From the IMG/VR virus record IMGVR_UViG_3300011113_000491, positions 59,466 through 123,465 of that record: a DNA stretch of 64,000 bases. The stretch is one strand, 5' to 3'. The translations under genes were made by a program, and so were the position numbers. The notes under the pieces are model-generated. The model was not told the origin of the DNA. It searched no databases and saw only the letters and a program-made list of their open reading frames with translations. Below are positions 1 to 64,000 of this stretch, one piece after another. How positions within the stretch are numbered: position 1 is the stretch's first letter; each line of letters opens with the position of its first letter. The stretch comes from a virus.

Positions 1-2
1 TA

Positions 3-30
3 ATTATAGCACAGTTGCGGTGTTTGTCAA
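3..30 (-). promoter_or_regulatory. sigma70-type promoter pointing out of the window
   Basis: Minus strand TTGACA (25-30), 16 nt, TATAAT (3-8). Confidence 0.6.
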
Positions 31-564
31 TACCCACCACTCTGGAATCTTATTATTCTTCCACTTGGCAAACCGTGCCTTTGCGCCGATATAATACGCA
101 CGATATGCCATTACAGCATCTTCGTTCTTGTAAATATCTGGCATTGCTTGAGCAAACGGCGTAAGAGGACCATTTGTGATATTTGCGGGTCTGTTCTTCT
201 GTAACCATACAAGCAAATTGTTTGATGTATGAACCTTACCATAACGAGATGTGTATTCATTGCACATCTCTACGGCATGAGATGCCAACCAATCATAGTT
301 TGTATTCGTTTCCCTAGTCCAAATTGTACAGGGATGATTAATCATTGTTGATTGATATAGAAATCCATCAATGATTGGGTTATGGTGACGATAAGTAGTG
401 TACTTTCTACCAGACTTTGTAAGTTTGACAGAATAGTATCCATCAAGATAACGGTGTGCTGTTGAGAGTAATTGAGCACTCTCAAGAATCATCTTGACTA
501 CATGCTTGTCACATAGTGATTGTGCTGCAACTGTTGGATTGTTGTCAAGTACAAAGATATTCAT
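4..564 (-). CDS. Pyrimidine-dimer DNA glycosylase / DenV-related protein
   Basis: MNIFVLD..AAQSLCDKHVVKMILESAQLLSTAH, NHPCTIW and AYRAYY motifs; start reset to ATG 564, which overlaps the upstream TGA. Confidence 0.75.
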   Translation of the reverse strand: MNIFVLDNNPTVAAQSLCDKHVVKMILESAQLLSTAHRYLDGYYSVKLTKSGRKYTTYRHHNPIIDGFLYQSTMINHPCTIWTRETNTNYDWLASHAVEMCNEYTSRYGKVHTSNNLLVWLQKNRPANITNGPLTPFAQAMPDIYKNEDAVMAYRAYYIGAKARFAKWKNNKIPEWWVLTNTATVL

Positions 565-710
565 AGAATGGCGGGTGGGATCAGACCAGTCTTTTCCCAC
601 ATTTCCCTGGTCTTCTTCTTTGCGTCCTTACGCATTTCAATTGCCTTGTTACGGTTCTTGATAATCTTCTTACGGTGCTTACGCTTTACAACTCTTCCTG
701 ATTTATTCAT
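561..710 (-). CDS. Small basic hypothetical protein
   Basis: K/R-rich ORF filling the gap between guaC and the glycosylase; ATG 710 follows the guaC stop. Confidence 0.5.
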   Translation of the reverse strand: MNKSGRVVKRKHRKKIIKNRNKAIEMRKDAKKKTREMWEKTGLIPPAIL

Positions 711-711
711 T

Positions 712-1719
712 TCATGCTCCAAAAATATTATTAATCTGATTATTAACTCTGACAAATGTAGTACACTTTGGTAGATGCTTTAGTCTACTTGCACCAACAT
801 AGGTACAAGCAGATCGCAACCCACCTAGAATTTCGTTCAGGACATTGTTGACACTTCCCTTGTATTCTACCTGAACAAGTTTTCCTTCGCTAGCCCGGTG
901 GGATGCTACCCCACCGAAATGCTTCTTCATGGCAAACTCCGACGACATGCCATAAAAAGTTTTGTGTGTTAGAACACCATTTGAATATACTGGTGTTCCT
1001 TCAGACTCATCGGTGCCGGAAAACATCCCACCGAGCATAACGAAGTCAGCGCCCCCTCCGAAGGACTTTGCGATATCACCGGGACAGGTGCACCCACCAT
1101 CCGCCATGATATGACCTCCCAGACCGTGTGCTGCATCGGCGCACTCCATCACTGCTGAGAGTTGAGGATATCCCACCCCGGTCATCTTGCGTGTTGTGCA
1201 TACGCTTCCGGGGCCGATTCCAACCTTGACTATATCCGCGCCTGACAGGAGTAGTGCTTCTGTCATTTCCGCTGTTACTACATTCCCTGCTATGATTATT
1301 GCATTCTTCCATTTTTGTCTTGTTTCCTTTACTAGATCAACAAATACTTCCGTATATCCATTTGCTACATCCAAACAGATAAACGGAACATCTTCATTAT
1401 AAAACTCTTGTAGATTTTCCCTACTTGCCTCGTCAAGTCCGCAAGTCAACGCGATATATTCTTTATTTAGAATTTGATCATATTCGCCCTTGCTGATAAA
1501 CTTGTGCATACAAGTAACACACCTGTAAGGACTTAGGGCATTTGCCATTTTTGATACGCCAATAGTATCCATGTTGGCAGCCACGATTGGAATACCAGTC
1601 CAAGTTCTTTTACTGTGCAAAAAGGTAAAGGTTCTAGTTAGATCTACTTCTGCTCGGGATGTCAACTTAGAACGCTTTGGACGAATCAATACATCAGAAT
1701 AATCAAGTTTCATTTCCAT
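712..1719 (-). CDS. guaC: GMP reductase
   Basis: LDYSDVLIRPKRS, AANMD, DVANGY, KVGIGPGSVCTTR, ADGG, FYGMSS, GLRSACTYVGA. Confidence 0.93.
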   Translation of the reverse strand: MEMKLDYSDVLIRPKRSKLTSRAEVDLTRTFTFLHSKRTWTGIPIVAANMDTIGVSKMANALSPYRCVTCMHKFISKGEYDQILNKEYIALTCGLDEASRENLQEFYNEDVPFICLDVANGYTEVFVDLVKETRQKWKNAIIIAGNVVTAEMTEALLLSGADIVKVGIGPGSVCTTRKMTGVGYPQLSAVMECADAAHGLGGHIMADGGCTCPGDIAKSFGGGADFVMLGGMFSGTDESEGTPVYSNGVLTHKTFYGMSSEFAMKKHFGGVASHRASEGKLVQVEYKGSVNNVLNEILGGLRSACTYVGASRLKHLPKCTTFVRVNNQINNIFGA

Positions 1720-1933
1720 TAGATTTCTTTCCACTATTCTTTCCACCCATATGTGTTTCAATATGGAGTTGGAGAGACTTCATCTTCTTTGCAAGAGTTT
1801 TTCTATCTGCCTTGTCAAGAAGATACTGCTCATAAGTATACACTGCCTGCGTTGCAAGTTCAATCAGTTCGATGACATATTCATCATCATGTGCGTTTTG
1901 TTTAGTTCTCCCGAACAACTTCAATTTCCTCAA
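1703..1933 (-). CDS. Hypothetical protein
   Basis: ORF overlapping both neighbours in an operon-like arrangement; start uncertain. Confidence 0.5.
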   Translation of the reverse strand: MRKLKLFGRTKQNAHDDEYVIELIELATQAVYTYEQYLLDKADRKTLAKKMKSLQLHIETHMGGKNSGKKSNGNET

Positions 1934-2210
1934 AAAGATTCAACTGATTATCATTTAGTTCTTGATTGTAATTCTTTAAAAAATTCAGAGCCTGAAGAAC
2001 ACATTCGGCAAGTTCACTCGATGCGTTTGAATCATACACATCAATACTTTCATTAGAATTCCAATTACTAAAATGAAGACCAATTACTCCATTTTCATTT
2101 TTTCTTAGAGTTATGAATGGATTTTTAGATTCTTCTGGAAAAATTTCACAAATGAATTGAATATCTCCATTGAGATAATTATCAGAGTTTGAGTCTACCT
2201 TTATGTTCAT
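1902..2210 (-). CDS. Hypothetical protein
   Basis: Start/stop overlap with upstream ORF. Confidence 0.55.
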   Translation of the reverse strand: MNIKVDSNSDNYLNGDIQFICEIFPEESKNPFITLRKNENGVIGLHFSNWNSNESIDVYDSNASSELAECVLQALNFLKNYNQELNDNQLNLFEEIEVVREN

Positions 2211-2536
2211 AATAATTCCTTTATTTTTAAACTTTCTGTTTTGGATTGCATTAGATCTTGAGTTGTATAGAAATATATTACGCTACTCAATCTAAAACTT
2301 TTCCACTCCTTATCAATTATATCATAAACTGGAACGAGATCAACATCTTTCTGAAAAGGAGAGAATATTTCTTGCAAAGATCTTCTCGCATTTCTATTAA
2401 GCATACCATAATTCAATGAGCAATACAAACTTCTATATTTTCCATTTGTCACTTTTTGAAAATAAACCTTACACACTCCGGCAGATAGATATTTAAGAAC
2501 CAAATCTCTTTGTAATTGATTTTCCTTTAACATCAC
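2207..2536 (-). CDS. SH3/WYL-like beta-barrel protein (T4 gp24.3-like)
   Basis: VCKVYFQKVTNGKYRSL..VPVYDIIDKEWKSFRL pattern. Confidence 0.6.
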   Translation of the reverse strand: MMLKENQLQRDLVLKYLSAGVCKVYFQKVTNGKYRSLYCSLNYGMLNRNARRSLQEIFSPFQKDVDLVPVYDIIDKEWKSFRLSSVIYFYTTQDLMQSKTESLKIKELL

Positions 2537-4128
2537 TCATCTCCAGGCATTGTTTCCGGTAGTTTAAAGTGTTTTCTCAGTTTCTTTAGTACTTCTTTTG
2601 CTGCTTTTCTGTTTTCACCAAAACGCCAATTATATTCTTGCCAACCATGAGATTCTTTTATTGGTGTTTGTGATTCCATATGAGCCTTTAGATCATCTTT
2701 AAGTTTATCTGAGTACTTAGTGCCTTTTGTACCAAATGCATCACTACCCACAGCACCAGTCTCCAACCATTTCTTTCCGCCGCCGGCGCCCTGATTATGA
2801 CTGTATGCTAATACTTCTAGTTGTTTATGTTTTGGAAGATTTCTATATTGAGGACTTAGTTTTGTTAAAACTCTGTGATTGGCAATAGTAAATCCTGCTA
2901 ACATATCTTCTTGCATTTGTGGATTTGCTCTAAATTGTTCTCTCGCAGAAGTATGATGTCCTGGGTCATCAATACCTAAAACCCTTGCAGCATCCGTCTT
3001 TGCATCACGACCTAATTGATATCTACCATCGTAGTGTTTTCCAGCACCACCTGCAACGCTATAATCTCCACCAGATTCAATGTGTGATAATGATCCACGA
3101 AAGACATTCCATGTATCAGCATCAATTCCTAAATGCTGTGTGATAAGCTCATGAGGAACTTTGACACCAGAGTGTTGTGCTGTTTGCGTTGGTTTTGCTT
3201 CTGGTGTATGTGTCACTTTAGTCTGTACTTGACCTAGTGGATTTGCATTTCTTGGATGTACAGTAGGAGTTTTAGAAACTTGTGTTTCTAATGGTTTTTG
3301 TGGAAACAGTGTTCTATTCAAAGAAGTCCCTACTGCTTTCCCACCTAACATAGCTCCACCGGCGGCTGCCAAACCTAGTCCAACTGCTGCTACCTTTTTC
3401 ATTAATTTTGATTCATTTAAAGACAATGATGCGTCTCTCATCTGTTCCATATGATCATTCATTTTATCAAGATAACCAGAATTACGCAACTCCTTGAATA
3501 CTAAATTTTCATAAGAGAACTCGCCTGACTTTTTAAGTCCTGCCACTCTCATGTTTTTAATTTTATCTTTGAGTGTCTTAAAAGAGAACTCATTTGCTCC
3601 ACCAGAAACTAAATCATCAATTCTATTTTTAAGATGATCTATTTTGTGAAGAAGATGTGGGTTATCATAATCAACACGGACATGGTGAGGGTGTACCAAC
3701 CAGTCATCGTTCTTTAGACTATACACCCCTTGATCTTTTTGATATGGGTCATTGACATCTTGAGCATATAGTTCAACATCATGACCTTTTACTTTGACAT
3801 CGTGAATCTTTGACCAAAGTTCTTTTTTATCTTTTAGATATTCATCAACAAACTCGGGAGCAGCATCCATTTGATCTTTGTGAATGACAAAGTGTATATC
3901 AAGATCAGAATGTTCGGTATAATTGTAATTTGCATTACCACCAACTAGAATAATATCTTCTATTATGCTATTTGGTATTTTTGCAAACTCTTGCCAAAAC
4001 TTTGCAACATACAAAAGATGATTTCTGATTTCTGGTTTTAATTTATCATTTTCCCAGAAAACAGGATTCAACTCATCATGATACTGAAGAGTTAGTGATT
4101 CTTTGATGTATGATGAAAAAGTTTTCAT
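2533..4128 (-). CDS. Nucleotidyltransferase fused to a lysozyme/transglycosylase-like domain; probable internal head protein
   Basis: MKTFSSYIKE N-terminus; GGNANYNYTEHSDLDIH (Pol-beta NTase G-G/S..DxD); hydrophobic segment; IESGGDY..GRYQLG..HNQGAG lysozyme-like motifs. Confidence 0.75.
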   Translation of the reverse strand: MKTFSSYIKESLTLQYHDELNPVFWENDKLKPEIRNHLLYVAKFWQEFAKIPNSIIEDIILVGGNANYNYTEHSDLDIHFVIHKDQMDAAPEFVDEYLKDKKELWSKIHDVKVKGHDVELYAQDVNDPYQKDQGVYSLKNDDWLVHPHHVRVDYDNPHLLHKIDHLKNRIDDLVSGGANEFSFKTLKDKIKNMRVAGLKKSGEFSYENLVFKELRNSGYLDKMNDHMEQMRDASLSLNESKLMKKVAAVGLGLAAAGGAMLGGKAVGTSLNRTLFPQKPLETQVSKTPTVHPRNANPLGQVQTKVTHTPEAKPTQTAQHSGVKVPHELITQHLGIDADTWNVFRGSLSHIESGGDYSVAGGAGKHYDGRYQLGRDAKTDAARVLGIDDPGHHTSAREQFRANPQMQEDMLAGFTIANHRVLTKLSPQYRNLPKHKQLEVLAYSHNQGAGGGKKWLETGAVGSDAFGTKGTKYSDKLKDDLKAHMESQTPIKESHGWQEYNWRFGENRKAAKEVLKKLRKHFKLPETMPGDE

Positions 4129-4334
4129 TTTTTAATTGTCTTTGGTTTTGGTGTAGGGTTTGATATAGGTTTTGGTGTAGGCTTCCGACCATATATATCG
4201 TCTATATTAAATCTCATATCATCTAGTGCTTCAGCAGAATATGCTGTTCCACGATATACTGGTTCTTTTGGTTTATCAAAATCAAAAGTGAGTTGTTCCC
4301 CAACTTCTAGAAGATATTGTTTGAATGATTTCAT
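4125..4334 (-). CDS. Small putative internal head protein
   Basis: Starts MKSFKQYLLE at ATG 4334, 5 nt after TATAAATA. Confidence 0.6.
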   Translation of the reverse strand: MKSFKQYLLEVGEQLTFDFDKPKEPVYRGTAYSAEALDDMRFNIDDIYGRKPTPKPISNPTPKPKTIKK

Positions 4335-4339
4335 GCTAT

Positions 4340-4351
4340 TATTTATAAATA
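4340..4351. promoter_or_regulatory. Bidirectional T4-type late promoter
   Basis: Palindrome TATTTATAAATA gives TATAAATA on both strands between divergent genes. Confidence 0.75.
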
Positions 4352-4385
4352 ACAAAGTACATACATATATTTAAAGGAAACTATT

Positions 4386-4814
4386 ATGAACTTAAAAGAA
4401 TACTATAAAGAATTACTTTCAGAGCAACTATTGAATGAAATAGGTGCAGCAAAATTAGGAAGAATCGAAAAATCAATTAAAAGAAAAGAAGCACAAAAAG
4501 ATAAAACAACAGCGGCAATTGATTCCAGTCGCGGAAGAATACAGGATGCTCTTTTAAATCCAGATGCAGTAAAAACCGCAGCCGTTGGACCCGGAAGTCC
4601 CCTACAACAGAGACTTAATGCACTGTATATGGCAAGAGCCCGTGGTCAAGTTGGAAGAAAAGAAAAACTCAATAAACGAGGGATGAAAATAGCAGGACAG
4701 GCTGGTATGGCAATTGGCCAGGGTGCTACAAATCGAGATACAATTCAATCATATAGCGATAGAATCGGTGGACTTGGCCACCCAGGCGGTCACCCTAGAT
4801 TTAGACCTAGATGA
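4386..4814 (+). CDS. Basic putative internal head protein
   Basis: MNLKEYYKELLSEQLLNE leader; AAGGA SD upstream. Confidence 0.65.
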   Translation: MNLKEYYKELLSEQLLNEIGAAKLGRIEKSIKRKEAQKDKTTAAIDSSRGRIQDALLNPDAVKTAAVGPGSPLQQRLNALYMARARGQVGRKEKLNKRGMKIAGQAGMAIGQGATNRDTIQSYSDRIGGLGHPGGHPRFRPR

Positions 4815-4829
4815 TGTAAAACAATAAAA

Positions 4830-4862
4830 TAAAAAGAAACCCCCATATGGGGGTTTTTTATT
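4830..4862. terminator. Bidirectional intrinsic terminator
   Basis: AAACCCCC-ATAT-GGGGGTTT with A- and T-tracts between convergent genes. Confidence 0.8.
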
Positions 4863-4874
4863 TGTCTCTAAAAA

Positions 4875-5492
4875 TTATCCGTTTCTTATCACAGAAACAC
4901 CATCTGCTGACATTCCAGAGAAATGTGTTGCAATTTTCGCCATTTTTTCGTGATCTCTACCCCCACCGCTTTTTATTGATGGTATGACTCTGAGATCCAT
5001 ATGTGTATCCAAGAACGCCGGAATATCGGTGATCTTCCTTTGAGTTATGGGGGAAACAGACTTTAGTGCAATATGTTCATCGTCACCAATGTCCTTTGCG
5101 GCCGCACCATGTAATCTTTCTACCACTTTACGTCTCGGAGAGAAATGTTTACCATCAAATGTGCTCAAGAATACAGGGGAGTGATTCTGTATTATATCTT
5201 CGTGATGAACAAATACAATCGGTTTTGTATTTGGTTTGTAAACTGCAACCCAAGGAACCTTGCTCGTGTTTCCTTCTCTCTGAAGTGCATATGGTGCAAT
5301 CAGTCCAACATTAGATCCTGCATAGACACCACTGAATGGTTTGTGTCCTTCGAGTGGCATATCCCCTCTCTGACTATTTCCATGTCTATCCATCACATAT
5401 GGTTTTGGATCGAATTGTTCTACTGGTTTATGATCCAATCGAAAAACATGGTTGGAACGAGACTCAAGAAGATACTGACGAAATGATTTCAT
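4875..5492 (-). CDS. Putative internal head protein (weak ADP-ribosyltransferase-like motifs)
   Basis: MKSFRQYLLE leader; VFR..GVYAG..PYA only weakly ART-like. Confidence 0.55.
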   Translation of the reverse strand: MKSFRQYLLESRSNHVFRLDHKPVEQFDPKPYVMDRHGNSQRGDMPLEGHKPFSGVYAGSNVGLIAPYALQREGNTSKVPWVAVYKPNTKPIVFVHHEDIIQNHSPVFLSTFDGKHFSPRRKVVERLHGAAAKDIGDDEHIALKSVSPITQRKITDIPAFLDTHMDLRVIPSIKSGGGRDHEKMAKIATHFSGMSADGVSVIRNG

Positions 5493-5496
5493 GTTC

Positions 5497-5742
5497 TCAC
5501 CAAATTCTGTTTAATATCTGCCCATCAGGACCCATACTACTCCATCTTGTCCCTGTTCCCGTTGTATCAAAGACAGCATCTTCCGTTCCCATCTTATGTC
5601 CTTCTAAGTAGTGTGGATTGTCTTTGTGATCTGCATGGTGACTCAAATTAAAGAATCCATGCTCAAACCCTAAACTAAAAGCCTTTTGTTCTGCTTCGGT
5701 TCTTTTGTTTTCTTTTAGAAATTTTTTGAAAGAGAGCATCAT
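5497..5742 (-). CDS. Small putative internal head protein
   Basis: MLSFKKFLKE leader. Confidence 0.6.
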   Translation of the reverse strand: MMLSFKKFLKENKRTEAEQKAFSLGFEHGFFNLSHHADHKDNPHYLEGHKMGTEDAVFDTTGTGTRWSSMGPDGQILNRIW

Positions 5743-6326
5743 TTTTTCCTTGTTCTAATTCTTTTTGGTCTAAGTTCAAATTTTGTCAATTCTGCGCGTG
5801 TAAAACCATGAGGATCACTCCTTCTACTATATGCTCCGCGTTCATCTTTTGCCGGATTATAGACTGTAACCTTTCCATCGTAATCCATATGAACAGGTCT
5901 AATTCCTGCCAGTCTTCTCCAAACAGATCGTGAACCACGGGTCTGTTGTTCGCCTGATTCTATTGTGACTCCCAGTTTATCTGCTAGAGTACCATATACT
6001 TTAGGAACTAAATTTTTTACTCTTGCCTTTTCTCCTGCATGGGTCTTGTGAATGGAAGGGCTATTAATAGTAACTCTTCTAGCCCGAGGATGACTGACAG
6101 GAAAGATTCCTACTATTTGCTTTTTATGAACAAGATGATAAACCGTTTCGTCTTCATCTGGATATAGTGGATGGTCTTCGTGAGGTCGTATTAGACTGTA
6201 TGATCCAATTTTACCAATCAGTTTACCTGGCACAGATGGTACTACTTTTGATAGATAATCAGCATATCTTCTACTGGTTTGAATCATTTCTGGTGCTTCA
6301 AGAAGATATTGTTTGAATGATTTCAT
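5739..6326 (-). CDS. Putative internal head protein with GNAT-like domain
   Basis: MKSFKQYLLE leader; IHKTHAG..VYGTL..IESGEQQTRGSRSVWRRL resembles a GNAT C-terminal motif. Confidence 0.55.
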   Translation of the reverse strand: MKSFKQYLLEAPEMIQTSRRYADYLSKVVPSVPGKLIGKIGSYSLIRPHEDHPLYPDEDETVYHLVHKKQIVGIFPVSHPRARRVTINSPSIHKTHAGEKARVKNLVPKVYGTLADKLGVTIESGEQQTRGSRSVWRRLAGIRPVHMDYDGKVTVYNPAKDERGAYSRRSDPHGFTRAELTKFELRPKRIRTRKK

Positions 6327-6778
6327 CGTCGGCTTCTCTTTCTACTAGTTAGACCAGATATATTTGTCGCAGTAATTCCATATCGTCCTGCCATTGCCTG
6401 ATAAATTGAATGTCTTACTGGATCATCAGTATCATACACAATATCTCTTGGTTTTTGAGTCATCATATGATGATGAAAGTACTCATGAATCTTTTTACCT
6501 ATTGCCAAAGCATGGTGGGCAGGAATACGGGTAGATGGACTCTCAAACCGATGATTCACAGTAAATGCAATTTTAGAAACTCCGTCTTCCACTTTTTTTG
6601 CCAGGAATGATACTCTATATTCCGCGTCACTGTCTCTAATATGACCACGATATACATGAGTATCAAGAATTTTTGAATGCACCCCTGCCGGAATGAATTC
6701 ATAATCGGGATGGTAATATGGAACCTCTTGTGCGGAGGTATCAAACATTTCCATGATGTATTTTTTGAATGATCTCAT
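6323..6778 (-). CDS. Putative internal head protein
   Basis: MRSFKKYIME leader; TATAAATA 6 nt upstream. Confidence 0.6.
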   Translation of the reverse strand: MRSFKKYIMEMFDTSAQEVPYYHPDYEFIPAGVHSKILDTHVYRGHIRDSDAEYRVSFLAKKVEDGVSKIAFTVNHRFESPSTRIPAHHALAIGKKIHEYFHHHMMTQKPRDIVYDTDDPVRHSIYQAMAGRYGITATNISGLTSRKRSRR

Positions 6779-6800
6779 ACCCCATATTTATAATTTTTTT

Positions 6801-7215
6801 GGGGACTGGGGGATCCTAAAGGGGGACCCTAAAGATTATCGAACTATTAGATTACCATTCCAAATTTTTAGTTTCGAACCCGGAAAGAATTCTTGTAGAA
6901 GCTCTAGGAGTTCTTTTTCTTTTTCTTTTGATAATTTTGTTGGTTTCTTGTTTCCAATAAAATTACCAGATTGAGTAATGCCTTGATTTAGATTGAAGTC
7001 AGGAGCATCATCAAAATCAGGAACAAGAAAGAGAATATCCTGAATTGGAATTATTTTTACTTGAGAAGATGCTACTACAGGAGATGTAAGTAGAGAAATA
7101 CAGAGAAAGATCACGATTAGTATTTTTGAAAGCTTCATGATATTATTTATAAGAATTATTTGGGGACTGGGGGATCCTAATGAAAAGGATTTTTTGGGAA
7201 CTGGGGGATCCTAAA
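6801..7215 (+). repeat. Three copies of GGG(G/A)ACTGGGGGATCCTAA
   Basis: Copies at 6801-6819, 7162-7180 and 7196-7214. Confidence 0.9.
6836..7138 (-). CDS. Secreted small protein resembling a planctomycete secretin-type N-terminal segment
   Basis: Signal peptide, then IPIQDILFLVPDFDDAPDFNL..LLELLQE..KIWNGNLIVR. Confidence 0.5.
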   Translation of the reverse strand: MKLSKILIVIFLCISLLTSPVVASSQVKIIPIQDILFLVPDFDDAPDFNLNQGITQSGNFIGNKKPTKLSKEKEKELLELLQEFFPGSKLKIWNGNLIVR

Positions 7216-7374
7216 AGAACTTATAAGGGGGGTAGGGGGGGTAGGGGTTATAGTGAGCCTCGCTAGCGCACTATAGGGGTGGGACCCCATTTTCTAATAT
7301 CACTGTTGTGTGACGCGAGCTCGGCGTGACGCGAACCCCCACGAAACCCCTACGATTCCCTGCACAAACGAAAC

Positions 7375-7408
7375 AACCCCCGCACCACTCTCACATGGTA
7401 CGGGGGTC
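7375..7408 (-). terminator. Terminator-like hairpin ending the GC-rich operon
   Basis: ACCCCCGCACCA..TGGTACGGGGGT stem downstream of the 7430 stop. Confidence 0.55.
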
Positions 7409-7429
7409 GATGATGACGACGCGCTGTAG

Positions 7430-7825
7430 TTAGTCTGCGCCGTTCGGTGTCTCGTCGGAATCGTTGGGAATCGTTGGCGTTTCGGCACAGCGACGACAGA
7501 TGATCTTCCCTTGTGAATCATGCTTGGCGAAGGCCTTGCCGAATGCACCACCACAACGGGAGCAACGGCACAGATTCACCTTGGATTGATGGGGTTCTGG
7601 CGCACCATCGATCATGGCCTTCATCGTCTCCCAGTCGATTGGAATGACTTGAATGCCAGTGGATTCGAGCTCACGAGTCCATTCGTTCCAGTTGCGTTCC
7701 TCGAGCTGATCACGATTGAGGGGAAGGGCATTACGCTTGGATGGCCATGATTCGTTGATGCGCCGAAGCATGGCAATGAGAATCCACATGTCGGTGATGG
7801 GGGCAGGCAGTGTAGGCATACTCAT
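7430..7825 (-). CDS. Hypothetical protein with C-terminal Cys cluster
   Basis: ATG 7825 overlaps upstream TAA; CRCSRC..CRRC. Confidence 0.55.
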   Translation of the reverse strand: MSMPTLPAPITDMWILIAMLRRINESWPSKRNALPLNRDQLEERNWNEWTRELESTGIQVIPIDWETMKAMIDGAPEPHQSKVNLCRCSRCGGAFGKAFAKHDSQGKIICRRCAETPTIPNDSDETPNGAD

Positions 7826-8040
7826 TAGCGAGCCCTCCGATTGCAGCGTTCGGCACGGCGCAGGTTCTCGGTGTCCGTTGCCGAAACCATTACGATTTCG
7901 GGGGCGGTCTTGTGGTACCAGTCCATGAATCCGATGGGGGAACGAACGCGGGAGCACTTCACGCAGGTCGTAGTGGTGGGAATGGCATCGAGCCTGCCTT
8001 TCGGAATGTCGATGCCGCAGGTGTCGCAGGTCTTGGTCAT
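7825..8040 (-). CDS. DksA/TraR-type C4 zinc-finger protein
   Basis: MTKTCDTCGIDIPKGRLDAIPTTTTCVKC; AAGGA SD before ATG 8040. Confidence 0.75.
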   Translation of the reverse strand: MTKTCDTCGIDIPKGRLDAIPTTTTCVKCSRVRSPIGFMDWYHKTAPEIVMVSATDTENLRRAERCNRRAR

Positions 8041-8045
8041 TGTAG

Positions 8046-8156
8046 TTAGTCCTTGATTACAGAGAGAAAGAGAGAAACGGTCATCACGAACAGCGCAGCC
8101 CAGGCGCAGATGATGAATGACCACATGAGAAGAGCGAGAATCTGAAGAAGTTCCAT
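8046..8156 (-). CDS. 36-aa membrane peptide (not in the ORF track)
   Basis: MELLQILALLMWSFIICAWAALFVMTVSLFLSVIKD; AGGA upstream; fills the operon gap. Confidence 0.5.
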   Translation of the reverse strand: MELLQILALLMWSFIICAWAALFVMTVSLFLSVIKD

Positions 8157-8186
8157 GAGTGTTGAGTTTCCTAGTGAAGTTGAGAA

Positions 8187-9131
8187 TCAGACGCAATCGT
8201 TGTACTGCTCGGTGTGCCAGCGGCCTGCACGGGCCACACGGACATGGTTGCAGACATAGTGCCAACCGAAGTCGATGCAGACGGTGTGCCAACGGTTGCC
8301 GAAGCGCCACCAGCCGACATTGCCGTAGTGGAGGTCACCACCACCACGAATGAGCCCATGCTTACGCATCGTGGCGCCCTTGGGAATCGGGCGAAGCTCG
8401 CCGTATTCCATCTTATCGATGGCATTCACGGTGATGGAGTTGTCCCGAGGCGATCCACGCAGGTCGAGGTGGCGCAGGGCCTTCACCCAGCCTTGCATTT
8501 GCATACTGAACCCTGCCCACTCATCGCGGTCGTTGCCGTCGCGTTCGATCTCATCCAGCATCATGCCGAAGTGAGTGCCGATCAGGCGAATGTCCTTGCC
8601 CGTCAACGAAGGAAGATCGGTGGGGCGAGGGACGAGCCGACCCCTGTAGTTGTCGATCTCACGCGCCATGTTGTCGTCGCCGTAGTAGGCCATCATGCAC
8701 TCCATCAGCGATCCCGAACCCGAAGCATCACGCTGACGGTCGGTCATAGTGATCGCCACGCCAGTCTGATAGCCCCACAGAACATCGAGGCGATTGCGAC
8801 TGGTGCCGGTGGGCTTACCGATGAGCTCGAAGCGCACCATACGATGCACAGGCGGGGCCAAACGGGCCTTGTACGCCTGACGCTGACGCCACCACGCAGC
8901 ATACGCATCCTGCGGGTCTTGACCAGTGAGCTTGATGCCGAACTGGTGCGGGTCACAGACCTTCGCATTGTTGTCGAAGTACTGCGCCTGGGCGCCGTTC
9001 GAGCTGTTCTTGAAGACGCGACGCCACATGGAGTTGGTGAGGAGGTAAACATCGACCATGCCGTAAACACGGTCACGGTACGAGCGAACGGGAGCGATAC
9101 GGGGAAACACCGACGAGAGACGAGAGAACAT
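8187..9131 (-). CDS. Protein kinase-like protein
   Basis: NGAQA loop, FGIKL, DLHYGNV catalytic loop, CIDFG. Confidence 0.7.
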   Translation of the reverse strand: MFSRLSSVFPRIAPVRSYRDRVYGMVDVYLLTNSMWRRVFKNSSNGAQAQYFDNNAKVCDPHQFGIKLTGQDPQDAYAAWWRQRQAYKARLAPPVHRMVRFELIGKPTGTSRNRLDVLWGYQTGVAITMTDRQRDASGSGSLMECMMAYYGDDNMAREIDNYRGRLVPRPTDLPSLTGKDIRLIGTHFGMMLDEIERDGNDRDEWAGFSMQMQGWVKALRHLDLRGSPRDNSITVNAIDKMEYGELRPIPKGATMRKHGLIRGGGDLHYGNVGWWRFGNRWHTVCIDFGWHYVCNHVRVARAGRWHTEQYNDCV

Positions 9132-9182
9132 GAGTGTGAGAGATCCTGTGTGAGAGAACGGGAAGAACGATGAAAGAGACGA

Positions 9183-9566
9183 TCAGACGGCGTAGAGCCA
9201 GCGGTTCTGGCCACGCCACGTATTGGCGCCGTCGATGTACTGGGTGATGGCATTGCGGACCACGATCAGGAAGTCCACCATGTCGGTGTCGGGTTCCAGC
9301 ACATATTCGGCGATCACATTGCGATCAGCGCCGCTGCGGGTGACATACCAAATCTGGTAGGTCTTGCCACCGCGGAAGATCGTGCCGCTGCATTCGAGCC
9401 AGCCCCACACATACGAACCAGCGCCTTGCAGGCGCACGGCGTATTCCATGTTGCGGACTTCCTTCGGAGTGGCGTTGATCACGACGCGGTCGGCGCCGCG
9501 GATCAGACAGGGGCGAAAGCCCTCGCGGGGCGCGGAAATAAGAATGGTTTCAAGAGTCATCATCAT
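9183..9566 (-). CDS. Hypothetical early protein (leaderless)
   Basis: ATG 9566 lies 7 nt after the -10 box. Confidence 0.6.
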   Translation of the reverse strand: MMMTLETILISAPREGFRPCLIRGADRVVINATPKEVRNMEYAVRLQGAGSYVWGWLECSGTIFRGGKTYQIWYVTRSGADRNVIAEYVLEPDTDMVDFLIVVRNAITQYIDGANTWRGQNRWLYAV

Positions 9567-9573
9567 GGGGGTC

Positions 9574-9602
9574 ATTCTACAGACCCCCCTCCCCCGTGTC
9601 AA
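9574..9602 (-). promoter_or_regulatory. sigma70-type promoter
   Basis: TTGACA-17-TAGAAT. Confidence 0.75.
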
Positions 9603-9971
9603 GCCGGCATAACCCCAGTCGGCACAAGGACTTACGGCATTTATGGGGATTTTCCCCGCGTGATAGTAACCAGTTATCGGACGTACTTTCCCCTCACCGT
9701 TGTCTTTTTACATCAAACGGCAACAGTGCCCAATCAAACCGTGATAGTACATTCAGATACTTGGTGTCGATTTGACAGTCTCAAATACGCTGCACCAAAT
9801 GAAACAGGGACTGCCCCTTGGAGGCAGCCCCTGAAAGTATTCACGGCACTTGATCTTCTAGAGCCAAGGTTAGAGAGAGCGCCGGCGACACTATGTGCCG
9901 CTTTCCCATCGTCTAGCGTGGGCGGGATAATTTGGTATTGTCACCCCCTGTTAGCACCGCAGAGTAGGCAC

Positions 9972-10178
9972 TTACGCCAAGCGGATGCCGCCAGTGCGCC
10001 CACGGACAAACATCACACGGGCGCCGAAATGCGCGACCAGAGATCGGCGGACATCATCAGACTTCATGCCGTATTGTGCGGCAAGGTCCTTGAGAGTCAC
10101 GCGCTGGCCTCCATTGACGGCGGTTTCGAAGGCAGCGAAGTCGATCTTGGTGCTATTGGGATTCATGGTAGTGGTCAT
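9972..10178 (-). CDS. Small HTH-like protein
   Basis: VTLKDLAAQYGMKSDDVRRSL; GAAAGGA SD. Confidence 0.6.
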   Translation of the reverse strand: MTTTMNPNSTKIDFAAFETAVNGGQRVTLKDLAAQYGMKSDDVRRSLVAHFGARVMFVRGRTGGIRLA

Positions 10179-10202
10179 ATTGTTCCTTTCTTGAACACAC
10201 AT

Positions 10203-10231
10203 AGTATAGAACAGAGAGAGGTATAAGTCAA
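10203..10231 (-). promoter_or_regulatory. sigma70-type promoter
   Basis: TTGACT-17-TATACT. Confidence 0.75.
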
Positions 10232-10501
10232 GAGAGTAGCAGCGTATTTGTTGAAACGGCAGCACATTTCTGAGTGACTCAGTTTCCCTGGATCGGCATT
10301 AGAGATCTCACGGCATATCACAGCCTCATGGCAAAGTGCCTGTGAGAAGTGGTGGGCACTGGCTTAGACTGCTCAAACGGCAAAGCCTTCTCAACACCCC
10401 TCAAAGCCCCCTCTATTTTCCCTCATTTCGTCTACACGCCCCACACTCCCCCATCCATCAACACTCCTCCCCACCCCATTCAATATACCCTCTAGAAACA
10501 G

Positions 10502-10533
10502 AAAACCCCATTGGCGTGAAACCAATGGGGTTT
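10502..10533 (-). terminator. Intrinsic terminator
   Basis: AAAACCCCATTGG-loop-CCAATGGGGTTT. Confidence 0.75.
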
Positions 10534-10556
10534 GTATACGATTCTGTGCTGTGTGT

Positions 10557-12170
10557 TCAGTCCTGCTCGTAGTGTTCTGCTATACCTCTTTCTCTCTTTC
10601 GAGCCTGTGAAGCTGCGCGCCGGGCAGCAATGTAACCGGTTTCTGCCTCGGCCTTCAGACCTCGCTCCCTTCTGCTGACTCCGTATTCCTTGGTATTGGC
10701 GGCATCGATCTTGGAGTACATCAGACCTATAGCTTTAGTCGGCAACCCAAGGCGTTCGGCTGTTGTGTATCTTATGTCAGGAACCCCATCCGGGCCGATA
10801 ACATCGCGTTCGCGAGGCGTGAGTCCGCCGCGCCCAAAGCGCCGGCCGCGCCACCACTCATCGCGCTTTACCCTATATTGGTGATCTCTGGTGTCTGGCG
10901 TGCCTTGTTTCCTCGCTCTCGCCGCTGCCAAATCTACGAGGCTCGCTGGAATCCCTGCGGCGTGACCTTCCCGTGCAGTTCTTTGTGCAAGAGTCCCGGC
11001 GACTTTGGATCTGTCTAGTTTCTCATCTAGTCTCTGCTTGTAGTGGTCTTTCAAGGTCTCCTCTAGTCTACGGCGTGGCTTGAAGAATGGAGGTTTTTTC
11101 GCCGCTTCAGCACCAGGCGCGAGCTTCGGCACTTGTTGGGCCGATCTTGCTACATTCTGTAGTCCTTGATATGCTGACTGGACACTCGCAGAGGCTCGTT
11201 GCCCCTCCTCTTGTGCTTTGTGGAGGTCAAACTGACCTCCGACGCGGTCGCCCGCGTTGCTCACGGCGAGCGTGGTAGCGAGGCCAAGCGCCGCTACCGC
11301 TCTCGGCGATATGTGATGGCCGTGCAGCGTATCGGTATCGCGTGGATTCAATCCGGTTTTCCGGCCTCGGCCGTCCGTCCGTACATAGGGTACATACTCG
11401 TCCGCTTTCTTGTCGATGGCACCACTGATCCGACCGACCGCTGTTCTTATCTTGTCTGTTATTCTTCCTTCATTCATATGAGGATCTTTTAGTATCTTTG
11501 GTTTTGGTTTATGTGCTTCTAGACTCCGTTTGTACTTCTCTGAATCCTTTGGTCCGCTATGCACGGTTGGATCAAATGGCGGCTTCTTCGGACCGGTATG
11601 TACGGTTGGGTCTGGTTCACCCTTCTCTGGCATCTTCATCTCATTCATCATTTCTCGTAGTGTGTTCTCTAGACTCATTTCATCTCTCCTTTGTTTATTA
11701 TTTATACTTCTATCGATCTGTCGTAGTTCTTGCTTCTTGTCCATTGCTGCTTTGTTGACGACATTTGGTGTCAACAATCCACGACCCGTGAGTGCCATCG
11801 TACCAGCCAGAACCCCTGCGGCGATTCGTTCTAGTGATGCCCTGACTGCATCTGATCTCTTGAGTCGGGCGGACCTTTCTTGTCTGTAGGTTTGAAGCCA
11901 TTGCGTATCCCGTGGATTGCTGGTCTCTGTTTTCTTCCACCGACCGCGATGGCCTGGTGTTTCTGATCCATCAGGCATGATGCCTTTGATGATGGGGTTT
12001 GTGGTCTCTCCCCTTCTCCCACCAAACCTCTCGACCGTCTTATCCCAGGCTCTACCAAAGGCGCGTTTGTTTCTAGCAAACCTCATGTCTAGAATCGACT
12101 GTCGTTTTTGTGATCTCCGCAGAGAGTCTAGGATTCCTTCATTCAGTCTCTGCTTGTAGTGTTCTTTCAT
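10557..12170 (-). CDS. Large basic modular protein, probable processed head polyprotein
   Basis: MKEHYKQRLNE recurs internally as LKDHYKQRLDE; further LRE/MNE sites; tandem DPTVH(T/S)GPK. Confidence 0.65.
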   Translation of the reverse strand: MKEHYKQRLNEGILDSLRRSQKRQSILDMRFARNKRAFGRAWDKTVERFGGRRGETTNPIIKGIMPDGSETPGHRGRWKKTETSNPRDTQWLQTYRQERSARLKRSDAVRASLERIAAGVLAGTMALTGRGLLTPNVVNKAAMDKKQELRQIDRSINNKQRRDEMSLENTLREMMNEMKMPEKGEPDPTVHTGPKKPPFDPTVHSGPKDSEKYKRSLEAHKPKPKILKDPHMNEGRITDKIRTAVGRISGAIDKKADEYVPYVRTDGRGRKTGLNPRDTDTLHGHHISPRAVAALGLATTLAVSNAGDRVGGQFDLHKAQEEGQRASASVQSAYQGLQNVARSAQQVPKLAPGAEAAKKPPFFKPRRRLEETLKDHYKQRLDEKLDRSKVAGTLAQRTAREGHAAGIPASLVDLAAARARKQGTPDTRDHQYRVKRDEWWRGRRFGRGGLTPRERDVIGPDGVPDIRYTTAERLGLPTKAIGLMYSKIDAANTKEYGVSRRERGLKAEAETGYIAARRAASQARKRERGIAEHYEQD

Positions 12171-12241
12171 AGCAACAGCATTCTCCAGTCATATGTATGC
12201 CTGCGAACACACCGACGCGCGTGATAGTACAGCGTGGGTAC

Positions 12242-12268
12242 AAAGAAACCCCGCGCATGGCGGGGTTC
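12242..12268 (-). terminator. Intrinsic terminator
   Basis: AACCCCGC-GCATG-GCGGGGTT with an adjacent A-tract on the plus strand. Confidence 0.65.
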
Positions 12269-12300
12269 GTTGCGAGTTGAGATGTCATCCGATGGGCGTC

Positions 12301-12864
12301 CTAGTCCACCCGCAGGACTACGGATGGATCCATCCGCAGGGTCTGCATGAGCTCCGTGACAAGGAACCCGCCGGGCCCGAATCCCTTCTGTGCCTCATTC
12401 ACCGAGTCATACCACACTACTGCGTCGTTGATGATGAGCCATTGCCAGATGAATCGTCCTAGTTCTAGGGACGGCGTGATCGGTGAGCTAGGCTTCATAA
12501 TCAGGATCGGTTGTTCTGCCCCATAGCGTACAGGTACTCGGTCACACCCAGGCCGTGCCATGTACACGGAGTATGAGCTCGCGGCCGCAGAATCCGTTGG
12601 AACCCATGTCACGCATACACAGTTCTCCGGGATCAGGGAGAACTTATACAAACATGGGCGCGAGTTCCAACGAAACCAAAAGTTCCCGATTGAATCCGAA
12701 CCATACCCAGGCGGATTGAACATACTGGGGCGATTGCCGTTCAAACGAACTCCAGTCCAACGACACCCGAGCTTGTCCAGTCCAATCGACGCCAGCATCT
12801 TCGTGTCCCCCGCGACAACCGCATCCACGATCATCTCATCCGAGAACGATTCAAGTGAAGTCAC
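12301..12864 (-). CDS. Hypothetical protein
   Basis: GTG start overlapping upstream TGA; GGGAGG SD. Confidence 0.6.
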   Translation of the reverse strand: MTSLESFSDEMIVDAVVAGDTKMLASIGLDKLGCRWTGVRLNGNRPSMFNPPGYGSDSIGNFWFRWNSRPCLYKFSLIPENCVCVTWVPTDSAAASSYSVYMARPGCDRVPVRYGAEQPILIMKPSSPITPSLELGRFIWQWLIINDAVVWYDSVNEAQKGFGPGGFLVTELMQTLRMDPSVVLRVD

Positions 12865-13298
12865 ACCGAGCCTCCCATCGAACGGATGCGGGACTCAAGC
12901 ACGGCGACCTTGGACTCAAGGTCAGCGATCTTCTTGGTCATCGCATCCGCACTGGCCGCACAGGCGTTGGCAAACTTGGTTGCCGACTCCAAGTCCATGT
13001 TGAGCGAGTCCACACCGGCAAGCAGGGACAGGGCATCCTCGCCGTCTTGGAAGTACCCTGCCTTGCGAAGGACATCGATCTCCCCCTTGGCCTTCATCAT
13101 CTCGTTCAGGTTCTTGAGGTCGAGGCGGATGTCGGGACGAACGGTCTTGGCATCCACGGCATCGATCTCGTCGTTGAACACCTCGTCCAACGATTCCTCC
13201 GTGGGGAACAGGAGGAGGGCGCCTTCGTTGGGGGTGATGGTTTCGTAGGTCTGTCCGTCAGAGAACACGATGATTGCGATGGTTTCGTTGTTGGTCAT
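12861..13298 (-). CDS. Hypothetical protein with C-terminal coiled coil
   Basis: KKIADLESKVAVLESRI; AAGG SD. Confidence 0.65.
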   Translation of the reverse strand: MTNNETIAIIVFSDGQTYETITPNEGALLLFPTEESLDEVFNDEIDAVDAKTVRPDIRLDLKNLNEMMKAKGEIDVLRKAGYFQDGEDALSLLAGVDSLNMDLESATKFANACAASADAMTKKIADLESKVAVLESRIRSMGGSV

Positions 13299-13335
13299 GT
13301 TGTACCTTGTGTTGGGGGTGAAAGAGGAAGAAGAA

Positions 13336-14643
13336 TCAGGCGTTCATTGCGTAGTTCGACACACTCACCGAACTCGGCATCGGCGTGGTCGTGGGAGGAG
13401 GGCCAGGGATGAAGTGACCGTTACTCGCCACATTGCTGATGTACTGCGGATCGATGACGATGGTACGAGTCTCAAGCAACTTGGTCGCCTGCGTAGCCCG
13501 CTGGGACCACTCGACACGCGCAGTAGCAGAACTGTACACAATCGAAGCGTTCAGCAACCGAAGCGCCTTCTTGTAGTCAGAGTCCATCCTCATCTGCGGG
13601 CCACCGGTCTCACGCGGCCGGCGGTGTTCGCCTCGGCGCCGCATAGCAGGAAGCGCACACCCGTAGTTGTTGCGCGACGGGTTGCCGCACAGTTCCACCG
13701 AACGAACCTTGACGAGATCTCCGGGAACGCCAGACATCTGAATCTGTGGGATGAACACATGGACGCGAAGGCCGATGTCACCTGCGGCAGTCGCAGATGC
13801 GTACCTGCAACGCTCATCGTCCAGCGCCGAGTCCCCGGCGGTGAAGAAGCTCTGCTGAACACCAGCAAGCTCGCGCGTCACCAACACATGGGCGGTCATG
13901 CCCGATGCGTGTGCCAGTTCAGACTGATCGAAGCAGTAGGTCATTGCACTGGCGATCAGGAAGTCGTAGTTATGCACGAAACTGTCGGGGCACATGACCT
14001 TGGACCAGTCCTTCTCGGTGAAGTCGTTGGGCAGGGCCTCAAGTTCCCTACGGTTGGGATTCAGTTCAAAGTCGATGACCTGGAGGTTGTTGAGACTGCG
14101 GATCACACTGCTCATGTCCGCGCGAAGGCCAGGAGTCCACGACCAACGACCGTGTGCCGGAGCGAGGTTCCATCGTGCGCCGATGGACTTGAAGTAGTTG
14201 TTCATTTCCTCGTCGTACCCACAGGTCTTGAGCACCAAGGTGGGCATTCCCTCCTGCGGAAACCGATTCAACTCGCTCCAGGCGGTGTAGTCGTTGACGA
14301 CGATGCCGCTCACGAGGCCGTCATTGTACAGAGACATCTGCACATCCTTGGCGAGCTTGTCCCACTTGGAACGGAGGATGACGAAGGTTCCGAGTTCTTC
14401 CATGAACGATGCACCATGAGCCTTCACGCGCTCACGCAGCTTCTTTGACTCGCGGGTGCGGAAGGGGACATGGATCGTGACGGCGACCGGACGCTCGTAG
14501 AACTTCCTTTCGGAGATGGGCTTGTCCGAGTCGCTGATGGCGAGGTTGAGTGCTTCCAGGCCTGCAACGCTTCCATGAACTGAAGCGGCAACGCCGAGGG
14601 TTTGGTAGACTGACGAGAGTTCGATTTGATTGAAGATGACCAT
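13336..14643 (-). CDS. Hypothetical protein
   Basis: 435-aa ORF co-oriented with the operon; GC-ending codons. Confidence 0.65.
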   Translation of the reverse strand: MVIFNQIELSSVYQTLGVAASVHGSVAGLEALNLAISDSDKPISERKFYERPVAVTIHVPFRTRESKKLRERVKAHGASFMEELGTFVILRSKWDKLAKDVQMSLYNDGLVSGIVVNDYTAWSELNRFPQEGMPTLVLKTCGYDEEMNNYFKSIGARWNLAPAHGRWSWTPGLRADMSSVIRSLNNLQVIDFELNPNRRELEALPNDFTEKDWSKVMCPDSFVHNYDFLIASAMTYCFDQSELAHASGMTAHVLVTRELAGVQQSFFTAGDSALDDERCRYASATAAGDIGLRVHVFIPQIQMSGVPGDLVKVRSVELCGNPSRNNYGCALPAMRRRGEHRRPRETGGPQMRMDSDYKKALRLLNASIVYSSATARVEWSQRATQATKLLETRTIVIDPQYISNVASNGHFIPGPPPTTTPMPSSVSVSNYAMNA

Positions 14644-14733
14644 GAGATGATTCCTGAAAGAGTGCGGACGATTGAAACGGGAAAGGTGAGTAACGGCGTT
14701 AGCCGATACCCACCGAGTAGGAGGTGTGATGGA

Positions 14734-15201
14734 TCAGAGGCCGGACAGGGCGCCGGGGCCGGACAACTTGGCAAGGCGGCGGAGGAAGTCGGCCTTACGC
14801 TTGCCCTTGAGCAGCACTGCCACGCTGACATAGTTGCTGCCCTGCTGACCCTGCTCCGTGTAATCCACGGCAGCGTCACCGCGCGTAGCGAAGATGCCGC
14901 GGAAGGTGGGCATCTTGTTCATCTGCTTGCGGAGTTCGCGGATGAAACGCTCGTCCGTGTAGATGAGCCCGTGACGCTGAATGTCCCAGTCCTTCTTGGT
15001 GAAGTACACGCGGAAGGCGACATACAGATCGTCGTTGTGGTAGTCGGCAAGGAGCTCCCCATCGTTCGGGAAGATGTAGTCCAGTTCGATGCGACGGATG
15101 GTGATGGTGCGGATCGACTCCGACCACAACCCCTTGCCGTCGGTCGTGCAGACGATGGGGGTCTTGAGAGGGAACGAGATACGAGTAGTAGTGTTGGTCA
15201 T
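14734..15201 (-). CDS. Hypothetical phage protein
   Basis: LIYTD..F..EL and VDYTEQGQQG..YVS, a pattern I recall from phage hypotheticals. Confidence 0.65.
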   Translation of the reverse strand: MTNTTTRISFPLKTPIVCTTDGKGLWSESIRTITIRRIELDYIFPNDGELLADYHNDDLYVAFRVYFTKKDWDIQRHGLIYTDERFIRELRKQMNKMPTFRGIFATRGDAAVDYTEQGQQGSNYVSVAVLLKGKRKADFLRRLAKLSGPGALSGL

Positions 15202-15249
15202 GTTACTGATGATCCTTGTGTTGAGTGTGCGAGAGAAAGAAACGAACGA

Positions 15250-16458
15250 TCAGAACGGCGCCTTGGTGCGATCAACCGGGGCGGCCGCCGGAGCCGGAGT
15301 GGGTTCCGGTTCCACGATCTTGGACCACGCGGAGTAGAACGATTCCTGCGTGGACTGATCGAAGCGGGCGAGTGAGAGGCGGATCGCCTTGTCCTTGTCA
15401 CCGAACACCGAGAACGCCTTGACGATGTTGAGCAGACGACGGGTCGAAACCACCTCATCGCAGGCACCTTCCTTGAAGGTGGCGCGGAGCATATCCGCCC
15501 ACTTGCACAGGTAACCCGCGAAGTCCTCATCGACCTTGCCGTACTTCTTCATGGCACGGACGAGGATGCGCTTCTCGGTCGCCACAGGGGCGTAGTCCTG
15601 CTCGTAGGTGTAGTCGAAGCGGTCGAGCATTGCCTCGTTCATCACGCGAGTACCGACGAAGCGGCCGTCATCGCTACCCTTGCCCTTGGTGTTGGCGGTG
15701 GCGAAGATGGTGAACCCGGTAGCGGGCGAAACCCATTGGTTGATCTTCTTGAGGAACACACCCTTACCCTCAAGCACCGACTGGAGGCACATGAGCTTGT
15801 CGCTGCCGAGGTCGATCTCGTCAAGGAGCAGCACGGCACCACGCTTCATCGCGGACACGACAGCACCATCGTGCCACACCATGTCGCCGTTGACGAGGCG
15901 GAAACCACCGAACAGATCATCCTCATCGGTCTCCGCAACGATGTTGACACGGAAGCACTCGCGTCCGAGCTTCGCGCAGACCTGTTCGATCATCGTTGTC
16001 TTGCCGTTGCCGGACAGACCCGTGACGAACACAGGCGAGAAGATGTTCGCCTTGATGATCGTGGAGATGTCATCGAAGTGACCCCACGGGACATACTCGG
16101 CGTTCGTGGGCGGGATCAGAGTGGCGCGATCACCACCGGTCATGCCCAGGACCTCGGCGTTGAACACCGCAGGGGCGGCCGCGGCGATCTTGACACTCGG
16201 CGCCGGAGCGGCAACCGGAGCAACCGGAGCAGCAGCAGGCGTCGCCTTGGTCGTCGTCGCCGGAGCGTTGACGATCTCGGGGACATGGAACAGGCCACGA
16301 CCGGCGTGGCGAGCGGGATCCTTGACGATCCACGCGGGCGGGAAGTTGTTGCCCACCAGCTGTGCAGCCTGGAGGAGCTGCTGGCGCGTCACGGGAGTGG
16401 CGCGCGTAATGGTGGCGAGGGCGGTGAAGTACGCGGTCTGCTTGGTAGTATTAGGCAT
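15250..16458 (-). CDS. MoxR-family AAA+ ATPase (CobS-like of T4-like phages)
   Basis: GLSGNGKT Walker A, LLLDEID Walker B, ATANTKGKG, NEAMLDRF, STRRL; ATG 16458 after its promoter. Confidence 0.9.
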   Translation of the reverse strand: MPNTTKQTAYFTALATITRATPVTRQQLLQAAQLVGNNFPPAWIVKDPARHAGRGLFHVPEIVNAPATTTKATPAAAPVAPVAAPAPSVKIAAAAPAVFNAEVLGMTGGDRATLIPPTNAEYVPWGHFDDISTIIKANIFSPVFVTGLSGNGKTTMIEQVCAKLGRECFRVNIVAETDEDDLFGGFRLVNGDMVWHDGAVVSAMKRGAVLLLDEIDLGSDKLMCLQSVLEGKGVFLKKINQWVSPATGFTIFATANTKGKGSDDGRFVGTRVMNEAMLDRFDYTYEQDYAPVATEKRILVRAMKKYGKVDEDFAGYLCKWADMLRATFKEGACDEVVSTRRLLNIVKAFSVFGDKDKAIRLSLARFDQSTQESFYSAWSKIVEPEPTPAPAAAPVDRTKAPF

Positions 16459-16465
16459 ACCGTCC

Positions 16466-16767
16466 AGGCTACCAGCTTCTGGTCCACGGCACAAGCCAGG
16501 AAATGGAAATATTTCTAAGTCCTTGTCCCATAAGGACTTACATAAACCCTTGTAAATAAAGGACTTATGGGGGGTATTATCGGACGCCGTTCCCTACTGC
16601 CGGGGGCGGGGGCCCATATTATCGGACATCCACCAGAGAGGAGGGGGCGTCCGATAAGCGTGATAGTATCCAGTTATGGGACTTTCGGTCGTAAGTCCTT
16701 ATGCCACAACGATTTACGATAAATCTAGGGTTTCCCTATTGCGCGGGGACCCCCGATATGGTAGCCT
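16466..16767. promoter_or_regulatory. Divergent promoter pair with operator-like repeats
   Basis: Minus: TTGTGC-17-TAGCCT-7-ATG; plus: TTGCGC-17-TAGCCT-7-ATG; three TAAGTCCTT-N7-AAGGACTTA-type palindromes; three TTATCGGAC. Confidence 0.75.
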
Positions 16768-16774
16768 GTCCGGT

Positions 16775-19228
16775 ATGCTTACTGCCAGTACTACGCCCGT
16801 CGTTCAAACCATTCGCCATACTTCAAAGGATCTGCTTGCGCGTATCCTCGCCACGGAGAATCTGACCGTGCGCCACGATCCCTCCGCGCAGACCGCCAGC
16901 ATGGATGTCGTCAATCGCGTTCTCACGCTCCCCGTGTGGACTGACATGACCAACGAGGTCTACGATATGCTGATCGGTCACGAGGTCGGCCATGCCCTGT
17001 TCACTCCGCACACGGAAGCAGACAAGCGCGTGTCTGGCCCGTGGTGTGCCGCTGCCGAGGAGATCGCTGGTATCAACCAAGAAACTCCGAGGTGCCAGAT
17101 GCTCCTCAACATCGTGGAGGACGCCCGCATCGAACGCATGATGAAGCAGAAGTTCCCCGGTATGCGCCGCGACTTCTTCAAGGCCTACGAGTACATGAAG
17201 GCCAATGACTTCTTCGGCATCAACGCCAAGACCGCGGATGAACTGAACGCTCTGCGTTTCGCTGACCGCATCAACCTGCACTACAAGCTCGGCACCATCG
17301 GTGATACGGGTATCTACTTCAGCGACACCGAGCGCGAGTACCTCAAGCGCATCGATGCCGCCAAGACCTTCGATGACATCAAGGACATCGTGCGCGACCT
17401 GTGGAACACCAAGGCGTACAACGAACCGGGCCAGAAGCAGGATGCCGGCGACGGTACTGGTGACGGCGACATCGGTGACATGGACAACGACGGCAACGAC
17501 GCTGGCCAGCAGCAGCAGGGCAAGTCCAACAGCGGACAGACCAACAGCGGCCAGTCGCCCAGTAAGGGCAACGATTCGCAACCGGGTCAGGATCAGTCCA
17601 ATGGTGCATCGCAGCAGCAGGGCGACCAGAAGTCCAACCAGTCCGGTGCCGGTCGTCACGGCGACCACAGTTCTGTTGCGGGTTCGACGCAGCAGGCGAT
17701 GCAGGATCACCTGTCGTCGCGTACCAAGACCAGCGGAAGCTACCAGTACATGACTCTGCCCGAGCCTGATCTGTCCAAGATCATCATGGGTTGGCGCGAC
17801 ATCGCCAAGGAGTTCGTGCAGTTCGACTCCAAGGTTTCGGGTGCCTACGATATGCCCGCGATCCGTCGCGTGGCGACCGAGATGTCGAGCAAGTTCATGT
17901 CGGACAGCAAGCCCATCGTGTCGCTCATGGTGAAGGAGTTTGAGATGCGTAAGGCCGCCGATGCGTCGGCGCGTGTTCGTGTCGCCACCACCGGCGTCCT
18001 CGACGGCGTGCGTGTCTGTAACTACCGGATCACCGACGACATCTTCCGTCGTCACGCGACCGTGCAGGCTGGCAAGAACCACGGGTTCGTCATCTTCATC
18101 GACTGGTCGGGTTCCATGTCGCCCGTGATCGGGCCCGTGTTCAACCAGGCGCTTCAGGTGATGATGTTCTGCCGTCGCGTCGGTATCCCGTTCGATGTGT
18201 ATGCGTTCAGCAGCGCGACTGCTCCGGGCGTCGAGCGTCGTGACCAGTGGAAGACTACTGATGGCAACAACATCATGTTCAACAGTTTCATGCTCATGCA
18301 CCTGTTCTCATCGTCCATGTCGTCGGCAGCGTTCAACAACCAGGTCGCCCTCATGTGGAGCGTTGCCCATCAGCGCGGTCTTTCGACCGAGTGTGAGCGT
18401 CGCGGTATGCGTATCGGTTGGAGTGCGCCGATTCCTGACTTCATGCACATGGGTTCGACTCCGCTTGACGAGTCCATCGCCTGTGCAATGAAGATCGTGC
18501 CGGAGTTCCGCACCCGCAATCGTGTGCAGATCGTCAACACGGTGTTCCTCACCGACGGCGCTACTACGAGTCCGTGGGGTGGTGGCAACGCATACGATTC
18601 AATCTGCGGAGACAAGGCGACGAGCAACATGGAGTTCCTGACCGTCGGTCACAAGAACTACGCCGCTGCACCGTCATCGACTGCCGCAATGCTGCGCGCG
18701 CTGCGTGACCAGTGCGATACTCGCGTGATCGGGTTCTTCCTTGTCGAAGCACCCAACAAGGTGTATGCCGAAGGCAAGTTCTCGCCTGCCAAGCCCAATC
18801 GCTACAGCGGCGACATCGACTCGTCGTACTCGTATGTCGATGCCACGGGCCGCGAGTGTCCGTCCAAGGTTGGTTACTTGACGCAGGGTCTCATTCCACT
18901 CGACCGTCCCGCGATCAAGTCGCATTGGAACTCCCGTCCGATTCTGTCTGCGGATGACTGCAAGCGGGCCAATGAAGAGGTCGCCCGGTTCGCAGAGGAG
19001 GACTACTGCATCGCCGTGCCGACTTCGTTCGTCGGTGCCGGGTACGACGAGATGTACATGATCCGTGCCGGTCTCGATGTTGACAACACGGATCACCTCG
19101 GTGCGCTCAACGCCAACACCGCCACGGTGGCACAGGTGAAGCGCGCCCTGCTCAAGTCCGCCCGTGGCAAGCTCAAGTCCCGTAAGATGTTCACCCGTTT
19201 CGTTTCCCTCATCTCGACCCAGGCCTAA
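16775..19228 (+). CDS. Metallopeptidase-like plus VWA domain protein (CobT-like MoxR partner)
   Basis: HEVGH, NIVEDARIE, Q/S/G/D-rich linker, DWSGS MIDAS, GSTPL, LTDG. Confidence 0.88.
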   Translation: MLTASTTPVVQTIRHTSKDLLARILATENLTVRHDPSAQTASMDVVNRVLTLPVWTDMTNEVYDMLIGHEVGHALFTPHTEADKRVSGPWCAAAEEIAGINQETPRCQMLLNIVEDARIERMMKQKFPGMRRDFFKAYEYMKANDFFGINAKTADELNALRFADRINLHYKLGTIGDTGIYFSDTEREYLKRIDAAKTFDDIKDIVRDLWNTKAYNEPGQKQDAGDGTGDGDIGDMDNDGNDAGQQQQGKSNSGQTNSGQSPSKGNDSQPGQDQSNGASQQQGDQKSNQSGAGRHGDHSSVAGSTQQAMQDHLSSRTKTSGSYQYMTLPEPDLSKIIMGWRDIAKEFVQFDSKVSGAYDMPAIRRVATEMSSKFMSDSKPIVSLMVKEFEMRKAADASARVRVATTGVLDGVRVCNYRITDDIFRRHATVQAGKNHGFVIFIDWSGSMSPVIGPVFNQALQVMMFCRRVGIPFDVYAFSSATAPGVERRDQWKTTDGNNIMFNSFMLMHLFSSSMSSAAFNNQVALMWSVAHQRGLSTECERRGMRIGWSAPIPDFMHMGSTPLDESIACAMKIVPEFRTRNRVQIVNTVFLTDGATTSPWGGGNAYDSICGDKATSNMEFLTVGHKNYAAAPSSTAAMLRALRDQCDTRVIGFFLVEAPNKVYAEGKFSPAKPNRYSGDIDSSYSYVDATGRECPSKVGYLTQGLIPLDRPAIKSHWNSRPILSADDCKRANEEVARFAEEDYCIAVPTSFVGAGYDEMYMIRAGLDVDNTDHLGALNANTATVAQVKRALLKSARGKLKSRKMFTRFVSLISTQA

Positions 19229-19242
19229 TAGGAGAACCTACA

Positions 19243-20115
19243 ATGACTACCAAGACATGGCCATCATCATTGGACGCACACATCGAAATGAACTTTGAGT
19301 TCAGGTACAACCACGGCGCAGGACTCGCGTTCCATGATGGACTCAATCCTGCGTTGGCGGACATCATCACTACAAGAGAGATGTTCCACCTCGCACAAGA
19401 TTGGGGATGCCAGAAGTACGCGCAGATCAAGAAGTACATCAAGGGATATGACTCGTTCAGTCTCCTCATGCACCCGGACTCGTCTGTGAAGATGTTCGTC
19501 AAGTCCCTCACCGTCAGCTACACCACGATGAACACCGAGCGGATTCTGTTCTTCTATGACTCAAAGGGAGTCAACGACGGCGTTGCAATGCTCTGGCTTC
19601 CTGGTCACAACAGTCCGGCGCCCATGAGTCCTGCTCGTTTCTCGACCCACGCCGAAACGGTCAACGGACTTGGAGACAGAGGGTACTACCGCCAATACGA
19701 AGAAGGATTCAAGCAGAATCCGATTGCGATGGCGAAGCACATGGTCTGCGAGATCATTCGGATCAAGCAGGTTCACCGATGCGCGCCGGGTAGTATGGCA
19801 GGCAGCAACGAACAGGACTTCCGTCTGATGCCGCTCGAGCTCTTCGTCGGTAGCAAAGAACTGATCCGAGATGTGTGGGATTCTCTCGTTGGATACTCCC
19901 CGCGGCCGGTCGAGATGAAGGAAGAAGGATCAGCAATCTGCACGAACGGTCTGAAGTTCGGTGACTACATGGAAGAATGCGGTGACATGATGATTACGCA
20001 CTACAACAACCACATTCTTGAATCGTTCGCAGACAACCTCCGCATCAACGGCATCAATATGTTCCCGATTGTTAGCGGTCATTCAAACAAGGGTATCGTG
20101 ACGCACCCGGTTTGA
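19243..20115 (+). CDS. Hypothetical protein
   Basis: AGGAG SD; directly downstream of the VWA gene. Confidence 0.7.
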   Translation: MTTKTWPSSLDAHIEMNFEFRYNHGAGLAFHDGLNPALADIITTREMFHLAQDWGCQKYAQIKKYIKGYDSFSLLMHPDSSVKMFVKSLTVSYTTMNTERILFFYDSKGVNDGVAMLWLPGHNSPAPMSPARFSTHAETVNGLGDRGYYRQYEEGFKQNPIAMAKHMVCEIIRIKQVHRCAPGSMAGSNEQDFRLMPLELFVGSKELIRDVWDSLVGYSPRPVEMKEEGSAICTNGLKFGDYMEECGDMMITHYNNHILESFADNLRINGINMFPIVSGHSNKGIVTHPV

Positions 20116-20159
20116 ACTAACACGAACCCAGTCAGACGCCCAAGGTGGGCAGTAGCATG

Positions 20160-20192
20160 GGGCGGATCGTTCTACGATCCGTCCCTTTTTTT
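20160..20192 (+). terminator. Intrinsic terminator
   Basis: GGGCGGATCG-TTCTA-CGATCCGTCCC then a T-tract. Confidence 0.8.
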
Positions 20193-20358
20193 ATCGTGAT
20201 AGTATCGCGTGGTATTCGCCGCATGACCACGGGAAAGATCGGCAGGATATGGATATATGCCATCGTGGCAGGATATGAAACACCGATGGCATAGTGGTCA
20301 TACTGCCATATGCCAATGCAATCTGGCATTATTTCTTTCAGAAATATGTGAAATATGC

Positions 20359-20387
20359 TTGTGAAATGTTTCACGATCCGGTAGACT
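20359..20387 (+). promoter_or_regulatory. sigma70-type promoter (leaderless)
   Basis: TTGTGA-17-TAGACT-6-ATG 20394. Confidence 0.6.
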
Positions 20388-20393
20388 ACACGC

Positions 20394-20666
20394 ATGGCAA
20401 GACCTACAGACCCGTTCGATCCCGCGTCTATGGACGCATACATCAACCCGATTCTCAATCGCGCGGCAATCGATGTCGTCTATTTGAACGACATCGCATC
20501 CAAAGCGGAGCTCATGCTTGAGTTGTTCATACAGCACGGCCTGCTCGACATTGAAGTGACCGGCAACGGTGACTTCGCCTACCGTGTGTCCGACATTTGG
20601 AAGAAAGAACTCGCCGCTGAAGGACACGATCTCTCTCGCATTCCCCTCTCGCACCTCTCTTACTGA
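20394..20666 (+). CDS. Hypothetical protein
   Basis: ORF directly after the promoter. Confidence 0.65.
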   Translation: MARPTDPFDPASMDAYINPILNRAAIDVVYLNDIASKAELMLELFIQHGLLDIEVTGNGDFAYRVSDIWKKELAAEGHDLSRIPLSHLSY

Positions 20667-20676
20667 AATACGAAAT

Positions 20677-21045
20677 ATGCCATTCGACCCCTACAACAAC
20701 GAACACACCGACAGCAGCCTCTACTTCGATGACTTCGGAGACACCGACGACCGCATGGAAATCCTGCGCGAGCTCGATGAGGACTACGACCCCATGAGCG
20801 ACCCCGATCCCTTCGATGACGATGAAGAATGGTCAGAGGAGGACGACGACCGCGGCGCCGTTCGTGAGGACGAGGATGAGAACTACGACGACCTGGATGA
20901 CGACGACCTTGAGGATGACGACCACGAGGAACTGCCGCATGAGGACGACGACGACTTTGATGACTGCTTCAACTGCGACGGCAGCATCTCCGATAAGGGA
21001 TTCGCCCTTCTCGGTGACATGGATCGCAGGGGTCTCTTTGTCTGA
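20677..21045 (+). CDS. Extremely acidic small protein
   Basis: D/E-dominated sequence; ATG 20677 after the upstream stop. Confidence 0.65.
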   Translation: MPFDPYNNEHTDSSLYFDDFGDTDDRMEILRELDEDYDPMSDPDPFDDDEEWSEEDDDRGAVREDEDENYDDLDDDDLEDDDHEELPHEDDDDFDDCFNCDGSISDKGFALLGDMDRRGLFV

Positions 21046-21055
21046 AAGGACACCA

Positions 21056-21541
21056 ATGACCACCACTACTGTTTCTGTTCCCCAAGTTCATCCGCCTGCC
21101 TATTCGTACTGCACGGCCAAGGTGATTCCCCCCACAACCAAATCCATCACGACCGGCATGATGATGTTCGACAAGTCGTATATGCTTTCTGTGCAGAGCA
21201 AGTTCATCCATATGTGGATGCGCGATATGCCAGCAAAGTACCCGCAGCACAAGACGCCGCATATGCCCTCAAAGGCGTGTGAGTTCGCGCAGGCCTGCTA
21301 TATGCTTGCGACTGGATATGGCGAACACGCCATGCCGGCATTCAATGGGTACAGTCGTGACTTCCTGATGATGGTTTCCAATCAGTTGGGATATGCGTAT
21401 ATCCCGGCATGGATCGTCAAGGACAAGTCGCGCCGCCTTGATCGTTCGATGTACATGGTTCCCGAAGTTTCGATTTATGCCGTCGCATATCTCTCCACCC
21501 TCCCGACTCCAACCACCAACGAGGTTACCACCAATGCGTGA
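21056..21541 (+). CDS. Hypothetical protein sharing a motif with the AAA+ N-terminus
   Basis: GAAAGGA SD; PAWIVKD..R..R..VPEV. Confidence 0.65.
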   Translation: MTTTTVSVPQVHPPAYSYCTAKVIPPTTKSITTGMMMFDKSYMLSVQSKFIHMWMRDMPAKYPQHKTPHMPSKACEFAQACYMLATGYGEHAMPAFNGYSRDFLMMVSNQLGYAYIPAWIVKDKSRRLDRSMYMVPEVSIYAVAYLSTLPTPTTNEVTTNA

Positions 21542-21842
21542 GAACACCATCACCGTGATTTTTGACGACGCCGACCGCCGACAGATGGAGTGGCAACCCA
21601 ATCTGACAGAGCATGAGTTTCCCCTGTGGTGGCAGAGTCTCACCGATACCGACTTCATTCGGTTCTACTTCAACCCGTTCGCCCTGCCAGGCACGGTCAA
21701 GGTGATGAAGAATCGGCAGGAAGTGAAGCCGTATTACTACTGCTACTTCGATGAGATGCAGAACTCATACATCAGCGTGGGCCAGAGGACGATCCCGTAT
21801 CGATACGGCGATCTGAACTGGAAGAGGCACTGGCCCGCGTAA
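21534..21842 (+). CDS. Hypothetical protein
   Basis: ATG 21534 overlapping the upstream stop; GAGG SD. Confidence 0.6.
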   Translation: MRENTITVIFDDADRRQMEWQPNLTEHEFPLWWQSLTDTDFIRFYFNPFALPGTVKVMKNRQEVKPYYYCYFDEMQNSYISVGQRTIPYRYGDLNWKRHWPA

Positions 21843-21869
21843 CACAATCTCCGTGCCATGGGACGCAAC

Positions 21870-21906
21870 GACCCGACAGGTTTCATCGCCTGTCGGGTCT
21901 TTTTTT
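21870..21906 (+). terminator. Intrinsic terminator
   Basis: GACCCGACAGG-loop-CCTGTCGGGTC then a T-tract. Confidence 0.85.
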
Positions 21907-22060
21907 GACGCGTGATAGTATCAGTATAGAAATATGCTAGTTTATGAAATATGCGATTTTAGGAAATATGCAAATCATAATCCAACAAATCTAGCAACAA
22001 GGATTCCAACGCAGAACGAAATAAGCGAAATGAGAATCTTGTGAATCTTCAAGTCGTTCT

Positions 22061-22585
22061 TCATGTTGATCTTTTCCCCGAGCGGCCGCGGCCGCCTCTT
22101 CCGGTCAATCTACGCATCAGTGCTTGCTTCAATACATCTCTGATTGTTGGTTCGTCAACAGTCGGTGATTCTGTTGGAGTTGGTGCAACTTCTGGTCTAG
22201 TTTGCTGACCAGAAACTGAATCAGATGAAGCAGATCCACTACTTTGTTGTGTTGGAGTAGTCTGCTGCGGCGGTGATGTGGTCGCCGAGGATTGGGTATT
22301 TGATGGATTCCATCTTGAATACCAATCATTTCTTTCATCAGCTGCCGGTGTTGAAGATGCCGGAGTTGGAATATCTGAAACTGGACTTTCTATTGGTTGC
22401 CACGATGAAGCAATAGAAGAAGAACTTGTTGGCAATCTTCCTTGCTCAACAGGGGGTGTCATGGGAACCGCCTGACCAACTTCCTCTTCTGGAGAAGTAG
22501 TAAGTTCTCTCCTAGCAGTTAGTTGCTTTGATGGAGTTGGAGTAGAAGGTTCCGTTGTCCCCACATTTCCCGGAGGAGTTGCCAT
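22061..22585 (-). CDS. S/T/P-rich low-complexity ORF; possible -1 frameshift extension of the upstream gene
   Basis: Frame stays open back to 22630; no SD before its ATG. Confidence 0.55.
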   Translation of the reverse strand: MATPPGNVGTTEPSTPTPSKQLTARRELTTSPEEEVGQAVPMTPPVEQGRLPTSSSSIASSWQPIESPVSDIPTPASSTPAADERNDWYSRWNPSNTQSSATTSPPQQTTPTQQSSGSASSDSVSGQQTRPEVAPTPTESPTVDEPTIRDVLKQALMRRLTGRGGRGRSGKRST

Positions 22586-22617
22586 CGGTCTAACCGATGG
22601 ATCACTTCGGGGTGGGG

Positions 22618-23349
22618 TTACCGTTTTCCCTTACCACGCCCCAATGAAGTAACTTGACCTCTGGCAATTTTTAGCAAAGATGGTTTTTCAATTGGTACTT
22701 CTGGCTCTGGGAAGTTTCTATCAAGAATCTTCTGTAACATCCCTGCATATCCCGCGGGATCTTGTACTCCTCGGGCCTTCCATTCACTGCCAGTTGTCTG
22801 CTGGCGACTTGCTGGAGGCCGAGCGACCTGTCTATATCTTACTCCGGCGCGTGGTCCGCCGAGCTCTGGTTCCCTCGTTAATTCTGAACCAAAATCTCCG
22901 CCGAGAGGATATTGTCTGGGAGACAGGTTCAAAATTGCCTGTTGAATATACTTCTTGAGAGCTCCAGGCAGACCCAACCCAGCAAGGAGACCTCTATTTT
23001 TGATGTTTGTACCTATTGCCTTCGCTCCAGCAAATAGTGGTGATTCCTTTTTGCTAGATGCTGTTCTCATTGCACCAAAAACATTAATTTCGTTTAACTG
23101 ATTGTTAATTCTTGCTTTGAAATGTTCTTTCATATCCATATTGAGGTTTCCTTCTTTTTCTAATTTGAATGCAGCTTTTTGAAGTTTTAGTTCTTCTTCT
23201 CTTGCCTTATTTATGCTATCGTATATTTGTCTTTCGGCAGCAGACATTGGTTTTCTTGCTCGTAAAGCATCGGCAATCTGTGCCATAAACTCATCGTCTG
23301 CCGGGGTCGTGGTTCCCTTTATTACTTTATCTAAATCGTTTTGTTCCAT
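22618..23349 (-). CDS. Late protein with an internal head-protein-like motif
   Basis: ATG 23349 lies 5 nt after TATACATA; internal MKEHFKARINNQLNE. Confidence 0.65.
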   Translation of the reverse strand: MEQNDLDKVIKGTTTPADDEFMAQIADALRARKPMSAAERQIYDSINKAREEELKLQKAAFKLEKEGNLNMDMKEHFKARINNQLNEINVFGAMRTASSKKESPLFAGAKAIGTNIKNRGLLAGLGLPGALKKYIQQAILNLSPRQYPLGGDFGSELTREPELGGPRAGVRYRQVARPPASRQQTTGSEWKARGVQDPAGYAGMLQKILDRNFPEPEVPIEKPSLLKIARGQVTSLGRGKGKR

Positions 23350-23435
23350 AAGAATATGTATAAAAGAATAACAAAATAGACATTTTGCATCGGCATACCC
23401 CCTGTGGTATAATCTACATATCAAGGAGGTGCTAT

Positions 23436-24053
23436 ATGACCAAAGAGCAAGAACTCGTAAAGCATATCAGGAATCATCTCAAGGAACATGGGTTCCGTCT
23501 TATACTCGGTAGAGGTAAGAAAGTAAATGTCGGTGACGCACGGTGTGAAGGATACTTCTCCGTTGGTGACACCAAGAAAGAAAGACAAATAAGAGTGGCG
23601 AAGGCAGGGGACACATGGTTGTATGTCCTTGCCCATGAATATTGTCATTTTCTACAATGGCTAGAAACTCCACAAAGAACTCTAGACACACAGGACAATG
23701 CACAGCATATTGTTCATTGTGTTTCTGTTGGACAGATAGATCCCAAGTGGAAACAATCATATATCCGTTGGGCATTCCGTGTTGTCGCAGAGAACGAAAG
23801 AGACTGCGAACGCAGGACGGTACGACTTCTTGAGGAGTGGGGCATTCCTTTCAACAAGGATATGTACATCAAGAAGGCAAATCTGTATGTGTATCTCCAC
23901 CATATGTGGAGAGAATATCACTTCCTGAAGACCAGATTCAATGTCTATAAGTCAAATAAGATTTTGGATGTTGTGTCAAACAACTTCAAGGCAAAGAGTC
24001 ACATCGTGGTACCAAAGGCAGTCCGAAGAGAACTCGACCGAGCATTTGCTTAA
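23436..24053 (+). CDS. HEXXH metallopeptidase-like protein
   Basis: LAHEYCHFLQ..ERDCE; promoter TTGCAT-17-TATAAT and AAGGAGGT SD. Confidence 0.7.
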   Translation: MTKEQELVKHIRNHLKEHGFRLILGRGKKVNVGDARCEGYFSVGDTKKERQIRVAKAGDTWLYVLAHEYCHFLQWLETPQRTLDTQDNAQHIVHCVSVGQIDPKWKQSYIRWAFRVVAENERDCERRTVRLLEEWGIPFNKDMYIKKANLYVYLHHMWREYHFLKTRFNVYKSNKILDVVSNNFKAKSHIVVPKAVRRELDRAFA

Positions 24054-24484
24054 AACTCTATGTGCTTGCTTGGTGGGGGTGGAGTTGCACTTATTATATT
24101 GCCAACTGTTGGCTCTATTCCCTTATCGTGCAAATCAGAAATAACTTTGAATCCCTCAGCAGTTCCTGCATAGTGCTTCACAAATTGACCATGTAACTGC
24201 TTTGCCACTCTCATTCTCTCTGGGATGGTAAGTGCGCCAAGATCTTTGTTGTCATGATTTCCACTTATAATTTTATTTTGTGCCACTTGCATTGCTTTGG
24301 CAATATGATGCGGATGCTCTGACTCTGGAACAACTCCTACCCTAGCAAGATTATCGTATAAAACTTGACTATGTAAAGTTCCCATGCCAGTGCCGGAAGC
24401 TGGGTTTTGGGGATCCCTAGCAAATATATCCATTGCAGCACTTCCGGTTCTCATTTCCAGTAAATGTTGTTTGAATGATTTCAT
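24050..24484 (-). CDS. Putative internal head protein
   Basis: MKSFKQHLLE at ATG 24484, 5 nt after TATAAATA. Confidence 0.65.
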   Translation of the reverse strand: MKSFKQHLLEMRTGSAAMDIFARDPQNPASGTGMGTLHSQVLYDNLARVGVVPESEHPHHIAKAMQVAQNKIISGNHDNKDLGALTIPERMRVAKQLHGQFVKHYAGTAEGFKVISDLHDKGIEPTVGNIISATPPPPSKHIEF

Positions 24485-24508
24485 GTCATTATTTATATAC
24501 ATACTGGT

Positions 24509-25249
24509 ATGGACAAAAGACTTCAAAGAATAAAATATGTAAGAATGGTGTTAGAGGGAATGCCAATCAAAGCATCCATAGATGGAAAACCAGTTCAGGC
24601 AGAACTTCTAGACTCTCCTGTTACACAAAATAAACCATCTGCAACGGCAGCAGCAAAATCACAGTCAACTGCGTTAGCAACAATAAAACCAAATACTACC
24701 TCTACAACTTCTGGAAGCACTTCGTCTCCAACATCTAGTCCAACATCTAGTCCCACAACTGATCTTGCCACATCAAAACAACCACAAGCAACCACTGTTC
24801 CTAATCAAAATCAAAAACCAAAGAAATCAAAAAAATCCACTGGAACATCTACAAATGTAGGTAGTGGCTCTAACACTGCTCGCGCAGGAAGAGATCAATA
24901 CGGAACCCAAGTAGGAACAGGCAATACAAATACAGGGACTATGGGGCAAAGAATAGGATCCATGAAAGACAGTTCACAAGTGACTGGAGCAGTTTCTGGA
25001 AAAAACAACACGGTAGCAGGTAGAGATGTAGTTACAAATATTTTTCAGGGTGGTGGAGGTCAAGAACAGGAAGAAAGTGGCAAGTTCTTAAATCCATTCG
25101 GAAAGGGCGGTAAAAGCAACCTAACTTCTCAACTAACCTCGGTAACAATGTCTAACAAACCAACTCCAATGTTAAGAGAAATGAAAAGAGTAAAAACAGC
25201 AAAAGGTTTATTTGAGAGAGTAAAAAATGCACGCCGATATTCCAGATGA
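24509..25249 (+). CDS. S/T/G-rich late protein with AGRD module
   Basis: TATACATA-5-ATG; module shared with 30441-31430. Confidence 0.7.
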   Translation: MDKRLQRIKYVRMVLEGMPIKASIDGKPVQAELLDSPVTQNKPSATAAAKSQSTALATIKPNTTSTTSGSTSSPTSSPTSSPTTDLATSKQPQATTVPNQNQKPKKSKKSTGTSTNVGSGSNTARAGRDQYGTQVGTGNTNTGTMGQRIGSMKDSSQVTGAVSGKNNTVAGRDVVTNIFQGGGGQEQEESGKFLNPFGKGGKSNLTSQLTSVTMSNKPTPMLREMKRVKTAKGLFERVKNARRYSR

Positions 25250-25610
25250 CATTCTACAACAGTATATGCAAGAAGGTGCTGACTTCGGATTCAGCGCCGT
25301 TGATAATGGTGAACTGAGTGGCATACTAAGCCCGGTTCAGGATAGTCCAGAGATAAATGCAATCAAGGAAAAGTTAGATCTCATTCTTGAAATGAACTCA
25401 ACTTGTGAGGGTGCTTTAGCAGTTAAGGCACAATACGATCAACTACTCAAGGCAAGACTTCTTGAAATAGAAAAAAATATAGTCCCTCTTTTACTCAACC
25501 TGAAGAAAAATAAAGAGAAGGACTATATTTATTGGCCAGGCGCCCAAAGACAGGCGCAATGTGACTTACAAGTTCAGAAGATTCTGAACCTTACTCGAAA
25601 TAACCTTTAA
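25227..25610 (+). CDS. Conserved T4-like hypothetical protein
   Basis: DFGFSAV..IVPLLLNLKKNKEKDYIYWP. Confidence 0.7.
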   Translation: MHADIPDDILQQYMQEGADFGFSAVDNGELSGILSPVQDSPEINAIKEKLDLILEMNSTCEGALAVKAQYDQLLKARLLEIEKNIVPLLLNLKKNKEKDYIYWPGAQRQAQCDLQVQKILNLTRNNL

Positions 25611-25845
25611 TCTTACTTCCGATCTTTTCGATTAGACCGTCGATGAAAGATTTTGGTTCTTCCTTTTTCTCAACAACTGGGACTTGGATTTCGCATCTGT
25701 CTTGACCAACAAGAAGACTGGCATTCTTTGGATCGATTGCTCTTGCCACTCCCTTCATGATCTCAACTTCAGATAAAAGCATTTCCTGACACTTCCCGGT
25801 ATATGCCTTGGCGAAATATAACTGAACTTTCTTACCTTTCTTCAT
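25591..25845 (-). CDS. Hypothetical protein
   Basis: Start/stop overlap; GAGGAG SD. Confidence 0.55.
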   Translation of the reverse strand: MKKGKKVQLYFAKAYTGKCQEMLLSEVEIMKGVARAIDPKNASLLVGQDRCEIQVPVVEKKEEPKSFIDGLIEKIGSKIKGYFE

Positions 25846-26462
25846 ATTCTTCTCCTCTTATTTAAAAATACTGACAACGATAACAACGCAAGACATCCGG
25901 GTGCTGGAACGGCGTTCGTTCCAAAACCGCAGTAGTCAATCAAATTACCTTGTGTGTTTCCGCCCACTGCATTCACTGCTTCAAATGCAAATCTAGTCAG
26001 ATTGCCAATTGAAGTAATAGTTCCGAAGTGAACTTGCCATGCTGTGTTATCAGCAGAAAATTCTTGTTGAAATAAAACGGTATCATCTCCACCACCAACA
26101 GTCTGATCTGTACCAAAATCAGTGATGGTCAAACGCATGGTATCAACACCATCTCTTCCACGGTGAGCAAAGTGCCAATTGATTTGATTGAAGTCACCGA
26201 GTCCATTTACATTCTGATATAGGGTAGAAGCATAATTTGCATTTAATTCTGCAAACGAATTTCCTTCATAGGCAGGAACTCCTAAAAATCCATTTTCCCA
26301 GACTTCGATCAAGTTATCTGGTGCAGTAGTTGCCCAGCCACTTTGAGGATCTGTTCCAGAATAAAAACTGTAGCCCCATGCGGGAAAGCTCTCAAAACCA
26401 CCATTGACTAAATTTGCGGATGCTGAAGTGGTAATTGCTAATGCTGCTAGAAATGCTTTCAA
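25842..26462 (-). CDS. Secreted PEP-CTERM (VPAPG-type) protein with beta-rich domain
   Basis: Signal peptide MKAFLAALAITTSASA; NLVNGGFE; C-terminal VPAPGCLALLSLSVFLNKRRRI. Confidence 0.8.
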   Translation of the reverse strand: MKAFLAALAITTSASANLVNGGFESFPAWGYSFYSGTDPQSGWATTAPDNLIEVWENGFLGVPAYEGNSFAELNANYASTLYQNVNGLGDFNQINWHFAHRGRDGVDTMRLTITDFGTDQTVGGGDDTVLFQQEFSADNTAWQVHFGTITSIGNLTRFAFEAVNAVGGNTQGNLIDYCGFGTNAVPAPGCLALLSLSVFLNKRRRI

Positions 26463-27202
26463 ATTCTTCTCCTTGTTGGTTTAACTAACTGATACAGCAC
26501 GAACGACGAAACGGTTGATGGTGTAGGAACAACCGATATTGCTCCCATTCTATAATCAGGTGTCATATCAATATCTGGTAACTGCGTAGAAGTCAGATCA
26601 AATGATATGACCGGAGGAGTCGCGTAAAAATCAGAAACCGCTAGATCAATTGCGGATACTGCTTCAGGCAACTGCTCCGGTTGTGCTGGAGACTCCACTG
26701 CATCTTTCGATGAAGTCTTTGGTTTTAATTTAAATCTAGTTGGAACAAACGAAGATGATTCCGAGTTAGATTTAGATGAAGTGGCAACATATATGCGATA
26801 TGGTCCTTCATACTTTGTGTTCTCTTCCAGAAAGATATTCTTATTTGAGTTTGCTACAAATTCTTTAAGATTTGGATTTCTTATTTTATTTGGAGTGTTG
26901 ATGTTGTTGGTTTGATCACTAGATCCAGATTCTGCTTCTGGAGTTTTGTCTGGATTTGCAATGTTCTGAACGCTAGTAATAGACTCAATCAACTTTTGAA
27001 TCTTTTCTACTGCTTCTTGTCCAACTATAGTCAATGCAACAGTACTGGCAATAGTCAATGCCATAATCTTACCCTGCATACCGACTATTCTTCTTTTATT
27101 TTCTTCGTTCTGTTTCTGACAGTCTTCTATTTGACCTTTTTTGATTTCTTCTATTTGTTCCTTTAATGATTCGCAAGAAGAACAATTTGGTTTATTTGAC
27201 AT
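26459..27202 (-). CDS. Membrane-anchored protein with degenerate PEP-CTERM tail
   Basis: Coiled coil, hydrophobic helix, C-terminal VPTPSTVSSFVLYQLVKPTRRRI. Confidence 0.65.
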   Translation of the reverse strand: MSNKPNCSSCESLKEQIEEIKKGQIEDCQKQNEENKRRIVGMQGKIMALTIASTVALTIVGQEAVEKIQKLIESITSVQNIANPDKTPEAESGSSDQTNNINTPNKIRNPNLKEFVANSNKNIFLEENTKYEGPYRIYVATSSKSNSESSSFVPTRFKLKPKTSSKDAVESPAQPEQLPEAVSAIDLAVSDFYATPPVISFDLTSTQLPDIDMTPDYRMGAISVVPTPSTVSSFVLYQLVKPTRRRI

Positions 27203-27246
27203 GTTTTGCCTTTCTGGTAAAACATTACAAACACATCTTAAACAAA

Positions 27247-27417
27247 TTATATAATACGAAACTGTGCTGGATATATTCTAAACTTTGCGTCAGAATCTTC
27301 CGAATCTTTAGACTCTTTCTTGGGTTTTCTTATGGATTTAATTACCCCAATCCTTCTTTGTTTTGGAGTTAGTTCAGTCCTTTCAGAATAAAACTCAGAG
27401 AGTCTTCGTTTCTTCAT
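27247..27417 (-). CDS. Small basic late protein
   Basis: MKKRRLSEF at ATG 27417, 5 nt after TATACATA. Confidence 0.5.
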   Translation of the reverse strand: MKKRRLSEFYSERTELTPKQRRIGVIKSIRKPKKESKDSEDSDAKFRIYPAQFRII

Positions 27418-27463
27418 ACAGATATGTATAAATAATATTATACAACCTAATAAGGAGAATCCT

Positions 27464-27826
27464 ATGAAAGATTTTAACTCTCTGATCGGTAAGATTTTTG
27501 AAGAAAAGGGGAAACATGCAGACAGGATTCGAAAAAAGGCAAAATTTAAGAAGGTAGATTCAAAAAAAGAAACCAGAAGTGGTAGACCTATCAACCGTTG
27601 TCGGTGTGAAAGATGTCAAAACGGTCGTAAATGCTCCATGAATAAGAAGATGGACGAGTCTTCTGAGGATTCTATATATGAGTATCTGTACGAGTATATT
27701 TTAAGAAAGGGAAGCGAATACCAAATTGTCAGCAAGAAGGGGAAACCTCTTGGCAAGTTTAAGAGTAAAAAGAAAGCAGTCAAGAGACTTCGGCAGATAG
27801 AATGGTTTAAGCATCACAAAAAATGA
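27464..27826 (+). CDS. Basic protein with Cys cluster
   Basis: TATAAATA at 27427 and AAGGAG SD; CRCERC; LGKF..KKKAVKRLRQIEWFKH. Confidence 0.65.
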   Translation: MKDFNSLIGKIFEEKGKHADRIRKKAKFKKVDSKKETRSGRPINRCRCERCQNGRKCSMNKKMDESSEDSIYEYLYEYILRKGSEYQIVSKKGKPLGKFKSKKKAVKRLRQIEWFKHHKK

Positions 27827-28299
27827 GCTGGTCAAAGAAATACAAAAAATCAATAGACTGCAATAACCCAAAAGGATTCTCCCAAAGGGCTCACTGTCAA
27901 GGTAGAAAGAAAAGAAAACTTAAAGAGTTCAAGGAGTACATCACTGAACAGGCAGAATTACAGAGCAAAGTTTCAGACTTTGTTGACTTTGCCACCAATT
28001 ACCTTGGACTCAGCAGAAGACCAAATGTTACTCTTCTCACTGTCAGGGAACCAAATATGACTACTGCGTACTACAACATAAAAGATGGTAATATGAAAAT
28101 ATATTCAAAAGGTAGAGCATGTTTTGACATTTGTAGAAGCATTGCACACGAGATGGTTCACCAAAAGCAACACGAAGAAATAGACAATCCAGACGATCTT
28201 GATGGTTCAACTGGATCACCACACGAAGATGAAGCAAATGCAGTTGCAGGACGAATGATTAGAACATATGGGGAACAGGTGCCTGGATTCTATGAATGA
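27823..28299 (+). CDS. HEXXH metallopeptidase-like protein with basic N-terminal module
   Basis: WSKKYKKSIDCNNPKGFSQRAHC; IAHEMVHQKQ..EDEANAVAG. Confidence 0.7.
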   Translation: MSWSKKYKKSIDCNNPKGFSQRAHCQGRKKRKLKEFKEYITEQAELQSKVSDFVDFATNYLGLSRRPNVTLLTVREPNMTTAYYNIKDGNMKIYSKGRACFDICRSIAHEMVHQKQHEEIDNPDDLDGSTGSPHEDEANAVAGRMIRTYGEQVPGFYE

Positions 28300-28954
28300 A
28301 ATAAAGCAACAACTTCTAACGGAAATCAAACAAAGATTCGGTTCATTCGATCACAAAGACATGAAAATAACCGATAAGAGATTTCCTTTGCAGATAAACA
28401 ACAAATACAAAAAAGATAAAAAGACAGTAAAAGAAAAAGCAAAAGAAGAAATTGAAAAAGGATATCATCGTGGTATAATAAGAAAAGCAAATTTACCTAC
28501 AAGTTATAGATTCAAACCAACAGCATTTAACACTGGTAAACTCTCATATTCTGGTTACACTGAGAGTGGAAACCACGAATATACGATAAAATCAGAAAAC
28601 GGTGATGTTAAAATAAACATAGATCACAGGAAGTCTAAGAAATCAAATCTTAAAAAAGGTTCACTAACAACCAGTAACATCAATATAGATTTTACAACAG
28701 AAAAACCATCTGAAGAGATAATGAACAGTATAATACCATCAATAGCACATCACATAAATTCACATGCACCAGACACAATCAATTTTGAAACCAAAAATTT
28801 AAAAGCATTTTATGACAAGATGATTGATGGTATATCCAAAAAATACAGGGTTTCCTCTAAAGAAGATGAAAACGGAAAACATTCTTGGACTCTACAAAGC
28901 AAAAAGATAACCCCAAAAATTCAACATCTAATTAAAAGTCTGCTAAATAAATAG
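28292..28954 (+). CDS. Hypothetical late protein
   Basis: MNEIKQQLLTE leader; C-terminus loosely resembles that of 6323-6778. Confidence 0.6.
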   Translation: MNEIKQQLLTEIKQRFGSFDHKDMKITDKRFPLQINNKYKKDKKTVKEKAKEEIEKGYHRGIIRKANLPTSYRFKPTAFNTGKLSYSGYTESGNHEYTIKSENGDVKINIDHRKSKKSNLKKGSLTTSNINIDFTTEKPSEEIMNSIIPSIAHHINSHAPDTINFETKNLKAFYDKMIDGISKKYRVSSKEDENGKHSWTLQSKKITPKIQHLIKSLLNK

Positions 28955-28986
28955 TAAACGATCAGTTATAAAATAAGGAGTAAACC

Positions 28987-29259
28987 ATGGCAAGCAATCC
29001 AAGATTCGCCGGAAATAACAGAAATAGAAGCGCAGATCAAGAAGCAAGACTAAGAATTGCTGAAAGACGACAAGGATTTCCAAATGGTAGTCCTCTAAGA
29101 CCAGTTGAAGATGTAAACAATGCAAGTCAAAAGTATCTGGAGAAGAGTAGATTTCATAAAGCAAATCAAATAGGAAACCAACCAGTTCCTCCACAGATAA
29201 ATGCAGCAGATCGTGATCTACAAAGAAGAGCAGAGAGAAAACAACAGAGACAGGACTGA
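28987..29259 (+). CDS. Hypothetical R/Q/N-rich protein
   Basis: TAAGGAG SD. Confidence 0.6.
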   Translation: MASNPRFAGNNRNRSADQEARLRIAERRQGFPNGSPLRPVEDVNNASQKYLEKSRFHKANQIGNQPVPPQINAADRDLQRRAERKQQRQD

Positions 29260-29261
29260 TA

Positions 29262-29564
29262 ATGCCTAATTATGGATTTGTGTGTGAAAATTGTGAAAAA
29301 ACATTCGAATGTTTGTTGAGTATGTCTAATAGAGATAATCCGTTAAATGAACCCTGCCCCCATTGCTTAAAGGAAGGTAAAGTTGTAAAGGATTTTCAAG
29401 GAATACGATGTGCTTTATCTTCTGATGCAACACTAACTCCCGACAAAGCAACAGGTGGTAGATGGTCGGAGTTGATGGGAAAGATGAAAAAGGGTTTAGC
29501 TCCGAGATATCATGGAAAATTAGATGCAGCAACAAATAGATCGGGGAGAAGATGGAAAGGCTGA
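29262..29564 (+). CDS. FmdB-like zinc-ribbon protein
   Basis: MPNYGFVCENC..FE..PCPHC. Confidence 0.8.
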   Translation: MPNYGFVCENCEKTFECLLSMSNRDNPLNEPCPHCLKEGKVVKDFQGIRCALSSDATLTPDKATGGRWSELMGKMKKGLAPRYHGKLDAATNRSGRRWKG

Positions 29565-30439
29565 CATTCAAAGAATTTATCTTAGAGGCAAAAGGAATAT
29601 TTGGTCAATACGGATCGGTTGACGCAACTCGGAGCTATCTTGAGTCTCAAGGTAAATTTAGATATACTAGTGCCATAGACGCATACTTTCAAAATAGATT
29701 TTGGAATCAGCAAGACGCAGGAAATAAAGTAGAAGTTCCCAAAGAGAACATTTCAAGAACATACACCGACACAATATCATCTCTAAAGCAAAGCGGTCAA
29801 GCCCCAGTTTCTAGAGATTATAGATCACAAGTTATCAGAAATAGAAGAATAGCGGCAGGGGAAAAGGTATTGCCTTCCGATCTTCTAAAAGAAGCAAGAA
29901 AACTTACAGCAAAAATATCCTCTCCCAGACTGAGGGTATTTGACTTCGACAATACGATTGCAAATACTAATTCTCGTGTAATAATAAAAGACAAGAAGAC
30001 AGGCGAAGTCATTCAAAAACTTTCATCAGCAGATTATGCAAAATACAGACCACAAAAATCTCATGAGTCTGACTTTTCTGAGTTCTCTAAAGTAATTAAT
30101 CCCAGAGCAATATTTCAAATACAAGGAATAATGCAGAATCTTTCTAAAAAGAATAGACCATATACAATATTAACCGCTAGACCACAATCTGCATCTAAAG
30201 AAATATTAAGATACTTGAAAAAACAAGGCCTGAGCAGCAAAGGAGTACGAGTTGTTGGACTTGGTACGTCTGATCCTGAAGCAAAAGCAAGATATCTTTC
30301 TGGGATTCTTCAAAAAGGAAAACACACCCATTTAGAATTCTTTGATGATCATCATGAAAACGTAAGACATGTTGCAAAACTATCTAAATTATTTCCGGGT
30401 ATAAATATAAAAGCAAGACACATAGCATACGGAGACTAA
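29552..30439 (+). CDS. HAD-superfamily phosphatase with internal-protein-like leader
   Basis: LTFKEFILE; VFDFDNTI, ILTAR, K, FFDD. Confidence 0.75.
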   Translation: MERLTFKEFILEAKGIFGQYGSVDATRSYLESQGKFRYTSAIDAYFQNRFWNQQDAGNKVEVPKENISRTYTDTISSLKQSGQAPVSRDYRSQVIRNRRIAAGEKVLPSDLLKEARKLTAKISSPRLRVFDFDNTIANTNSRVIIKDKKTGEVIQKLSSADYAKYRPQKSHESDFSEFSKVINPRAIFQIQGIMQNLSKKNRPYTILTARPQSASKEILRYLKKQGLSSKGVRVVGLGTSDPEAKARYLSGILQKGKHTHLEFFDDHHENVRHVAKLSKLFPGINIKARHIAYGD

Positions 30440-30440
30440 A

Positions 30441-31430
30441 ATGGACAAAAAAACATATTTGAGCTGGATTTCATCTGAAGTAGAAAAGAAAAATTTTTAC
30501 AATTTAGATGAAGCAAAGAAGAAAGCAACTAAAAAACCAACCTTGACACATCCAGAATTAAAAACAGCAGCAAATGCTCTAATTGAACCATTTGCTGATA
30601 AGATTGCAGCGGCAATAGATAGAATTGGTCAAGAGAGAGTTTCTTTGTCCTCTCCAAAATCAGATGATGATGAAGCACTTCCATCCGTTGATGAATTTCA
30701 ACCATCATTTTCCAAAGAACCAGTGAGCATAAAGTACGGAAAAGCAGCTGGGTATACTAAATCTCAACATCCAAGTGATAAATCTTCAATAATCGATACA
30801 CTGAATCAAATGTATGCAGTAAATGAAGAAAATCTAAATGAGTTCAGTGCTGCGGCCGCCCAAAGAGTTACACCAGCAAAGAGAATAGGAAAAACAAAAA
30901 GTTTCAGTAGATCCGCAAGTAAAGAAACTGGTGGAGCAATTGTAAGAGTAGGTGGAGCAAAACCACAGACATCAACTGGTGGAGCAATTGTAAGAGTAGG
31001 TGGAACAAAACCAGCACCAACTTCATCCGGCGGAGCAATAGTTCTTGCTAGAAGATCACCAATAAGAACAGTTCCATCAGAAAATACCACCGGAGGAGCA
31101 CTAACAACAACTGGAGGAAATACGACAGGTGGTACAAGTGCGACTCCAGTAACTACCACAAGACTTCCAAACATTAGAACTACAAATAGAATAACTAATG
31201 TAAGAAATATTGGTGGAGACATCAATGTTGCAAGAGCAGGAAGAGATCAATACGGAACCCAAGTAGGAACAGGTAATAAAAATACAGGGACTATGGGGCA
31301 AAGAATTGGTAGAATGCAGGGTAGTTCACAAGTAACTGGACAAATTAGTGGAAGCAACAACACAGTTGTCGGTCGTAATCTAAGAGAAATGACCGCAGAA
31401 ATAGTCAAAAGAAAGCTTTGTATTATCTAA
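30441..31430 (+). CDS. Low-complexity late protein with GGAIV repeats and AGRD module
   Basis: (T/S)GGAIV three times plus TGGALT; module shared with 24509-25249. Confidence 0.7.
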   Translation: MDKKTYLSWISSEVEKKNFYNLDEAKKKATKKPTLTHPELKTAANALIEPFADKIAAAIDRIGQERVSLSSPKSDDDEALPSVDEFQPSFSKEPVSIKYGKAAGYTKSQHPSDKSSIIDTLNQMYAVNEENLNEFSAAAAQRVTPAKRIGKTKSFSRSASKETGGAIVRVGGAKPQTSTGGAIVRVGGTKPAPTSSGGAIVLARRSPIRTVPSENTTGGALTTTGGNTTGGTSATPVTTTRLPNIRTTNRITNVRNIGGDINVARAGRDQYGTQVGTGNKNTGTMGQRIGRMQGSSQVTGQISGSNNTVVGRNLREMTAEIVKRKLCII

Positions 31431-31431
31431 T

Positions 31432-32127
31432 ATGATCGTAGTTGGTAATTTTCATCATGTAAAAACCGATCTTGAACTTCCAAATCTAGAAAGACTTGAA
31501 GTAGCAGGGGAACGATTCTACCAGACACCAGATGGTAGAGTATATCCCTCTGTAACCACTGTAACTGGATTTGAAAAGCGATCATTTTTTGCCGAATGGA
31601 GAAGAAACAATCCCACAGAGTCAAAGAGAGTTTGTTCTAGAGGCAATAGTCTTCACTCTGTAGTCGAAAAATATTTACTTAACGAAAGAGTAGATTTATC
31701 TGAGCTGGGTGATATAGAAAGAGATCTATTCCACACCATAAAACCAGAAGTAGATAAAATAACGAACATATATTGTCTAGAATCTCCTCTTTACAGTAGA
31801 ACACTTCAGTTGGCTGGTAGAGTGGATTGTATTGCCATGCACGAAGGAAAATTAGCAGTAATAGATTTCAAAGGCAGTACCAGAAACAAGAAGAGAAATG
31901 AAATAGAAAACTATTTCTTACAAGCAAGTGCATATTCATTGATGTTTCAAGAAATGACTGGAATCAAAATTCCTGATATTAAAATATTGTTGGCATCGGA
32001 GGAAGGAATTTGTCAAGTTTTTGAAGACAAAGTTATAAATAATGTTGGTAGATTAAAAGAAGTCATAGACACATACTTTGATTATATTAGAAACATGAGG
32101 AACAACAATGAAGCGACTACGACTTGA
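31432..32127 (+). CDS. PD-(D/E)XK exonuclease
   Basis: YPSVTTV, RGNSLH, AGRVDCI, IDFKGS, YFLQASAY. Confidence 0.85.
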   Translation: MIVVGNFHHVKTDLELPNLERLEVAGERFYQTPDGRVYPSVTTVTGFEKRSFFAEWRRNNPTESKRVCSRGNSLHSVVEKYLLNERVDLSELGDIERDLFHTIKPEVDKITNIYCLESPLYSRTLQLAGRVDCIAMHEGKLAVIDFKGSTRNKKRNEIENYFLQASAYSLMFQEMTGIKIPDIKILLASEEGICQVFEDKVINNVGRLKEVIDTYFDYIRNMRNNNEATTT

Positions 32128-32512
32128 AGAAGTGAACAGAAGAAACTCAGTTACATGGACCGCATGTAATGATGATTCTAGATCACTAGTATGGAGAAAA
32201 CTTTTTATTGAAAGTTTTGGTGGTAAATTCTTAAGAGAAGGTCGCTACTGGAAATGGGAAGAAAACAAAAAAGAACAAATTATTCCAAGAAAATCTTGGG
32301 TGTTTTCAGACAAAAATAGTAAAGAGGTAAGAATAACTAATTTTACCGAATACTGCAAAGAACACGATTTGAGTAGATCCGCTATGTATGAAGTCATGAG
32401 TGGTAAAAGACGACAGCACAAGGGGTACACATTCTTGGCAGAAGAAATAAACGGTGTAAAAATAGTTCGACTTTTCGATCCACCGTCAAACGACGAAGAA
32501 AAAGTAGTCTAA
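32108..32512 (+). CDS. Hypothetical protein with small HTH-like module
   Basis: NFTEYCKEHDLSRSAMYEVMSGKRRQHKGY. Confidence 0.6.
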   Translation: MKRLRLEEVNRRNSVTWTACNDDSRSLVWRKLFIESFGGKFLREGRYWKWEENKKEQIIPRKSWVFSDKNSKEVRITNFTEYCKEHDLSRSAMYEVMSGKRRQHKGYTFLAEEINGVKIVRLFDPPSNDEEKVV

Positions 32513-32530
32513 TATAGTCAAGTTTGTGCC

Positions 32531-32558
32531 AACCAGAGGATTACCCTCTGGTTTTTTA
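32531..32558 (+). terminator. Intrinsic terminator
   Basis: AACCAGAGG..CCTCTGGTT then a T-tract; TATAAATA follows at 32563. Confidence 0.75.
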
Positions 32559-32588
32559 TCTGTATAAATACAGTACAGGAACTAATTT

Positions 32589-35213
32589 ATGGCAAAAAGT
32601 ATAGTCGTAACATATGGTAGATTCAATCCCCCAACGGCGGGACACCACTTACTAGCACAAGAAGTGGTGCGTCAGGCGGGAGAAATGGGTGCAGATCATA
32701 TGATCTATGGTAGTATGAGTGCAGATCCCAAAAAGAATCCACTTACCCCAGAACAAAAAGCAAAGCACATGGGAAGAGTTCTAGGAACTCCAAGAGTCCA
32801 TGTTGGTGAGGGTGCAAGAAATCCATTTGAGATGCTTCATCATTTAAGTCAGCAGGGGTATGACACGGTTCATATGGTTCTTGGTTCAGATAGAGCAGAT
32901 GAAGGTATATTCAACAAAATGAAACAATATGTTGAAAGTGGTGAACTGCCTGGAGTTGGAAAACTTGGAATCAAGAGACTTACAGGTTCAACTGCCGGTG
33001 CAGCAAGAAGTGATGATGCCAAAGGTCTAGCTGGTATTTCCGGTACGAAGCAAAGAGCTTTTGTTTCTGCTGGAGACTTTGCTGGATTCAGAAAAGGTCT
33101 TCCCGGACATGTTTCTGAAGAGCATGCAAGAGAACTTTTCGATGACGTTAGGGCTGGAATGCAAGGATCAACTAAATCCAGGCCAAAAAAGAAAGTATCC
33201 AAAAAGAAAGTTGCAAAGAAAGTAAAGAAGAAACTTAAAGAAAGTTTATACTTTGGTCCCTTGTCGTTTGTTATCAATTCATTTTTGACAGAATCGCAAA
33301 AGAAAACAACGGTAGAAAGAAAAACATCACAGAATACAAGAAAAAGAAACCAAAGAACTAACGACAAGGCAAAACAAGCCTCAGGTGATTTGTCTCAATA
33401 CATGATTGTTAGCACAAAACAAAATAAAATTGAAATTATTACAAAGGGCGCATACAGAAGCAAAAATCATGTGATTGTGACCCCACCAGAAAAAATGAGT
33501 ACTGGCGCAATGTCTAAAGCCGCCAAAGACAAAAACTTTAGAGCAACACCAACTTCTGTAAAATTAGGATTTGGAAAGAAAGAAGATTTAGAAAAAGAAG
33601 GAAAATCAGAGAAGAAAAAATCACAGGCGAGAGGAAAAACCAAAAGCGAAAAACAAGAAGCACCCCAAGCTCTACCACAAAGAGTTCCGAGAGTGTCTGG
33701 TTCAAAATCAAGTTTTCCAGATGACGATCATGCTGCTGGAGATATGGAATCTGGAATTGTTGCCGCATTCAATGAAGCAATGGGCATATCACTAGAAAAG
33801 CAAATAAAAGAAAAACTAATTACACCAGAAGCAGCAGAATTTATAAAAAATAGCACCACTCTCGGAGACTCGGCCAGAAGAACATTACAGGTTATTTCAG
33901 AACAACTATCTGTAAAACATCCTGGATCTAACTTTGCTGCAATACACTATGGAGCAACAAAAACAGAAAGACTAAGTAAATTTTGGACTGGTTATGGCGG
34001 AGTAGATAACACACCAAAGTCTGACATATTGTTCCGTGACATGAACACTGGACAAATTATTGGTGTTTCTGTGAAGTGTGGACCATCACAGTTGATGTCG
34101 GGTAAGGCCGGCGGCGAAGCAACTGCTACTGTATATACCGCACTTGAAGGAATGGACAAACGAAAATTAGAACCAAAAGTTCAAAAGAAAGTTCAAAAAC
34201 TAATAAAAGCACTAAAAAATTTAGTGAATGAACCAAGAAGAACTAAAGGTGGAGATATATCTGATTACCTAAAAGGAGAACTGAAAGGTAAAGACGAAGA
34301 TATATTGTTGTTCGACAAACTTCATAAAGATGCAAAAAAGGATCTAGAAGATCTGTTATCAGAAAGTAAAGAATTTAGAAAAGGATTTGTTTTTGAAGCA
34401 CTAACTGGTGCAGCAAAATTTGATACAGGAAATCCAAAGAAAATAAGTCCTGCTGTAGCACAATATGTACTGTCCATGAATAGAGATGGAACAGAAACAT
34501 CATTATCTCAAATAACACCAGAATATGCAGATAAAGTTGCAGATGCTTTAAGTTTCGTTATTCGTTTTAAGAGTAGTTCTGTAAAATCATCCGAAGCAGT
34601 GGCATTTCAAAAGAAGACTGGTAAAAAACTATATTCATACTGGAGTGTGATATCAATGGTTCTAAATCCAAAGAAGTTCATAAAAGAATCATTTACTTAT
34701 AATCCAGTTCTAAGTAGTCTGCTAAATGAAGATCCTGTAACAGACAGAGAAACTTTAGAAATTTTAGATCAAATTGAAAATGAAATTGGTGGAGATATCT
34801 ACTCTTTAATGCAGTTCCTAGAGATTGAACCCGAATCGTTTTCAACTGGAGACATTGACTTTACAAACTTTGGAAAAGTAGAATCAGGATTCTATAACAC
34901 AGTTGTAATAGGAGATAAACAATTTGAAATACCAGTAGAAAAGAATGTAATAGAACAAGTTTATATTTCTTTTGCTAAAAAATTCCTACTAGAAAAAAGA
35001 AACTATAGAAAAGAGTATGACAATTACCAAGGTCGTTCAGATCAGATTGAGAAGAGATCAAGTCGCAACAAGGCAAGAAGACTTCTCAAGAAGATGGGTA
35101 GAGTAAGAGATGGGGACGGAAAAGATGTTGATCACAAGAATGGCAACCCAAAAGATAATAGTGTTAAAAATCTAAGAGTTACCAGCAAGTCCCACAACAG
35201 ATCCAAGAGGTAA
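32589..35213 (+). CDS. Cytidylyltransferase-like / PD-(D/E)XK-like / HNH multidomain protein
   Basis: YGRFNPPTAGH, GSDR, ISGTKQR; TPKSDI..VSVK; DVDHKNGNPKDNSVKNL. Confidence 0.75.
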   Translation: MAKSIVVTYGRFNPPTAGHHLLAQEVVRQAGEMGADHMIYGSMSADPKKNPLTPEQKAKHMGRVLGTPRVHVGEGARNPFEMLHHLSQQGYDTVHMVLGSDRADEGIFNKMKQYVESGELPGVGKLGIKRLTGSTAGAARSDDAKGLAGISGTKQRAFVSAGDFAGFRKGLPGHVSEEHARELFDDVRAGMQGSTKSRPKKKVSKKKVAKKVKKKLKESLYFGPLSFVINSFLTESQKKTTVERKTSQNTRKRNQRTNDKAKQASGDLSQYMIVSTKQNKIEIITKGAYRSKNHVIVTPPEKMSTGAMSKAAKDKNFRATPTSVKLGFGKKEDLEKEGKSEKKKSQARGKTKSEKQEAPQALPQRVPRVSGSKSSFPDDDHAAGDMESGIVAAFNEAMGISLEKQIKEKLITPEAAEFIKNSTTLGDSARRTLQVISEQLSVKHPGSNFAAIHYGATKTERLSKFWTGYGGVDNTPKSDILFRDMNTGQIIGVSVKCGPSQLMSGKAGGEATATVYTALEGMDKRKLEPKVQKKVQKLIKALKNLVNEPRRTKGGDISDYLKGELKGKDEDILLFDKLHKDAKKDLEDLLSESKEFRKGFVFEALTGAAKFDTGNPKKISPAVAQYVLSMNRDGTETSLSQITPEYADKVADALSFVIRFKSSSVKSSEAVAFQKKTGKKLYSYWSVISMVLNPKKFIKESFTYNPVLSSLLNEDPVTDRETLEILDQIENEIGGDIYSLMQFLEIEPESFSTGDIDFTNFGKVESGFYNTVVIGDKQFEIPVEKNVIEQVYISFAKKFLLEKRNYRKEYDNYQGRSDQIEKRSSRNKARRLLKKMGRVRDGDGKDVDHKNGNPKDNSVKNLRVTSKSHNRSKR

Positions 35214-35215
35214 TC

Positions 35216-35848
35216 ATGCAGGAAGTAGATCTTATTAAAGAGTTTAGTTTTAATTATTGGATCGAACTTGGGATTGCGGTTGGAGTTGCTGTTGGTGCTG
35301 CTGTGTGGAAATTGTGGCCAAAGAAAAAAGAAGAAATAGAAGATCATATGGACTGGAGAGTTCATAGTGACATACACGAACAACTAACAGAACTAAGAGT
35401 TCTCTCGGATGCTGCCAGAGCACAATTAATTCGTTTCCACAATGGCGAATACTTTATGGATGGTGTGTCCATGAGAAAACTTTCTCTGACTCATGAATCT
35501 GTTTCTCGTGGAGTCGCTGCTGAAGGTGACAAAAAAACAAATCTACTCATCTCCCTTTTTGCACCACTCATTGAAAAGATAATCAACAATTCAGCAGACA
35601 TGCATTTCATGACATCCGAAAGAGAAGGATTTCATAAGTCTTTCATGGAGATATCAAATGTAAACTCTTTTATGGTTCTTCCAGTAAAGTACAAGAACAA
35701 CATCTCTGGGTATCTTATGCTACAGTGGTGCAGTCCAACAAAGACAAAGAAGGCAATAAATAATATAGTTCAAACATCTAAACTTATAACAGATGCAAGA
35801 GACAGAATACAAGTTCTTCTTGAAGAACAAACGAGGGTGAAGAAATGA
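35216..35848 (+). CDS. Single-TM protein with GAF-like domain (T4 holin T-like architecture)
   Basis: N-terminal TM; RAQLIRFHNG..LSLTHE..FMVLPVKY..ISGYLMLQW. Confidence 0.55.
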   Translation: MQEVDLIKEFSFNYWIELGIAVGVAVGAAVWKLWPKKKEEIEDHMDWRVHSDIHEQLTELRVLSDAARAQLIRFHNGEYFMDGVSMRKLSLTHESVSRGVAAEGDKKTNLLISLFAPLIEKIINNSADMHFMTSEREGFHKSFMEISNVNSFMVLPVKYKNNISGYLMLQWCSPTKTKKAINNIVQTSKLITDARDRIQVLLEEQTRVKK

Positions 35849-38172
35849 AGGGATTGAAGAAAGCAAAAACACCTGAAGAAATTGCAAAAGAAAAAGGTGT
35901 CCCACTTGAGGATGTCATTCGTCAATTACAGATGGGTGTAAAGGTTGAAAAAGAACACACAACCGATAAAGATATTGCAACACATATTGCTTTACAACAC
36001 CTAGAAGAACTTCCAACAAAGTACTACTCGATGTTGAAGAAGATGGAAAAGGCAGCAATGAACGAAGATTTAAGAAATTGGTTCAATCCAAAACACCCGG
36101 ATGGTGGATGGAAAAGAATCAATTCAAAAGGAGAGGCGGTAGGACCATGCGCGAGAGGATCAAGTTCAGAACCCAAACCAAAATGCATGTCGAACAAGAA
36201 AAGAAAACAACTCAGCAAAAAACGAAGGGCTGCGGCTGTAAGGGCAAAAAGAAAACATGATCCTGTCGCGGATCGTGCAGGAAAAGGTGGCAAACCAGTA
36301 AATGTTTCTAACTTTGGAAAGGGAAGGATATCAGAGGAAATGGAATACTTAGCAGAAAAGAATGTACCAACAAATCCAGAATTATGGTCAAAAGCAAAAT
36401 CACTTGCGAGATCCAAGTTTGATGTTTATCCTTCCGCCTACGCCAATGGTTGGGCAGCCAAATGGTATAAGAATAAAGGTGGCGGATGGAAGAAGGGCAA
36501 GGTAGACGAATCAGTTCTGTTTGGAATTTTAAATAGAAAAACTGGTAAGTTTAAAACAGATCCCAATCAAACCGATCCATCGACAGGAATGCCTATGGCA
36601 GTTCAATTTACCTCTCAGTCAGAGGGAATTCCAACAGTAATGTCTCAACCAGATAAAGACGATTTGATGATAACTGTATATGATCCTAAAAAAGAAACAA
36701 TAGATGAAAAGATTTCTTTCTTCTATAAACATCAAAAATCAAAACTTTTAGGAGAAGATCATGCTGCAATTGAAAGTGGAGAGATGATTGATGATGAGGG
36801 TCAAATGGCAGCAAATCAACTCGACACAATTCAACACGCAATAGAGAGACTAAGAGATAAAATCAAAGGAAAGAAACAACAACTTCCTGCATGGGTTCAA
36901 TCCAAGATAACCAACGCAACAGATGGTATTGACACTGTTGCAGACTATATGTCTAGCGATTCTGAAGAAGAATTGAATGAGAATTTTGTTTATGATCATG
37001 GAACTAAAGGATATAGAGCACATAATCCAAATACAGATCCCCCTGTAAAACGAATTCCAGACAATGCACCTGTAGTAGAGCTCGGAGGAAAAAGTAGAGA
37101 AAAAGTTCTTAGAGGAAGAAGTGTGGAAGGAGCTCTAAAAGACATTACAACCCCCCGAACTGGACTAAGGGGATTAATTCAAAGAATAAAGAGTGTATTT
37201 GTAAGAGAAGATGTTCAGGGAAACAAAGAAAGTTATGCAGATTACCAAGCAAGACTTCAGGGACATGTTGGTGCTGGTAGATTTGATCAATTAGTAGATC
37301 ACCACGACAAAGTTCATGCTGCAATGGGATATCTGAAAAGTTTAGAACCACACTATAAGAAAGCAATTCCTCTAGTAATAAGGGCTATGGGTGGAAGTGG
37401 TGGTAATCAACACGCAAGAGGTATGGTTGTTACTGGGGTGAGTGGAATGAAACTGACTGGTAGACCAACAGGAGCAGGAGGTCATGCTGCTTCTCATAAA
37501 AGAGATGTTGCCAATCATATAAAAGACATAACCGGTCTCCATAGAAGTTTCTATGCTTCTCTAAGACCAGATCATTACCACACCTTAATTAGTATTTTTG
37601 GTGACATGTTTACTGAAAAGGGTAAACAAAGACTGGAAGAAGCAAAGAAACCATACAAAGGGTTTGTAAAGGGAAAGAACCACCCAGAAGGCGGACTCTC
37701 TCGTTCTGAAGCAAGAAGACAGGGTATTCATGCCGGAATCGAAACCAAACGAGAAGCACAAAAGAAGGGTGGATTCGGTAAACTCTCAGGTAAGACTCAG
37801 AAGAGAAGAAAATCATTCTGCTCTCGCATGTGTGGAATGAAGAAAAGAAGAACCAGTGCAAAGACGGCAAGAGATCCAAAGAGCAAGATTAATGCCGCTT
37901 TACGAGTCTGGGGATGTCGCTGTGAGTCATATAACCCAACCTGCGATGTGTGTGAGCACGAAAAACAACTCCTAATGCACGAAGAAGTGGTTAATAAGAA
38001 AAATAAAGGGACAATGACCAAAGCAGAAATTTCTAAAAGAGACGAAAAGGCAAAAGGTATAAAACCACAACCAATCAAAGGCGACACCGACGATGAGTCA
38101 AGACACCGTATTGCGACATACATCACTTTAAGAGCGCGTGGTGGTGGAAAGAAGAAGAAAGCAAAGAAATAA
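35845..38172 (+). CDS. Mosaic basic polyprotein of short phage modules
   Basis: GVKVEKEHT; EDLRNWF..PKC; YPSAYAN; LPAWVQSKIT; RRKSFCSRM..ALRVWGC; modules separated by (L/M/V)xE. Confidence 0.75.
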   Translation: MKGLKKAKTPEEIAKEKGVPLEDVIRQLQMGVKVEKEHTTDKDIATHIALQHLEELPTKYYSMLKKMEKAAMNEDLRNWFNPKHPDGGWKRINSKGEAVGPCARGSSSEPKPKCMSNKKRKQLSKKRRAAAVRAKRKHDPVADRAGKGGKPVNVSNFGKGRISEEMEYLAEKNVPTNPELWSKAKSLARSKFDVYPSAYANGWAAKWYKNKGGGWKKGKVDESVLFGILNRKTGKFKTDPNQTDPSTGMPMAVQFTSQSEGIPTVMSQPDKDDLMITVYDPKKETIDEKISFFYKHQKSKLLGEDHAAIESGEMIDDEGQMAANQLDTIQHAIERLRDKIKGKKQQLPAWVQSKITNATDGIDTVADYMSSDSEEELNENFVYDHGTKGYRAHNPNTDPPVKRIPDNAPVVELGGKSREKVLRGRSVEGALKDITTPRTGLRGLIQRIKSVFVREDVQGNKESYADYQARLQGHVGAGRFDQLVDHHDKVHAAMGYLKSLEPHYKKAIPLVIRAMGGSGGNQHARGMVVTGVSGMKLTGRPTGAGGHAASHKRDVANHIKDITGLHRSFYASLRPDHYHTLISIFGDMFTEKGKQRLEEAKKPYKGFVKGKNHPEGGLSRSEARRQGIHAGIETKREAQKKGGFGKLSGKTQKRRKSFCSRMCGMKKRRTSAKTARDPKSKINAALRVWGCRCESYNPTCDVCEHEKQLLMHEEVVNKKNKGTMTKAEISKRDEKAKGIKPQPIKGDTDDESRHRIATYITLRARGGGKKKKAKK

Positions 38173-38200
38173 GGGTTATAAATAAGACTAGGAGACAAAA

Positions 38201-39391
38201 ATGAAGAAATTTAAGGAATTGTATAAAAAACTTTTAGAAGATTACACCGAAGGTGGATCGGTATTTAACGGATTTGCTGATGCTAATCCGAGAAGATCTG
38301 CCCATTTAGACTACGGAACTTCCCAAATGGGTCGGGGAGACAGCATTTCTAGAATTAATGCATTTATTCATAAATTTCTAATGGGTAACTACATTGATGT
38401 AAACGCACCAATCATAGAGCTAAGATCTAGACTAAATCATGCAGGTCTAGATTTTCCATTTGACGGGACAAGAATAAAATTAACTCCTGGTGTCAACACA
38501 TTTCCTTTAAAATTATATGGTGACGTTTTTGGACAAACACCAACAACAGACCTTTCAAAGGGATTTGATCGTGGTGACAATTTACCAAACATGGTAATGC
38601 AAATCGATTGTAAATACGATGAAGAATCGTGTATGTGGAATTTATCCGGTAAGATAAAACCCGGAACAGGTGCAACAAATACGGAAATAAATGAGAGCAT
38701 TGAAACTCTAAATGAAATTGCTCCACTTCTAGCCATGCTTGCTCCTCTTGCGGCCAAAGCATTACCTATGGTAGCAAAAGTAGGTACGATAGCAGCTAGA
38801 GTTGGATCTGTTGCTAACGCAGTTAGTGGTGCCGCCAGCACAATTCAGTCAATGACCAAACCACAATCTTCTGCTGCTGAACAAGAAGAAGCAATAGGTG
38901 AGTATGGAACAAAATCAAAAAAGTCAAAAGGAAAAATGTGTGAAGATGGAAACTGTGGTGAAAGAGACATGCCTGCTCCAGTAATAGGAGGAGACGGATC
39001 AAACTACAACATGGGAATAAATTTTGGTGGTGATCAAATGGTTGCCACAGGGGATCCACTTCGACAAATTCCAATGTTTGAACAGTCTCAGGAAAAAAAA
39101 GACAGAGCAAGAGCACTGATGCACTTCATAACAAGAAAAGGTGAAATCCGTAGTAGAGTTTTGATGCCAGTGTTCACGCATCTAAGTCAAAAGTCATCAA
39201 AGGGAAAACTAGGAACAGATTCAATAAAGAAAGAACTTTATTATGTTGTAAATTCTGCATCTAGAAAATCTGGAATTACATTGACAAAATCGGAAAAGGA
39301 CAGAGTTGTTAACGATCTTGTTAGAAATTTCAGAAAATACTTAAAGACAAAAAATTCTACCAAAACAACAAAGTCTAAAAAGATTAAATGA
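38201..39391 (+). CDS. Putative head-associated protein
   Basis: TATAAATA plus AGGAG SD; MKKFKELYKKLLE; LNE followed by an amphipathic helix. Confidence 0.7.
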   Translation: MKKFKELYKKLLEDYTEGGSVFNGFADANPRRSAHLDYGTSQMGRGDSISRINAFIHKFLMGNYIDVNAPIIELRSRLNHAGLDFPFDGTRIKLTPGVNTFPLKLYGDVFGQTPTTDLSKGFDRGDNLPNMVMQIDCKYDEESCMWNLSGKIKPGTGATNTEINESIETLNEIAPLLAMLAPLAAKALPMVAKVGTIAARVGSVANAVSGAASTIQSMTKPQSSAAEQEEAIGEYGTKSKKSKGKMCEDGNCGERDMPAPVIGGDGSNYNMGINFGGDQMVATGDPLRQIPMFEQSQEKKDRARALMHFITRKGEIRSRVLMPVFTHLSQKSSKGKLGTDSIKKELYYVVNSASRKSGITLTKSEKDRVVNDLVRNFRKYLKTKNSTKTTKSKKIK

Positions 39392-39765
39392 AATCTAGTA
39401 TATCTCCTGATACCTTTTTACTATATGCTAGCAAGATGTATAACAATCCATCTTGCATGGGTATCGAGGAATTTTACGAAGATTTAGATAAAATTAAGTA
39501 TGTTAAAAGACTTCTTATAAGATTCAAGAGAGGTGGAGAGTTAAAAGAAAGATTGATTTTAAATCATATCATAACTTTACAAAATCTATTTGGAGCAGAA
39601 GCAACGACTAGGATACTTTTTTACAAATTAAATAGAGAACTTCATCCTTACTTAAAATCATTTTTACATTACTTAAATTACCTTCCCCAAGAAATACCAG
39701 AAGTAAACTTAGAAAATATAATAACAGATCACAGAATAGATAAAATACTAAAAGATATAAAATGA
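39388..39765 (+). CDS. Conserved T4-like hypothetical protein
   Basis: YNNPSC..EFYEDL..KYVKRL..LKERLILNHII..NLFG. Confidence 0.75.
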   Translation: MKSSISPDTFLLYASKMYNNPSCMGIEEFYEDLDKIKYVKRLLIRFKRGGELKERLILNHIITLQNLFGAEATTRILFYKLNRELHPYLKSFLHYLNYLPQEIPEVNLENIITDHRIDKILKDIK

Positions 39766-41411
39766 AGGGAAAAATACAAAACCTAAACAAGTTAGTAAAT
39801 GCCTTCCCTCTTTATAAATTTATTAGGGCGATATCAACACCATTCAAGTCTATGGATGCATATAAAATGGGGTTAATTGATATTAAAGGTAATTTCATAA
39901 AAGATCCTGATGGTATGATATCAGAGTTCGATAAACTGGTAATAAGATTAAAGGCTCTAATAAACACTACTTGTAGTCCAAAAATAAAATCATACATGAA
40001 CTATTTTACAACTGCAATTGATTTACTAGCGGAGGAAACAGTAAATCTTTATGGAGGAGACAAAGAAATGCTTTCAGAACAAATAAAGAAGTATCTAAAA
40101 GAAACAGCAGAGTTTGAGCCAATCGGACACCTACAACACGCAGGAGAACTTCTTTATACTGGCGGTGGTCATCATGCAGTTGAGCACTTGAGAGCAACCC
40201 ACGAGGCATTAACAGGTAAAGGAAGAAAAGGACACAACCTCTCATACAAAGCAGATGGTACTATGTCACTCATCTTTGGAAAGTCTGGTGGTAGACCTTT
40301 TGTTCGTTATAAAGGTAAAGGAGCACAGACATTCTTCTCACCAGAAGAAGTACAAGAATATGCAGCAAGAGAAGGTAAACCACACTATGTTGCACCATTT
40401 ACTGCTGCACTTCAGGCAGCCGGGCACGAAAAAATAGATCCAGATGTTTCATATCAAGCAGATGCCATTCTTGACTCAGGAGAGGGAACTCTCAAAGGAA
40501 ATCTGATCCACTATAAACGCCCAAAGAAAACTACCAAAAGTATGTTAGCAGTTCATGGTAGATTTGATTCACGAACTGGCAAAAGATTAGAAGCAGTTCC
40601 TGACGTATCATTCTTAAATACATCAGAACAACATTTTCCAGTTCTCTCTCTTAAGAATGCACCAAAACTGGGTCTTAAGGAAAGAAGACTTATGAGAGGT
40701 CATATTTCTACAGCAGGCAAAAAGTTGAAGAGAAAAGATGTACAAGCACTTGTTTCTGAAATTGCCGCGCACACAGATCCATCTACGGTAAACAAAGCGG
40801 CAACTCGTGCCGGTCATATGACCATGTTCTCAAATGCCGTTCAAAGAGGTGAATACCAAAGAACAGTCCAAGGTTATAGAGACTTTACCACGGCAAGAAT
40901 ACAAAAAGCAGTAGAGGGTAAGAAGGGTTCTGAAGCAAGACGACTCCAAGGACACCTTGAAGCGTTCAAGGGTAGAGAAAAAAGCCTACAGCACCTATTC
41001 GATGCTCACAACTCAGTTGATGCAGCAAGAGATGTAATATTCGGACATTTAACTAGGACCGGACAATTACCAATGCAACCAGCAAGAGGTCACGGTCATG
41101 AGGGCTTCGTTTCTGAACTTCCCGGAATGGGCATGGTAAAGTTTGTTCCTACCACATTTACTGCCGCTAATGCAAAACAAAAGGGTAAGTTTGATAAGAA
41201 AAAGAAGAAAGTAAATGAGTTTATGGAAAAATACGGTCATTTACTTTTTGAAGACGGTATGGTTGCAAACTCTGTTGGGGCGGGTGGTATTCGTGGTATT
41301 GGCGTTGATACTTCTGGACAACCAGACCCAAGCGATGTCGTAGTTAAAAAACGGCATAAAATTCATAGAAGAAGATTTAACCCAGAAAATACTGGCCTCG
41401 AAACTTATTAA
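39762..41411 (+). CDS. Multidomain T4-like hypothetical protein
   Basis: AYKMGLID..GN N-domain; HLQH..KADG..HEGFV core; terminal EDGMVANSVGAGGI module. Confidence 0.7.
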   Translation: MKGKIQNLNKLVNAFPLYKFIRAISTPFKSMDAYKMGLIDIKGNFIKDPDGMISEFDKLVIRLKALINTTCSPKIKSYMNYFTTAIDLLAEETVNLYGGDKEMLSEQIKKYLKETAEFEPIGHLQHAGELLYTGGGHHAVEHLRATHEALTGKGRKGHNLSYKADGTMSLIFGKSGGRPFVRYKGKGAQTFFSPEEVQEYAAREGKPHYVAPFTAALQAAGHEKIDPDVSYQADAILDSGEGTLKGNLIHYKRPKKTTKSMLAVHGRFDSRTGKRLEAVPDVSFLNTSEQHFPVLSLKNAPKLGLKERRLMRGHISTAGKKLKRKDVQALVSEIAAHTDPSTVNKAATRAGHMTMFSNAVQRGEYQRTVQGYRDFTTARIQKAVEGKKGSEARRLQGHLEAFKGREKSLQHLFDAHNSVDAARDVIFGHLTRTGQLPMQPARGHGHEGFVSELPGMGMVKFVPTTFTAANAKQKGKFDKKKKKVNEFMEKYGHLLFEDGMVANSVGAGGIRGIGVDTSGQPDPSDVVVKKRHKIHRRRFNPENTGLETY

Positions 41412-41436
41412 TTCCTAAATATATTTGGAGGTTTTT

Positions 41437-41874
41437 ATGATTCCTACAGAATTAATTTCATTGGTGGGTGGAAGCTTAACTGGATTCGTGTTTAAGTACA
41501 TGGCCCAAAAGAGCCAAGACCAAAAAGAAATGTTTGAACGGTTAATCACCGCAAACAAACAAACAACCGAAAATCAAGATAAGGCAGCACTAAGAGTGCC
41601 GCTTGATATTGGAGCAAGTGTTCGTCAGTTGATTGTTCTAACAGTTCTGTTCGGAACCATCGCTGCTCCGTTTATTCTACCGTTCTTCGGTGTACCAACT
41701 TTTGTCGAAGTTGACACAGTATCACCAGAGGGAATGTTTGGACTAATTCCAGAGACATCCAAGAAGTTCTTTGTAGAAGTTAATGGATTCCTCTATACAT
41801 CAGAGAACAGGCAAATTCTTGTGTCCATTGTCGGATTCTACTTCGGTACTGCTGCCGCAGGGAGGAAGTCATGA
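41437..41874 (+). CDS. Multi-TM membrane protein, holin candidate
   Basis: GGAGG SD; hydrophobic segments; C-terminal IVGFYFG. Confidence 0.6.
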   Translation: MIPTELISLVGGSLTGFVFKYMAQKSQDQKEMFERLITANKQTTENQDKAALRVPLDIGASVRQLIVLTVLFGTIAAPFILPFFGVPTFVEVDTVSPEGMFGLIPETSKKFFVEVNGFLYTSENRQILVSIVGFYFGTAAAGRKS

Positions 41875-42212
41875 AAAAAGTATGGAAAATAGGTCTTGAT
41901 GTTTTATTCATCGTCGTCTGTATCATGATGATTATGTCATTCCTTTCTGGTTGTCAGTGTGTAGCACCAGAAATCATTCCAGATAATACTGGTGACTCTG
42001 TTATAATGATGGATATTAAATCCAAGATTGAACAAGGGAAAGAAATAGGCAAGGACAGTTCTTGGTTATGGTGGTATGCTCCCGTTCTCTTCCTCGTTGT
42101 TGCCTGGGGTATTAAAGAGTTCTTCCTCAAGAAAGAACCAGACGACTGTGACGAAGATGAGAGTAAGAAGGAAAAGAAAGAAGTACTCACCGAACAAAAC
42201 AAACCAGAGTGA
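41871..42212 (+). CDS. Lipoprotein with second TM segment (spanin candidate)
   Basis: Lipobox LSGC; WLWWYAPVLFLVVAWGI. Confidence 0.55.
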   Translation: MKKVWKIGLDVLFIVVCIMMIMSFLSGCQCVAPEIIPDNTGDSVIMMDIKSKIEQGKEIGKDSSWLWWYAPVLFLVVAWGIKEFFLKKEPDDCDEDESKKEKKEVLTEQNKPE

Positions 42213-42214
42213 GA

Positions 42215-42775
42215 TCACGCAGAATCCTTCATAGAATAGTACAGAATCTTGCAAATATAAAAAGCATCGACTATATCTGATACTGGATTTACTACTCCAG
42301 TTCTGTTCGGAGTCATTATGTCTTTTAATGCGATGAATGTATCTTTGACAAAGGACTCATACATTGCCTCTTTGTCAGCATTTCCTTTACCCGTTGCCAT
42401 CTTTTTAACATGTGATGGTTGAACTATTTCAACCGGGATAGAGTTTTGCCATAACTTGTACTTCAGAATACCAGTGTTCTCAGCAATGTGAAAAACCCTA
42501 CCCTGTGCATTATAAGCATAACCTTCAAGTGCAACCTGTTCGCACCCTGTACAAATTCGCATAACCCACTCTGAAATAGTGTCATATCTTTCGCAGTCCT
42601 GATCATACTCAGAGAAGTTCTCTCCGTATATGTTATTCAGAAACACCGTGGCATTCTTCTTAACATCAGTCAAGAAATAGAATGTACAATTCTTGAAGCA
42701 AAACTCTTTGTCAGTGTTTGCTACACATATTGCAGGCCCATTTAAACTATAATCAATACCAGCGATAATTCCCAT
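42215..42775 (-). CDS. RuvC-like nuclease
   Basis: IAGIDYSL, VALEGY, VKKMATGKGNADKEAM, DIVDAF. Confidence 0.8.
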   Translation of the reverse strand: MGIIAGIDYSLNGPAICVANTDKEFCFKNCTFYFLTDVKKNATVFLNNIYGENFSEYDQDCERYDTISEWVMRICTGCEQVALEGYAYNAQGRVFHIAENTGILKYKLWQNSIPVEIVQPSHVKKMATGKGNADKEAMYESFVKDTFIALKDIMTPNRTGVVNPVSDIVDAFYICKILYYSMKDSA

Positions 42776-42788
42776 ATAAATATTTATA
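42775..42788. promoter_or_regulatory. Back-to-back late promoters between two ATGs
   Basis: TATAAATA on plus (42775-42782) and minus (42781-42788), each 5 nt from an ATG. Confidence 0.8.
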
Positions 42789-43615
42789 TGAACGATATTG
42801 ATGTTTATATGTCTTGGTACAGCAAAACCCCACCAAGTCAAAATACAATAAATTTACATGAATTTAGTTTACATTATGTAAATAAACACTATAAAAATTG
42901 TACCTTAATAACTAATTCAATTTCAAAAAAATATTTTAGTCATTTGAATTTTACAAATATAACTACAGATTTAGATGAAATAGATCATATAGAAACTAAA
43001 GTGTGGGCGATAGGAAAAATATTTTCTTATAAAAGTATTTGTAAAAAAGAAAAACCATTTTTACATCTAGATTACGATGTGTTTTTAAAAAACAAAATAT
43101 CAAAAGATTTTTTACTCTCTCCAGTATTCGTTCAAAACGAAGAAAACTGTGTGTGGGAGCATGAAATAAACTGCACAGGATATAATTATAATCTTAAAAA
43201 TATATCAAACAAAATTAAAAATTATATTTCAAATCCATCTAAAAATGACAAAGCGTATAACATGGGGATATTTGGTGGTAAAAATTTAAAATTTATAAAT
43301 GAATACGCAGAAACATCTATTAAATTTATTCTAGATGAAAATAACAAAAAATTATTTGAATACTTACACGATATAAATCCTGCAAGTCCATCTTTGATTG
43401 TCGAGCAATACTTACTATGGAAACTAGCAAAAGATAACAAAATTCTTGTTAACTGTTACATAGGGGGAAATAACATTGATGAATTAAAACAAAATGGATT
43501 TAACATTGGATATGTTCATCTAATGGGTTCCAAAAACCAAAAAAAAATCATAAATTATATCGATACTGAATTATCAAAAATTAGAAAAAATGATAAACAT
43601 GAACCGCGCATATAA
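42788..43615 (+). CDS. Glycosyltransferase-like protein (DUF6734-like)
   Basis: WAIGKI..PFLHLDYDVFL, YNMGIFGG, IVEQ, YVHLMG; very AT-rich. Confidence 0.6.
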   Translation: MNDIDVYMSWYSKTPPSQNTINLHEFSLHYVNKHYKNCTLITNSISKKYFSHLNFTNITTDLDEIDHIETKVWAIGKIFSYKSICKKEKPFLHLDYDVFLKNKISKDFLLSPVFVQNEENCVWEHEINCTGYNYNLKNISNKIKNYISNPSKNDKAYNMGIFGGKNLKFINEYAETSIKFILDENNKKLFEYLHDINPASPSLIVEQYLLWKLAKDNKILVNCYIGGNNIDELKQNGFNIGYVHLMGSKNQKKIINYIDTELSKIRKNDKHEPRI

Positions 43616-43619
43616 ACGC

Positions 43620-43640
43620 AAAACCCCCCTTGCGGGGGGT
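43620..43640 (-). terminator. Terminator between convergent genes
   Basis: AAAACCCCCC-TTGC-GGGGG. Confidence 0.7.
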
Positions 43641-43665
43641 CGTGTGTTCGGTTAACCTACACTAA

Positions 43666-45591
43666 TTATTTAGTCAAATCAACAAGTTCACACTTGTCAC
43701 CGGAGCAGGCATATGTCTGAGTTCCGGCAGTGTTGTCTTCCTTTTCGTACTTGATCAAATCACCCCAGTTAACAACTGGCATCTTACTCAGGAGTGCTTC
43801 ATACTCTTCCTTGGTGCAATCCTGATATGGAGCCTGCTGATATGTGTGATCCGAATGTGGTAGGAATGAAATACCACTGACTTCATCGAAGTGCTTGTAA
43901 ACCCAAGCACCTACTTCCATCCATTCGTGTTCCTTTACGGTAACAGTAATTGATGGTTTATGTTCGCACCAGTGCTTCTGGTAAGTTAACCAGAGTTCTA
44001 GGTGTTCGATTGCAGTCATGTCGTTGCGTGTCACTGATCCTTCTGCCTTCATTGGGAAGGAGAAAACCATAGTATGCTCTGGACGCATGACACAAGGTTC
44101 AGCAGGGAATCCTGCATCGGTCATAAATTTGCAAAGTGGATCCTTAATATCTGCACGAACAGTACGAATAAAGTATTCGTTGTGACGAGCGTGGATACCG
44201 GATGCGGCATCTACAAGTTGTGAAACTGTACCTGATGGTTTCACACAAGTAATTGCTGCGGCAGGATTAATTCCAAGTTTCTTTGCCCATTCCTTGTTGG
44301 TAATTACGGCATCAGATCTTAGGCATTCTAGTAGAATCTCAAGATTTGGGTTCTTGCTACGCATGATTGCGTTATCAAGAATACCAGTAAGAGACACACC
44401 TAGAAGTGCTTCTTCCTCGCAGTTGTGCTTCCAGTCGCTAGAAAGATATGGGAAGTGAGTCATTGACGCTTGCCATGTTCCTAGAATGGTTGCCAACTGC
44501 ACCTTACGCTTCAGGGTTTCAGGAGTATCGTTTGGACGAACAACTACTTCTGAAAGATTACAGAACTCCTTGTCTCGTAGGATTATCTCTGAGCATGGAT
44601 TTGTTCCAAACTCTTTAGTATGATCTCTACGGTCACCTAGTTTAGCAACAGTCTTTTGAGCAGCATCACGGTTGAAGATACCGCGCTCTCCGCTCTTTGA
44701 CTTGTAAAGAGAAACCCACTCCTCCATGAAGGTTCCAATCTCTGGTTTCTCCTTGTATGCTACAGAGTTATTTGCTAGAGCTCGTTGCGGATTGTCAACC
44801 CACCACTGACCAGTCTTAGCGTCACGCATCCGTTCATCTGTGAGGTTGGATAGAGAGATAAGTGCTGATCTACGCACTCCTCCGACAACGACAATTTCAG
44901 CAATCTTGCAGATGATATCATGACATTCGATGGAAGTAAGTTTTCGTCCCGCAGCCTTTTTAAAAGTATTAATTGTGAAGTGGAACAGTTCATCCAAAGG
45001 TCTTGGGCCTGATGCTCGTCCACCGAAAGTCTTGAGGCGCGCACCAGCAGGACGAATCTTTGATAAGTCCCACTTCGGGATCTGTCCACCAATAAGAAGG
45101 GATACCAATTCTCGGTACGCTTTGGCCCATCCTTCTTTCGAATCTTTGACAACAATGACGGTATCGCTTTGAGTAAAGTGTTCAGAGATTGTAGGAAGTT
45201 TTTCAACATATTGTCTCTCCACGCTGAAACCTACACCAGTGCCGCACATCAGAATATATAGGATTTCGTCAAATGCACGAACCTTATTGACGGCAACATA
45301 TGAACAGTTGTACCCGGCAGTGTTGTCCCTTGCAAGTGCTTCTCCTGCGGTCATTAGTGCCCGCATTGAAGGCATGATCTCAAGATTTAGAACTGCTGTC
45401 TCAAGTTCATTTCGTAGTTCTGCCGGTAGTTTGTAACCATGCTTTTCCTTAAGATGATTTGCAAAGAAATTAAAGTAGCGGGATACGGTTTCTGCCCATG
45501 TCTCGCGTCTCTTTTCTTCTTCTAGCCAGCGTGAATAACGTGAAAGGTGTATAAACTCCTGATACGGAGTGGGTAACTTAATCTCATTCAT
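43666..45591 (-). CDS. nrdJ: Class II (B12-dependent) ribonucleotide reductase
   Basis: YNCSY, GTGVGFSVE, GGVRRSALI, TNPCSEI, TCVKPSGTVSQL, C-terminal ACSGDKC. Confidence 0.92.
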   Translation of the reverse strand: MNEIKLPTPYQEFIHLSRYSRWLEEEKRRETWAETVSRYFNFFANHLKEKHGYKLPAELRNELETAVLNLEIMPSMRALMTAGEALARDNTAGYNCSYVAVNKVRAFDEILYILMCGTGVGFSVERQYVEKLPTISEHFTQSDTVIVVKDSKEGWAKAYRELVSLLIGGQIPKWDLSKIRPAGARLKTFGGRASGPRPLDELFHFTINTFKKAAGRKLTSIECHDIICKIAEIVVVGGVRRSALISLSNLTDERMRDAKTGQWWVDNPQRALANNSVAYKEKPEIGTFMEEWVSLYKSKSGERGIFNRDAAQKTVAKLGDRRDHTKEFGTNPCSEIILRDKEFCNLSEVVVRPNDTPETLKRKVQLATILGTWQASMTHFPYLSSDWKHNCEEEALLGVSLTGILDNAIMRSKNPNLEILLECLRSDAVITNKEWAKKLGINPAAAITCVKPSGTVSQLVDAASGIHARHNEYFIRTVRADIKDPLCKFMTDAGFPAEPCVMRPEHTMVFSFPMKAEGSVTRNDMTAIEHLELWLTYQKHWCEHKPSITVTVKEHEWMEVGAWVYKHFDEVSGISFLPHSDHTYQQAPYQDCTKEEYEALLSKMPVVNWGDLIKYEKEDNTAGTQTYACSGDKCELVDLTK

Positions 45592-45633
45592 ATATTTCTC
45601 CTTTTTGGATTCCTCTATGGGTTGGTAAGGTAT

Positions 45634-46389
45634 TTAGGTGAGTTCTTCCCATGAAATTGGGAACAACGGTGCAATCATTTCCTTTATTGCCGCAGCATAT
45701 TCACGAATTTCCCATTGTGCATGGGGATCAGTTCGCTGCTTGCAGACTCTAGCATACGCTGCCAAAGAACCAGTCCACCACCACTCGGTGTAAGTCCCCT
45801 GTGGTAGTACAAACCGTGCTTGTTCTGGTGCAACTCCATTTTCAATGAGTCTATTATATACCTTCAAAGCCTCACTTGCAATAGTTTTATAAAATGAATC
45901 ACAAACTGTTAAAGTATCTTCGTTTGTTATAAAATCTTCAGAACCCTGCTTTGCGCCGTTAGATGGTTTTGACCGCCACTGTGGATTATAAATTTGTGGT
46001 TCATCCACAACATATCGGCGCGAAATTTCATTTTCAACAAATCCTTGTTTATGTTTAAAAAATTGTGTCCGTATTGAAATCGGCGCACGAATTCTTAGAG
46101 TGATTTGTGGATGAGCAAAAGGCGTCCAATGATTATGTTGTGCAAGGTACTTGATTAGTTTCTTGTCCTTTTCGCTGATCTTAAGTAGATCTTCTTCCCA
46201 GTAAAAAGAGTTAGTTGAGTCTAGACGATTCTTTGCTTCTTCGTCTATCTCCCAATCGCTCTGCTTGTTGAATGATACTCTTGCAGCATTTACGACCGTA
46301 AGATCATCACCCATGTGCGAAACATACTGTACAAATCCATGATCCAATACATTAATTCTTTTGTTTATTTGTTTTATACTCGTTTCCAT
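45634..46389 (-). CDS. thyX: Flavin-dependent thymidylate synthase
   Basis: VVNAARVS, HWTPF, NEISRRY, EQARFVLP, HAQWEIR. Confidence 0.93.
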   Translation of the reverse strand: METSIKQINKRINVLDHGFVQYVSHMGDDLTVVNAARVSFNKQSDWEIDEEAKNRLDSTNSFYWEEDLLKISEKDKKLIKYLAQHNHWTPFAHPQITLRIRAPISIRTQFFKHKQGFVENEISRRYVVDEPQIYNPQWRSKPSNGAKQGSEDFITNEDTLTVCDSFYKTIASEALKVYNRLIENGVAPEQARFVLPQGTYTEWWWTGSLAAYARVCKQRTDPHAQWEIREYAAAIKEMIAPLFPISWEELT

Positions 46390-47378
46390 GATGTAAATAC
46401 CAATTGTGCTTTCAGTCCTTCAAATACATTGCTCTCAAGAATATTGTTAACAAAATCAATACCGTTCTTGAGAACCATGTCATTTATATCTTTCTCTTTA
46501 CAATAATCTGGCCAAACACAAACCTTATGTCCAGATTCAATCAACTTCTTTTGAATCTCAACTGTGTCATAGTTTCTTGGTTCGTTATCCAAAACAAAGA
46601 CTGCTTCTGGAAAAATCTTTGACATATCAATAAAGGATCCAGTACCAAGACATGCTACACTGTTCTTGAGGAATGTGCTGTCGAGTGGACCTTCTACAAT
46701 GTAGATGGGTTCATCCTTCTTAAGTTTGTCAATACCAAACATCAGTTTTGTGTTTTCCTTTTTGATGGTAAGATACTTTGGTGCATTTTTCTTACAGGTT
46801 ATACATCTACCCTGCGCTCCAACTACCTCGCCTTTCTCGTCACGGATCAGTATAATGATTCGTGGTTCCTCTTTTGCATTATAACTTTCGTCAAATTGTT
46901 TTGCGAAGAGTGAGAAGTTATCAGTATACCCCATATCACCCCATCTGTCTTCAGGAATCTTTCTAGATTGCAGAAACTCCATGCATTCTTTTGATGATTT
47001 GGCTGGGGTAAAATGATCTACTTTTTTAGCAAATACAGGGGTAGAATCATATGGATATAGTTTCTCTTGAGTTGGTTTCTTGTAATTTGCTTTTCCATCC
47101 TCACCGGCAATAAATCGCTCAAGAGCATACTGCTTACAGAGATATGGTGAAACTTTCTCTAGAAAATTATAAAGATTACAACCAACCCCGCAGTTATGAC
47201 AACGATAAAAGAAATCACTGCCTTTTTGATAAAAGAATCCTCTGGCAACAGTCTTTCTCTTGGTAGAATCCCCACAGATAGGACATCTGCAATTTGCAAG
47301 ATTATCTTTCTTCCACTTGAATCTCTTCAATAGTGGGGAAACCATACCAATGTATTTCTTATCAATGTAGGTTGACAT
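46374..47378 (-). CDS. DNA primase (T4 gp61-like)
   Basis: CPICGDS..CHNC zinc finger, VEGPLDS, DNEPRN, KDINDM. Confidence 0.92.
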   Translation of the reverse strand: MSTYIDKKYIGMVSPLLKRFKWKKDNLANCRCPICGDSTKRKTVARGFFYQKGSDFFYRCHNCGVGCNLYNFLEKVSPYLCKQYALERFIAGEDGKANYKKPTQEKLYPYDSTPVFAKKVDHFTPAKSSKECMEFLQSRKIPEDRWGDMGYTDNFSLFAKQFDESYNAKEEPRIIILIRDEKGEVVGAQGRCITCKKNAPKYLTIKKENTKLMFGIDKLKKDEPIYIVEGPLDSTFLKNSVACLGTGSFIDMSKIFPEAVFVLDNEPRNYDTVEIQKKLIESGHKVCVWPDYCKEKDINDMVLKNGIDFVNNILESNVFEGLKAQLVFTSWKRV

Positions 47379-48345
47379 TTTGCATCCAGTAATCAACCAT
47401 CTCTGACATCATGTCTTCGAAAGTGATTGTTGGCTCCCATCCCATTTCTCTCTTTGCCTTGCTAGCATCACCACGAAGGTAATGAAGTTCTTCTGGTCGC
47501 TCGTACTTCTTGTCAGTCTTTACATACTGCCGATAATCCATACCGAGATATTCGAAGACATATTCAACCATGTCTTCTACTGAGTATGAATGGCCAGTAG
47601 CAAGAACATAATCGTCTGGGTATGGCATCTGAAGCATGTTCCACATACCACGAACATAATCCTTGGCATGTCCCCAGTCTCTCTTGGCTCTTAGATTACC
47701 AAGAACCAGGGTCTTCTCCATTCCGAGCTTGATCTTTGCTGCTTGGAGTGCTACCTTGTTCGTCACGAAATTAATACCTCTGCGAGGAGATTCGTGATTG
47801 AACAAAATTCCTGAGCAAATAAACATACCATATGCGTTTCTGTAGTTGTGACATAGGTTGTGGGCGTAGAGCTTGGCACAACCGTATGGGCTTACAGGAG
47901 ACATATGAGTTGTTTCTCTCTGGTACTTGTCATCATCACATGAATTACCGAACATCTCAGAAGTAGCCGCATGATACACCTTTGAGTGGGGTGAGAATCT
48001 ACGAACAGCCTCAAGGACTGCAAGAGTACCACCACCGTTTACATCAAGGGTATACTTTGGAAGATCGAATGAAACTTGAACATGAGACTGTGCGGCAAGA
48101 TGATAAACTTCATTTGGTTGCAGCTTCTGAATGTTTGTTTCAATGCTGATCGGATCGGTCAAGTCTGCATAGTGCAGTTTAATTTTCTCATCCACCCATA
48201 GTTTATTGATGCGCGTTGTTTGTGACTCTGGGACAGAGTTTCTACGAATAGTCCCATGAACCTCATATCCCTTCTCAACAAGTAGTTCTGCAAGATATGA
48301 TGCATCCTGGCCATTGGCCCCGATAATTAGTGCTATCTTTGACAT
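47362..48345 (-). CDS. gmd: GDP-mannose 4,6-dehydratase
   Basis: GANGQDASYL, LAAQSHV, PYGCAK, LFNHESPRRG, RDWGHAKDY. Confidence 0.92.
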   Translation of the reverse strand: MSKIALIIGANGQDASYLAELLVEKGYEVHGTIRRNSVPESQTTRINKLWVDEKIKLHYADLTDPISIETNIQKLQPNEVYHLAAQSHVQVSFDLPKYTLDVNGGGTLAVLEAVRRFSPHSKVYHAATSEMFGNSCDDDKYQRETTHMSPVSPYGCAKLYAHNLCHNYRNAYGMFICSGILFNHESPRRGINFVTNKVALQAAKIKLGMEKTLVLGNLRAKRDWGHAKDYVRGMWNMLQMPYPDDYVLATGHSYSVEDMVEYVFEYLGMDYRQYVKTDKKYERPEELHYLRGDASKAKREMGWEPTITFEDMMSEMVDYWMQNVNLH

Positions 48346-48346
48346 G

Positions 48347-49744
48347 TTAAACTTTCCAATCACTGGTCTTTGCAAGGTTTCGTGGTTTTGCTTTGCTAAA
48401 GAAGTTTTGCTCTTCATCCTTTTGCTTCTTGGCAGCATCGCTGATGAATCCTTGATCTTCGGCAGAAACATCATACATCTTCATCTTAGCACGGTTGACA
48501 CCAACAATGAACTTGCGATTCTTTGCTTTGTCGTTATACCGATTCTTTAACTGCTTCACCATGATCTGATTAACTTCATCAAGTTCTTCTGTTGCAATCA
48601 AAGCAAACATTAGATCTGATGTTGCAGGAAGTCCAAAGGATTCTGAAGTATTTTCAAGATCAACATCTGTGTTACCATAACCTTCACGATTAGTCTGTGT
48701 AGCAGTAAACAGAGGAACATTGTATTCGATTGCAAGTCCTCGTAGTTCTTCTGCAATAGACTTCACATATTCGTAAGAGTTAACATTCTTTGAACCCTTG
48801 TGTCGAGAAGATGCACAGATGTTTAGATAATCAATGAAGATCACATCGGGAACAAACTTCTTCTTTAGTTTTAGTTCATCTAGAAGGAATCTAAAGTGAT
48901 TCGCATTTGCCGTGGCAGTTGGATATTCTTTGATGATTAGTTTCCCAGTCACACCAGCAGCAACTGCCTCAAGTTTCTTGTCGTAGACGGTCTTTGGCAT
49001 TGTTTTAAGATCGTCAATGTTTGTATCAAGAAGATTCGCATCGATTCTTTCTGCGATTCGTTCTTCTGCCATCTCACAAGTGATGTAGAGAACATTCATG
49101 CTACTCTTGAGACAGTGTGCTGCATGGTGACAAAGGAATAGAGACTTACCCACTCCAGTTCCTGCCATTACTACATTGAGTGTCTTGGCAGTTACACCAT
49201 CTCTGGTGATGGAGTTGAAGAACTCCAGATCAAACGGAATCTTCTTCTCTTCCTTGTGGTAGAAGTCGTATCGTTTGTCTGCGTCTTCAATATAATCATG
49301 TCCGATGTTGGGGTCAAAAGATACCGCAAGTGCCTTACTGAGAATATCAGGAATCTCGCCATCGCCTCTAGCAGACTTGCCATCAATGATGTTGATGGAT
49401 TCCATTATGGCGTTGTAGATTGCTTTCTTACGACAGAACTCTTCAGTTTCTTTCGTCAACCAGTCTAGATCAACTTTGTCAGCATCAGAAGTGATTGACT
49501 CCACAACATCGGAAATATCCTTGACTTGTACTTCGGTTAGATTCTTTTCCTTGTCAAGAATAATAATCAACGCTTCCTTGGTGGGAAGACCGTTGTACTT
49601 GAGAAAGTAATCCCTAACAGTTTCAAAGATGAATCTTTCAGAGAAGTTATGAAAGTACTCCTTTAGTAAAAAGGGAGATACTTTTCTTGCAAAGTTTTCG
49701 TCTTTGATTAGGTTATGTAGGATTACTTGCTCAATATTATTCAT
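48347..49744 (-). CDS. Replicative helicase (T4 gp41-like)
   Basis: [41 protein letters not shown]. Confidence 0.95.
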
Positions 49745-50786
49745 TTTCTTCCTCTACTACTGCTTCAGTTGATCCATACTTGAATTCTGATGCAGCTGCT
49801 TCGTTGATCTTGTCCATTAATTCCTTGGTAAAATACTTCTCAGGGTTTTCATAGATGTTCTTTTCAAACACCTTTGAACCATCTGGTAGTTCGATTCTAC
49901 CACTTGTCTTTGAGAGTATACCATGTTCTACTGCTAAGTCAACCAAACCATAATAAGGGTCTAAACCTGTTTCATAATTAAGACGGACATCAACGACCTT
50001 GTTTTCTTTTGTAAGACGACCCTTGTGTTGCTTGCAATGAATAATGTTGCCAACAACTTCACCAGAGGCATCCTTGTCCTTCTTCTTTGAAAGATAGACA
50101 ACAATTGATGCGGCGTACTTAAGACCAGAACCACCACCCATCTCCTTCATTGGAACATATGCACCAACTACATCATAAGTGTGATTAGTAATAATCATTG
50201 GAATATGGGCAATGCCAAGTTTAACAGTCAACACACGGAAAGTTGACTTGATAACTTGCGCCCTGGTCATATCACGAACTTCCTTTCCTTCGGCAGTATC
50301 GTTGATTTCCTTTGAGGTTGACAACATGCCGAGTGAGTCAAGAACAATCATCATCTTCTTTCTCTTGTTCTCTGGCATCTCAAGATACTTGTCAACAATC
50401 GTGACAATCTGCTTGCGGAACTCTTCAATTGTCATCACAGGAAAAACTGCTACACGCTTTGGATCGACTCCACGATTCTTAAACATTTCAGTTGTTACTG
50501 CTTGCTCTGAATCAAAGTAGAGAACAACTGCTTCAGGGTGATCCTTGAGGAACTTGGAAACAATACCCATAGTAATATAGGTCTTACCAGTTGCCTGTTC
50601 TCCTGCAAGTGCCATAATCTTGTTGTCAGGAATGCCACCATAAACATCACCAGAAACAAGGGCATTCAGAATGTGACATCCAGTATCAATGAGAACACCG
50701 ACATCACTTGTCGGAAGTCCATCGTTTACCAATGACGCATACTTGTTTCCAGACTCCTTAACGATACCATTCAAAAAATCACTCAT
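49737..50786 (-). CDS. uvsX: RecA-like recombinase
   Basis: [35 protein letters not shown]. Confidence 0.92.
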
Positions 50787-50819
50787 GTTTTCTCCTTACA
50801 ATAAATATACCAAATTCTT

Positions 50820-51488
50820 TTACTGATTTTCCTTGATGTCATAATAATAACAATCATCTTCTCCGTCAATAATCCACTTATCACTTTCTCCCTCGCATCT
50901 CCAAGAAATGTTATCTACCAGATAGTCTGGCTTTTCTGGAAATGGTTCGGTTACAAATGACATATTCTTCCAAAAAATTCTGTTGTTTGGTTGAAGAGCA
51001 TAATTGCCATCATCCAAAGCAATCATATGAAGACATTTATATTGACTTGGCTCATCTGAAAATGAGTTCCTATACCAGTCAAATGTCATCATATAATTAC
51101 CCCATGCTTCAGTCTTATCCTTAAAGACAACCTTCGCTCTACAATCAAACAAAGCATCATATTCAATTGCAGTTACATTTTCATGGAAACAATCCCACAA
51201 CTGAAGATAATCCAACTTCATCAGAGGAGTATCTGGTTTAGAACAAAGCATATGAATTGGAACTCTGCTCCTGACTAATCCATTGTCTGTAAGAACATGA
51301 AAGGTCATTGCTTTACCAGAGCATGATTGCGCTCCGAATACTTGAACCTTTACATATTCACCAACATGCTTTTTATGCTGGTACATATGCTCCATACGCA
51401 TATAGCAATAAAAATGTGGAATGTTTATGTTAAGCAAATAATGACTCCAAAGTACTAACTCGTTCTGCTTTCCAGTTGATTGCTGCAT
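50820..51488 (-). CDS. Conserved phage hypothetical protein
   Basis: LQLWDCF, HMIALDDGNYALQPNNRI; start uncertain. Confidence 0.65.
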   Translation of the reverse strand: MQQSTGKQNELVLWSHYLLNINIPHFYCYMRMEHMYQHKKHVGEYVKVQVFGAQSCSGKAMTFHVLTDNGLVRSRVPIHMLCSKPDTPLMKLDYLQLWDCFHENVTAIEYDALFDCRAKVVFKDKTEAWGNYMMTFDWYRNSFSDEPSQYKCLHMIALDDGNYALQPNNRIFWKNMSFVTEPFPEKPDYLVDNISWRCEGESDKWIIDGEDDCYYYDIKENQ

Positions 51489-51500
51489 ATCATAATTATA

Positions 51501-52436
51501 TTAAATGTCGTCTAAGTTAGACTTATCCCATTTGTTTTTTGTGCATTTTTTGACAGCAATTGAATGTTTTTCTTTTTGTGGATTTACATACTGTTGACTG
51601 TTTAACCATTTTTGTGATAAATATTTTGTATGATATTTTTGCGGTAAATAAATGTGTGCGTTACAAGAGGCGTAATGAAATATAATACTAGGAACTGGCT
51701 CTAGAGTAATATCGATAACTTTATTAACACCATGACTAATTTTTTTATCTGGAGGGCTCCAGTTTATTTTGTTTACATTCAAAGAAATAATTGGTATTTT
51801 GTAATCAACAAAACACATCTGAGCACAATATTGTTCATTAAAAAAACAAAATTTTTCATATTCTAATTTAGTTATATTATTAGAACCTAACAAATATTTA
51901 GCATTGTTGTTTAAAACAAGTCTTCTATTAACAATCGTTTTATAAAAGTTGGGTATTTGTTCAAACACGGTTCGGTCTAACACAACATGGCCACTATTGA
52001 TTCCAGCTTGTTTTAACAAAATGTCGTTAACTCTGCTCTTTATTTCCCGCAAACAATATACAGAACCAATATCATAATCAAAAAATTCACTAGGATCATC
52101 AAAAAATATAGTATCACAATCTAAGAAAAAAACTTTGTCATATCCTAATTCAAAAGTTTTTTGTATATGATACCACTTGCTCATATGGGGATCGTCACTA
52201 TAATCACTTAAAATAAATTTAACGTCTGGAAAATCATTTTTAAGACAAAATTGATTAAGGTGGTTATAGTTTAATAAATCAAAGTTTTTATTATCAGAAC
52301 ACATCATCACTATAACATCAAAGGGCGATTTGATTGTTTGTTTTTTTAAGGTATACAAACTATAGTGCAACATGGAAAAAAACTCTCCTTGACTATTTGC
52401 TTTATGAAACAAACTATACAAAAGGGCATTTTTCAT
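51501..52436 (-). CDS. GT-A fold glycosyltransferase-like protein
   Basis: FFLDCDTIF (DxD), GINSGHVVL, NEQ, IFHY; very AT-rich. Confidence 0.65.
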   Translation of the reverse strand: MKNALLYSLFHKANSQGEFFSMLHYSLYTLKKQTIKSPFDVIVMMCSDNKNFDLLNYNHLNQFCLKNDFPDVKFILSDYSDDPHMSKWYHIQKTFELGYDKVFFLDCDTIFFDDPSEFFDYDIGSVYCLREIKSRVNDILLKQAGINSGHVVLDRTVFEQIPNFYKTIVNRRLVLNNNAKYLLGSNNITKLEYEKFCFFNEQYCAQMCFVDYKIPIISLNVNKINWSPPDKKISHGVNKVIDITLEPVPSIIFHYASCNAHIYLPQKYHTKYLSQKWLNSQQYVNPQKEKHSIAVKKCTKNKWDKSNLDDI

Positions 52437-52477
52437 AATTTATATTCTTCAAACAATAAACTTAAGTAATTCTTACA

Positions 52478-53593
52478 TCATTCAAACAATGACTCTAATG
52501 TGCTAACTCGTTCTGCTTTCCAGTTGATTGCTGCAAGAATGGAACGAAGCGGTTCCATGAATGCTTTGTCAAACTGCATATCATAGTCTATGTAGTGATC
52601 AAGCTCAAACTCCTTTGGAATCTCGTTAATAAAAGAAATCACATGATCTTGACCACTGACACCACCAATTGGATTTGGTTTCTTCAGATATACAAACTTG
52701 ATCTTATCTCCGTCTGTAATCTGCTTGTACTTCTTATCCAACTTGTACTTCTTGATGTAATGATTGTAAATCAACGCACCCTTAACTTGAATCGGCGTTG
52801 ACTTACGATATATCTGTTGATTGTCGGCATACTCACCAAGACCATTTGCACTTCTCGGGAATGCTACATCTTCGGGACGATACTTCATAAACCTCTGACG
52901 TACATCATCAATGAAATCAATTAGTGAGTCCTCGTCCTTGCTCATTATGATCTTGATTGCAGATTCAAGATCCTTACGAACCGCTTCTGGTGTAGAACTG
53001 CGTGTTGTTTCGATACCCATGATCTTCAACTTGGGTTCTTTATACTGAACACCTTCCTTATTCCACATGTTTAGAATGTATCGCTTCTTTGCAGTCCAGA
53101 TGCCCTTCTCTGCGATGACTTCACGACCCATTACCATCTTGTTTTCATATGCATTCATGCTGTCGCGGAGTTTATCAAACTCTTTGTCGATGAAGGGTTG
53201 AATTATTGAATCACATGCCTTGTCAAGATATTTTGTAATCTTTACTGGATCGGTTTCATTTGGCATAATTTTGGTTACCAATTTATCCAGACAAATATAC
53301 ATTGAGTCTGTGTCTGAGGCAACGATATAGTCTTCGCCCGTTGTACCAAGAGTCTGATTCAACAATCGATTAATTGAGTTTGCGATATACTGAATTGAAA
53401 GTTGACCAGAAAGAGTAATTGCTTCTGCAATATCAGTGCTAAAATACCTGAAGTATTCATTACCGATTGCACCATATGCAGAGTTCAATTGAATCTTTCT
53501 AACCAACTGAAAGTTTGAATATTTTGATATGTCATATTCAAGGTTCTTCTTCAATGCAAGAAGTTCCTCGTCAGACAGTTTACTGTAGTCCAT
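52478..53593 (-). CDS. Family-B DNA polymerase, C-terminal part (gp43B-like)
   Basis: KIQLNSAYG (motif B), SDTDS (motif C), KKRY, MGIETTRSSTP, C-terminal LESLF clamp-binding tail. Confidence 0.93.
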   Translation of the reverse strand: MDYSKLSDEELLALKKNLEYDISKYSNFQLVRKIQLNSAYGAIGNEYFRYFSTDIAEAITLSGQLSIQYIANSINRLLNQTLGTTGEDYIVASDTDSMYICLDKLVTKIMPNETDPVKITKYLDKACDSIIQPFIDKEFDKLRDSMNAYENKMVMGREVIAEKGIWTAKKRYILNMWNKEGVQYKEPKLKIMGIETTRSSTPEAVRKDLESAIKIIMSKDEDSLIDFIDDVRQRFMKYRPEDVAFPRSANGLGEYADNQQIYRKSTPIQVKGALIYNHYIKKYKLDKKYKQITDGDKIKFVYLKKPNPIGGVSGQDHVISFINEIPKEFELDHYIDYDMQFDKAFMEPLRSILAAINWKAERVSTLESLFE

Positions 53594-53599
53594 AGGTAT

Positions 53600-53627
53600 A
53601 TTTTATCACAAGACGCTAGAAAGTCAA
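53600..53627 (-). promoter_or_regulatory. sigma70-type promoter for the polymerase C-part
   Basis: TTGACT-16-TAAAAT-6-ATG. Confidence 0.65.
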
Positions 53628-54220
53628 GTGTTGTTGATTTGTTTATATTGAGTGCAGGATGTCTGTATAATATCTTTTAGAGATATTGGTGCGTAATTAA
53701 GACCTTCCGAGTCTACACCTACATCAAAACTTAGATATCCTCTATTTGAACTGGTCATAAATCCGTGTTTGCCGTGAGAATGACCGTGTAGATGCACTGG
53801 TGTTTTTGAATTCCAAGAACGAAGAGGATAATGCGAAAGACATATTCTTTCGACATAAAAGTTTTGAACCCAACCCGGTTCGTTCTTTATATTCATTTCA
53901 AGATAATTACAAACACTCTTAAACTTTGCTTTCTTGAGATTTTCAGATTGCATAGTTGGGTCGTGATTGCCAATTACTAGATGTACCTTTTGGCATTTTA
54001 TTTCCGAAAGGATATCATTCACTCCATTTACCCAGTGCTTACCTTTACCAAAGTAAAAGTCACCGAGGTGATATAGAGTATCCTTTGCCGCTACATGCTC
54101 ATTGATCTTATCAATCAGCATCTTGTTCATTTCTTTTATATCTTTGAAATATTGATGCCGGTTGGTTAGATTTAGAATGTTAGTGTGGCCGAAATGAGAA
54201 TCGCTTGTGAACCAAATCAT
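53624..54220 (-). CDS. Calcineurin-like metallophosphoesterase
   Basis: SDSHFGH, LGD, GNHD, HYP, HGHSH, DVGVD. Confidence 0.88.
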   Translation of the reverse strand: MIWFTSDSHFGHTNILNLTNRHQYFKDIKEMNKMLIDKINEHVAAKDTLYHLGDFYFGKGKHWVNGVNDILSEIKCQKVHLVIGNHDPTMQSENLKKAKFKSVCNYLEMNIKNEPGWVQNFYVERICLSHYPLRSWNSKTPVHLHGHSHGKHGFMTSSNRGYLSFDVGVDSEGLNYAPISLKDIIQTSCTQYKQINNT

Positions 54221-54402
54221 CCTAGTAGAAGATCGCGGTTATCGTTTCTGTCTTCGTTTATCTTACGATCTGCTTCCGTCCAACCTAAGTTATACTCTCT
54301 CCAATATGCATCATTTGTTTCGTTAAGAATTGACTTATTTGGAAGACTGTTTTTTCTGTCCGTGTATCCGTCTAGAAATCCTTTGCCCGGTTGATGTGTC
54401 AT
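54217..54402 (-). CDS. Small hypothetical protein
   Basis: GFLDGY..EYNLGW..LLLG; start reset to ATG 54402. Confidence 0.5.
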   Translation of the reverse strand: MTHQPGKGFLDGYTDRKNSLPNKSILNETNDAYWREYNLGWTEADRKINEDRNDNRDLLLG

Positions 54403-54502
54403 TTTTCTTCTTTCCGAATATGGCATCGTAATTTTCGCCATACTTCTTTAAATCCACTTTACGGTAAGAATCACCCTTACCAGCACCATGTTTCCTACTC
54501 AT
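54335..54502 (-). CDS. 55-aa hypothetical protein (not in the ORF track)
   Basis: MSRKHGAGKGDSYRKVDLKKYGENYDAIFG; ATG directly after the upstream stop. Confidence 0.5.
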   Translation of the reverse strand: MSRKHGAGKGDSYRKVDLKKYGENYDAIFGKKKNDTSTGQRISRRIHGQKKQSSK

Positions 54503-54504
54503 AT

Positions 54505-54813
54505 TTAGTCTGCGCCGTTAATGATATTATCAAAATTTGTAGGTTCACCAATACGATCAGCAAACTTCTTAGTGAGAACTATTCCCTCATCCGTATATGT
54601 TAACCACAACCCCTCTCGCATCAATTCTTTCATTGCGATAAGTTCATCGTTATCAAACTGCGAGACAACAATAGGATCATCGTCAATCAAACCTTCAATG
54701 ATTTCTACTTCAACATTCTTTGCCCATTTTGCGGCATAAAAAGTTTCAGAGTAGGAGGTTATTGCTTTTTCAATCTTGTTCTTCAACGCTTGTAGTCGAT
54801 ATATTTGTGTCAT
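54505..54813 (-). CDS. Hypothetical protein
   Basis: Operon-embedded ORF. Confidence 0.55.
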   Translation of the reverse strand: MTQIYRLQALKNKIEKAITSYSETFYAAKWAKNVEVEIIEGLIDDDPIVVSQFDNDELIAMKELMREGLWLTYTDEGIVLTKKFADRIGEPTNFDNIINGAD

Positions 54814-54985
54814 GATTATATTTATCCATGAATACTGAGATCATCAAGGGGTAGTGCTTGACGACATGGCGGGCCCTTTCACGAATATACTTAGGCACTT
54901 TTGGTGTCTTCTTGGGATCAAGCAGATCATACATGAACTGCCGGCACGATTCAAGTGAACGAATTTCTTCTTCTAAAGTTGACAT
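54770..54985 (-). CDS. Small hypothetical protein (BPSL0761-like motif)
   Basis: RQFMYDLLDPKKTPKVPKYIRERARHVVKHYP; ATG 54985 just after tRNA-Asn. Confidence 0.6.
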   Translation of the reverse strand: MSTLEEEIRSLESCRQFMYDLLDPKKTPKVPKYIRERARHVVKHYPLMISVFMDKYNHDTNISTTSVEEQD

Positions 54986-54987
54986 AA

Positions 54988-55060
54988 CTCTTCGGACTGG
55001 GATCGAACCAGTGACATTGGAGTTAACAGCTCCACGCTCTACCATCTGAGCTACCGAAGA
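54988..55060 (-). tRNA. tRNA-Asn(GTT)
   Basis: Acceptor TCTTCGG/CCGAAGA, anticodon loop CTGTTAA, T-loop TTCGATC; no encoded CCA. Confidence 0.92.
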
Positions 55061-55067
55061 AAAATAA

Positions 55068-55637
55068 TTATAAAATAGATCTACTCTTATCAAGTGTCCA
55101 AAAACTTGCTACAGTATATCTTGTACAATTTTTAATTGGGGTTACACCATGAAGATGAACACAATCTCCGGGATGAATTGCTAGTTTACCCATTTTAGGA
55201 GTAATTTCAATATTAAAATTTGGATAATAAGTTTTTCCTCCTTCATAATCATCATTCAGATATAATACGCAACCAAATACTCTATGTCCAAATTTCTTAA
55301 CTTCTTCACTATTATTGGACATATCATCGCAGTGTGGAGTTTGTTGCATTCCTTCAAACCATCTAATTAAATCAATAGTGTCTGGATATATCTCTTGTAT
55401 ACCATACTCAGATATAATAGTTTTTTGAGTATTAATCATCAAAGATTTAAAGATATTCTTATATTCTGGATCTGTAAATTTTTGATAATTTATCTGTCTG
55501 CCAGACCAAAAATCATATGGGTGTGTTGCGGTTTCAGATTCTTTCCACATATCCGTACTGTTAGCAAAATTTATAAGCATCTCACACTCTGGAACGGAAA
55601 GAAAATTATCAAATGTTTTTGCGTTAAAATTATTCAT
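55068..55637 (-). CDS. 2OG-Fe(II) oxygenase (prolyl-hydroxylase-like)
   Basis: HCD, LYLNDDYEGG, HGV, RYT. Confidence 0.85.
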   Translation of the reverse strand: MNNFNAKTFDNFLSVPECEMLINFANSTDMWKESETATHPYDFWSGRQINYQKFTDPEYKNIFKSLMINTQKTIISEYGIQEIYPDTIDLIRWFEGMQQTPHCDDMSNNSEEVKKFGHRVFGCVLYLNDDYEGGKTYYPNFNIEITPKMGKLAIHPGDCVHLHGVTPIKNCTRYTVASFWTLDKSRSIL

Positions 55638-56424
55638 TGTTTTCTCCTAAATTTTTATTAATAAAAGGACATCCTGATATTCTACGTTGATGATCTGGAA
55701 ATACTTTATTATTTTCAATGTCATAAATTCCTTTCATGTATAATTTATGATTGGAATTATGTGGTTGAGTTTTTTGTAACTCGTCTCTTTTTTTTGCCCA
55801 AGCTTTATGTGTTTTCGAAAAATCAGAGTCATGTTCTCCCTGTTCGATTATACAATCAAAAGACTCTAGATAATATCTAGGTATAGGAAATATTGTTGCT
55901 AATGGTTCACCCTTTAGAAAAGTTACAGTTTCATATGGTTTTGTAATTTTCCAATTTAATGTAAATGTATAAGGAAGCCAGTCAGTCTCAATTATTGCCT
56001 CTAATGCTTGAGCTCCATGTCTAAAAAAGTTTGTTGGACCTTTAACAAATAGATTATGACCAGGACTTGTTTTAAAAATATATCTTAGGTAACTAAAAGT
56101 AATTATTCCATTTCCAAAATGAGAAGATATATGACTAGGCCGATCTTCAACAAAATCAAGATCGTCCATTGTTTCTACACAAAACTCAAACTTAATTGCG
56201 TTATGTGAACTTAAGTTTCCATTCCATATTGCAGTAAAGGAAATTGGATTAATAATCTCCCATCCATAACCATTTGCTACACTAAGAGGAAGACATCTAT
56301 ATGCATATCCATTGGATACATCCATCCATTCTCTTCTCTTTGCTGCTACAACAAGATCATAAGAACTTTTTCCTTCTCCCGGAAGTAGCCATTGTGTTAG
56401 TTTTTTATCTTTTTCAATAGACAT
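55630..56424 (-). CDS. DUF6065-like protein
   Basis: RREWMD..AYRCLPL..AN.YGW, SHFGNG, IETDWLPYTFTLNWK. Confidence 0.75.
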   Translation of the reverse strand: MSIEKDKKLTQWLLPGEGKSSYDLVVAAKRREWMDVSNGYAYRCLPLSVANGYGWEIINPISFTAIWNGNLSSHNAIKFEFCVETMDDLDFVEDRPSHISSHFGNGIITFSYLRYIFKTSPGHNLFVKGPTNFFRHGAQALEAIIETDWLPYTFTLNWKITKPYETVTFLKGEPLATIFPIPRYYLESFDCIIEQGEHDSDFSKTHKAWAKKRDELQKTQPHNSNHKLYMKGIYDIENNKVFPDHQRRISGCPFINKNLGENNE

Positions 56425-56444
56425 AGTAAAAATGTTATATTAAA

Positions 56445-56516
56445 AGAGGATGACGGGAGTTGAACCCGCAACATCTACCTTGGAAGGGTAGCACTCTGCC
56501 ATTGAGTTACATCCTC
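56445..56516 (-). tRNA. tRNA-Gly(TCC)
   Basis: Acceptor GAGGATG/CATCCTC, anticodon loop CTTCCAA, T-loop TTCAACT. Confidence 0.9.
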
Positions 56517-56521
56517 AGCAA

Positions 56522-56606
56522 TAGGACCGGCGGGAATCGAACCCGCATGGTTTTTGAAACCGAGGGATTTTAAGTCCCTTGCGTCTGCCTGTTCCGCCAC
56601 AGTCCC
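56522..56606 (-). tRNA. tRNA-Leu(TAA)
   Basis: Acceptor GGGACTG/CGGTCCT, anticodon loop CTTAAAA, long variable arm, T-loop TTCGATT. Confidence 0.92.
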
Positions 56607-56614
56607 GAACATGT

Positions 56615-58084
56615 TTATAGTATACCACGATTCTTCATCTCTGCAACAACTTTTTCAAGTTCCTTTTGAGATTCAATCATTTTAACCTTAAACATTTTAC
56701 GGTCTTGATACATCTTATCCATCAGTTCAGGAAGAAATCCACGCCGTTCTTTTGTATAAGTCGTGCCGTTGGCGGCAACAGATACATTATGTTGCCGCAT
56801 CTCGTCAACATAATCTTTGCCCATTTGCGATCCGCTCAATAGATCATTTACTGCAATATTATTTCTGCCGCCGTGAGAAGTCTTTGTGTCGGGGGAAATG
56901 TTGTACTGCATGATAAGATGGGGATATAGGGAGTTCAAGTCAAATGAAACAATCCACTTGTGCATTCCAGTAATTGGATCCTTAACATAAGCACCAGCAT
57001 ACTGATCGTCTTTAGATGACTTACCCTTTGGTGGTATGGCAATCTTCTGTTTTGCAAGGTGATTGTAGATAATCACATCCCATGTTTTGACTTGAGAAAA
57101 TACATCCGTGAAGTTTACCCCTGCACTATATGCAAGTGCAAGGGCGAGTTCCAATAGTTTCAGCCTATCCTCAAGGCGTTCGACAAGGCGGACATCTTGG
57201 ATATTATATTCGATAAACTTCTGGAAATTCTTTGTATAAAATTCTTGAATGCTTTCATATTCCTTGTATGAGAGTTTGTTTTCTCCCAACTCAACATAGG
57301 CTATGTAGTCAAGGCGATATGATTCTCTGTTTACATATGTGAACTTTTGATAAAGTTCATAGTAATCTAGTGTAGAGATACCAACCAAATCATAAACAGT
57401 CTTTTCCCTACCACCCTTGTCTATAACATTCTTGTCTCTGATCATCCCCCAAGGAGAAAGTTCCTTGGTTTTGTTCTTTCCAAGAACCATGAGCATCCGA
57501 TTGTAAAGATAAGGAATGTCGAAGAACCTTACATTCCACCCAGTCAAAACATGAGGATAATCATTACTGAAATACTTGAGAAATGCTAGAAGCACTTCCT
57601 TCTCATCGTGATGACAGAATACAACCTCATCACCCTTTGCTTTGTATTCTCCACGACAAAACACATAAGGTTTTCCTCCACGACGAGTTATGGTGATTGC
57701 TAGGATTTCTTCGATTGGATTTTCAAATGATGGGAATCCACTGTCTGCTGTAGTCTCAATATCAAAATAGGCGATATCGACATCATTTACATTGTACTGT
57801 CCATCGTAGTTATCACGAATATACTGATACTCTGCACCAATCTCCCCGTGGATCTCAAATCCTTGGACTCCATCATACTTCTTGATAAAATCCCTCGCCT
57901 CTGTATTGGATTCAAACTTCATTTCTTTAAGAGGAACGCCGTCAATTGACTTCCAATCTCCGGCAGGCGCCTTGACATACAGAGAGGGTTCATATGCCAT
58001 TCTGAAATCATTCTTCAGACCATTGTTAACTTCACGGCACAGAACTTGTGTTCCGTATGAAAAGACATTCATATATTGTCGCAT
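56615..58084 (-). CDS. Family-B DNA polymerase, N-terminal part (gp43A-like)
   Basis: FDIET (ExoI), GWNVRFFDIPY (ExoII), YNIQDV (ExoIII), SFDLNSLYP (motif A); ends in the fingers helix. Confidence 0.93.
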   Translation of the reverse strand: MRQYMNVFSYGTQVLCREVNNGLKNDFRMAYEPSLYVKAPAGDWKSIDGVPLKEMKFESNTEARDFIKKYDGVQGFEIHGEIGAEYQYIRDNYDGQYNVNDVDIAYFDIETTADSGFPSFENPIEEILAITITRRGGKPYVFCRGEYKAKGDEVVFCHHDEKEVLLAFLKYFSNDYPHVLTGWNVRFFDIPYLYNRMLMVLGKNKTKELSPWGMIRDKNVIDKGGREKTVYDLVGISTLDYYELYQKFTYVNRESYRLDYIAYVELGENKLSYKEYESIQEFYTKNFQKFIEYNIQDVRLVERLEDRLKLLELALALAYSAGVNFTDVFSQVKTWDVIIYNHLAKQKIAIPPKGKSSKDDQYAGAYVKDPITGMHKWIVSFDLNSLYPHLIMQYNISPDTKTSHGGRNNIAVNDLLSGSQMGKDYVDEMRQHNVSVAANGTTYTKERRGFLPELMDKMYQDRKMFKVKMIESQKELEKVVAEMKNRGIL

Positions 58085-58090
58085 GTCAGT

Positions 58091-58119
58091 AGTATATCAG
58101 TTGTTTTTGATTGCGTCAA
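58091..58119 (-). promoter_or_regulatory. sigma70-type promoter for the polymerase N-part
   Basis: TTGACG-17-TATACT-6-ATG. Confidence 0.75.
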
Positions 58120-58176
58120 TAACTCTATCTTTTAATAGAATTAAATTAAACCAAATTGCTATAATAGTAGATTTAA

Positions 58177-58572
58177 TCATTGTGTCTCTCTTGGTGAATC
58201 CCACTCTATCTTCATATCGTTTCCAACATAAATTCTGCTTCTAGAATGTTCGGTCTTCTGATCCTTTTGTTGTGTGTATGCATAAAGTAGCACCATGTAG
58301 TTAATAACATCAACACAGGTGTCCTTAAATGATTCATCGGTCACATGCATTTTGCCAGACTGAATAAAGGAACTCAGACGACTCATCTTATCCGTGAGGC
58401 GCACCATGAATCCTTGTTCGGTCTTACAAATGCCCATTGCCTCGACCCTAGTAAAATTCGCAAATGGTTCTCTTCCTTCATTTCCGGCATAGTCTTTATT
58501 TTTAAGACTCATCAAATGTCGTGCATCTGCACATAGATCTTCGTGTATTTTAAGTAGTTCTTCTCTAGTCAT
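58177..58572 (-). CDS. Nucleotide-modification-associated (DUF1599-like) all-alpha protein
   Basis: KNKDYA..PFANF..VRLTDKMSRL..ESFKDTCVDVINY. Confidence 0.7.
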   Translation of the reverse strand: MTREELLKIHEDLCADARHLMSLKNKDYAGNEGREPFANFTRVEAMGICKTEQGFMVRLTDKMSRLSSFIQSGKMHVTDESFKDTCVDVINYMVLLYAYTQQKDQKTEHSRSRIYVGNDMKIEWDSPRETQ

Positions 58573-58574
58573 AT

Positions 58575-59858
58575 TTACTCCAGTACATCATCAAGTGTAG
58601 CATTTGCAAAAGGAATGTCAATTGATACATTTTTGTTTTTAGAGAAACACCAAATGTTTTCAATGAAGCAGGAAGATAGATGATTTTTTAGATCTTCCTT
58701 TTCCATCTTCTTTGGTCGCTGCTTGATACGCATACCGATTTGACCGCAGAAGTTTGCATTATACGAATTTACAAAATTATCAACGAGGAAATCACAGGTA
58801 CGATGACGAACTCTATTCACTGTTGGATCCATGATATTAATCATCATCATACCAGTTTCTGAAAGTGTGTCATATGCCAACTCCGTAACATTCTTGAAGA
58901 AGTGCTTTTCCCAATTATCGTATTCTGGGTATCTACTCCAAGACTGATTCTCTTCTTTCTCTCCGCCTTTGTTATACATCTCCGTAGAAAAGTATGGAGG
59001 AGAAGTGAAAACAAGATCCACTGTTCCCTTTTCTGGCCACCATGAAGTATCCTCAGCAGGAAGATTAGAAACATAAACTGTTTTTGTTCCAGTGCATGTA
59101 AATCCATTTTCAGTTTGTCTTACGACAGGATTGCTTCCTAACATTCTCTCATACTCCATACACTGCTCTAGATAAACTTTGAACGTATTTGGATTTGGAT
59201 CTACACCATAAAACACTTTTGCATTTGATGCATAGAATCCTGCAAGACGATCACCCCATCCCATACTAAAATCTAGTACAGTGTTTGCGTTTGCAAAGTC
59301 ATATAATGTTTTTGCTACATGTGGTTTAAATTGTGTTGCAACATATGCACCAAGACGGAACGATCCACGAATGTTTGTTTCATTAATCGTATTGGTTCCC
59401 ATTCTCCAAAATATCCAGTTCATCTTCTTAAGAAGTTCAAGATCATTCCATATCTCTAGTGGAGACTTGAACCCGTAAGAAGGACATGCCATTCTATTTG
59501 CCTGTTGAAAGTAATTACTAATGTCATTGTAATAATGACCGAACTCAATTACAAACTTACCATGCTTTGAATATGGATACTTGTAATCGTTGTATTTTTC
59601 AACTACAGTGCTTGGATCAGGAACAGTAATAAAATTACTGTAATGTTCATTGGCAAGAGAAAATAGTTTATCCTTTACATCTAGTAAAGAAATAGGACGA
59701 AAAGGAAAACTTGGTTTTGTGTCATTAATAAATTCTGCAAATCCGTCAATAATCTGTCTCTTATTGAAATTATCATTAAGAACCTCCCACTCGTCAATGT
59801 CTATCTCTGGGATACCGCGAGAGTTTACTGACTTTTCAAAAACTTCACGAATACTCAT
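58575..59858 (-). CDS. DNA amino-methyltransferase-like protein
   Basis: VLDFSMGWGDRLAG (SAM binding), DLVFTSPPYF. Confidence 0.8.
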   Translation of the reverse strand: MSIREVFEKSVNSRGIPEIDIDEWEVLNDNFNKRQIIDGFAEFINDTKPSFPFRPISLLDVKDKLFSLANEHYSNFITVPDPSTVVEKYNDYKYPYSKHGKFVIEFGHYYNDISNYFQQANRMACPSYGFKSPLEIWNDLELLKKMNWIFWRMGTNTINETNIRGSFRLGAYVATQFKPHVAKTLYDFANANTVLDFSMGWGDRLAGFYASNAKVFYGVDPNPNTFKVYLEQCMEYERMLGSNPVVRQTENGFTCTGTKTVYVSNLPAEDTSWWPEKGTVDLVFTSPPYFSTEMYNKGGEKEENQSWSRYPEYDNWEKHFFKNVTELAYDTLSETGMMMINIMDPTVNRVRHRTCDFLVDNFVNSYNANFCGQIGMRIKQRPKKMEKEDLKNHLSSCFIENIWCFSKNKNVSIDIPFANATLDDVLE

Positions 59859-60364
59859 ACACCAGTGCTCCCAAATCCACCACGACGATTTCCCTTCTGT
59901 TGTGGATGAGTCTGGGTTTCTTCAATAGTGTATTCTAGACTCTTGACAAGTTCACCTTGAGCAATTCGATCATGGTGTGAGATTGCAATATCAACATCAT
60001 TCATGTTTTGAATCATGACATAAAGTTCATCTGTATAATCCGAGTCAATGATTCCTTCTGAATTAGTCAGACTGATCCCACGCTTTAGTGCATTTCCAGA
60101 ACGAGGATGGATTCTTACTGAATAACCCTTTGGAATGTCTAGGATAATACCAGTGGGAATAAGTGCTCTTCCGTTTGCAGGAACCACTACTGACTTCTTT
60201 CCTTCAATATTTACAAGTTCAAAATCAAAGATCTTATCCGAGATATGATTGTAAATAACATAGTCCTGTGGAACTATGTTGGCGTAAATATCAAAACAGG
60301 CGGCCTCTTGTGTTGCAAAGGATGGAATCTTTGCAGTTTCTTCTAGTTTATAAACTTTTAGCAT
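59855..60364 (-). CDS. dut: dUTPase
   Basis: ACFDI, IPTG, PRSG, GIIDSDY, RIAQ, RGGFGSTG. Confidence 0.93.
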   Translation of the reverse strand: MLKVYKLEETAKIPSFATQEAACFDIYANIVPQDYVIYNHISDKIFDFELVNIEGKKSVVVPANGRALIPTGIILDIPKGYSVRIHPRSGNALKRGISLTNSEGIIDSDYTDELYVMIQNMNDVDIAISHHDRIAQGELVKSLEYTIEETQTHPQQKGNRRGGFGSTGV

Positions 60365-60407
60365 GATTTAGATCTCCGCGAGTATTATAACACGGAAAGA
60401 TCTAAAG

Positions 60408-60617
60408 TCAATAATCCCCTACAGAAACTTCATCAAACACGGATGCATTTATCGTTATAAAAATTCTACCACTGTTTATTTGTTGTACTATTGCTTTATT
60501 TGGATCTTGCAGTAATTCACCAATATACAAAAAACGATCAGATTCTTTTAGATCATATACTAGAACATCTGAATTATTTGGATCGTTGATTTTTACAATA
60601 GTTAAAGCTCTTGCCAT
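60408..60617 (-). CDS. Small hypothetical protein
   Basis: Follows the upstream stop by 1 nt. Confidence 0.5.
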   Translation of the reverse strand: MARALTIVKINDPNNSDVLVYDLKESDRFLYIGELLQDPNKAIVQQINSGRIFITINASVFDEVSVGDY

Positions 60618-60618
60618 G

Positions 60619-61518
60619 TTATATTCCTATTAAAATTTCTCTTTCAAGTGGTCTTCTAATTCTACATCCTATATAATCACAATATAAAACGCTAGCAGAT
60701 GCACGAACGTCTGTTAGTTTAGTTACTATTAAATTTAGTCCCATATAATCATTGTTCGCACTAGGATAATATGCGGTGTTTGATGCAGCGGTAGTAACTT
60801 CTGTATCAGTTACAGGAACTCCAAATGTTCTATTTCTTATCTTATATGTTATCGAAATAACACCAGAAGTGTTTCTTTCAACACAAAGATAAAGTCTATA
60901 TGCTAATCCAGTTTCCCCAACTTCATCTACAACGACACCTGTATCAATTCTTTCTCCCGAACCATCTTTGCGAATAACTAAATTCCATGTAGTATCTCCC
61001 GGTAACTGTGCAGAATCTGATTCAAATTCTAAATAAATTCCATCAGTTGGTTCTGTATTAGCATTTGAATTCATAAATCCAAATCTGTATGCACCACTAG
61101 TAGAGCTTAGTAAATCAGGAACAGCTTGAAGAACTATTCCGCATTCTGCTTCATACTTTGTTATCAATCCTTCTCCGGGTGTGGGTATACCCGGTAAAAC
61201 ATTCATACTTGTTCCAAGTGAAATATATCCACTGTTATTTGATGTAGATCCAGTGTTCATATTAACAACACCACTACCATCGTTTATACTACCAGTTTGA
61301 AATCCTAAATAAGCAGAAAATGCCGCAGAAGTAAAAGTAGCAGTTCCACCATTACCAGTTGTGCTTGCTAGTCCTCCACCAGAAACACTTAATGCATTTG
61401 TAGGAGCAGCAAGTTGAATAAAATCTGTAAAACAAATAAAATCCAATTGATTTGGATTGTCATTATTAACAGTTCCAATCAATACATTTTCATTTATACT
61501 TCGTATGCTGTATGCCAT
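60619..61518 (-). CDS. Beta-rich tail-associated protein, paralogue 2
   Basis: MAYSIRSINE..NPNQLD..PGIPTP..DYI..IRRP. Confidence 0.7.
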   Translation of the reverse strand: MAYSIRSINENVLIGTVNNDNPNQLDFICFTDFIQLAAPTNALSVSGGGLASTTGNGGTATFTSAAFSAYLGFQTGSINDGSGVVNMNTGSTSNNSGYISLGTSMNVLPGIPTPGEGLITKYEAECGIVLQAVPDLLSSTSGAYRFGFMNSNANTEPTDGIYLEFESDSAQLPGDTTWNLVIRKDGSGERIDTGVVVDEVGETGLAYRLYLCVERNTSGVISITYKIRNRTFGVPVTDTEVTTAASNTAYYPSANNDYMGLNLIVTKLTDVRASASVLYCDYIGCRIRRPLEREILIGI

Positions 61519-61519
61519 A

Positions 61520-62383
61520 TTATGCGAATAAAAGAATTTCTCTGGTGACTGGTCTTCTAATTCGACCAGCAATATAATCTACAAAAACTAATCTTGCAGT
61601 AGTTGAGGTCGTGGTTATTTTTGAGTTTGTAAAAACAACACCCATATAGTCTCCAGTTGCACTTGGGTATCTTGCTGTAGTGGTGGGTGCGGCAGTAGTC
61701 TCTTCGTTTGTGTTATCTGTAAGATTTTTAATCTTGTATGTGGTGAGGTAATTTCCAGAAGTATCCCTTTCTACACACAAATACATTCTATAAGTTTTTG
61801 ATGCTGTAACTGCTGTAGTGGTTGCGACTCTATCTTGGGTATTGTCTTTTCTAAAAACAATATTCCAATTAGTATCTGTTGTAGTACCATCACACAAAAA
61901 TTCAAAATATACACCATCCGCAGGAGCAGTATTTGTTGTACTACTCATAATTCCAAATCTATAAAAACCTCTATTTGTAGTAGGAGAATTTCCATGAATT
62001 GTGCTATCTGTTCTCACCAAGATTTCACATTCATACTTAGTTATTAATCCTGAATCTGGAGTTGGAATACCGGGAATAATAACAGCAGAAGTAGCCAATC
62101 CACCATAACCTGTAGAGTTGCTGGTTGATCCAGTTGAAACAGATACTACTCCCGAAGCAAATGTTATCCCAAATGCTTCAAAATGAGCGGCGGTATTGCT
62201 TGTATGTGCTCCACCGTTTCCAGAGGGTGCATAAAAAACTCCACCTTGAGAGGGAACTGCTGTCGTAGGTGCTGCGTTTTGATGAAAATCGGAAAAGAAA
62301 ATTGTATCCAATTGGTTTGGATTTTCTGACTGAGCGCAAGCTGGTAAGACATATTCGTTTATACTTTGAATACTATAAGCCAT
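61520..62383 (-). CDS. Beta-rich tail-associated protein, paralogue 1
   Basis: MAYSIQSINE..NPNQLD..PGIPTP..DYI..IRRP; GGAG SD. Confidence 0.75.
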   Translation of the reverse strand: MAYSIQSINEYVLPACAQSENPNQLDTIFFSDFHQNAAPTTAVPSQGGVFYAPSGNGGAHTSNTAAHFEAFGITFASGVVSVSTGSTSNSTGYGGLATSAVIIPGIPTPDSGLITKYECEILVRTDSTIHGNSPTTNRGFYRFGIMSSTTNTAPADGVYFEFLCDGTTTDTNWNIVFRKDNTQDRVATTTAVTASKTYRMYLCVERDTSGNYLTTYKIKNLTDNTNEETTAAPTTTARYPSATGDYMGVVFTNSKITTTSTTARLVFVDYIAGRIRRPVTREILLFA

Positions 62384-62393
62384 ATTTTCTCCA

Positions 62394-63998
62394 TTATATC
62401 ACGAACCAATTAGAACCATCGCTTATTAAATCTACCGCCTGATATTGTCTAGTTAGATTATAACCAGATGTTATTCCATCAATAGATTGTGATGAAGTTG
62501 TGAATACTTTAACAACAGATGAGCTTGTATTTTTTACAGAGTATCTATTTGTATTTGATGCTGCTGTGGGTAAAGTCAAGGTTAATCCGGCAGTACAAAT
62601 ATAAACAAAATCAGTTCCAGCAGTAGAACCTGCACTTGTATTTGTTGAAATACTTGTGATGTATCTAGAAAGAGCGGAATAGGTTATATCCCCCGTCGCA
62701 CCATTAAATGTTCTTACACCCTGATTAGTTACCGTTACATTTCCTGTAGCACCAGATACAGATATACCTGTACCCGCAATAATAGAAGATACACCTTCTA
62801 CTGCTCCAGTCAATCCATTGAAAGAAGATACACCCTGAACTGCACCTGTGCTTCCATTGAAACTAGAAACATAATTATTGAATGATACTGCACCAGTACT
62901 ACCATTAAAACTAGAAACATAATTATTGAATGATACTGTACCTGTGCTTCCATTAAAACTACTTACTACATTTTTAGTAAGCGCAACTATACCAGAATCA
63001 TCTGGAAATGTAATTGTCTGATCTGATAATGCATTTAATCCGGGACCTTCAAGTGTTGTCCAATATTCATCTATTCCGTTATTTGAATATAATTTAAGAG
63101 ATGTATTTGTTGGCAAAAAGAAACCATCTGGATTTATGAATAACCCATTACTTACGATTGAGTCAGTATTCACAGATGAAGCATTTACAGTCGCAGCAGT
63201 TATACCAGAAGCGGTTATACCAGCACTAAAGGTTTGAAGAACGGTAAATGTTTGTGTTTCATCTGTAAATACTCCCTTTGTAATGGAACCAGTTTTACCA
63301 TTAAGAGAAGATACACCCACAACTGATCCAGTATTGCCATTGAAACTCAAGACACCAGTATTGGTAATAGTAACAGATCCAGTAGCACCAGAAACACTGA
63401 TACCAGATCCTGCAACAGCAGCAGATACTCCTTGGATTGCTCCTGTCTTGCCGTTAAAACTCAAGACACCAGTATTGGTAATAGTAACAGATCCAGTAGC
63501 ACCGGAAACGCTGATACCAGATCCTGCAACAGCTGCCGATACTCCTTGGATTGCTCCAGTATGTCCATTAAACGAAGAAACTAGAGGCAGAGCAGTAACT
63601 GATAAATTTTCCCATCCAGTAAGACCATCAACATAAGTCAATACTTGATAATTATGCGGAGATGTTATGATTACATCAGTAAGATCGTCAAGAGTTAAAG
63701 ATACGGAACCACCACCGCTTGATGTACTTCTAAAACTACCAGACTGAAGAATTAAAGCATCTGAACTATTTGATAAATTTGTTGCTCCACCTTTTACAAT
63801 CAAATATCCAGCAAAGATTGCATTTGTTCTGGTGTTTTCAATTTCTGTAAAATCTTCAAGATTTATATTTGCGGCAGCATCTGCAATGCTGGTATATTGT
63901 GCTCTACCATAATAAACTCCAAGCAAAGTAGGAGTATTTGGGTAATAGAAAAGTCTCTGAATGGTATATTTGCCGCCAGGAACTGTTGCTAAAACACC
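62394..63998 (-). CDS. Tail fibre / virion structural protein (5' truncated by the window edge)
   Basis: Repeated V(S/L)SFNGxTG and AGSGISVSGATG units, LDDLTDV, terminal LISDGSNWFVI; frame open to the window end. Confidence 0.75.
   Translation of the reverse strand, partial: GVLATVPGGKYTIQRLFYYPNTPTLLGVYYGRAQYTSIADAAANINLEDFTEIENTRTNAIFAGYLIVKGGATNLSNSSDALILQSGSFRSTSSGGGSVSLTLDDLTDVIITSPHNYQVLTYVDGLTGWENLSVTALPLVSSFNGHTGAIQGVSAAVAGSGISVSGATGSVTITNTGVLSFNGKTGAIQGVSAAVAGSGISVSGATGSVTITNTGVLSFNGNTGSVVGVSSLNGKTGSITKGVFTDETQTFTVLQTFSAGITASGITAATVNASSVNTDSIVSNGLFINPDGFFLPTNTSLKLYSNNGIDEYWTTLEGPGLNALSDQTITFPDDSGIVALTKNVVSSFNGSTGTVSFNNYVSSFNGSTGAVSFNNYVSSFNGSTGAVQGVSSFNGLTGAVEGVSSIIAGTGISVSGATGNVTVTNQGVRTFNGATGDITYSALSRYITSISTNTSAGSTAGTDFVYICTAGLTLTLPTAASNTNRYSVKNTSSSVVKVFTTSSQSIDGITSGYNLTRQYQAVDLISDGSNWFVI
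63350..63583. repeat. 117-bp tandem duplication inside the fibre gene
   Basis: Two near-identical 39-aa units; further 42-bp units near 62840-62965. Confidence 0.8.
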
Positions 63999-64000
63999 AG

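Follow-up and report, generated by a model that had tools for sequence, protein, structure and literature searches.

Phage T4 reportedly has classes of codon use that follow the time of gene expression, as well as tRNA genes of its own, as set out by Cowe and Sharp in 1991. Stop-codon-recoded phages, in the work of Borges et al., are said to keep early genes readable in the host code, whereas their late genes need suppressor tRNAs supplied by the phage. Excerpts of a survey of 14 phages report codon differences between early and late genes in about half of them (Mioduser et al. 2017, PMC5683454), and passages on low-GC T4-like cyanomyoviruses that infect GC-rich Synechococcus describe phage-borne tRNAs that read AT-rich codons (Limor-Waisberg et al. 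2011, PMC3152331). Additionally, sections of a further paper describe AT-rich phage DNA as subject to xenogeneic silencing, with LUZ24 gp4 as an early anti-silencer against MvaT (PMC8501957).

Here we describe a 14.7-kb GC-rich block within a 64-kb window, the whole stretch of AT-rich T4-like phage DNA that was analysed. This phage resembles T4 and the 14-phage cases, as far as those excerpts go, in having two codon regimes in one genome, tRNAs suited to the codons of the later genes, and earlier genes that look more host-like. Unlike those cases, the contrast is far larger (GC3 of 0.70 vs 0.25, with a 20-point gap in total GC). It lies in a single terminator-bounded block, reaches non-coding DNA as well as amino-acid use, and persists across deep clades; its early timing is predicted from sequence signals. 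As in the recoded phages, the first genes would fit a naive host and the late genes would depend on phage-supplied translation parts; however, the genetic code is unchanged and only composition and codon choice differ. An AT-rich T4-like genome, anticodons that start with T and early transcription thought to be by unmodified host polymerase are shared with the cyanomyoviruses, although the searched passages of PMC3152331 treat the genome as a single composition, without a GC-rich block. As in the sections on xenogeneic silencing, DNA that is AT-rich relative to the host would tend to be repressed, and early phage genes have to do their work ahead of that; unlike LUZ24 gp4 against MvaT, the escape proposed here would lie in the composition of the early genes themselves.

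Using sliding GC and a maximum-likelihood single change point per side, we placed the edges of the block at 7226 and 21899. This confirms the abrupt composition switches that a sequence-only reading had put at 7270 and 21920; its four hand counts of 38, 25, 15 and 9 G+C per 60 nt at 17401, 49021, 28381 and 42901 were exact. GC content is 56.4% (0.564) within the block (7226..21899) and 36.4% (0.364) over the remainder of the 123,465-bp contig. The 160 other 14.7-kb windows of the contig have a mean of 0.360 (sd 0.023, maximum 0.398), and no second such GC-rich block was found in these 123 kb. The GC-rich genes do favor C/G-ending codons, as had been claimed, with GC1/GC2/GC3 of 0.574/0.451/0.703 (4057 codons, including one 73-codon gene in the wrong frame) vs 0.446/0.400/0.246 in backbone ORFs (33,122 codons). 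Non-ORF DNA is shifted as well, with a GC of 0.517 in the block vs 0.362 in the backbone.

The block consists of two divergent operons that run from a cobS/cobT-like AAA+/VWA pair outwards to terminators at the edges. The control region between them (16459..16774) holds two mirror-image promoters, GTCCGATAA boxes and the palindrome TAAGTCCTT-N7-AAGGACTTA. On the minus strand, cobS (15250..16458) encodes a MoxR-type AAA+ ATPase of 402 aa with a GC3 of 0.80 (PF07728, AAA_5, 3.3e-19; phrog_249, 2.4e-100), and is leaderless behind TTGTGC-17-TGGTAGCCT-7-ATG. On the plus strand, the cobT-like gene (16775..19228) encodes an 817-aa protein with an N-terminal HExxH and a VWA/MIDAS domain (phrog_459, 2.9e-152), in which H69-E70-H73 and D443-S445-S447-T562-D594 are invariant and the fold matches the MDN1 MIDAS and the NorD VWA. 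With AAA_5 at 3.3e-19 and a MIDAS/VWA fold, the AAA+/VWA pair named by the earlier reading is real. It resembles CobS/CobT, NorQ/NorD and MoxR-VWA chaperone-like pairs in setting an AAA_5 ATPase beside a VWA/MIDAS protein, and is homologous to the phage genes of phrog_249 and phrog_459. A cobaltochelatase assignment for the cobS-like protein was rejected (it scores 89.4 bits on the TIGR01650 equivalog, where 558.55 is required). In cultured relatives the pair is tandem within the gp46-gp45 replication module, whereas here it is divergent. Passages on cyanomyophages and pelagimyophages name 'cobS' and 'peptidase' among their core genes (PMC7029224).

The rightward arm continues on the plus strand with a 290-aa ORF of no family (19243..20115), an intrinsic terminator (20159..20185) followed by a CGTGATAGTAT promoter-like box, a stretch of ambiguous coding (20394-21541), a 149-aa ORF (21393..21842), and an intrinsic terminator that falls exactly on the right edge (21870..21899). 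The 149-aa ORF is common to the block of a syntenic relative (G001, 156.7 kb, 36% GC; the phage studied here is G000) at 47% identity. The leftward arm, all on the minus strand, continues from cobS with four orphan ORFs (12301-12864, 12861-13298, 13336-14643 and 14734-15201; GC3 0.64-0.84) that are absent from G001. Beyond them lies a basic ORF of 537 aa (10557..12170) whose leader and first 12 codons are conserved (MKEHYKQRLNE, a motif repeated at 11023-11053 and 10563-10578), a strain-variable cassette that contig joints show to be replaced or deleted in other populations. Its GC of 0.52 and GC3 of 0.50 mean that this ORF, although it exists, is not the AT-rich 'late-type' gene that it had been taken for. 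There follow an intrinsic terminator (10503..10533), a small ORF behind TTGACT-17-TATACT (9972..10265; 57% to the G001 block), another intrinsic terminator (9805..9833), an ORF (9183..9602) with a TTGACA-17-TAGAAT promoter (9602-9574) and its true start downstream of that, a 314-aa ORF (8187..9131; 37% to the G001 block) and an ORF, identified by eye, for a hydrophobic peptide of 36 aa (8046..8156). The next gene (7825..8040) has a GC3 of 0.76 and encodes a DksA/TraR-type protein of 71 aa with a C4 zinc finger (TIGR02419 at 1.3e-7, under the curated cut-off), possibly an RNA-polymerase binder, which has 61% identity to a G001 ORF located outside the G001 block. The arm ends in a 129-aa ORF of no family (7430..7819) and an intrinsic terminator with a 15-bp stem (7374..7409), about 150 nt inside the left edge.

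A sigma70-type promoter, TTG(T/C)GC-17-TGGTAGCCT-7-ATG, stands ahead of both cobS and cobT, which are leaderless, a layout shared with G001 and L096-L099, with a less exact -10 in L016, L019 and L078. The G001 block has TTGACA-16-TATAAT promoters that match at 12/12 and 11/12 positions. Strong terminators lie at both block edges here, and in G001 the terminator is strong at one edge and weak at the other. T4-type TATAAATA boxes precede 15 AT-rich genes (mean GC3 0.24), 5-35 nt upstream in 13 of them and at 67 and 71 nt in the other two; none was found ahead of the block gene starts. Judged from promoter and terminator motifs alone, the block genes are probably early. The link between GC-rich genes and sigma70 promoters drawn in the earlier reading holds for the first block genes, but leaderless promoters of sigma70 type that are just as good precede both halves of the DNA polymerase gene, whose GC3 is only 0.39-0.41. 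Transcription by host polymerase alone therefore does not make genes GC-rich.

The phage tRNAs match the AT-rich regime. TTA makes up 0.01 of Leu codons in the block and 0.32 in the backbone, GGA 0.15 and 0.46 of Gly codons, and AAA 0.12 and 0.64 of Lys codons. The genes for tRNA-Asn(gtt), tRNA-Gly(tcc) and tRNA-Leu(taa) (54987..56606, minus strand) are flanked by the halves of the split DNA polymerase, and tRNA-Lys(ttt) and a tmRNA sit just upstream of the window. Three of the four tRNAs (Leu-TAA, Lys-TTT and Gly-TCC) read A-ending codons that the block avoids; that Leu(TAA) and Gly(TCC) serve codons common in the AT-rich genes was correctly anticipated. The further proposal, that early genes fit the host tRNA pool and late genes rely on phage tRNAs, agrees with these matches but falls short elsewhere: since non-coding DNA and amino-acid use shift too, tRNA matching alone is insufficient, and matching to the host pool is probably one component only. 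Within the cobS family (144 distinct sequences), GC3 rises together with GC1 (r=0.56), GC2 (r=0.64) and GARP residues (r=0.63), which would not be expected from selection on codon-tRNA matching alone.

The contrast is conserved in relatives. G001, whose ORFs are 27-83% identical to those of G000, has its own GC-rich block in the equivalent slot (52-61% GC); its cobS is 69% identical to that of G000 and its cobT 41%. GC3 is conserved gene by gene, with r=0.85 over 76 orthologue pairs and r=0.69 over the 71 pairs of the backbone only (p=3e-11). The same tiers appear in both phages, with 0.6-0.86 in the block, 0.52/0.41 for gp32, about 0.4/0.3 for replication genes and 0.12-0.33 for virion genes. 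Because backbone GC3 also increases with protein conservation, the link between GC3 and timing is confounded. In the cobS clade that holds G000 (quick tree), all 10 rows have a GC3 of 0.70-0.87, and three of the five rows with a distal flank have a flank GC of 0.36-0.38; the other values, 0.45/0.53 for this window and L093, arise because their 'flank' is still inside the block. Among 75 related loci, with this window and some duplicate records counted in, the GC of cobS exceeds that of the lower distal flank in every case and by at least 0.12 in 22. Pelagibacter phage HTVC008M, whose host has about 30% GC, has no such bump (GC3 0.19 for cobT and 0.22 for cobS). Cultured cyanomyophages have only a small one at cobS (GC3 0.38 vs 0.24-0.31), equal on AT-rich and GC-rich hosts.

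We also observe a balance of gain and loss. Polarised changes on the G000 branch comprise 35 S>W and 36 W>S, against 72% S>W expected under decay to backbone GC (p=5e-5); on this count the block in this lineage is compositionally stationary, not decaying. A more distant outgroup gives 91 S>W and 76 W>S for G000, and this, like a net loss of G/C in the sister contig L093, counts against upkeep of the GC. The younger tips L092 and L093 have 32 S>W vs 13 W>S (Fisher p=0.022), a difference that fits AT-biased mutation followed by a GC-favoring filter.

The explanation that we favor, with moderate confidence, is a genuine clade-conserved module of an uncultured freshwater T4-like myophage, probably read first, whose GC would be maintained through a fixation bias linked to early expression that depends on the host. 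The host's RNA polymerase and ribosomes, still unmodified, would read the module before other genes. The fixation bias would hold its host-like GC-rich composition against AT-biased mutation pressure, and most likely consists of selection on how well the module is expressed by the host's machinery. Genes expressed later, in particular those with T4-type late promoters, would drift to AT-rich codons, which phage tRNAs Leu-TAA, Lys-TTT and Gly-TCC may help to read. The pressure on non-coding DNA and amino-acid make-up suggests that GC-rich DNA or RNA is in itself of further advantage. Weighing against this reading are the promoters of the polymerase genes, the shift beyond codon choice, the dinucleotide signature of the block described below, the small cobS bump of cultured cyanomyophages and a weak hint at an AT-rich host.

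An unlikely alternative is gene flux, in which a hyperplastic slot is repeatedly refilled by recombination from a GC-rich pool (other phages or GC-rich host elements), so that composition reflects origin. The dinucleotides of the block do look alien, with a delta* from the backbone of 153 vs 31-59 between backbone segments, as large a distance as to an unrelated genome, and with a CpG of 1.12 vs 0.63 and hence no CpG depletion; the shift at all codon positions and in non-coding DNA would also follow. Most block genes are orphans (of 18 ORFs, one has a Pfam and two have PHROG matches), one 435-aa ORF has two homologues only, at 92-95%, the accessory genes of G000 and G001 differ, and one cassette has been exchanged between populations. 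Against this, cobS and cobT, the most ancient and widespread of the genes, have the highest GC3 (0.78-0.86), although amelioration would have left them with the lowest. Whole deep cobS clades are GC-rich, with 9 label changes on the tree vs 22.2 in shuffles (0/500 shuffles that low). The distal flank reaches at least 0.55 GC in none of the 75 loci with flanks, and therefore no donor genome is seen; the nearest cobT homologues (57-96%) are all metagenomic, none from NCBI genomes. Profile searches found no integrase, transposase or homing enzyme, flanking direct repeats are likewise absent, and block edges lie at terminators in two phages. Sister contig L093 does show a net loss of G/C (23:8 in one count, 121:58 in another), which favors refilling, but the G000 branch is stationary.

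Somewhat less probable again is a local neutral process independent of expression, either a recombination hotspot with GC-biased gene conversion or another regional bias in mutation or repair. It too would shift first and second codon positions and non-coding DNA, the block contains recombination joints, and biased conversion also predicts AT-biased young changes and balanced older ones. However, the edges coincide with transcription-unit ends, the right one exactly with a terminator, and in L032, L040 and L042 cobT and cobS alone are raised (GC3 0.57-0.62), with backbone values directly beyond. A single hotspot does not explain a backbone GC3 that is conserved gene by gene and tracks functional class. 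We know of no documented phage case of such a process.

An assembly chimera of an AT-rich phage with a GC-rich genome, suggested by the abrupt change and by the lack of a megablast match between the block and known phages, is refuted for practical purposes: contigs of three studies other than the likely source bridge the left junction (X11, 4847-9685, with level depth; X4, 5842-7694; X13, 7146-10603) or also the right one (X11, 21029-22049 and onward; X13, 21766-23499), the layout recurs in G001, L098, L099, L076/L078 and others, and the block has phage-type genes (phrog_249 and phrog_459). Distant relatives retain this block as well, so the contrast is a maintained one, neither an assembly error nor a fresh import. 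The sequence-only reading was thus right to reject a chimera, but its interleaved-ORF argument carries little weight, as the ORF in question is a cassette that varies between strains and has an intermediate GC. The sole host-like gene, a GMP-reductase-like gene, has its closest match in Pelagibacteraceae (58-59%), a weak hint at an AT-rich host of that family.

The window makes up the right-hand half of one virus contig (123,465 bp), and its base composition changes abruptly at two positions. In a 1-kb sliding profile, GC content is ~33-44% across most of the window and 51-62% at ~7.2-22 kb. Maximum-likelihood change points, one per side, fall at 7226 and 21899, close to the switches at 7270 and 21920 proposed in the sequence-only reading, whose four hand counts of GC were all exact on recount. 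The enclosed segment (the block) has a GC content of 0.564 compared with 0.364 for the remainder of the contig (the backbone), where the mean over 160 further windows of equal size is 0.360 (sd 0.023) and the highest value 0.398. The left edge is sharp, with GC rising from 0.33 to 0.56 in ~150 nt; beyond the right edge lies ~1 kb at intermediate GC, the source of which is amino-acid content and not third positions. Non-ORF DNA also differs (0.517 in the block vs 0.362 elsewhere, terminator stems accounting for part), as does the dinucleotide signature, with a delta* of 153 between block and backbone.

The possibility of an assembly chimera, against which the sequence-only reading had argued, is ruled out by contigs from other studies that bridge one or both junctions and by a relative that carries the same arrangement. 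We mapped Logan contigs from four public sequencing runs belonging to four studies on 3500-23499. The left junction is spanned by record 1 of run X11 (4847-9685), record 21 of X4 (5842-7694), and record 8 of X13 (7146-10603), and the right junction by X11 record 6 (21029-22049 and onward) and X13 record 12 (21766-23499). Depth in X11 over the left junction is 66.9, 65.7, and 67.2 in three bins, and contig depth of the phage in X11 and X13 is ~17-67x. A megablast search with 7000-22500 found no match among 50,697 phage records. A 156.7-kb viral contig of 36% GC (G001) is syntenic with the contig under study (G000), with 122 ORF matches at 27-83% identity. It has a block of its own (52-61% GC at 131-144.5 kb), flanked by homologues of the window genes at 5739-6326 and 23385-24053. 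The two blocks are alike in dinucleotide signature (delta* 72), and CpG is 1.12-1.20 in the blocks vs 0.63-0.64 in the backbones.

At the centre of the block lies a divergent AAA+/VWA gene pair, cobS-like and cobT-like, and we used cobS relatives, 80 loci from viral contigs and 80 from metagenome contigs, to follow the GC-rich region more widely. Flanks could be compared for 75 of 161 matched loci, those with at least 1.5 kb of flank >4 kb away, a set that contains the window as well as some duplicates. cobS GC exceeded that of the lower flank in all 75, by at least 0.03, and by at least 0.12 in 22 of them; none of the 75 had a flank GC of 0.55 or more. Examples of such GC-rich regions include L099, in which GC goes from 28-40% to 56-65% at the block, L076/L078 (33-42% to 55-62%, ~10 kb long), and L016 (31-40% to 50-58%). 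A GC-rich cobS region is also found in marine TARA contigs such as L114, and in L032, L040, and L042 GC is raised in cobT and cobS alone. When a GC3 of at least 0.60 was mapped as a label onto a quick maximum-likelihood tree (78 cobS sequences), 9 changes were required compared with 22.2 in shuffles, none of 500 shuffles being as low. Within the cobS clade of G000, GC3 is 0.70-0.87 in 10 of 10 rows, and distal flank GC is 0.36-0.38 in 3 of the 5 rows having a flank; the other two, the window and L093, give 0.45 and 0.53 since their "flank" is still within the block. Cultured phages served as controls. The Pelagibacter phage HTVC008M has no bump (GC3 of cobT 0.19, cobS 0.22, neighbours 0.19-0.29). 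P-SSM4 and S-SCSM1 have a small one, with cobS at 0.38 and most neighbours at 0.24-0.31 (S-SCSM1 neighbours reach 0.43), and when a host effect was sought the bump did not differ between a Prochlorococcus phage and a Synechococcus phage. A literature search covering few subscription journals returned no paper reporting that T4-like phages conserve a GC-rich block at cobS/cobT; early and late codon classes with compensating tRNAs in phages are already known.

A horizontally acquired island would be expected to have an atypical composition and signature, which the block has. However, its presence is not patchy, as G001 has it in the corresponding position and it recurs across the whole clade. 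No mobility gene family was found among the block ORFs, no tRNA lies at the block edges, and no att-like direct repeats flank them. Decay of the block to backbone GC would give 72% G/C to A/T changes (S>W). Aligned over 1.95 kb with the loci L092, L093, and L094, G000 has private changes in both directions, 35 S>W and 36 A/T to G/C (W>S), small counts that correspond to an equilibrium GC of ~0.59 and depart from the decay expectation (binomial p 5e-5). In the younger tips L092 and L093 taken together, S>W changes number 32 and W>S changes 13, a difference from G000 that is also based on small counts (Fisher p=0.022), and the L093 branch has 23 S>W to 8 W>S. With L095 as the outgroup, 3929 sites give 91 S>W and 76 W>S for G000 and 121 and 58 for L093, with homoplasy inflating S>W. 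L093 may be losing GC. The substitution pattern fits AT-biased mutation everywhere combined with a G/C-favouring filter in the block.

The compositional contrast divides the genome into two codon regimes. GC1/GC2/GC3 are 0.574/0.451/0.703 in the block vs 0.446/0.400/0.246 in 92 backbone ORFs, and block and backbone shares are 0.01 and 0.32 for TTA, 0.12 and 0.64 for AAA, 0.15 and 0.46 for GGA, 0.10 and 0.66 for AGA, and 0.06 and 0.40 for ATA. The phage encodes tRNAs Leu(taa), Gly(tcc), Asn(gtt), and Lys(ttt), as well as a tmRNA. Leu(taa), Lys(ttt), and Gly(tcc), three of the four tRNAs, read backbone-enriched codons, and Asn(gtt) reads both AAC and AAT. The arrangement resembles the temporal codon partition of T4 in having two codon regimes in one genome and tRNAs for the AT-rich one. 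Within the backbone, GC3 is graded from gp32 (0.52) through the polymerase, helicase, UvsX, and reductase (0.37-0.41) to the virion genes (0.12-0.33). The late promoter motif of T4, TATAAATA, has 21 sites in the contig. It lies 5-35 nt upstream of the start in 13 of 15 genes counted, virion genes included, and 67 and 71 nt upstream in the other two; mean GC3 of the 15 is 0.24. No block gene start is preceded by it, the sole block copy being inside the ORF of a variable cassette. Orthologue GC3 correlates between G000 and G001 (r=0.85 over 76 pairs, a few of them shadow ORFs; r=0.69, p=3e-11, over 71 backbone pairs alone), a correlation confounded by the rise of GC3 with protein conservation. 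GC3 tiers are inherited gene by gene. With orthologous proteins only 27-83% identical, we infer that synonymous sites are saturated between the two phages. Just left of the block, at 6784-7214, we also observed three copies of a 36-nt repeat with GGGACTGGGGGATCCTAA at its end (unmatched in all of 100 shuffles); two of these copies adjoin the TATAAATA boxes of the genes at 6323-6778 and 6836-7138.

The backbone is that of a distant T4-like myophage. It encodes a family-B DNA polymerase gp43 (phrog_262 at 3.7e-163 and 1.4e-140 in two ORFs), 47.5% identical to gp43 of the cyanomyophage S-SM2 of Synechococcus, together with a DnaB-like helicase, primase, UvsX, gp32, ribonucleotide reductase, and thymidylate synthase. 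It also encodes a terminase and has contractile tail and baseplate genes, namely those for the tail sheath, the tail tube, and baseplate wedge proteins. Neither the major capsid protein gp23 nor the portal gp20 is among the ORFs scanned, and the contig is therefore probably incomplete; G001 is rated 70% complete. The gp43 gene is split into two minus-strand ORFs (52478-53593 and 56615-58084) that lie ~3 kb apart with three tRNA genes, an endonuclease-like ORF, and a phosphoesterase between them, and it is likewise split in G001. Each half has a predicted sigma70-type promoter of its own, close to consensus and 6 nt upstream of the ATG.

The block is organized as two divergent arms starting from cobS-like (15250-16458, minus strand) and cobT-like (16775-19228, plus strand). 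In both genes the ATG lies 7 nt past TGGTAGCCT, with TTG(T/C)GC 17 nt further upstream, a motif that reads as a sigma70-type promoter with an extended -10 and would yield leaderless mRNAs. The same layout is present in G001 and the loci L096-L099, and the -10 is less exact in L016, L019, and L078. GTCCGATAA boxes are repeated in the closer relatives, most of which also have the palindrome TAAGTCCTT-N7-AAGGACTTA. In G001, block promoters of the form TTGACA-16-TATAAT match at 12 of 12 and 11 of 12 positions. The leftward arm contains four orphan ORFs, the variable cassette, and five further genes, one of which encodes a 71-aa DksA/TraR-type zinc finger (1.3e-7, under its cut-off); the rightward arm contains a 290-aa ORF and a few small ORFs. 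Strong intrinsic terminators are found on the minus strand at 7409-7374, 9833-9805, and 10533-10503 and on the plus strand at 20159-20185 and 21870-21899, the outermost two coinciding with the block edges. The far edge of the G001 block likewise has a terminator, with a 14-bp stem. Among 18 block ORFs scanned, one has a Pfam match and two have PHROG matches. A 435-aa ORF has only two homologues (92-95% identity) among 8000 scored candidates, with no locus in viral contigs; neither it nor a 314-aa ORF gave an Atlas lead, and Rfam has no match within the block. A promoter-like box, CGTGATAGTAT, occurs in four plus-strand copies (9658-9682, 16658-16682, 20195-20206, and 21911-21922), two of them immediately 3′ of terminators, with GTCCGATAA boxes alongside at 9.7 and 16.6 kb. 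Together the copies may constitute a family of early control elements specific to the phage.

The cassette ORF (10557-12170; 537 open codons, basic and repetitive) had been described as late-type, but it has a GC3 of 0.50 and is not AT-rich. Upstream are a terminator hairpin, an extended -10 box (TGTACTAT), and a Shine-Dalgarno site, which along with the twelve-codon start (MKEHYKQRLNE) are 90-93% conserved in L092-L094. Past this start, G000 and the three loci diverge into unrelated bodies (locus 10557-12292), and the motif of the start, present in three copies, recurs at 11023-11053 and 10563-10578, where X11 contigs have deletion joints. The cassette may resemble the internal-protein locus of T4, which is polymorphic and has a conserved capsid-targeting leader ending in L-x-E. 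A structured RNA in the conserved 12135-12300 was rejected because folding showed no advantage over shuffled sequence (z 0.05), the stretch consisting of terminator, promoter, and leader.

Assignment of the central genes to an AAA+/VWA pair, made from the sequence alone, was right, and the pair is of the MoxR type. The cobS-like protein matches AAA_5 (PF07728, 3.3e-19), CbbQ_C (3.6e-4), and phrog_249 (2.4e-100); it is not the cobaltochelatase subunit CobS, scoring 89.4 bits with the TIGR01650 equivalog vs a cut-off of 558.55. The cobT-like protein matches phrog_459 (2.9e-152). In a 21-sequence alignment of its family, H69-E70-H73 and the MIDAS residues D443-S445-S447-T562-D594 are invariant. 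Foldseek with its AlphaFold2 model (pLDDT 70) returned the MDN1 MIDAS (3.3e-5), the VWA of NorD in complex with NorQ (9.1e-5), and the Rea1 MIDAS (2.8e-4). Sequence searches did not recover the domain: Pfam gave a VWA match in 0 of 21 family members, the single sequence had no PDB match at E 0.01, and the family profile gave nothing credible in the PDB, the two matches near E 0.05 being unrelated proteins. The pair shares with CobS/CobT and NorQ/NorD an AAA_5 ATPase and an adjacent VWA/MIDAS partner. A PADLOC search of 19 ORFs for defence or counter-defence gave a single weak match, mad8 (E 0.006), on cobS. In HTVC008M (L175 9428-13464), cobT-like and cobS stand in tandem between gp46 and gp45, followed by a phage ribosomal protein S21, and the cobT-like gene is annotated as "ribosome assembly protein" in one cyanophage record and as "midasin" in another.

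As the origin of the filter that favours G/C, we favour a cause tied to early, host-dependent expression, because the block edges coincide with predicted transcription-unit ends in two phages, the predicted promoters are of host type, and the phage tRNAs match the backbone. Matching of tRNAs is not the whole story, as non-ORF DNA, the dinucleotide signature, and the GC1, GC2, and GARP residues of cobS also shift; among 144 distinct cobS sequences GC3 correlates with all three of the latter, uncorrected for phylogeny. Moreover, the AT-rich polymerase genes have predicted host-type leaderless promoters as good as those of cobS and cobT. Together with the shifts beyond codons, this points to a pressure on nucleotides as such. 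Candidate filters are selection on DNA (for example, evasion of proteins that silence AT-rich DNA), selection on RNA, and biased gene conversion. LUZ24 and MvaT provide a precedent for such silencing (PMC8501957). By the logic laid out in PMC3152331, the phage tRNAs suggest a host that is GC-richer than the phage. A GMP reductase/IMPDH-family gene (712-1761, minus strand) is 58-59% identical to Pelagibacteraceae and 54-57% to other groups among species-representative genomes. This is a weak hint at Pelagibacteraceae for gene origin or host, opposite to the fit with a GC-rich host, and the identities are too weak to name a host.

The broadest reading, which we consider rather improbable, is that in many uncultured aquatic T4-like phages the first-expressed module, anchored by cobS/cobT, is kept GC-rich at the DNA level, beyond codon choice alone, and that composition itself is the early/late switch. 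In a GC-richer host, such a module would evade H-NS/MvaT/Lsr2-type silencing and the spurious transcription of the AT-rich phage chromosome, and would be readable with host tRNAs. Its products would then open the AT-rich remainder, whose translation would be aided by the phage's own tRNAs. More generally, if selection keeps a 20-point GC contrast within one phage genome while proteins diverge to 40-70% identity, composition would be a regulated trait of phage genes, beyond a passive trace of mutation bias or origin, and GC- or k-mer-based methods for foreign DNA, binning, and host prediction would split or misassign such genomes. The block would also offer a natural test of whether the earliest stage of infection is limited by host tRNAs, by silencers, or by mRNA stability, and cobS/cobT, core genes of marine and lake myophages, would be probable first-acting genes.

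The stretch 3000-12999 is present in 20 public runs from 12 studies, labelled as viral, riverine, estuary, lake, wetland, aquatic, and freshwater metagenomes. In a look for expression, none of 22 runs was an RNA run. Strain variation is seen next to the block, where run X11 has 1332 other letters in place of 22049-23390 inside one contig. Elsewhere in the G000 contig, locus L172 has a weak tRNA-like match at 13553-13627 (Rfam, 36.9 bits) that ARAGORN does not call. The tmRNA is a one-piece form outside the window, at 54696-55062 of the contig (L172 14696-15062, minus strand; Rfam RF00023, 119 bits, GC 0.41), with the tag ANTRAFAMAA by ARAGORN.

Follow-up and report, generated by a model that had tools for sequence, protein, structure and literature searches.

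The standard signal for −1 ribosomal frameshifting is described as an X XXY YYZ heptamer combined with a 3′ structure (PMC4066793). Phage lambda gpG/gpGT and many other tailed phages make a short and a C-terminally extended product in a fixed ratio (PMC5009743), and in one phage collection tail chaperones make up 2397 of the 2476 annotated joined frameshift genes (PMC10885494). The heptamers of the IS3/IS911 family include G_GG.A_AA.A and A_AA.A_AA.G; IS elements also make use of heptamers of low efficiency, of which G_GG.A_AA.A is one, and in E. coli, G GGA AAA is classed as inefficient (PMC4066793). In phage T7 the motif begins with a non-canonical G_GU (PMC5009743).

Here we analyse the junction of two minus-strand open reading frames, ORF1 and ORF2, in 64,000 nucleotides of viral DNA (IMG/VR record IMGVR_UViG_3300011113_000491, positions 59,466–123,465; hereafter the window). 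An initial annotation had proposed that −1 frameshifting joins the two, giving a short form and an S/T/P-tailed long form of one protein. The proposal is supported by every computational test applied to it, and we consider it probable that genuine −1 frameshifting yields one uncharacterised protein, not a tail chaperone, in forms of 243 and 429 aa.

ORF1 (22618–23349, minus strand) encodes the 243-aa zero-frame product, as defined by the sequence and by the starts of its homologues. The ATG at 23349 is the likely start because the homologues begin there; the listing of open reading frames also contains an alternative upstream TTG start at 23424. The protein has a conserved helical N-terminal part (approximately residues 1–120); its middle is variable, and it closes with a basic tail of Gly, Arg and Lys, ending in ...SLGRGKGKR. 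Its AF2 model, based on an 8-sequence alignment, is helical and then disordered (pLDDT 46.8). The PHROG search gave one weak profile match, to phrog_402 (function unknown, E 0.0036), and no Pfam family was found at E up to 0.01. Homologues P0001–P0007 (~47–92% identity) share the start Met and also, P0004 excepted, the end point; P0003, for example, is 66% identical and closes with GRGRGKR. P0004 (390 aa) was considered as a fused form and rejected: it runs beyond the usual ORF1 end, and its extension is not similar to ORF2.

The initial annotation had read the 3′ end of ORF1 as AAG GGA AAA CGG TAA, with the heptamer G GGA AAA in X XXY YYZ phase and a −1 frame that is closed by a TAA directly 5′ of the heptamer and stop-free into ORF2, and the sequence bears out each of these readings. 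The terminal letters of ORF1 on the minus strand are ...GGT AAG GGA AAA CGG TAA, with the stop at 22620–22618, and the slippery heptamer occupies 22630–22624, in phase relative to ORF1. The −1-frame TAA at 22633–22631 abuts the heptamer on its 5′ side, so that a productive shift is confined to the 13 nt up to the zero-frame stop. The 6-nt spacer, CGG TAA (22623–22618), consists of an Arg codon that is rare in the codon usage of this genome (4.7% of Arg codons) and the zero-frame stop, 3 nt past the heptamer. Read from the heptamer, the −1 frame runs GGG AAA ACG GTA ACC CCA CCC CGA AGT GAT CCA TCG GTT AGA CCG ATG... and is stop-free through ORF2, a total of 187 codons. The junction combines sequence features of a canonical −1 signal: a heptamer in phase, an open −1 frame and an early zero-frame stop. 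A simple scan of the minus strand between ORF1 and ORF2 found no promoter-like or terminator-like site.

Downstream of the heptamer, the RNA fold and the consensus of relatives define an imperfect 59-nt hairpin (22559–22617, minus strand), which is a putative frameshift stimulator. It begins 6 nt (CGGUAA) past the heptamer and folds with an MFE of −31.5 kcal/mol; in silico, this places a stable structure within the 5–9 nt expected of such signals. The fold returned precisely the helices described in the initial annotation, which are CCCCAC/GUGGGG, CCCG/CGGG and an apical CCAUCGGU-UAG-ACCGAUGG. The z-score of the fold against shuffled sequences is modest (−2.18; shuffle mean −24.6), and 4 of 200 shuffles were equally stable. 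An Rfam search returned no match at E up to 1.

Within a single genome, the pattern is not beyond chance. Of the 38,717 codons of this genome, 213 carry an X XXY YYZ heptamer in phase (Y = A or T), and a heptamer followed by a long −1 extension (a −1 frame of >30 codons beyond the stop) is found in 4 of 113 non-overlapping ORFs, ORF1 included. The excess over chance rests on the relatives. We fetched eight related metagenome loci from seven distinct contigs, and four of these loci span the junction. They sample about three lineages, as L003 is close to L004, and L006 is identical to L007 over the compared junction stretch. The heptamer and hairpin that the initial annotation had suggested looking for in related phages are present in all four: each carries an in-phase heptamer at the equal position, written in other letters, and each also keeps the stop. 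The heptamer is C CCA AAA in L003 and L004, and C CCA AAA AAG, which contains two in-phase heptamers, in L006 and L007. The latter two also have an SD-like AGGAGGAGG located 9 nt 5′ of the heptamer.

The residues encoded at the heptamer vary (K-G-K, G-P-K, and I-P-K), and in every case the codon before has a fitting base in its third position: AAG stands before GGA, and GGC or ATC before CCA. GGC and ATC are minority codons, accounting for 11% of Gly and 19% of Ile codons, respectively. With the codon usage of this genome, the probability of obtaining the heptamer by synonymous choice alone is 0.174, 0.057, and 0.099 in the three contexts, with a product of ~1e-3 if they are independent. The spacer, zero-frame stop and hairpin are invariant across the relatives. 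The consensus structure of the hairpin has 21 pairs, of which 20 are invariant in all five sequences and none covaries; covariation is missing because the stems are invariant.

The segment from heptamer through hairpin is also the peak of nucleotide identity in the locus, at 0.91–0.96, following an ORF1 second half that is <50% identical between lineages. From the heptamer to the hairpin end, the four relatives show 1, 1, 2, and 2 synonymous differences over ~20 sites (23 −1-frame codons), corresponding to a pS of 0.05–0.10 across the hairpin compared with ~0.43 over the entire ORF2 (binomial P 2.1e-4 for ≤1 and 1.6e-3 for ≤2 differences). From this comparison the signal appears to be conserved beyond coding requirement in the approximately three lineages sampled. 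The relatives are >90% identical in this segment, so the conservation may partly reflect recent common descent or recombination.

Wider searches added little to this set. A tblastn search with ORF1 and ORF2 against 50,697 phage records gave no match. Among viral contigs, a single related contig was found (L001 = L009), ending within the ORF1 homologue; scanning viral contigs with the ORF2 alignment or with a 19-base hairpin pattern yielded none. The genome contigs contained no relative by protein search and none by DNA pattern. L010, retrieved with an 18-base hairpin pattern, is an unrelated contig, and we judged the match to be chance.

A change of frame at this site might also arise during transcription, by slippage of RNA polymerase on the A run instead of slippage of the ribosome. 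L006 and L007 do have a run of six A at this position, but there are only four A in the window, L003 and L004, and productive transcriptional slippage needs runs of ~8–9 or more. A further point is that a 3′ hairpin, conserved here at 6 nt, is a ribosomal feature, and we regard a transcriptional origin as exceedingly improbable.

ORF2 (22061–22585, minus strand; stop codon 22063–22061) encodes 174 aa from its ATG and is S/T/P-rich, with an invariant C-terminal EPTIRDVLKQALMRRLTGRGGRGRSGKRST. It is preceded by a linker of 13 codons (22586–22624, minus strand; TVTPPRSDPSVRP) that would be read only by ribosomes that have shifted and is non-coding if the two ORFs are separate genes. Among the four relatives, the linker differs by a synonymous AGT to AGC change in L003 and by ACG to AAG at the first codon in L006 and L007. 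The predicted trans-frame product joins ORF1 residues 1–242 to the 13 linker residues and the 174 residues of ORF2, giving 429 aa. TVTPPR and SDPSVRPMATPPGNVG... are tryptic peptides encoded 5′ of or across the ORF2 ATG, and hence could be produced only by a shifted ribosome. Compared with three relatives, ORF2 has a dN/dS of 0.27–0.30 at a dS of 0.63–0.67, and it is under purifying selection. Pfam, PHROG and PDB searches returned no match for ORF2.

These data bear on whether the split is instead an indel introduced by sequencing or assembly, or the result of a frameshift mutation that broke up a former single ORF in one lineage. The site does contain a short homopolymer run, a common setting for single-base errors that change the frame, and one 291-aa relative, P0013, holds the ORF2 tail within one longer ORF. 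Against this, the identical two-frame layout recurs in five sequences from separate contigs, ORF2 evolves at the low dN/dS given above at a dS of ~0.65, and the ORF1 homologues, at ~47–92% identity, end at this point with the exception of P0004. The initial annotation had asked for reads to be inspected for an indel at the heptamer, and contigs from two other studies cover 22624–22630 without a gap: record 4 (X4) has 0 differences and record 5 (X5) has 7 substitutions. The upstream half of P0013 is, in addition, not recognisably ORF1-like. An indel or decay origin of the split is largely refuted, and we rate it as very improbable.

P0013 was also considered as a natural ORF1–ORF2 fusion and set aside, its first half not being demonstrably ORF1-like by BLASTP or hhalign. 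The ORF1 tail (...GRGKGKR) and the ORF2 tail (...GRGGRGRSGKRST) look alike by eye, a resemblance that hhalign does not support. No fusion of ORF1 and ORF2 in one frame was found among the relatives: a representative search with ORF1 for fused forms gave six proteins, all ≤328 aa, and a search with ORF2 for longer proteins gave none, which is itself weak evidence. The relatives hence provide no independent sign that ORF1 and ORF2 share a polypeptide. In a deletion variant, L005 (= P0014), ORF1 codon ~92 is joined in frame to the ORF2 tail through a shared CGTAGA, which reads Arg-Arg in both frames. We give this variant little weight, as it is one record and the in-frame outcome would arise by chance in one of three cases.

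The hairpin also involves the start of ORF2. As the initial annotation had described, the ORF2 ATG is buried, and in the RNA fold its AUG (22585–22583) is paired within the 3′ arm of the apical stem. The folding energy of the start context (−35 to +38) is −29.9 kcal/mol, ranking first among 114 gene starts (mean −9.0, sd 5.2), so that this ATG is the most structure-buried of the set. The same annotation had called the ATG SD-less. Reading the sequence 5′ of it, we indeed saw no SD-like 4-mer, but this carries little weight, as about half of the genes are likewise without one: such a 4-mer is present at 55 of the 114 gene starts of the genome and absent at 59, including that of ORF1 itself. More telling is that the ATG is buried in structure.

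The same observations can be read, less plausibly in our view, as those of two separate genes. ORF2 would then be translated from its own AUG (22585), the hairpin would serve as a translational coupling or control device, and the heptamer would be incidental to a Lys-rich C-terminus. Ribosomes at the ORF1 TAA, 1 nt before the stem, would melt the stem base, making the AUG accessible 32 nt further 3′. This arrangement agrees with the retention of the ORF2 ATG in all five sequences, from which gene callers start P0009–P0012, and with the frequency of SD-less starts in this genome, that of ORF1 among them. The motif G GGA AAA is weak in E. coli (PMC4066793), a heptamer with an extension is also present at three other ORFs of the 113 here, and any functional RNA structure would suppress synonymous change. 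It fits less well with the heptamer phase, which is held despite changed letters and residues through the use of minority codons, and with the 6 nt to the stem, which is the usual spacing of a stimulator. The AUG lies in the apical stem and is not obviously opened by a ribosome halted 32 nt upstream; there is no SD-like motif for capture, and the start context is the most structured of the 114. Weighing both sides, we regard two separate genes, coupled through the hairpin, as unlikely.

We return to frameshifting as the preferred reading. The sequences establish the layout of the junction, its conservation among relatives, the low synonymous change, the selection on ORF2 and the lack of an indel; the slippage itself, its rate, a common transcript and the roles of both forms are inferences. 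ORF1 and ORF2 would lie on one mRNA, and the majority of ribosomes would stop at the ORF1 TAA to give the 243-aa protein. A fraction would pause with the P site on GGA and the A site on AAA, held by the hairpin 6 nt downstream at the mRNA entrance. This pause may be deepened by the rare CGG codon and by the stop that follows at 3 nt; in one plant virus that has been studied, a stop codon 3 nt 3′ of the shift site is of importance (PMC5009743). Both tRNAs would then re-pair one base back, on GGG AAA, and the shifted ribosomes would translate the 13 linker codons and the whole of ORF2 into the 429-aa form. This form would begin with the first 242 residues of ORF1 and continue into a long extension that is rich in S/T/P and has a second basic tail, this one Arg/Gly-rich. 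Given the inefficiency of G GGA AAA in E. coli (PMC4066793), shifting may occur at a low level. With its AUG paired in the hairpin, ORF2 would be made mainly or only as an extension.

A broader proposal, to which we give somewhat less than even chances, is that the hairpin has a dual role, both stimulating the −1 shift and locking the ORF2 start. The ORF2 module would then only ever extend ORF1, at a ratio set by the heptamer, and the pair would constitute a new recoded phage gene family outside the tail-chaperone class. If this is true, the variants GGGAAAA, CCCAAAA, and CCCAAAAAAG share one invariant stimulator, and the ORF1 middle is freely swapped between lineages while the recoding cassette is retained.

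The position of the pair in the genome was examined with the tail-chaperone question in mind. It sits at ~82 kb of the contig among small genes of unknown function, flanked by a GC-rich CobS/CobT-like island on one side and by genes of DNA metabolism on the other. Tail and head genes were recognised within the first 45 kb, with tail sheath, baseplate wedge and terminase at 1.5–37 kb, far from the pair, and the label of late ORFs in the initial annotation goes beyond what this position shows. Among the neighbours scanned within ~5 kb, only 16676–19228 matches a PHROG family (phrog_459, labelled peptidase), and Pfam gave no match for any of them. Neither ORF1 nor ORF2 has sequence or profile homology to tail-chaperone families in Pfam or PHROG; PDB profile searches gave no match, and the Atlas top score was 0.85, below the lead threshold. 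The anatomy alone resembles that of a tail chaperone, with short and long forms and a putative −1 shift near the upstream ORF end. The pair is not found between tail tube and tape measure genes, in a contig that is ~55% complete and whose tail tube region is outside the sequence seen. The absence of chaperone homology and of a tail context agrees with the earlier impression that the protein does not look like a tail chaperone.

The mechanism is textbook and the gene family is a new place for it, which makes the finding useful and not surprising. A conserved site in a myovirus gene pair that is uncharacterised and unrelated to the chaperones would lengthen the short list of non-chaperone recoded phage genes. 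Standard annotation misses the predicted 429-aa product, and every database entry found lists ORF1 and ORF2 apart. The three natural heptamers, with identical spacer and hairpin, provide a ready comparison of heptamer identity with frameshift rate. A literature search found no report of the ORF1/ORF2 gene family, which we do not take as a claim of absence from print.

Among known systems, lambda gpG/gpGT is similar in that its −1 shift takes place on X XXA AAN, a few codons short of where the upstream ORF ends (PMC5009743). The pair described here differs in having no sequence relation to the chaperones, in not adjoining tail genes, and in its much longer product (243/429 aa), which is predicted by AF2 to be largely helical and then disordered. 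The lambda heptamer is G GGA AAG, whereas the one here ends in A rather than G. IS3/IS911 orfA–orfAB shares the bacterial-type heptamer with a 3′ stem-loop and the fusion of two overlapping ORFs, but there is no transposase homology here and the overlap is just 13 nt in the window. In IS911 and dnaX, an SD-like element 5′ of the shift site is known to act as a stimulator, and the SD-like AGGAGGAGG of L006 and L007 5′ of the heptamer is comparable. The major head protein of Lactobacillus phage A2 reportedly undergoes a −1 shift near the ORF end that places a C-terminal extension on some molecules. T7 gene 10A/10B is alike in that a −1 shift near the very end of the ORF extends a fraction of the molecules (PMC5009743). 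Unlike T7 10A/10B and A2, the proteins described here have no capsid homology, and their predicted extension is 187 aa long, of low complexity, and carries a basic tail.

Two adjacent minus-strand ORFs in the window are joined by a candidate −1 frameshift. ORF1 (23349–22618; 243 aa) ends AAG GGA AAA CGG TAA and contains the slippery heptamer G GGA AAA (22630–22624) in X XXY YYZ phase. Beyond a TAA at 22633–22631 (minus strand), the −1 frame reads GGG AAA ACG GTA ACC ... CCG ATG and is stop-free through ORF2 (minus strand, ATG at 22585, end at 22061; 174 aa), giving a predicted shifted product of 242 + 13 + 174 = 429 residues. These details of the ORF1 end, heptamer phase, −1 frame and ORF2 are all as described in the initial annotation, and the minimum free energy fold of 22632–22550 reproduces the hairpin drawn there (22617–22559, minus strand), which starts 6 nt past the heptamer and places the ORF2 AUG in its apical stem. 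The hairpin has an energy of −31.5 kcal/mol (z −2.18; 4 of 200 shuffles were equally stable).

We consider it probable, from the sequence of the junction and its relatives, that programmed −1 frameshifting occurs here. The Gly and Lys tRNAs would slip in tandem from GGA AAA to GGG AAA, the hairpin acting as a putative stimulator, perhaps with added help from the rare CGG codon and from the stop 3 nt past the heptamer, to yield two forms of 243 aa and 429 aa. The placing of a stop 3 nt beyond the shift site matters in one plant-virus site (PMC5009743), and CGG, which makes up 4.7% of Arg codons, follows the heptamer in three of five sequences. The rate of frameshifting may be low: G_GG.A_AA.A is described as inefficient in E. 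coli, yet employed by IS elements (PMC4066793). The phage carries three tRNA genes at 54987–56606 (minus strand), for Asn(GTT), Gly(TCC) and Leu(TAA); the tRNA-Gly(UCC) decodes GGA, which the heptamer places in the P site, and we draw nothing firm from this.

Within one genome the junction pattern is not clearly above chance. Of 38,717 codons, 213 carry an in-phase heptamer, and a heptamer with a −1 frame running >30 codons beyond the stop is found in 4 of 113 non-overlapping ORFs, ORF1 among them. Included in this count is the ORF at 59855–60364 (minus strand), where an in-phase GGGAAAT lies 30 nt ahead of the stop and a 425-codon −1 extension runs into the adjoining DNA methylase-like ORF (58575–59858); the two are probably just overlapping genes of the ordinary sort.

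Relatives are few. The ORF1 family comprises eight proteins in a search of 5.8 billion proteins and six in an exhaustive representative search, and all ORF1 homologues except P0004 stop at one point with a basic tail (...GRGKGKR, ...GRGRGKR, ...GPKR or ...IPKK). ORF2 has five relatives, among which the C-terminal EPTI[RK]D[VI]LKQALMRRLTG...GRSG.R is invariant. DNA of the relatives comes from seven contigs, one viral and six metagenomic; two stop short of the junction (L001, identical to L009, and L008), one is deleted there (L005) and four span it (L003, L004, L006 and L007). All four spanning loci have the ORF2 homologue in the −1 frame, a TAA stop at the matching place and an in-phase heptamer at the window's position, so the conserved heptamer that the initial annotation proposed to look for is present with changed letters. 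L003 and L004 read GGC CCA AAA CGG TAA, giving C CCA AAA, and L006 and L007 read ATC CCA AAA AAG TAA, giving both C CCA AAA and A AAA AAG. According to PMC4066793, C_CC.A_AA.A is above 0.1% with no stimulator present, and A_AA.A_AA.G ranks among the best motifs.

The residues at the heptamer vary by lineage (K-G-K, G-P-K and I-P-K), and the X XXA pattern is retained via the third base of the preceding codon, by minority codons (GGC, 11% of Gly codons; ATC, 19% of Ile codons). With the encoded amino acids fixed and codons drawn at this genome's frequencies, the pattern would arise with probabilities of 0.174, 0.057 and 0.099; treating the three lineages as independent, which is only partly justified, gives ~1e-3 jointly. 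L006 and L007 also carry an SD-like AGGAGGAGG (Gly-Gly-Gly) 9 nt 5′ of C CCA AAA, the window having only GGGG at a similar distance; this sequence may be an upstream stimulator like those of dnaX/IS911. In these two loci (2949–3770 and 903–1724, respectively) the ORF1 homologue lacks its first ~45 residues or has others in their place; the open frame begins ...QHINKAREE and the database protein P0015 begins MDMKEHF.

Over the whole of ORF2, comparison with three relatives gives dN/dS of 0.27–0.30 at dS of 0.63–0.67, indicating a translated, constrained frame. Logan contigs from the source-study run (X2) and two other studies have no letters inserted or missing over 22624–22630; one record from another study (X4 record 4) has no differences across 22556–22900, and another (X5 record 5) has seven substitutions and no gaps across 22300–22688. 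Together, these gap-free contigs, the four junction-spanning loci and the constraint on ORF2 rule out a sequencing indel, which had been raised as a concern, and make a decaying gene very unlikely. To artefact or transcriptional slippage as a whole we assign only a very slight probability.

Identity between lineages falls below 50% in the second half of ORF1 and peaks for the whole locus, at 0.91–0.96, precisely over the heptamer-to-hairpin stretch. The search for a conserved hairpin in relatives gave a consensus fold of five sequences that keeps 21 pairs, 20 of them invariant and none covarying, the variable sites lying in the heptamer, spacer, loops or one weak internal pair. In the stretch of 23 −1-frame codons that begins at the heptamer and ends with the hairpin, synonymous differences number 1, 1, 2 and 2 over ~20 sites (pS 0.05–0.10 versus ~0.43 for ORF2 as a whole; binomial P 2.1e-4 for ≤1 and 1.6e-3 for ≤2). 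Suppression of this kind typically marks a functional element superimposed on coding sequence. The element matched no Rfam family. An exact copy of the 18-base apical hairpin, lying just ahead of a large ORF in an unrelated 28.7-kb viral contig (L010, 11412–11429), was judged a chance match.

Of 114 gene starts, that of ORF2 has the most structured context (−29.9 kcal/mol; mean −9.0, sd 5.2), and a minus-strand scan between ORF1 and ORF2 showed no promoter-like or terminator-like site. The main rival, in which ORF2 initiates at its own conserved AUG, coupled to ORF1 termination via the hairpin, accounts for the hairpin structure and that ATG; we regard it as rather unlikely, and it leaves the maintained phase of the heptamer and its 6-nt spacing unexplained. 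Frameshifting and coupled initiation could both be true. That the ORF2 start is SD-less carries little meaning, as an SD-like 4-mer is present at only 55 of 114 gene starts (background 13%) and is absent from that of ORF1.

The 243-aa form and the predicted 429-aa form each end in a Gly/Arg/Lys-rich tail. Pfam and PDB searches of ORF1 and ORF2 gave no match, PHROG nothing useful and Atlas nothing exceeding its lead threshold; the AF2 model is helical over ~140 residues and disordered after them (pLDDT 46.8). A natural deletion variant, L005 4001–4327 (P0014, 108 aa; a single record), fuses ORF1 residues 1–~92, without a change of frame, with the final 16 of ORF2 via a shared CGTAGA, with heptamer and hairpin both lost, which hints that the working unit may be head plus basic tail.

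The source virus is a myovirus whose 123,465-base contig, ending with the 64-kb window, is estimated ~55% complete. Its first 45 kb hold genes for the large terminase, tail sheath and baseplate wedge; the window encodes a family B DNA polymerase, a DnaB-like helicase, a class II ribonucleotide reductase, an exonuclease and a CobS/CobT-like pair (15250–16494, phrog_249; 16676–19228, phrog_459), the pair lying in a GC-rich island (8000–22000; GC 0.52–0.60 versus 0.34–0.44 elsewhere). The edge of the island is not an assembly chimera, since the low-GC/high-GC junction beside ORF2 recurs in the 33-kb relative L005. Neighbouring genes are small, of unknown function and on alternating strands, so the label of late ORFs has no support. 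Diverging from ORF1, a 222-aa plus-strand ORF (23385–24053) with a HEYCH (HExxH-type) motif is kept beside it in relatives such as L001 and has no match in Pfam or PHROG. Two adjacent minus-strand ORFs (25842–26462 and 26459–27202) end VPAPG...hydrophobic...KRRRI and VPTPS...hydrophobic...RRRI, resembling PEP-CTERM sorting tails by eye; a Pfam search to E 0.01 gave nothing.

ORF1/ORF2 lack two of the three features tested for a tail chaperone, namely homology and position, in agreement with the initial view that the product is not a tail chaperone, and neither ORF has capsid or transposase homology. The junction is a well-supported candidate recoding site, in a phage gene family new for a known mechanism. 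Its workings would be like those of lambda G/GT, IS911 orfAB and the T7/A2 capsid extensions.

What the first reader, a model, noticed from the sequence alone, without database searches (positions are those of the whole stretch)
24878..31376. Duplicated ~49-aa AGRD module resembling amyloid-signalling motifs in two late proteins
Seen: ARAGRDQYGTQVGTGN(T/K)NTGTMGQRIGxMxxSSQVTGx(V/I)SGxNNTV(A/V)GR occurs at 24878-25024 and 31230-31376. The DNA is near-identical over the first ~80 nt in otherwise dissimilar low-complexity proteins, and both copies are followed by an LREM site. Known from memory: AGRD, GGD and GxNNxV-type G/N/Q/T pseudo-repeats typify bacterial NLR-associated amyloid signalling sequences, and herpesviruses use RHIM decoys. 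Inference: phage amyloid-like decoys of host cell-death signalling, or a self-assembling virion module.
Basis: partly seen in the sequence, partly recalled or inferred. Interest (0 to 1): 0.7.

Follow-up and report, generated by a model that had tools for sequence, protein, structure and literature searches.

The report
Shared tail cassette, two phage proteins
Two otherwise dissimilar, floppy, positively charged proteins of an uncultured freshwater T4-like phage carry the same 49-residue glycine/threonine/asparagine-rich stretch near their ends, kept alike by copying between the two genes; it looks more like a shared docking tag than a demonstrable amyloid decoy.

Summary
Two genes, A (24509-25249) and B (30441-31430), share a 49-residue module with 41 of 49 residues identical (BLASTP E 8e-27). 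Both also have a conserved L-R-E followed by a basic helix.

Both genes are under purifying selection. The 5' half of the module is homogenised within each genome by gene conversion.

The module is an orphan. An exhaustive HMMER search of 1.84 billion proteins found only this phage clade. There was no Pfam, PHROG or PADLOC match and no cellular look-alike. No NLR, Bell or adjacent-pair layout is present. The amyloid-decoy reading therefore fails every test that could be run, although fibril formation itself could not be tested.

The phage is T4-like:
- TATAAATA late-promoter motifs precede structural genes and gene B.
- At least 10 genes start with capsid-targeting-like leaders ending in L/I-x-E, and both genes sit next to one.
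- 5 of 5 relatives encode a T4-type prohead protease.

My best reading (about 0.35) is a shared C-terminal docking and processing cassette on two basic head-internal proteins. This rests on circumstantial evidence. Interest is modest.

The parts
24509..25249 (+). Gene A: 246-aa basic (pI 10.6), mostly disordered protein. It has an N-terminal helix, an S/T/P-rich linker, the module, a 48-aa spacer, then L-R-E-M and a basic C-terminal helix.
   Evidence: ORF. Orthologues in L005 and L006 and fragment P0006. Whole-gene dN/dS 0.13 against L005. pI. AF2 helices at residues 3-16 and 220-245, the rest with pLDDT < 50.
24878..25024 (+). Module copy A (49 aa).
   Evidence: This is the most constrained part of gene A (dN/dS 0.03).
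24878..24958 (+). Gene-conversion tract in copy A. Its partner is 31230-31310.
   Evidence: 74/81 nt identical. 38-nt exact run at 24884-24921. dS between A and B is 0.19 here, against 1.13 and 0.53 for the orthologue pairs.
25172..25246 (+). L-R-E-M and basic C-terminal helix of A.
   Evidence: LREM located. AF2 helix at residues 220-245. L-R-E is kept in L005, L006 and P0006.
30400..30407 (+). TATAAATA (T4-type late-promoter motif) 33 nt upstream of the ATG of gene B.
   Evidence: It is conserved at the same offset in relative L003.
30441..31430 (+). Gene B: 329-aa basic (pI 10.05) protein. It has a helical N-terminal part, three GGAIVRVGG-type repeats, T/N/G-rich repeats and the module, then L-R-E-M and a short C-terminal helix.
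   Evidence: ORF. Orthologues P0004, P0005, L003 and L004. Whole-gene dN/dS 0.14. AF2 helices at 3-16, 22-28, 37-68, 113-142 and 314-328.
30926..31013 (+). Tandem 48-nt repeat inside B that encodes the GGAIVRVGG units.
   Evidence: Repeat family D9, 98% identity. A third, diverged unit is visible in the translation.
31230..31376 (+). Module copy B (49 aa).
   Evidence: dN/dS 0.21 against L003.
31380..31427 (+). L-R-E-M and C-terminal helix of B.
   Evidence: The tail has dN/dS 0.07.
24050..24484 (-). Divergent neighbour of A. It has a TATAAATA motif 5 nt upstream and a 10-residue capsid-targeting-like leader ending L-L-E.
   Evidence: (family D4).
29552..30439 (+). Gene immediately upstream of B: a polynucleotide-kinase/phosphatase-like protein with a 12-residue leader ending I-L-E.
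   Evidence: phrog_415, E 5e-11. Leader.

Best explanation
Shown: A and B are real, lineage-restricted protein genes of an uncultured freshwater T4-like myophage. Both encode strongly basic, largely disordered proteins with a common C-terminal cassette: a 49-aa G/T/S/N/Q-rich module, then a conserved L-R-E, then a basic amphipathic helix. The 5' half of the module is repeatedly homogenised between the two genes by intragenomic gene conversion.

Inferred: the cassette is a shared docking and processing handle that takes both proteins to the same partner. The most plausible partner is the prohead core. There the T4-type prohead protease, which cuts after L/I-x-E, would cut after L-R-E and remove the helix. 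The basic proteins would then remain inside the head with the DNA. On this view the cassette is a C-terminal counterpart of the N-terminal capsid-targeting leaders that this phage puts on at least ten other proteins.

What the 49-residue module itself contacts is not known.
For: Real genes under selection: dN/dS is 0.13 (A) and 0.14 (B) against orthologues. The module in A scores 0.03 and the tail in B 0.07.

Shared cassette: BLASTP gives 44/59 identities, E 8e-27. L-R-E is kept in 9 of 9 sequences. AF2 places a helix starting at L-R-E in both proteins.

Basic proteins: pI 10.6 and 10.05. [quoted passage not shown]

T4-like phage: PHROG matches to tail sheath, large terminase, head-closure Hc2 and baseplate-wedge proteins, and to family-B DNA polymerase, DnaB-type helicase and ribonucleotide reductase.

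Late promoter motif: TATAAATA occurs 13 times against 2.6 expected, and 0 of 100 shuffles reach 13. 18 of 21 genome sites precede an ORF within 60 nt, including baseplate genes and gene B. The site before B is conserved in L003.

Protease logic: T4 gp21 cuts after L/I-x-E, the capsid-targeting sequence is 10 residues with processing determinants at residues 8 and 10, and Alt and gp21 are also processed at the C-terminus (passages of PMC9026906).

Leaders in this genome: 25 of 122 ORFs have [LI]-x-E ending at residues 9-15, against 6% of internal windows. A clear family reads M-K-S-F-K/R-Q-Y/H-L-L-E. One leader preceded by TATAAATA ends in L-R-E followed by M, the same four residues as in A and B.

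Neighbours: genes directly next to A (24484, minus strand) and B (29552, plus strand) carry such leaders.

Protease gene in relatives: 5 of 5 relatives with 70-76% identical sheath proteins encode Peptidase_S77 (E about 1e-38) a few kb beyond the sheath gene, which is where this record breaks off.
Against: There are no virion proteomics and no expression data.

Neither A nor B has an N-terminal leader of the T4 type.

A has no TATAAATA upstream.

The record itself holds no prohead protease or major capsid gene (0 of 1; the record is 55% complete). The protease is therefore inferred from relatives.

[LI]-x-E is short, so 2-3 sites are expected by chance in proteins of this size (rate). Only the conserved position of L-R-E carries weight.

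A protease site does not explain why 49 residues are conserved.

In B the module (dN/dS 0.21) is less constrained than the N-terminal part (0.08).

Neighbourhood to leader-bearing genes is association only.
Confidence: 0.35

Rival explanations
1. The cassette is an intracellular interaction peptide with no virion role. It is a disordered, conserved linear region through which both proteins bind the same host or phage factor, such as DNA, a replication or transcription component, or the membrane via the amphipathic helix. On this view L-R-E is simply part of the helix, not a cleavage site.
For: Both genes lie in the non-structural half of the record among nucleases, a kinase/phosphatase-like gene and orphans. 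Both proteins are basic and disordered. [LI]-x-E is frequent by chance. A lacks a late-promoter motif.
Against: B has a conserved TATAAATA of the kind that precedes this phage's baseplate genes. L-R-E followed by M recurs at the end of a leader preceded by TATAAATA elsewhere in the genome. No binding partner is indicated by any search.
Confidence: 0.25
2. The module is a self-templating cross-beta (amyloid-like) or otherwise homotypic assembly motif that lets A and B co-assemble with themselves and each other. Keeping the two copies alike would then be selected for, not just a by-product of recombination.
For: The composition fits the bias reported for BASS motifs: rich in G, N, Q, V and I, and poor in K, P and L (section 9). 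The module has P 0, L 0 and K 1-2 of 49. There is a weak two-fold pseudo-repeat in B, reached by 15 of 300 shuffles. The two copies co-vary by genome, including one residue that is T in both copies here and R in both copies of the relative. The module is not modelled as any monomeric fold.
Against: The pseudo-repeat is not significant in A, where 115 of 300 shuffles reach it. N+Q make up only 8-10 of 49 residues and hydrophobic residues 22-24%. The same composition marks ordinary beta-helices. Co-variation extends to synonymous sites, as gene conversion alone predicts. The 3' half of the module has diverged between A and B (dN 0.30). No amyloid family matched.
Confidence: 0.12
3. The module is a short stretch of an oligomeric (for example trimeric) beta-helix or fibre-like fold of a virion decoration or fibre-associated protein.
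For: G/N/V-rich, P/L-poor composition is typical of beta-helices (Baxa et al. as cited in section 9). By eye, hydrophobic-x-G pairs recur every 11-14 residues. B has a late-promoter motif.
Against: No periodicity stands out in the offset scan. There is no Pfam or PHROG fibre family. 49 residues embedded in long disordered, basic sequence is unlike known fibre proteins. AF2 gives no beta structure, although the alignments are shallow.
Confidence: 0.1
4. The module is a phage decoy or jammer of a host amyloid-signalling (NLR/Bell or Bab/Agp-type) defence.
For: There is only the compositional resemblance and the fact that amyloid signalling does act in antiphage defence (abstract and passages of 10.1101/2024.11.07.622273).
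Against: No cellular protein carries a recognisable copy: 3 hits at E <= 0.001 in 1,835,955,588 proteins, namely self, a fragment of an A orthologue and a spurious repetitive protein. The scan of 185,579 species genomes found 0 relatives among 75 pattern matches. There were no PADLOC or Pfam matches. The module is twice the usual ~25-residue motif length. It is embedded in 246- and 329-aa proteins with other conserved parts. The host is unknown. The Bab/Agp preprint contains the words 'decoy' and 'phage-encoded' 0 times.
Confidence: 0.04
5. The conserved thing is the DNA or RNA, not the protein: a recombination hotspot or a regulatory element that happens to lie in two reading frames.
For: There is a 38-nt exact run and 74 of 81 nt identical. 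Public contigs break inside copy A, at 24913-24931 in two runs.
Against: Orthologues differ mostly at synonymous sites while keeping the peptide: for A against its orthologue, 13 synonymous versus 2 non-synonymous codon changes, dN/dS 0.03. The 3' half is conserved as protein but not as DNA between A and B. No Rfam match overlaps either copy. Contig breaks are what any repeat longer than the assembler's word causes.
Confidence: 0.03

Closest known systems
Phage T4 capsid-targeting sequences and gp21-removed propeptides (IPI-III; Alt and gp21, which are also processed at the C-terminus)
   Same: A T4-like phage. Short peptide handles sit on otherwise unrelated, often basic proteins. An L/I-x-E site lies at the junction (passages of PMC9026906 and PMC3012670). 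This genome carries clear N-terminal leaders of that type.
   Different: The cassette is C-terminal. At 49 aa plus a helix it is far longer than a 10-residue leader, and it has no sequence likeness to the leaders. Packaging and cleavage are not shown. The protease gene is seen only in relatives.
NLR-associated amyloid signalling motifs (BASS1-11, fungal HRAM/sigma/PP, RHIM)
   Same: G/N/Q-rich, P/L/K-poor composition. The same motif occurs in two proteins of one genome. It lies in the C-terminal region. There is possibly a two-fold pseudo-repeat.
   Different: There is no NLR, Bell or other death-effector domain. The genes are 6.35 kb apart, not adjacent. Both copies are C-terminal, rather than one C-terminal and one N-terminal. 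The module is about twice the motif length. No profile matched, and no amyloid test was possible.
Prion-like (PLAAC) domains reported in phage proteins
   Same: Low-complexity polar stretches in phage proteins. 5040 of 370,617 phage proteins were flagged (abstract of PMC5694896).
   Different: Those are compositional calls, mostly in attachment, penetration and release proteins. Here the stretch is a specific conserved sequence under purifying selection, and only 16-20% of it is N+Q. PLAAC itself was not run.
Encapsulin cargo-loading peptides and microcompartment encapsulation peptides (recalled, no call)
   Same: The architecture is a variable body, a disordered linker, and then a short conserved C-terminal docking peptide shared by unrelated cargo.
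   Different: There is no sequence relation and a different shell system. This is named only as a functional analogy from memory.

Membership tests
NLR-associated amyloid signalling motifs (BASS/HRAM/RHIM type) | [quoted passage not shown] | tested here: not met
   Both copies lie in the C-terminal third of their proteins. The genes are 6352 nt apart with about 10 ORFs between them.
NLR-associated amyloid signalling motifs (BASS/HRAM/RHIM type) | A partner domain is present: NB-ARC/NACHT NLR, Bell/HeLo-type, or another death effector. | tested here: not met
   0 Pfam families for A or B at E <= 0.01. At E <= 10 there are only noise hits (Pannexin_like, SOG2, DinI, ORF11CD3). 0 PADLOC families.
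NLR-associated amyloid signalling motifs (BASS/HRAM/RHIM type) | Match to a motif profile (RHIM, HET-s, sigma and PP in Pfam; BASS1-11 pHMMs). | tested here: inconclusive
   No Pfam amyloid family matched at E <= 10. The BASS pHMMs are in supplements or author files that I could not see, so they were not tested.
NLR-associated amyloid signalling motifs (BASS/HRAM/RHIM type) | About 25 residues; enriched in Q, N, G, V and I; depleted in K, P and L (section 9). | tested here: inconclusive
   The composition fits: P 0, L 0, K 1-2, G 10-11 of 49. The length is 49 residues. The bias is not specific, since beta-helices share it.
NLR-associated amyloid signalling motifs (BASS/HRAM/RHIM type) | Forms amyloid fibrils or prion-like foci and cross-seeds its partner. 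| not testable with these tools
   This needs ThT, EM, GFP-foci or seeding assays. ArchCandy was not available.
T4-type capsid-targeted or prohead-protease-processed head proteins | An L/I-x-E cleavage motif at the junction of the propeptide and the mature protein. | tested here: met
   L-R-E lies at the start of the C-terminal helix in 9 of 9 A-type and B-type sequences. The motif is short, so this is necessary, not sufficient.
T4-type capsid-targeted or prohead-protease-processed head proteins | A gp21-type prohead protease (Peptidase_S77) is encoded by the phage. | tested here: inconclusive
   0 of 1 in the record itself, which is 55% complete and ends just past the tail-tube gene. 5 of 5 relatives with 70-76% identical sheath proteins have it, E about 1e-38.
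T4-type capsid-targeted or prohead-protease-processed head proteins | An N-terminal ~10-residue capsid-targeting leader. | tested here: not met
   Neither A nor B is among the 25 of 122 ORFs with [LI]-x-E ending at residues 9-15. The proposed handle is C-terminal.
T4-type capsid-targeted or prohead-protease-processed head proteins | Late expression. | tested here: inconclusive
   TATAAATA lies 33 nt before B and is conserved in L003. None lies before A. No RNA data are available.
T4-type capsid-targeted or prohead-protease-processed head proteins | Present, and processed, in purified virions. | not testable with these tools
   The phage is uncultured, and no proteomics are held.

The most novel reading that the evidence does not exclude
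The module is a phage-borne, self-templating cross-beta motif. Its two copies are kept matched because A and B must co-polymerise, either to build an internal or assembly scaffold or to intercept a host amyloid-type death signal. That would be the first amyloid-signalling-type motif shown to be used by a phage itself.
Probability: 0.1. Interest if true: 0.8.

Novelty: new variant of a known kind. Interest (0 to 1): 0.3.

Why it matters
If the cassette is a C-terminal head-targeting and processing handle, the T4 'tag, load, cut' principle extends from 10-residue N-terminal leaders to a longer C-terminal tag. That would give a second sequence signature for spotting packaged, possibly injected, proteins in uncultured T4-like phages.

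The case also cleanly illustrates how very short repeats (38 nt exact) are homogenised within a recombination-proficient phage genome. This can mimic co-evolution of 'matching motifs', so it is a caution for amyloid-pair searches that rely on within-genome motif matching.

If the amyloid reading proved true, it would be a first for phages. Nothing here raises it above a compositional resemblance.

Tried and rejected
**Complex prediction** (2 copies of B 250-329 plus A 112-246): the verdict was 'no answer' (score 0.02 against a mark of 0.32). This is neither support nor evidence against binding.

**AF2 monomers** of B and A: mean pLDDT 40.7 and 46.5, with the module at pLDDT about 30-49. The alignments had only 4 and 3 rows, so this does not show disorder. 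It only shows that no ordinary fold was predicted.

**ESM Atlas**: no usable hit by features. Structure rows all had TM <= 0.40 on a model with pLDDT 0.42, so they are meaningless.

**GenBank phages**, tblastn with B: no match in 50,697 records.

**IMG/VR pattern scan** with the module: 127 pattern matches, 0 relatives.

**N-terminal 150 residues of B**: only the same 3 proteins among 662 candidates.

**Rfam** on both copies with 1.5-kb flanks: 4 sub-threshold matches, none overlapping a module.

**Sigma-70 and terminator scan** of 23300-32600: 34 promoter-like sites against 24.3 +/- 3.9 expected, which is uninformative. One good terminator lies at 32531-32553.

**Sequencing runs**: no RNA holder was listed, so nothing can be said on expression.

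**Laid contigs** of 4 runs: no contig joins copy A to copy B. Cover is patchy and contigs stop inside copy A, as expected of a repeat.

**Internal periodicity**: the ungapped offset scan shows no outstanding period. The gapped half-against-half test is marginal in B and null in A.

**Direction of gene conversion**: not claimed, because dS and raw identity disagree.

**P0007** (E 1.1e-4) was rejected as a relative. It is a 1880-aa tandem-repeat protein with no matched stretch.

**Earlier scan notes**: none for this genome or sequence.

**Literature**: a search for phage-encoded amyloid or RHIM decoys gave 9 papers, 8 listed. None concerned phages encoding such motifs, judged by title and abstract start only.

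**Not seen**: the supplements of the BASS paper (motif pHMMs, Tables S2-S3) could not be read and may bear on the profile test.

Full report
**1. The observation**

The two stretches are there as described.
- Window 24878-25024 and 31230-31376 each translate to 49 residues. They lie inside ORF A (24509-25249, 246 aa) and ORF B (30441-31430, 329 aa), both on the + strand.
- 41 of 49 residues are identical: 8 non-synonymous and 10 synonymous codon differences, with 119 of 147 nt identical.
- BLASTP of the whole proteins finds one significant segment, 44/59 identities at E 8e-27 with compositional adjustment. Nothing else scores below E 10. The similarity is therefore far beyond chance and confined to the module.
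- The first 81 nt are 74/81 identical, with a 38-nt exact run.
- The record holds only these two copies.
- L-R-E-M follows in both: 2 residues after the module in B, and 48 residues after it in A.

**2. These are real genes**

A metagenome scan recovered orthologues of both genes from a related phage: L003 and L004 for B, L005 and L006 for A.
- Against these, whole-gene dN/dS is 0.13 for A and 0.14 for B.
- In A the module is the most constrained part (0.03; 13 synonymous against 2 non-synonymous codon changes).
- In B the N-terminal part (0.08) and the tail (0.07) are more constrained than the module (0.21).

**3. Concerted evolution**

- In the first 25 codons, dS between A and B of this genome is 0.19. 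The orthologue pairs give 1.13 (A) and 0.53 (B).
- In the last 24 codons the pattern reverses: A against its orthologue 0.27, A against B 1.00.
- Three sites sort by genome, not by gene: TAC, GTA and ACA in both copies here, against TAT, GTT and AGG/AGA in both copies of the relative. The third changes the residue from T to R in both genes.
- A third lineage shows a different mosaic. Fragment P0006, an A orthologue, carries the B-type residues in the middle of the module.

This is the signature of repeated gene conversion with different tract ends. High recombination activity in T4-like phages is established knowledge, not a result of any call here. Conversion alone explains why the copies match. 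Selection for matching copies is neither needed nor excluded.

**4. Distribution**

The module is an orphan.
- The exhaustive HMMER search of 1,835,955,588 cluster representatives gave 3 hits at E <= 0.001: B itself, the A-type fragment P0006, and a spurious 1880-aa tandem-repeat protein.
- The word-indexed search of 5.8 billion proteins gave B and two orthologues, out of 11 candidates.
- There were no relatives in IMG/VR, GenBank phages or 185,579 species genomes.
- There was no Pfam, PHROG or PADLOC family, even at E <= 10 for Pfam.
- Near-identical DNA of the 7.1-kb stretch is held by 20 listed runs from 9 studies, one of which may be the source. The labels are freshwater, lake, river, lagoon or viral metagenomes.

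**5. Properties of the proteins**

- Both are strongly basic (pI 10.6 and 10.05), and 40-48% of their residues are G, N, Q, S or T.
- AF2 models are poor (mean pLDDT 40.7 and 46.5, with alignments of 4 and 3 rows). They agree on an N-terminal helix at residues 3-16, an unmodelled middle that includes the module, and a C-terminal helix that begins at L-R-E.
- The module has no P, no L and 1-2 K. It has 10-11 G, 10-11 S+T and only 8-10 N+Q.
- A two-fold pseudo-repeat is marginal in B (15 of 300 shuffles reach the score) and absent in A (115 of 300).

**6. Genome context**

- The record is a 123-kb fragment of a T4-like myophage, 55% complete by CheckV. It has tail sheath, large terminase, head-closure and baseplate-wedge genes upstream of the window. 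Inside the window it has a family-B polymerase, a DnaB-type helicase and ribonucleotide reductase.
- TATAAATA, the T4 late-promoter motif, occurs 13 times in the window against 2.6 expected.
- 18 of 21 genome sites precede an ORF within 60 nt. These include baseplate genes and gene B (33 nt before the ATG), and the site before B is conserved in L003. Gene A has none.
- A family of genes starts with a 10-residue leader M-K-S-F-K/R-Q-Y/H-L-L-E.
- 25 of 122 ORFs have [LI]-x-E ending at residues 9-15, against 6% of internal windows.
- According to passages of PMC9026906, T4 gp21 cuts after L/I-x-E. The capsid-targeting sequence is 10 residues long with processing determinants at residues 8 and 10. 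Alt and gp21 are also trimmed at the C-terminus, and T4 relatives carry other basic proteins with such leaders. PMC3012670 (passages) describes internal proteins as diverse defence proteins that share only the targeting sequence.
- Genes directly beside A (start 24484, minus strand) and B (start 29552, a kinase/phosphatase-like protein) carry such leaders. One leader preceded by TATAAATA elsewhere ends in L-R-E followed by M.
- The record stops just past the tube gene and holds no protease or capsid gene. However, 5 of 5 relatives with 70-76% identical sheath proteins encode Peptidase_S77 a few kb further on.

**7. Best reading (confidence 0.35)**

Shown: two paralogous-looking basic disordered proteins share a conserved C-terminal cassette, made of the module, L-R-E and a helix, in a phage that very probably uses a T4-type 'tag, load, cut' system.

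Inferred: the cassette is a shared docking and processing handle, most plausibly for the prohead core, with cleavage after L-R-E.

Weak points:
- There are no proteomics.
- A has no late motif.
- The protease is seen only in relatives.
- L-x-E is short.
- The model does not say what the 49 residues bind.

**8. The amyloid-decoy reading**

Of the features that define NLR-associated amyloid signalling (passages and section 9 of 10.1101/2020.01.06.895854):
- The adjacent effector/sensor layout and the partner domains were tested and not met.
- Composition is met but non-specific.
- Pfam profiles do not match, and the BASS profiles could not be tested.
- Fibril formation cannot be tested here.

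No cellular look-alike exists at HMMER sensitivity. A short, diverged host motif would escape such a search, so the idea is not excluded, and I put it at 0.04. A non-decoy homotypic or amyloid-like role stands at 0.12.

The Bab/Agp preprint (abstract and passages) shows that amyloid signalling acts against phages but does not mention phage decoys. PLAAC-type domains are common in phage proteins (abstract of PMC5694896), which lowers the weight of composition.

**9. Other rivals**

- An intracellular interaction peptide with no virion role (0.25).
- A short oligomeric beta-helix (0.10).
- A nucleotide-level element (0.03). This is contradicted by synonymous divergence with protein conservation and by the lack of any Rfam match.

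**10. Novelty and verdict**

The duplicated module is real, lineage-specific and evolving in concert. It belongs to no described family.

As a mechanism, the nearest known kind is the T4 targeting and propeptide system, of which this would be a C-terminal, longer variant. That remains to be shown.

Interest is modest (0.3). The boldest surviving reading, a phage-used cross-beta motif, has about a 0.1 probability.

Noticed in passing
window 2533-4128(-), 4334(-), 4386(+), 4875-5492(-), 5742(-), 5739-6326(-), 6323-6778(-), 11678(-), 24050-24484(-), 27464(+), 29552(+), 38201(+); also genome position 55665(-), outside the window: At least ten genes begin with T4 capsid-targeting-like leaders of 9-13 residues ending in [LI]-x-E. 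Several have TATAAATA 5-34 nt upstream. The bodies include a 531-aa protein and a polynucleotide-kinase/phosphatase-like protein. This is a probable set of head-packaged cargo proteins.
   Followed up: partly
window 8000-20000: An island of 55-58% G+C sits in a genome of about 37% G+C. Its long ORFs (850 aa at 16676-19228, 537 aa at 10557-12170) have no Pfam match. This could be acquired DNA or an assembly chimera.
   Followed up: no
window 10557-12170(-) compared with L004:6813-7298: In the relative L004, the homologue of the leader gene that starts at window 11678 (minus strand) lies directly before the homologue of window 38201 on the same strand. In the window it sits about 26 kb away, on the other strand and inside the high-GC island. 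The gene order has therefore been rearranged.
   Followed up: no
window 25842-26462(-) and 26459-27202(-): Two adjacent phage ORFs end in a hydrophobic stretch followed by R-R-R-I. By eye this resembles PEP-CTERM-type sorting tails; that name is recalled, not from a call. Pfam and PHROGs gave no match.
   Followed up: no
window 30926-31013 (inside gene B): Three tandem units of the type T-G-G-A-I-V-R-V-G-G-x-K-P (repeat D9, 98% identity at DNA level). They are conserved in all B orthologues. Their function is unknown.
   Followed up: no
window 56615-58084(-): This 489-aa family-B DNA polymerase ORF covers only the N-terminal half of the PHROG model (positions 7-494 of 856). The polymerase therefore appears to be split or interrupted.
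   Followed up: no
window 6784-7214: Three copies of a 36-nt repeat ending in TTTGGGGACTGGGGGATCCTAA (family D6) lie close to TATAAATA sites at 6785 and 7144. This may be a regulatory or terminator element.
   Followed up: no
window 54987-56606(-): Three tRNA genes, Asn(GTT), Gly(TCC) and Leu(TAA), lie next to the polymerase gene.
   Followed up: no
window 32531-32553(+): A strong terminator-like hairpin (9 pairs followed by a T-run) closes the unit that begins at gene B. A TATAAATA motif follows at 32563, before the 874-aa cytidylyltransferase-like/HNH protein.
   Followed up: partly
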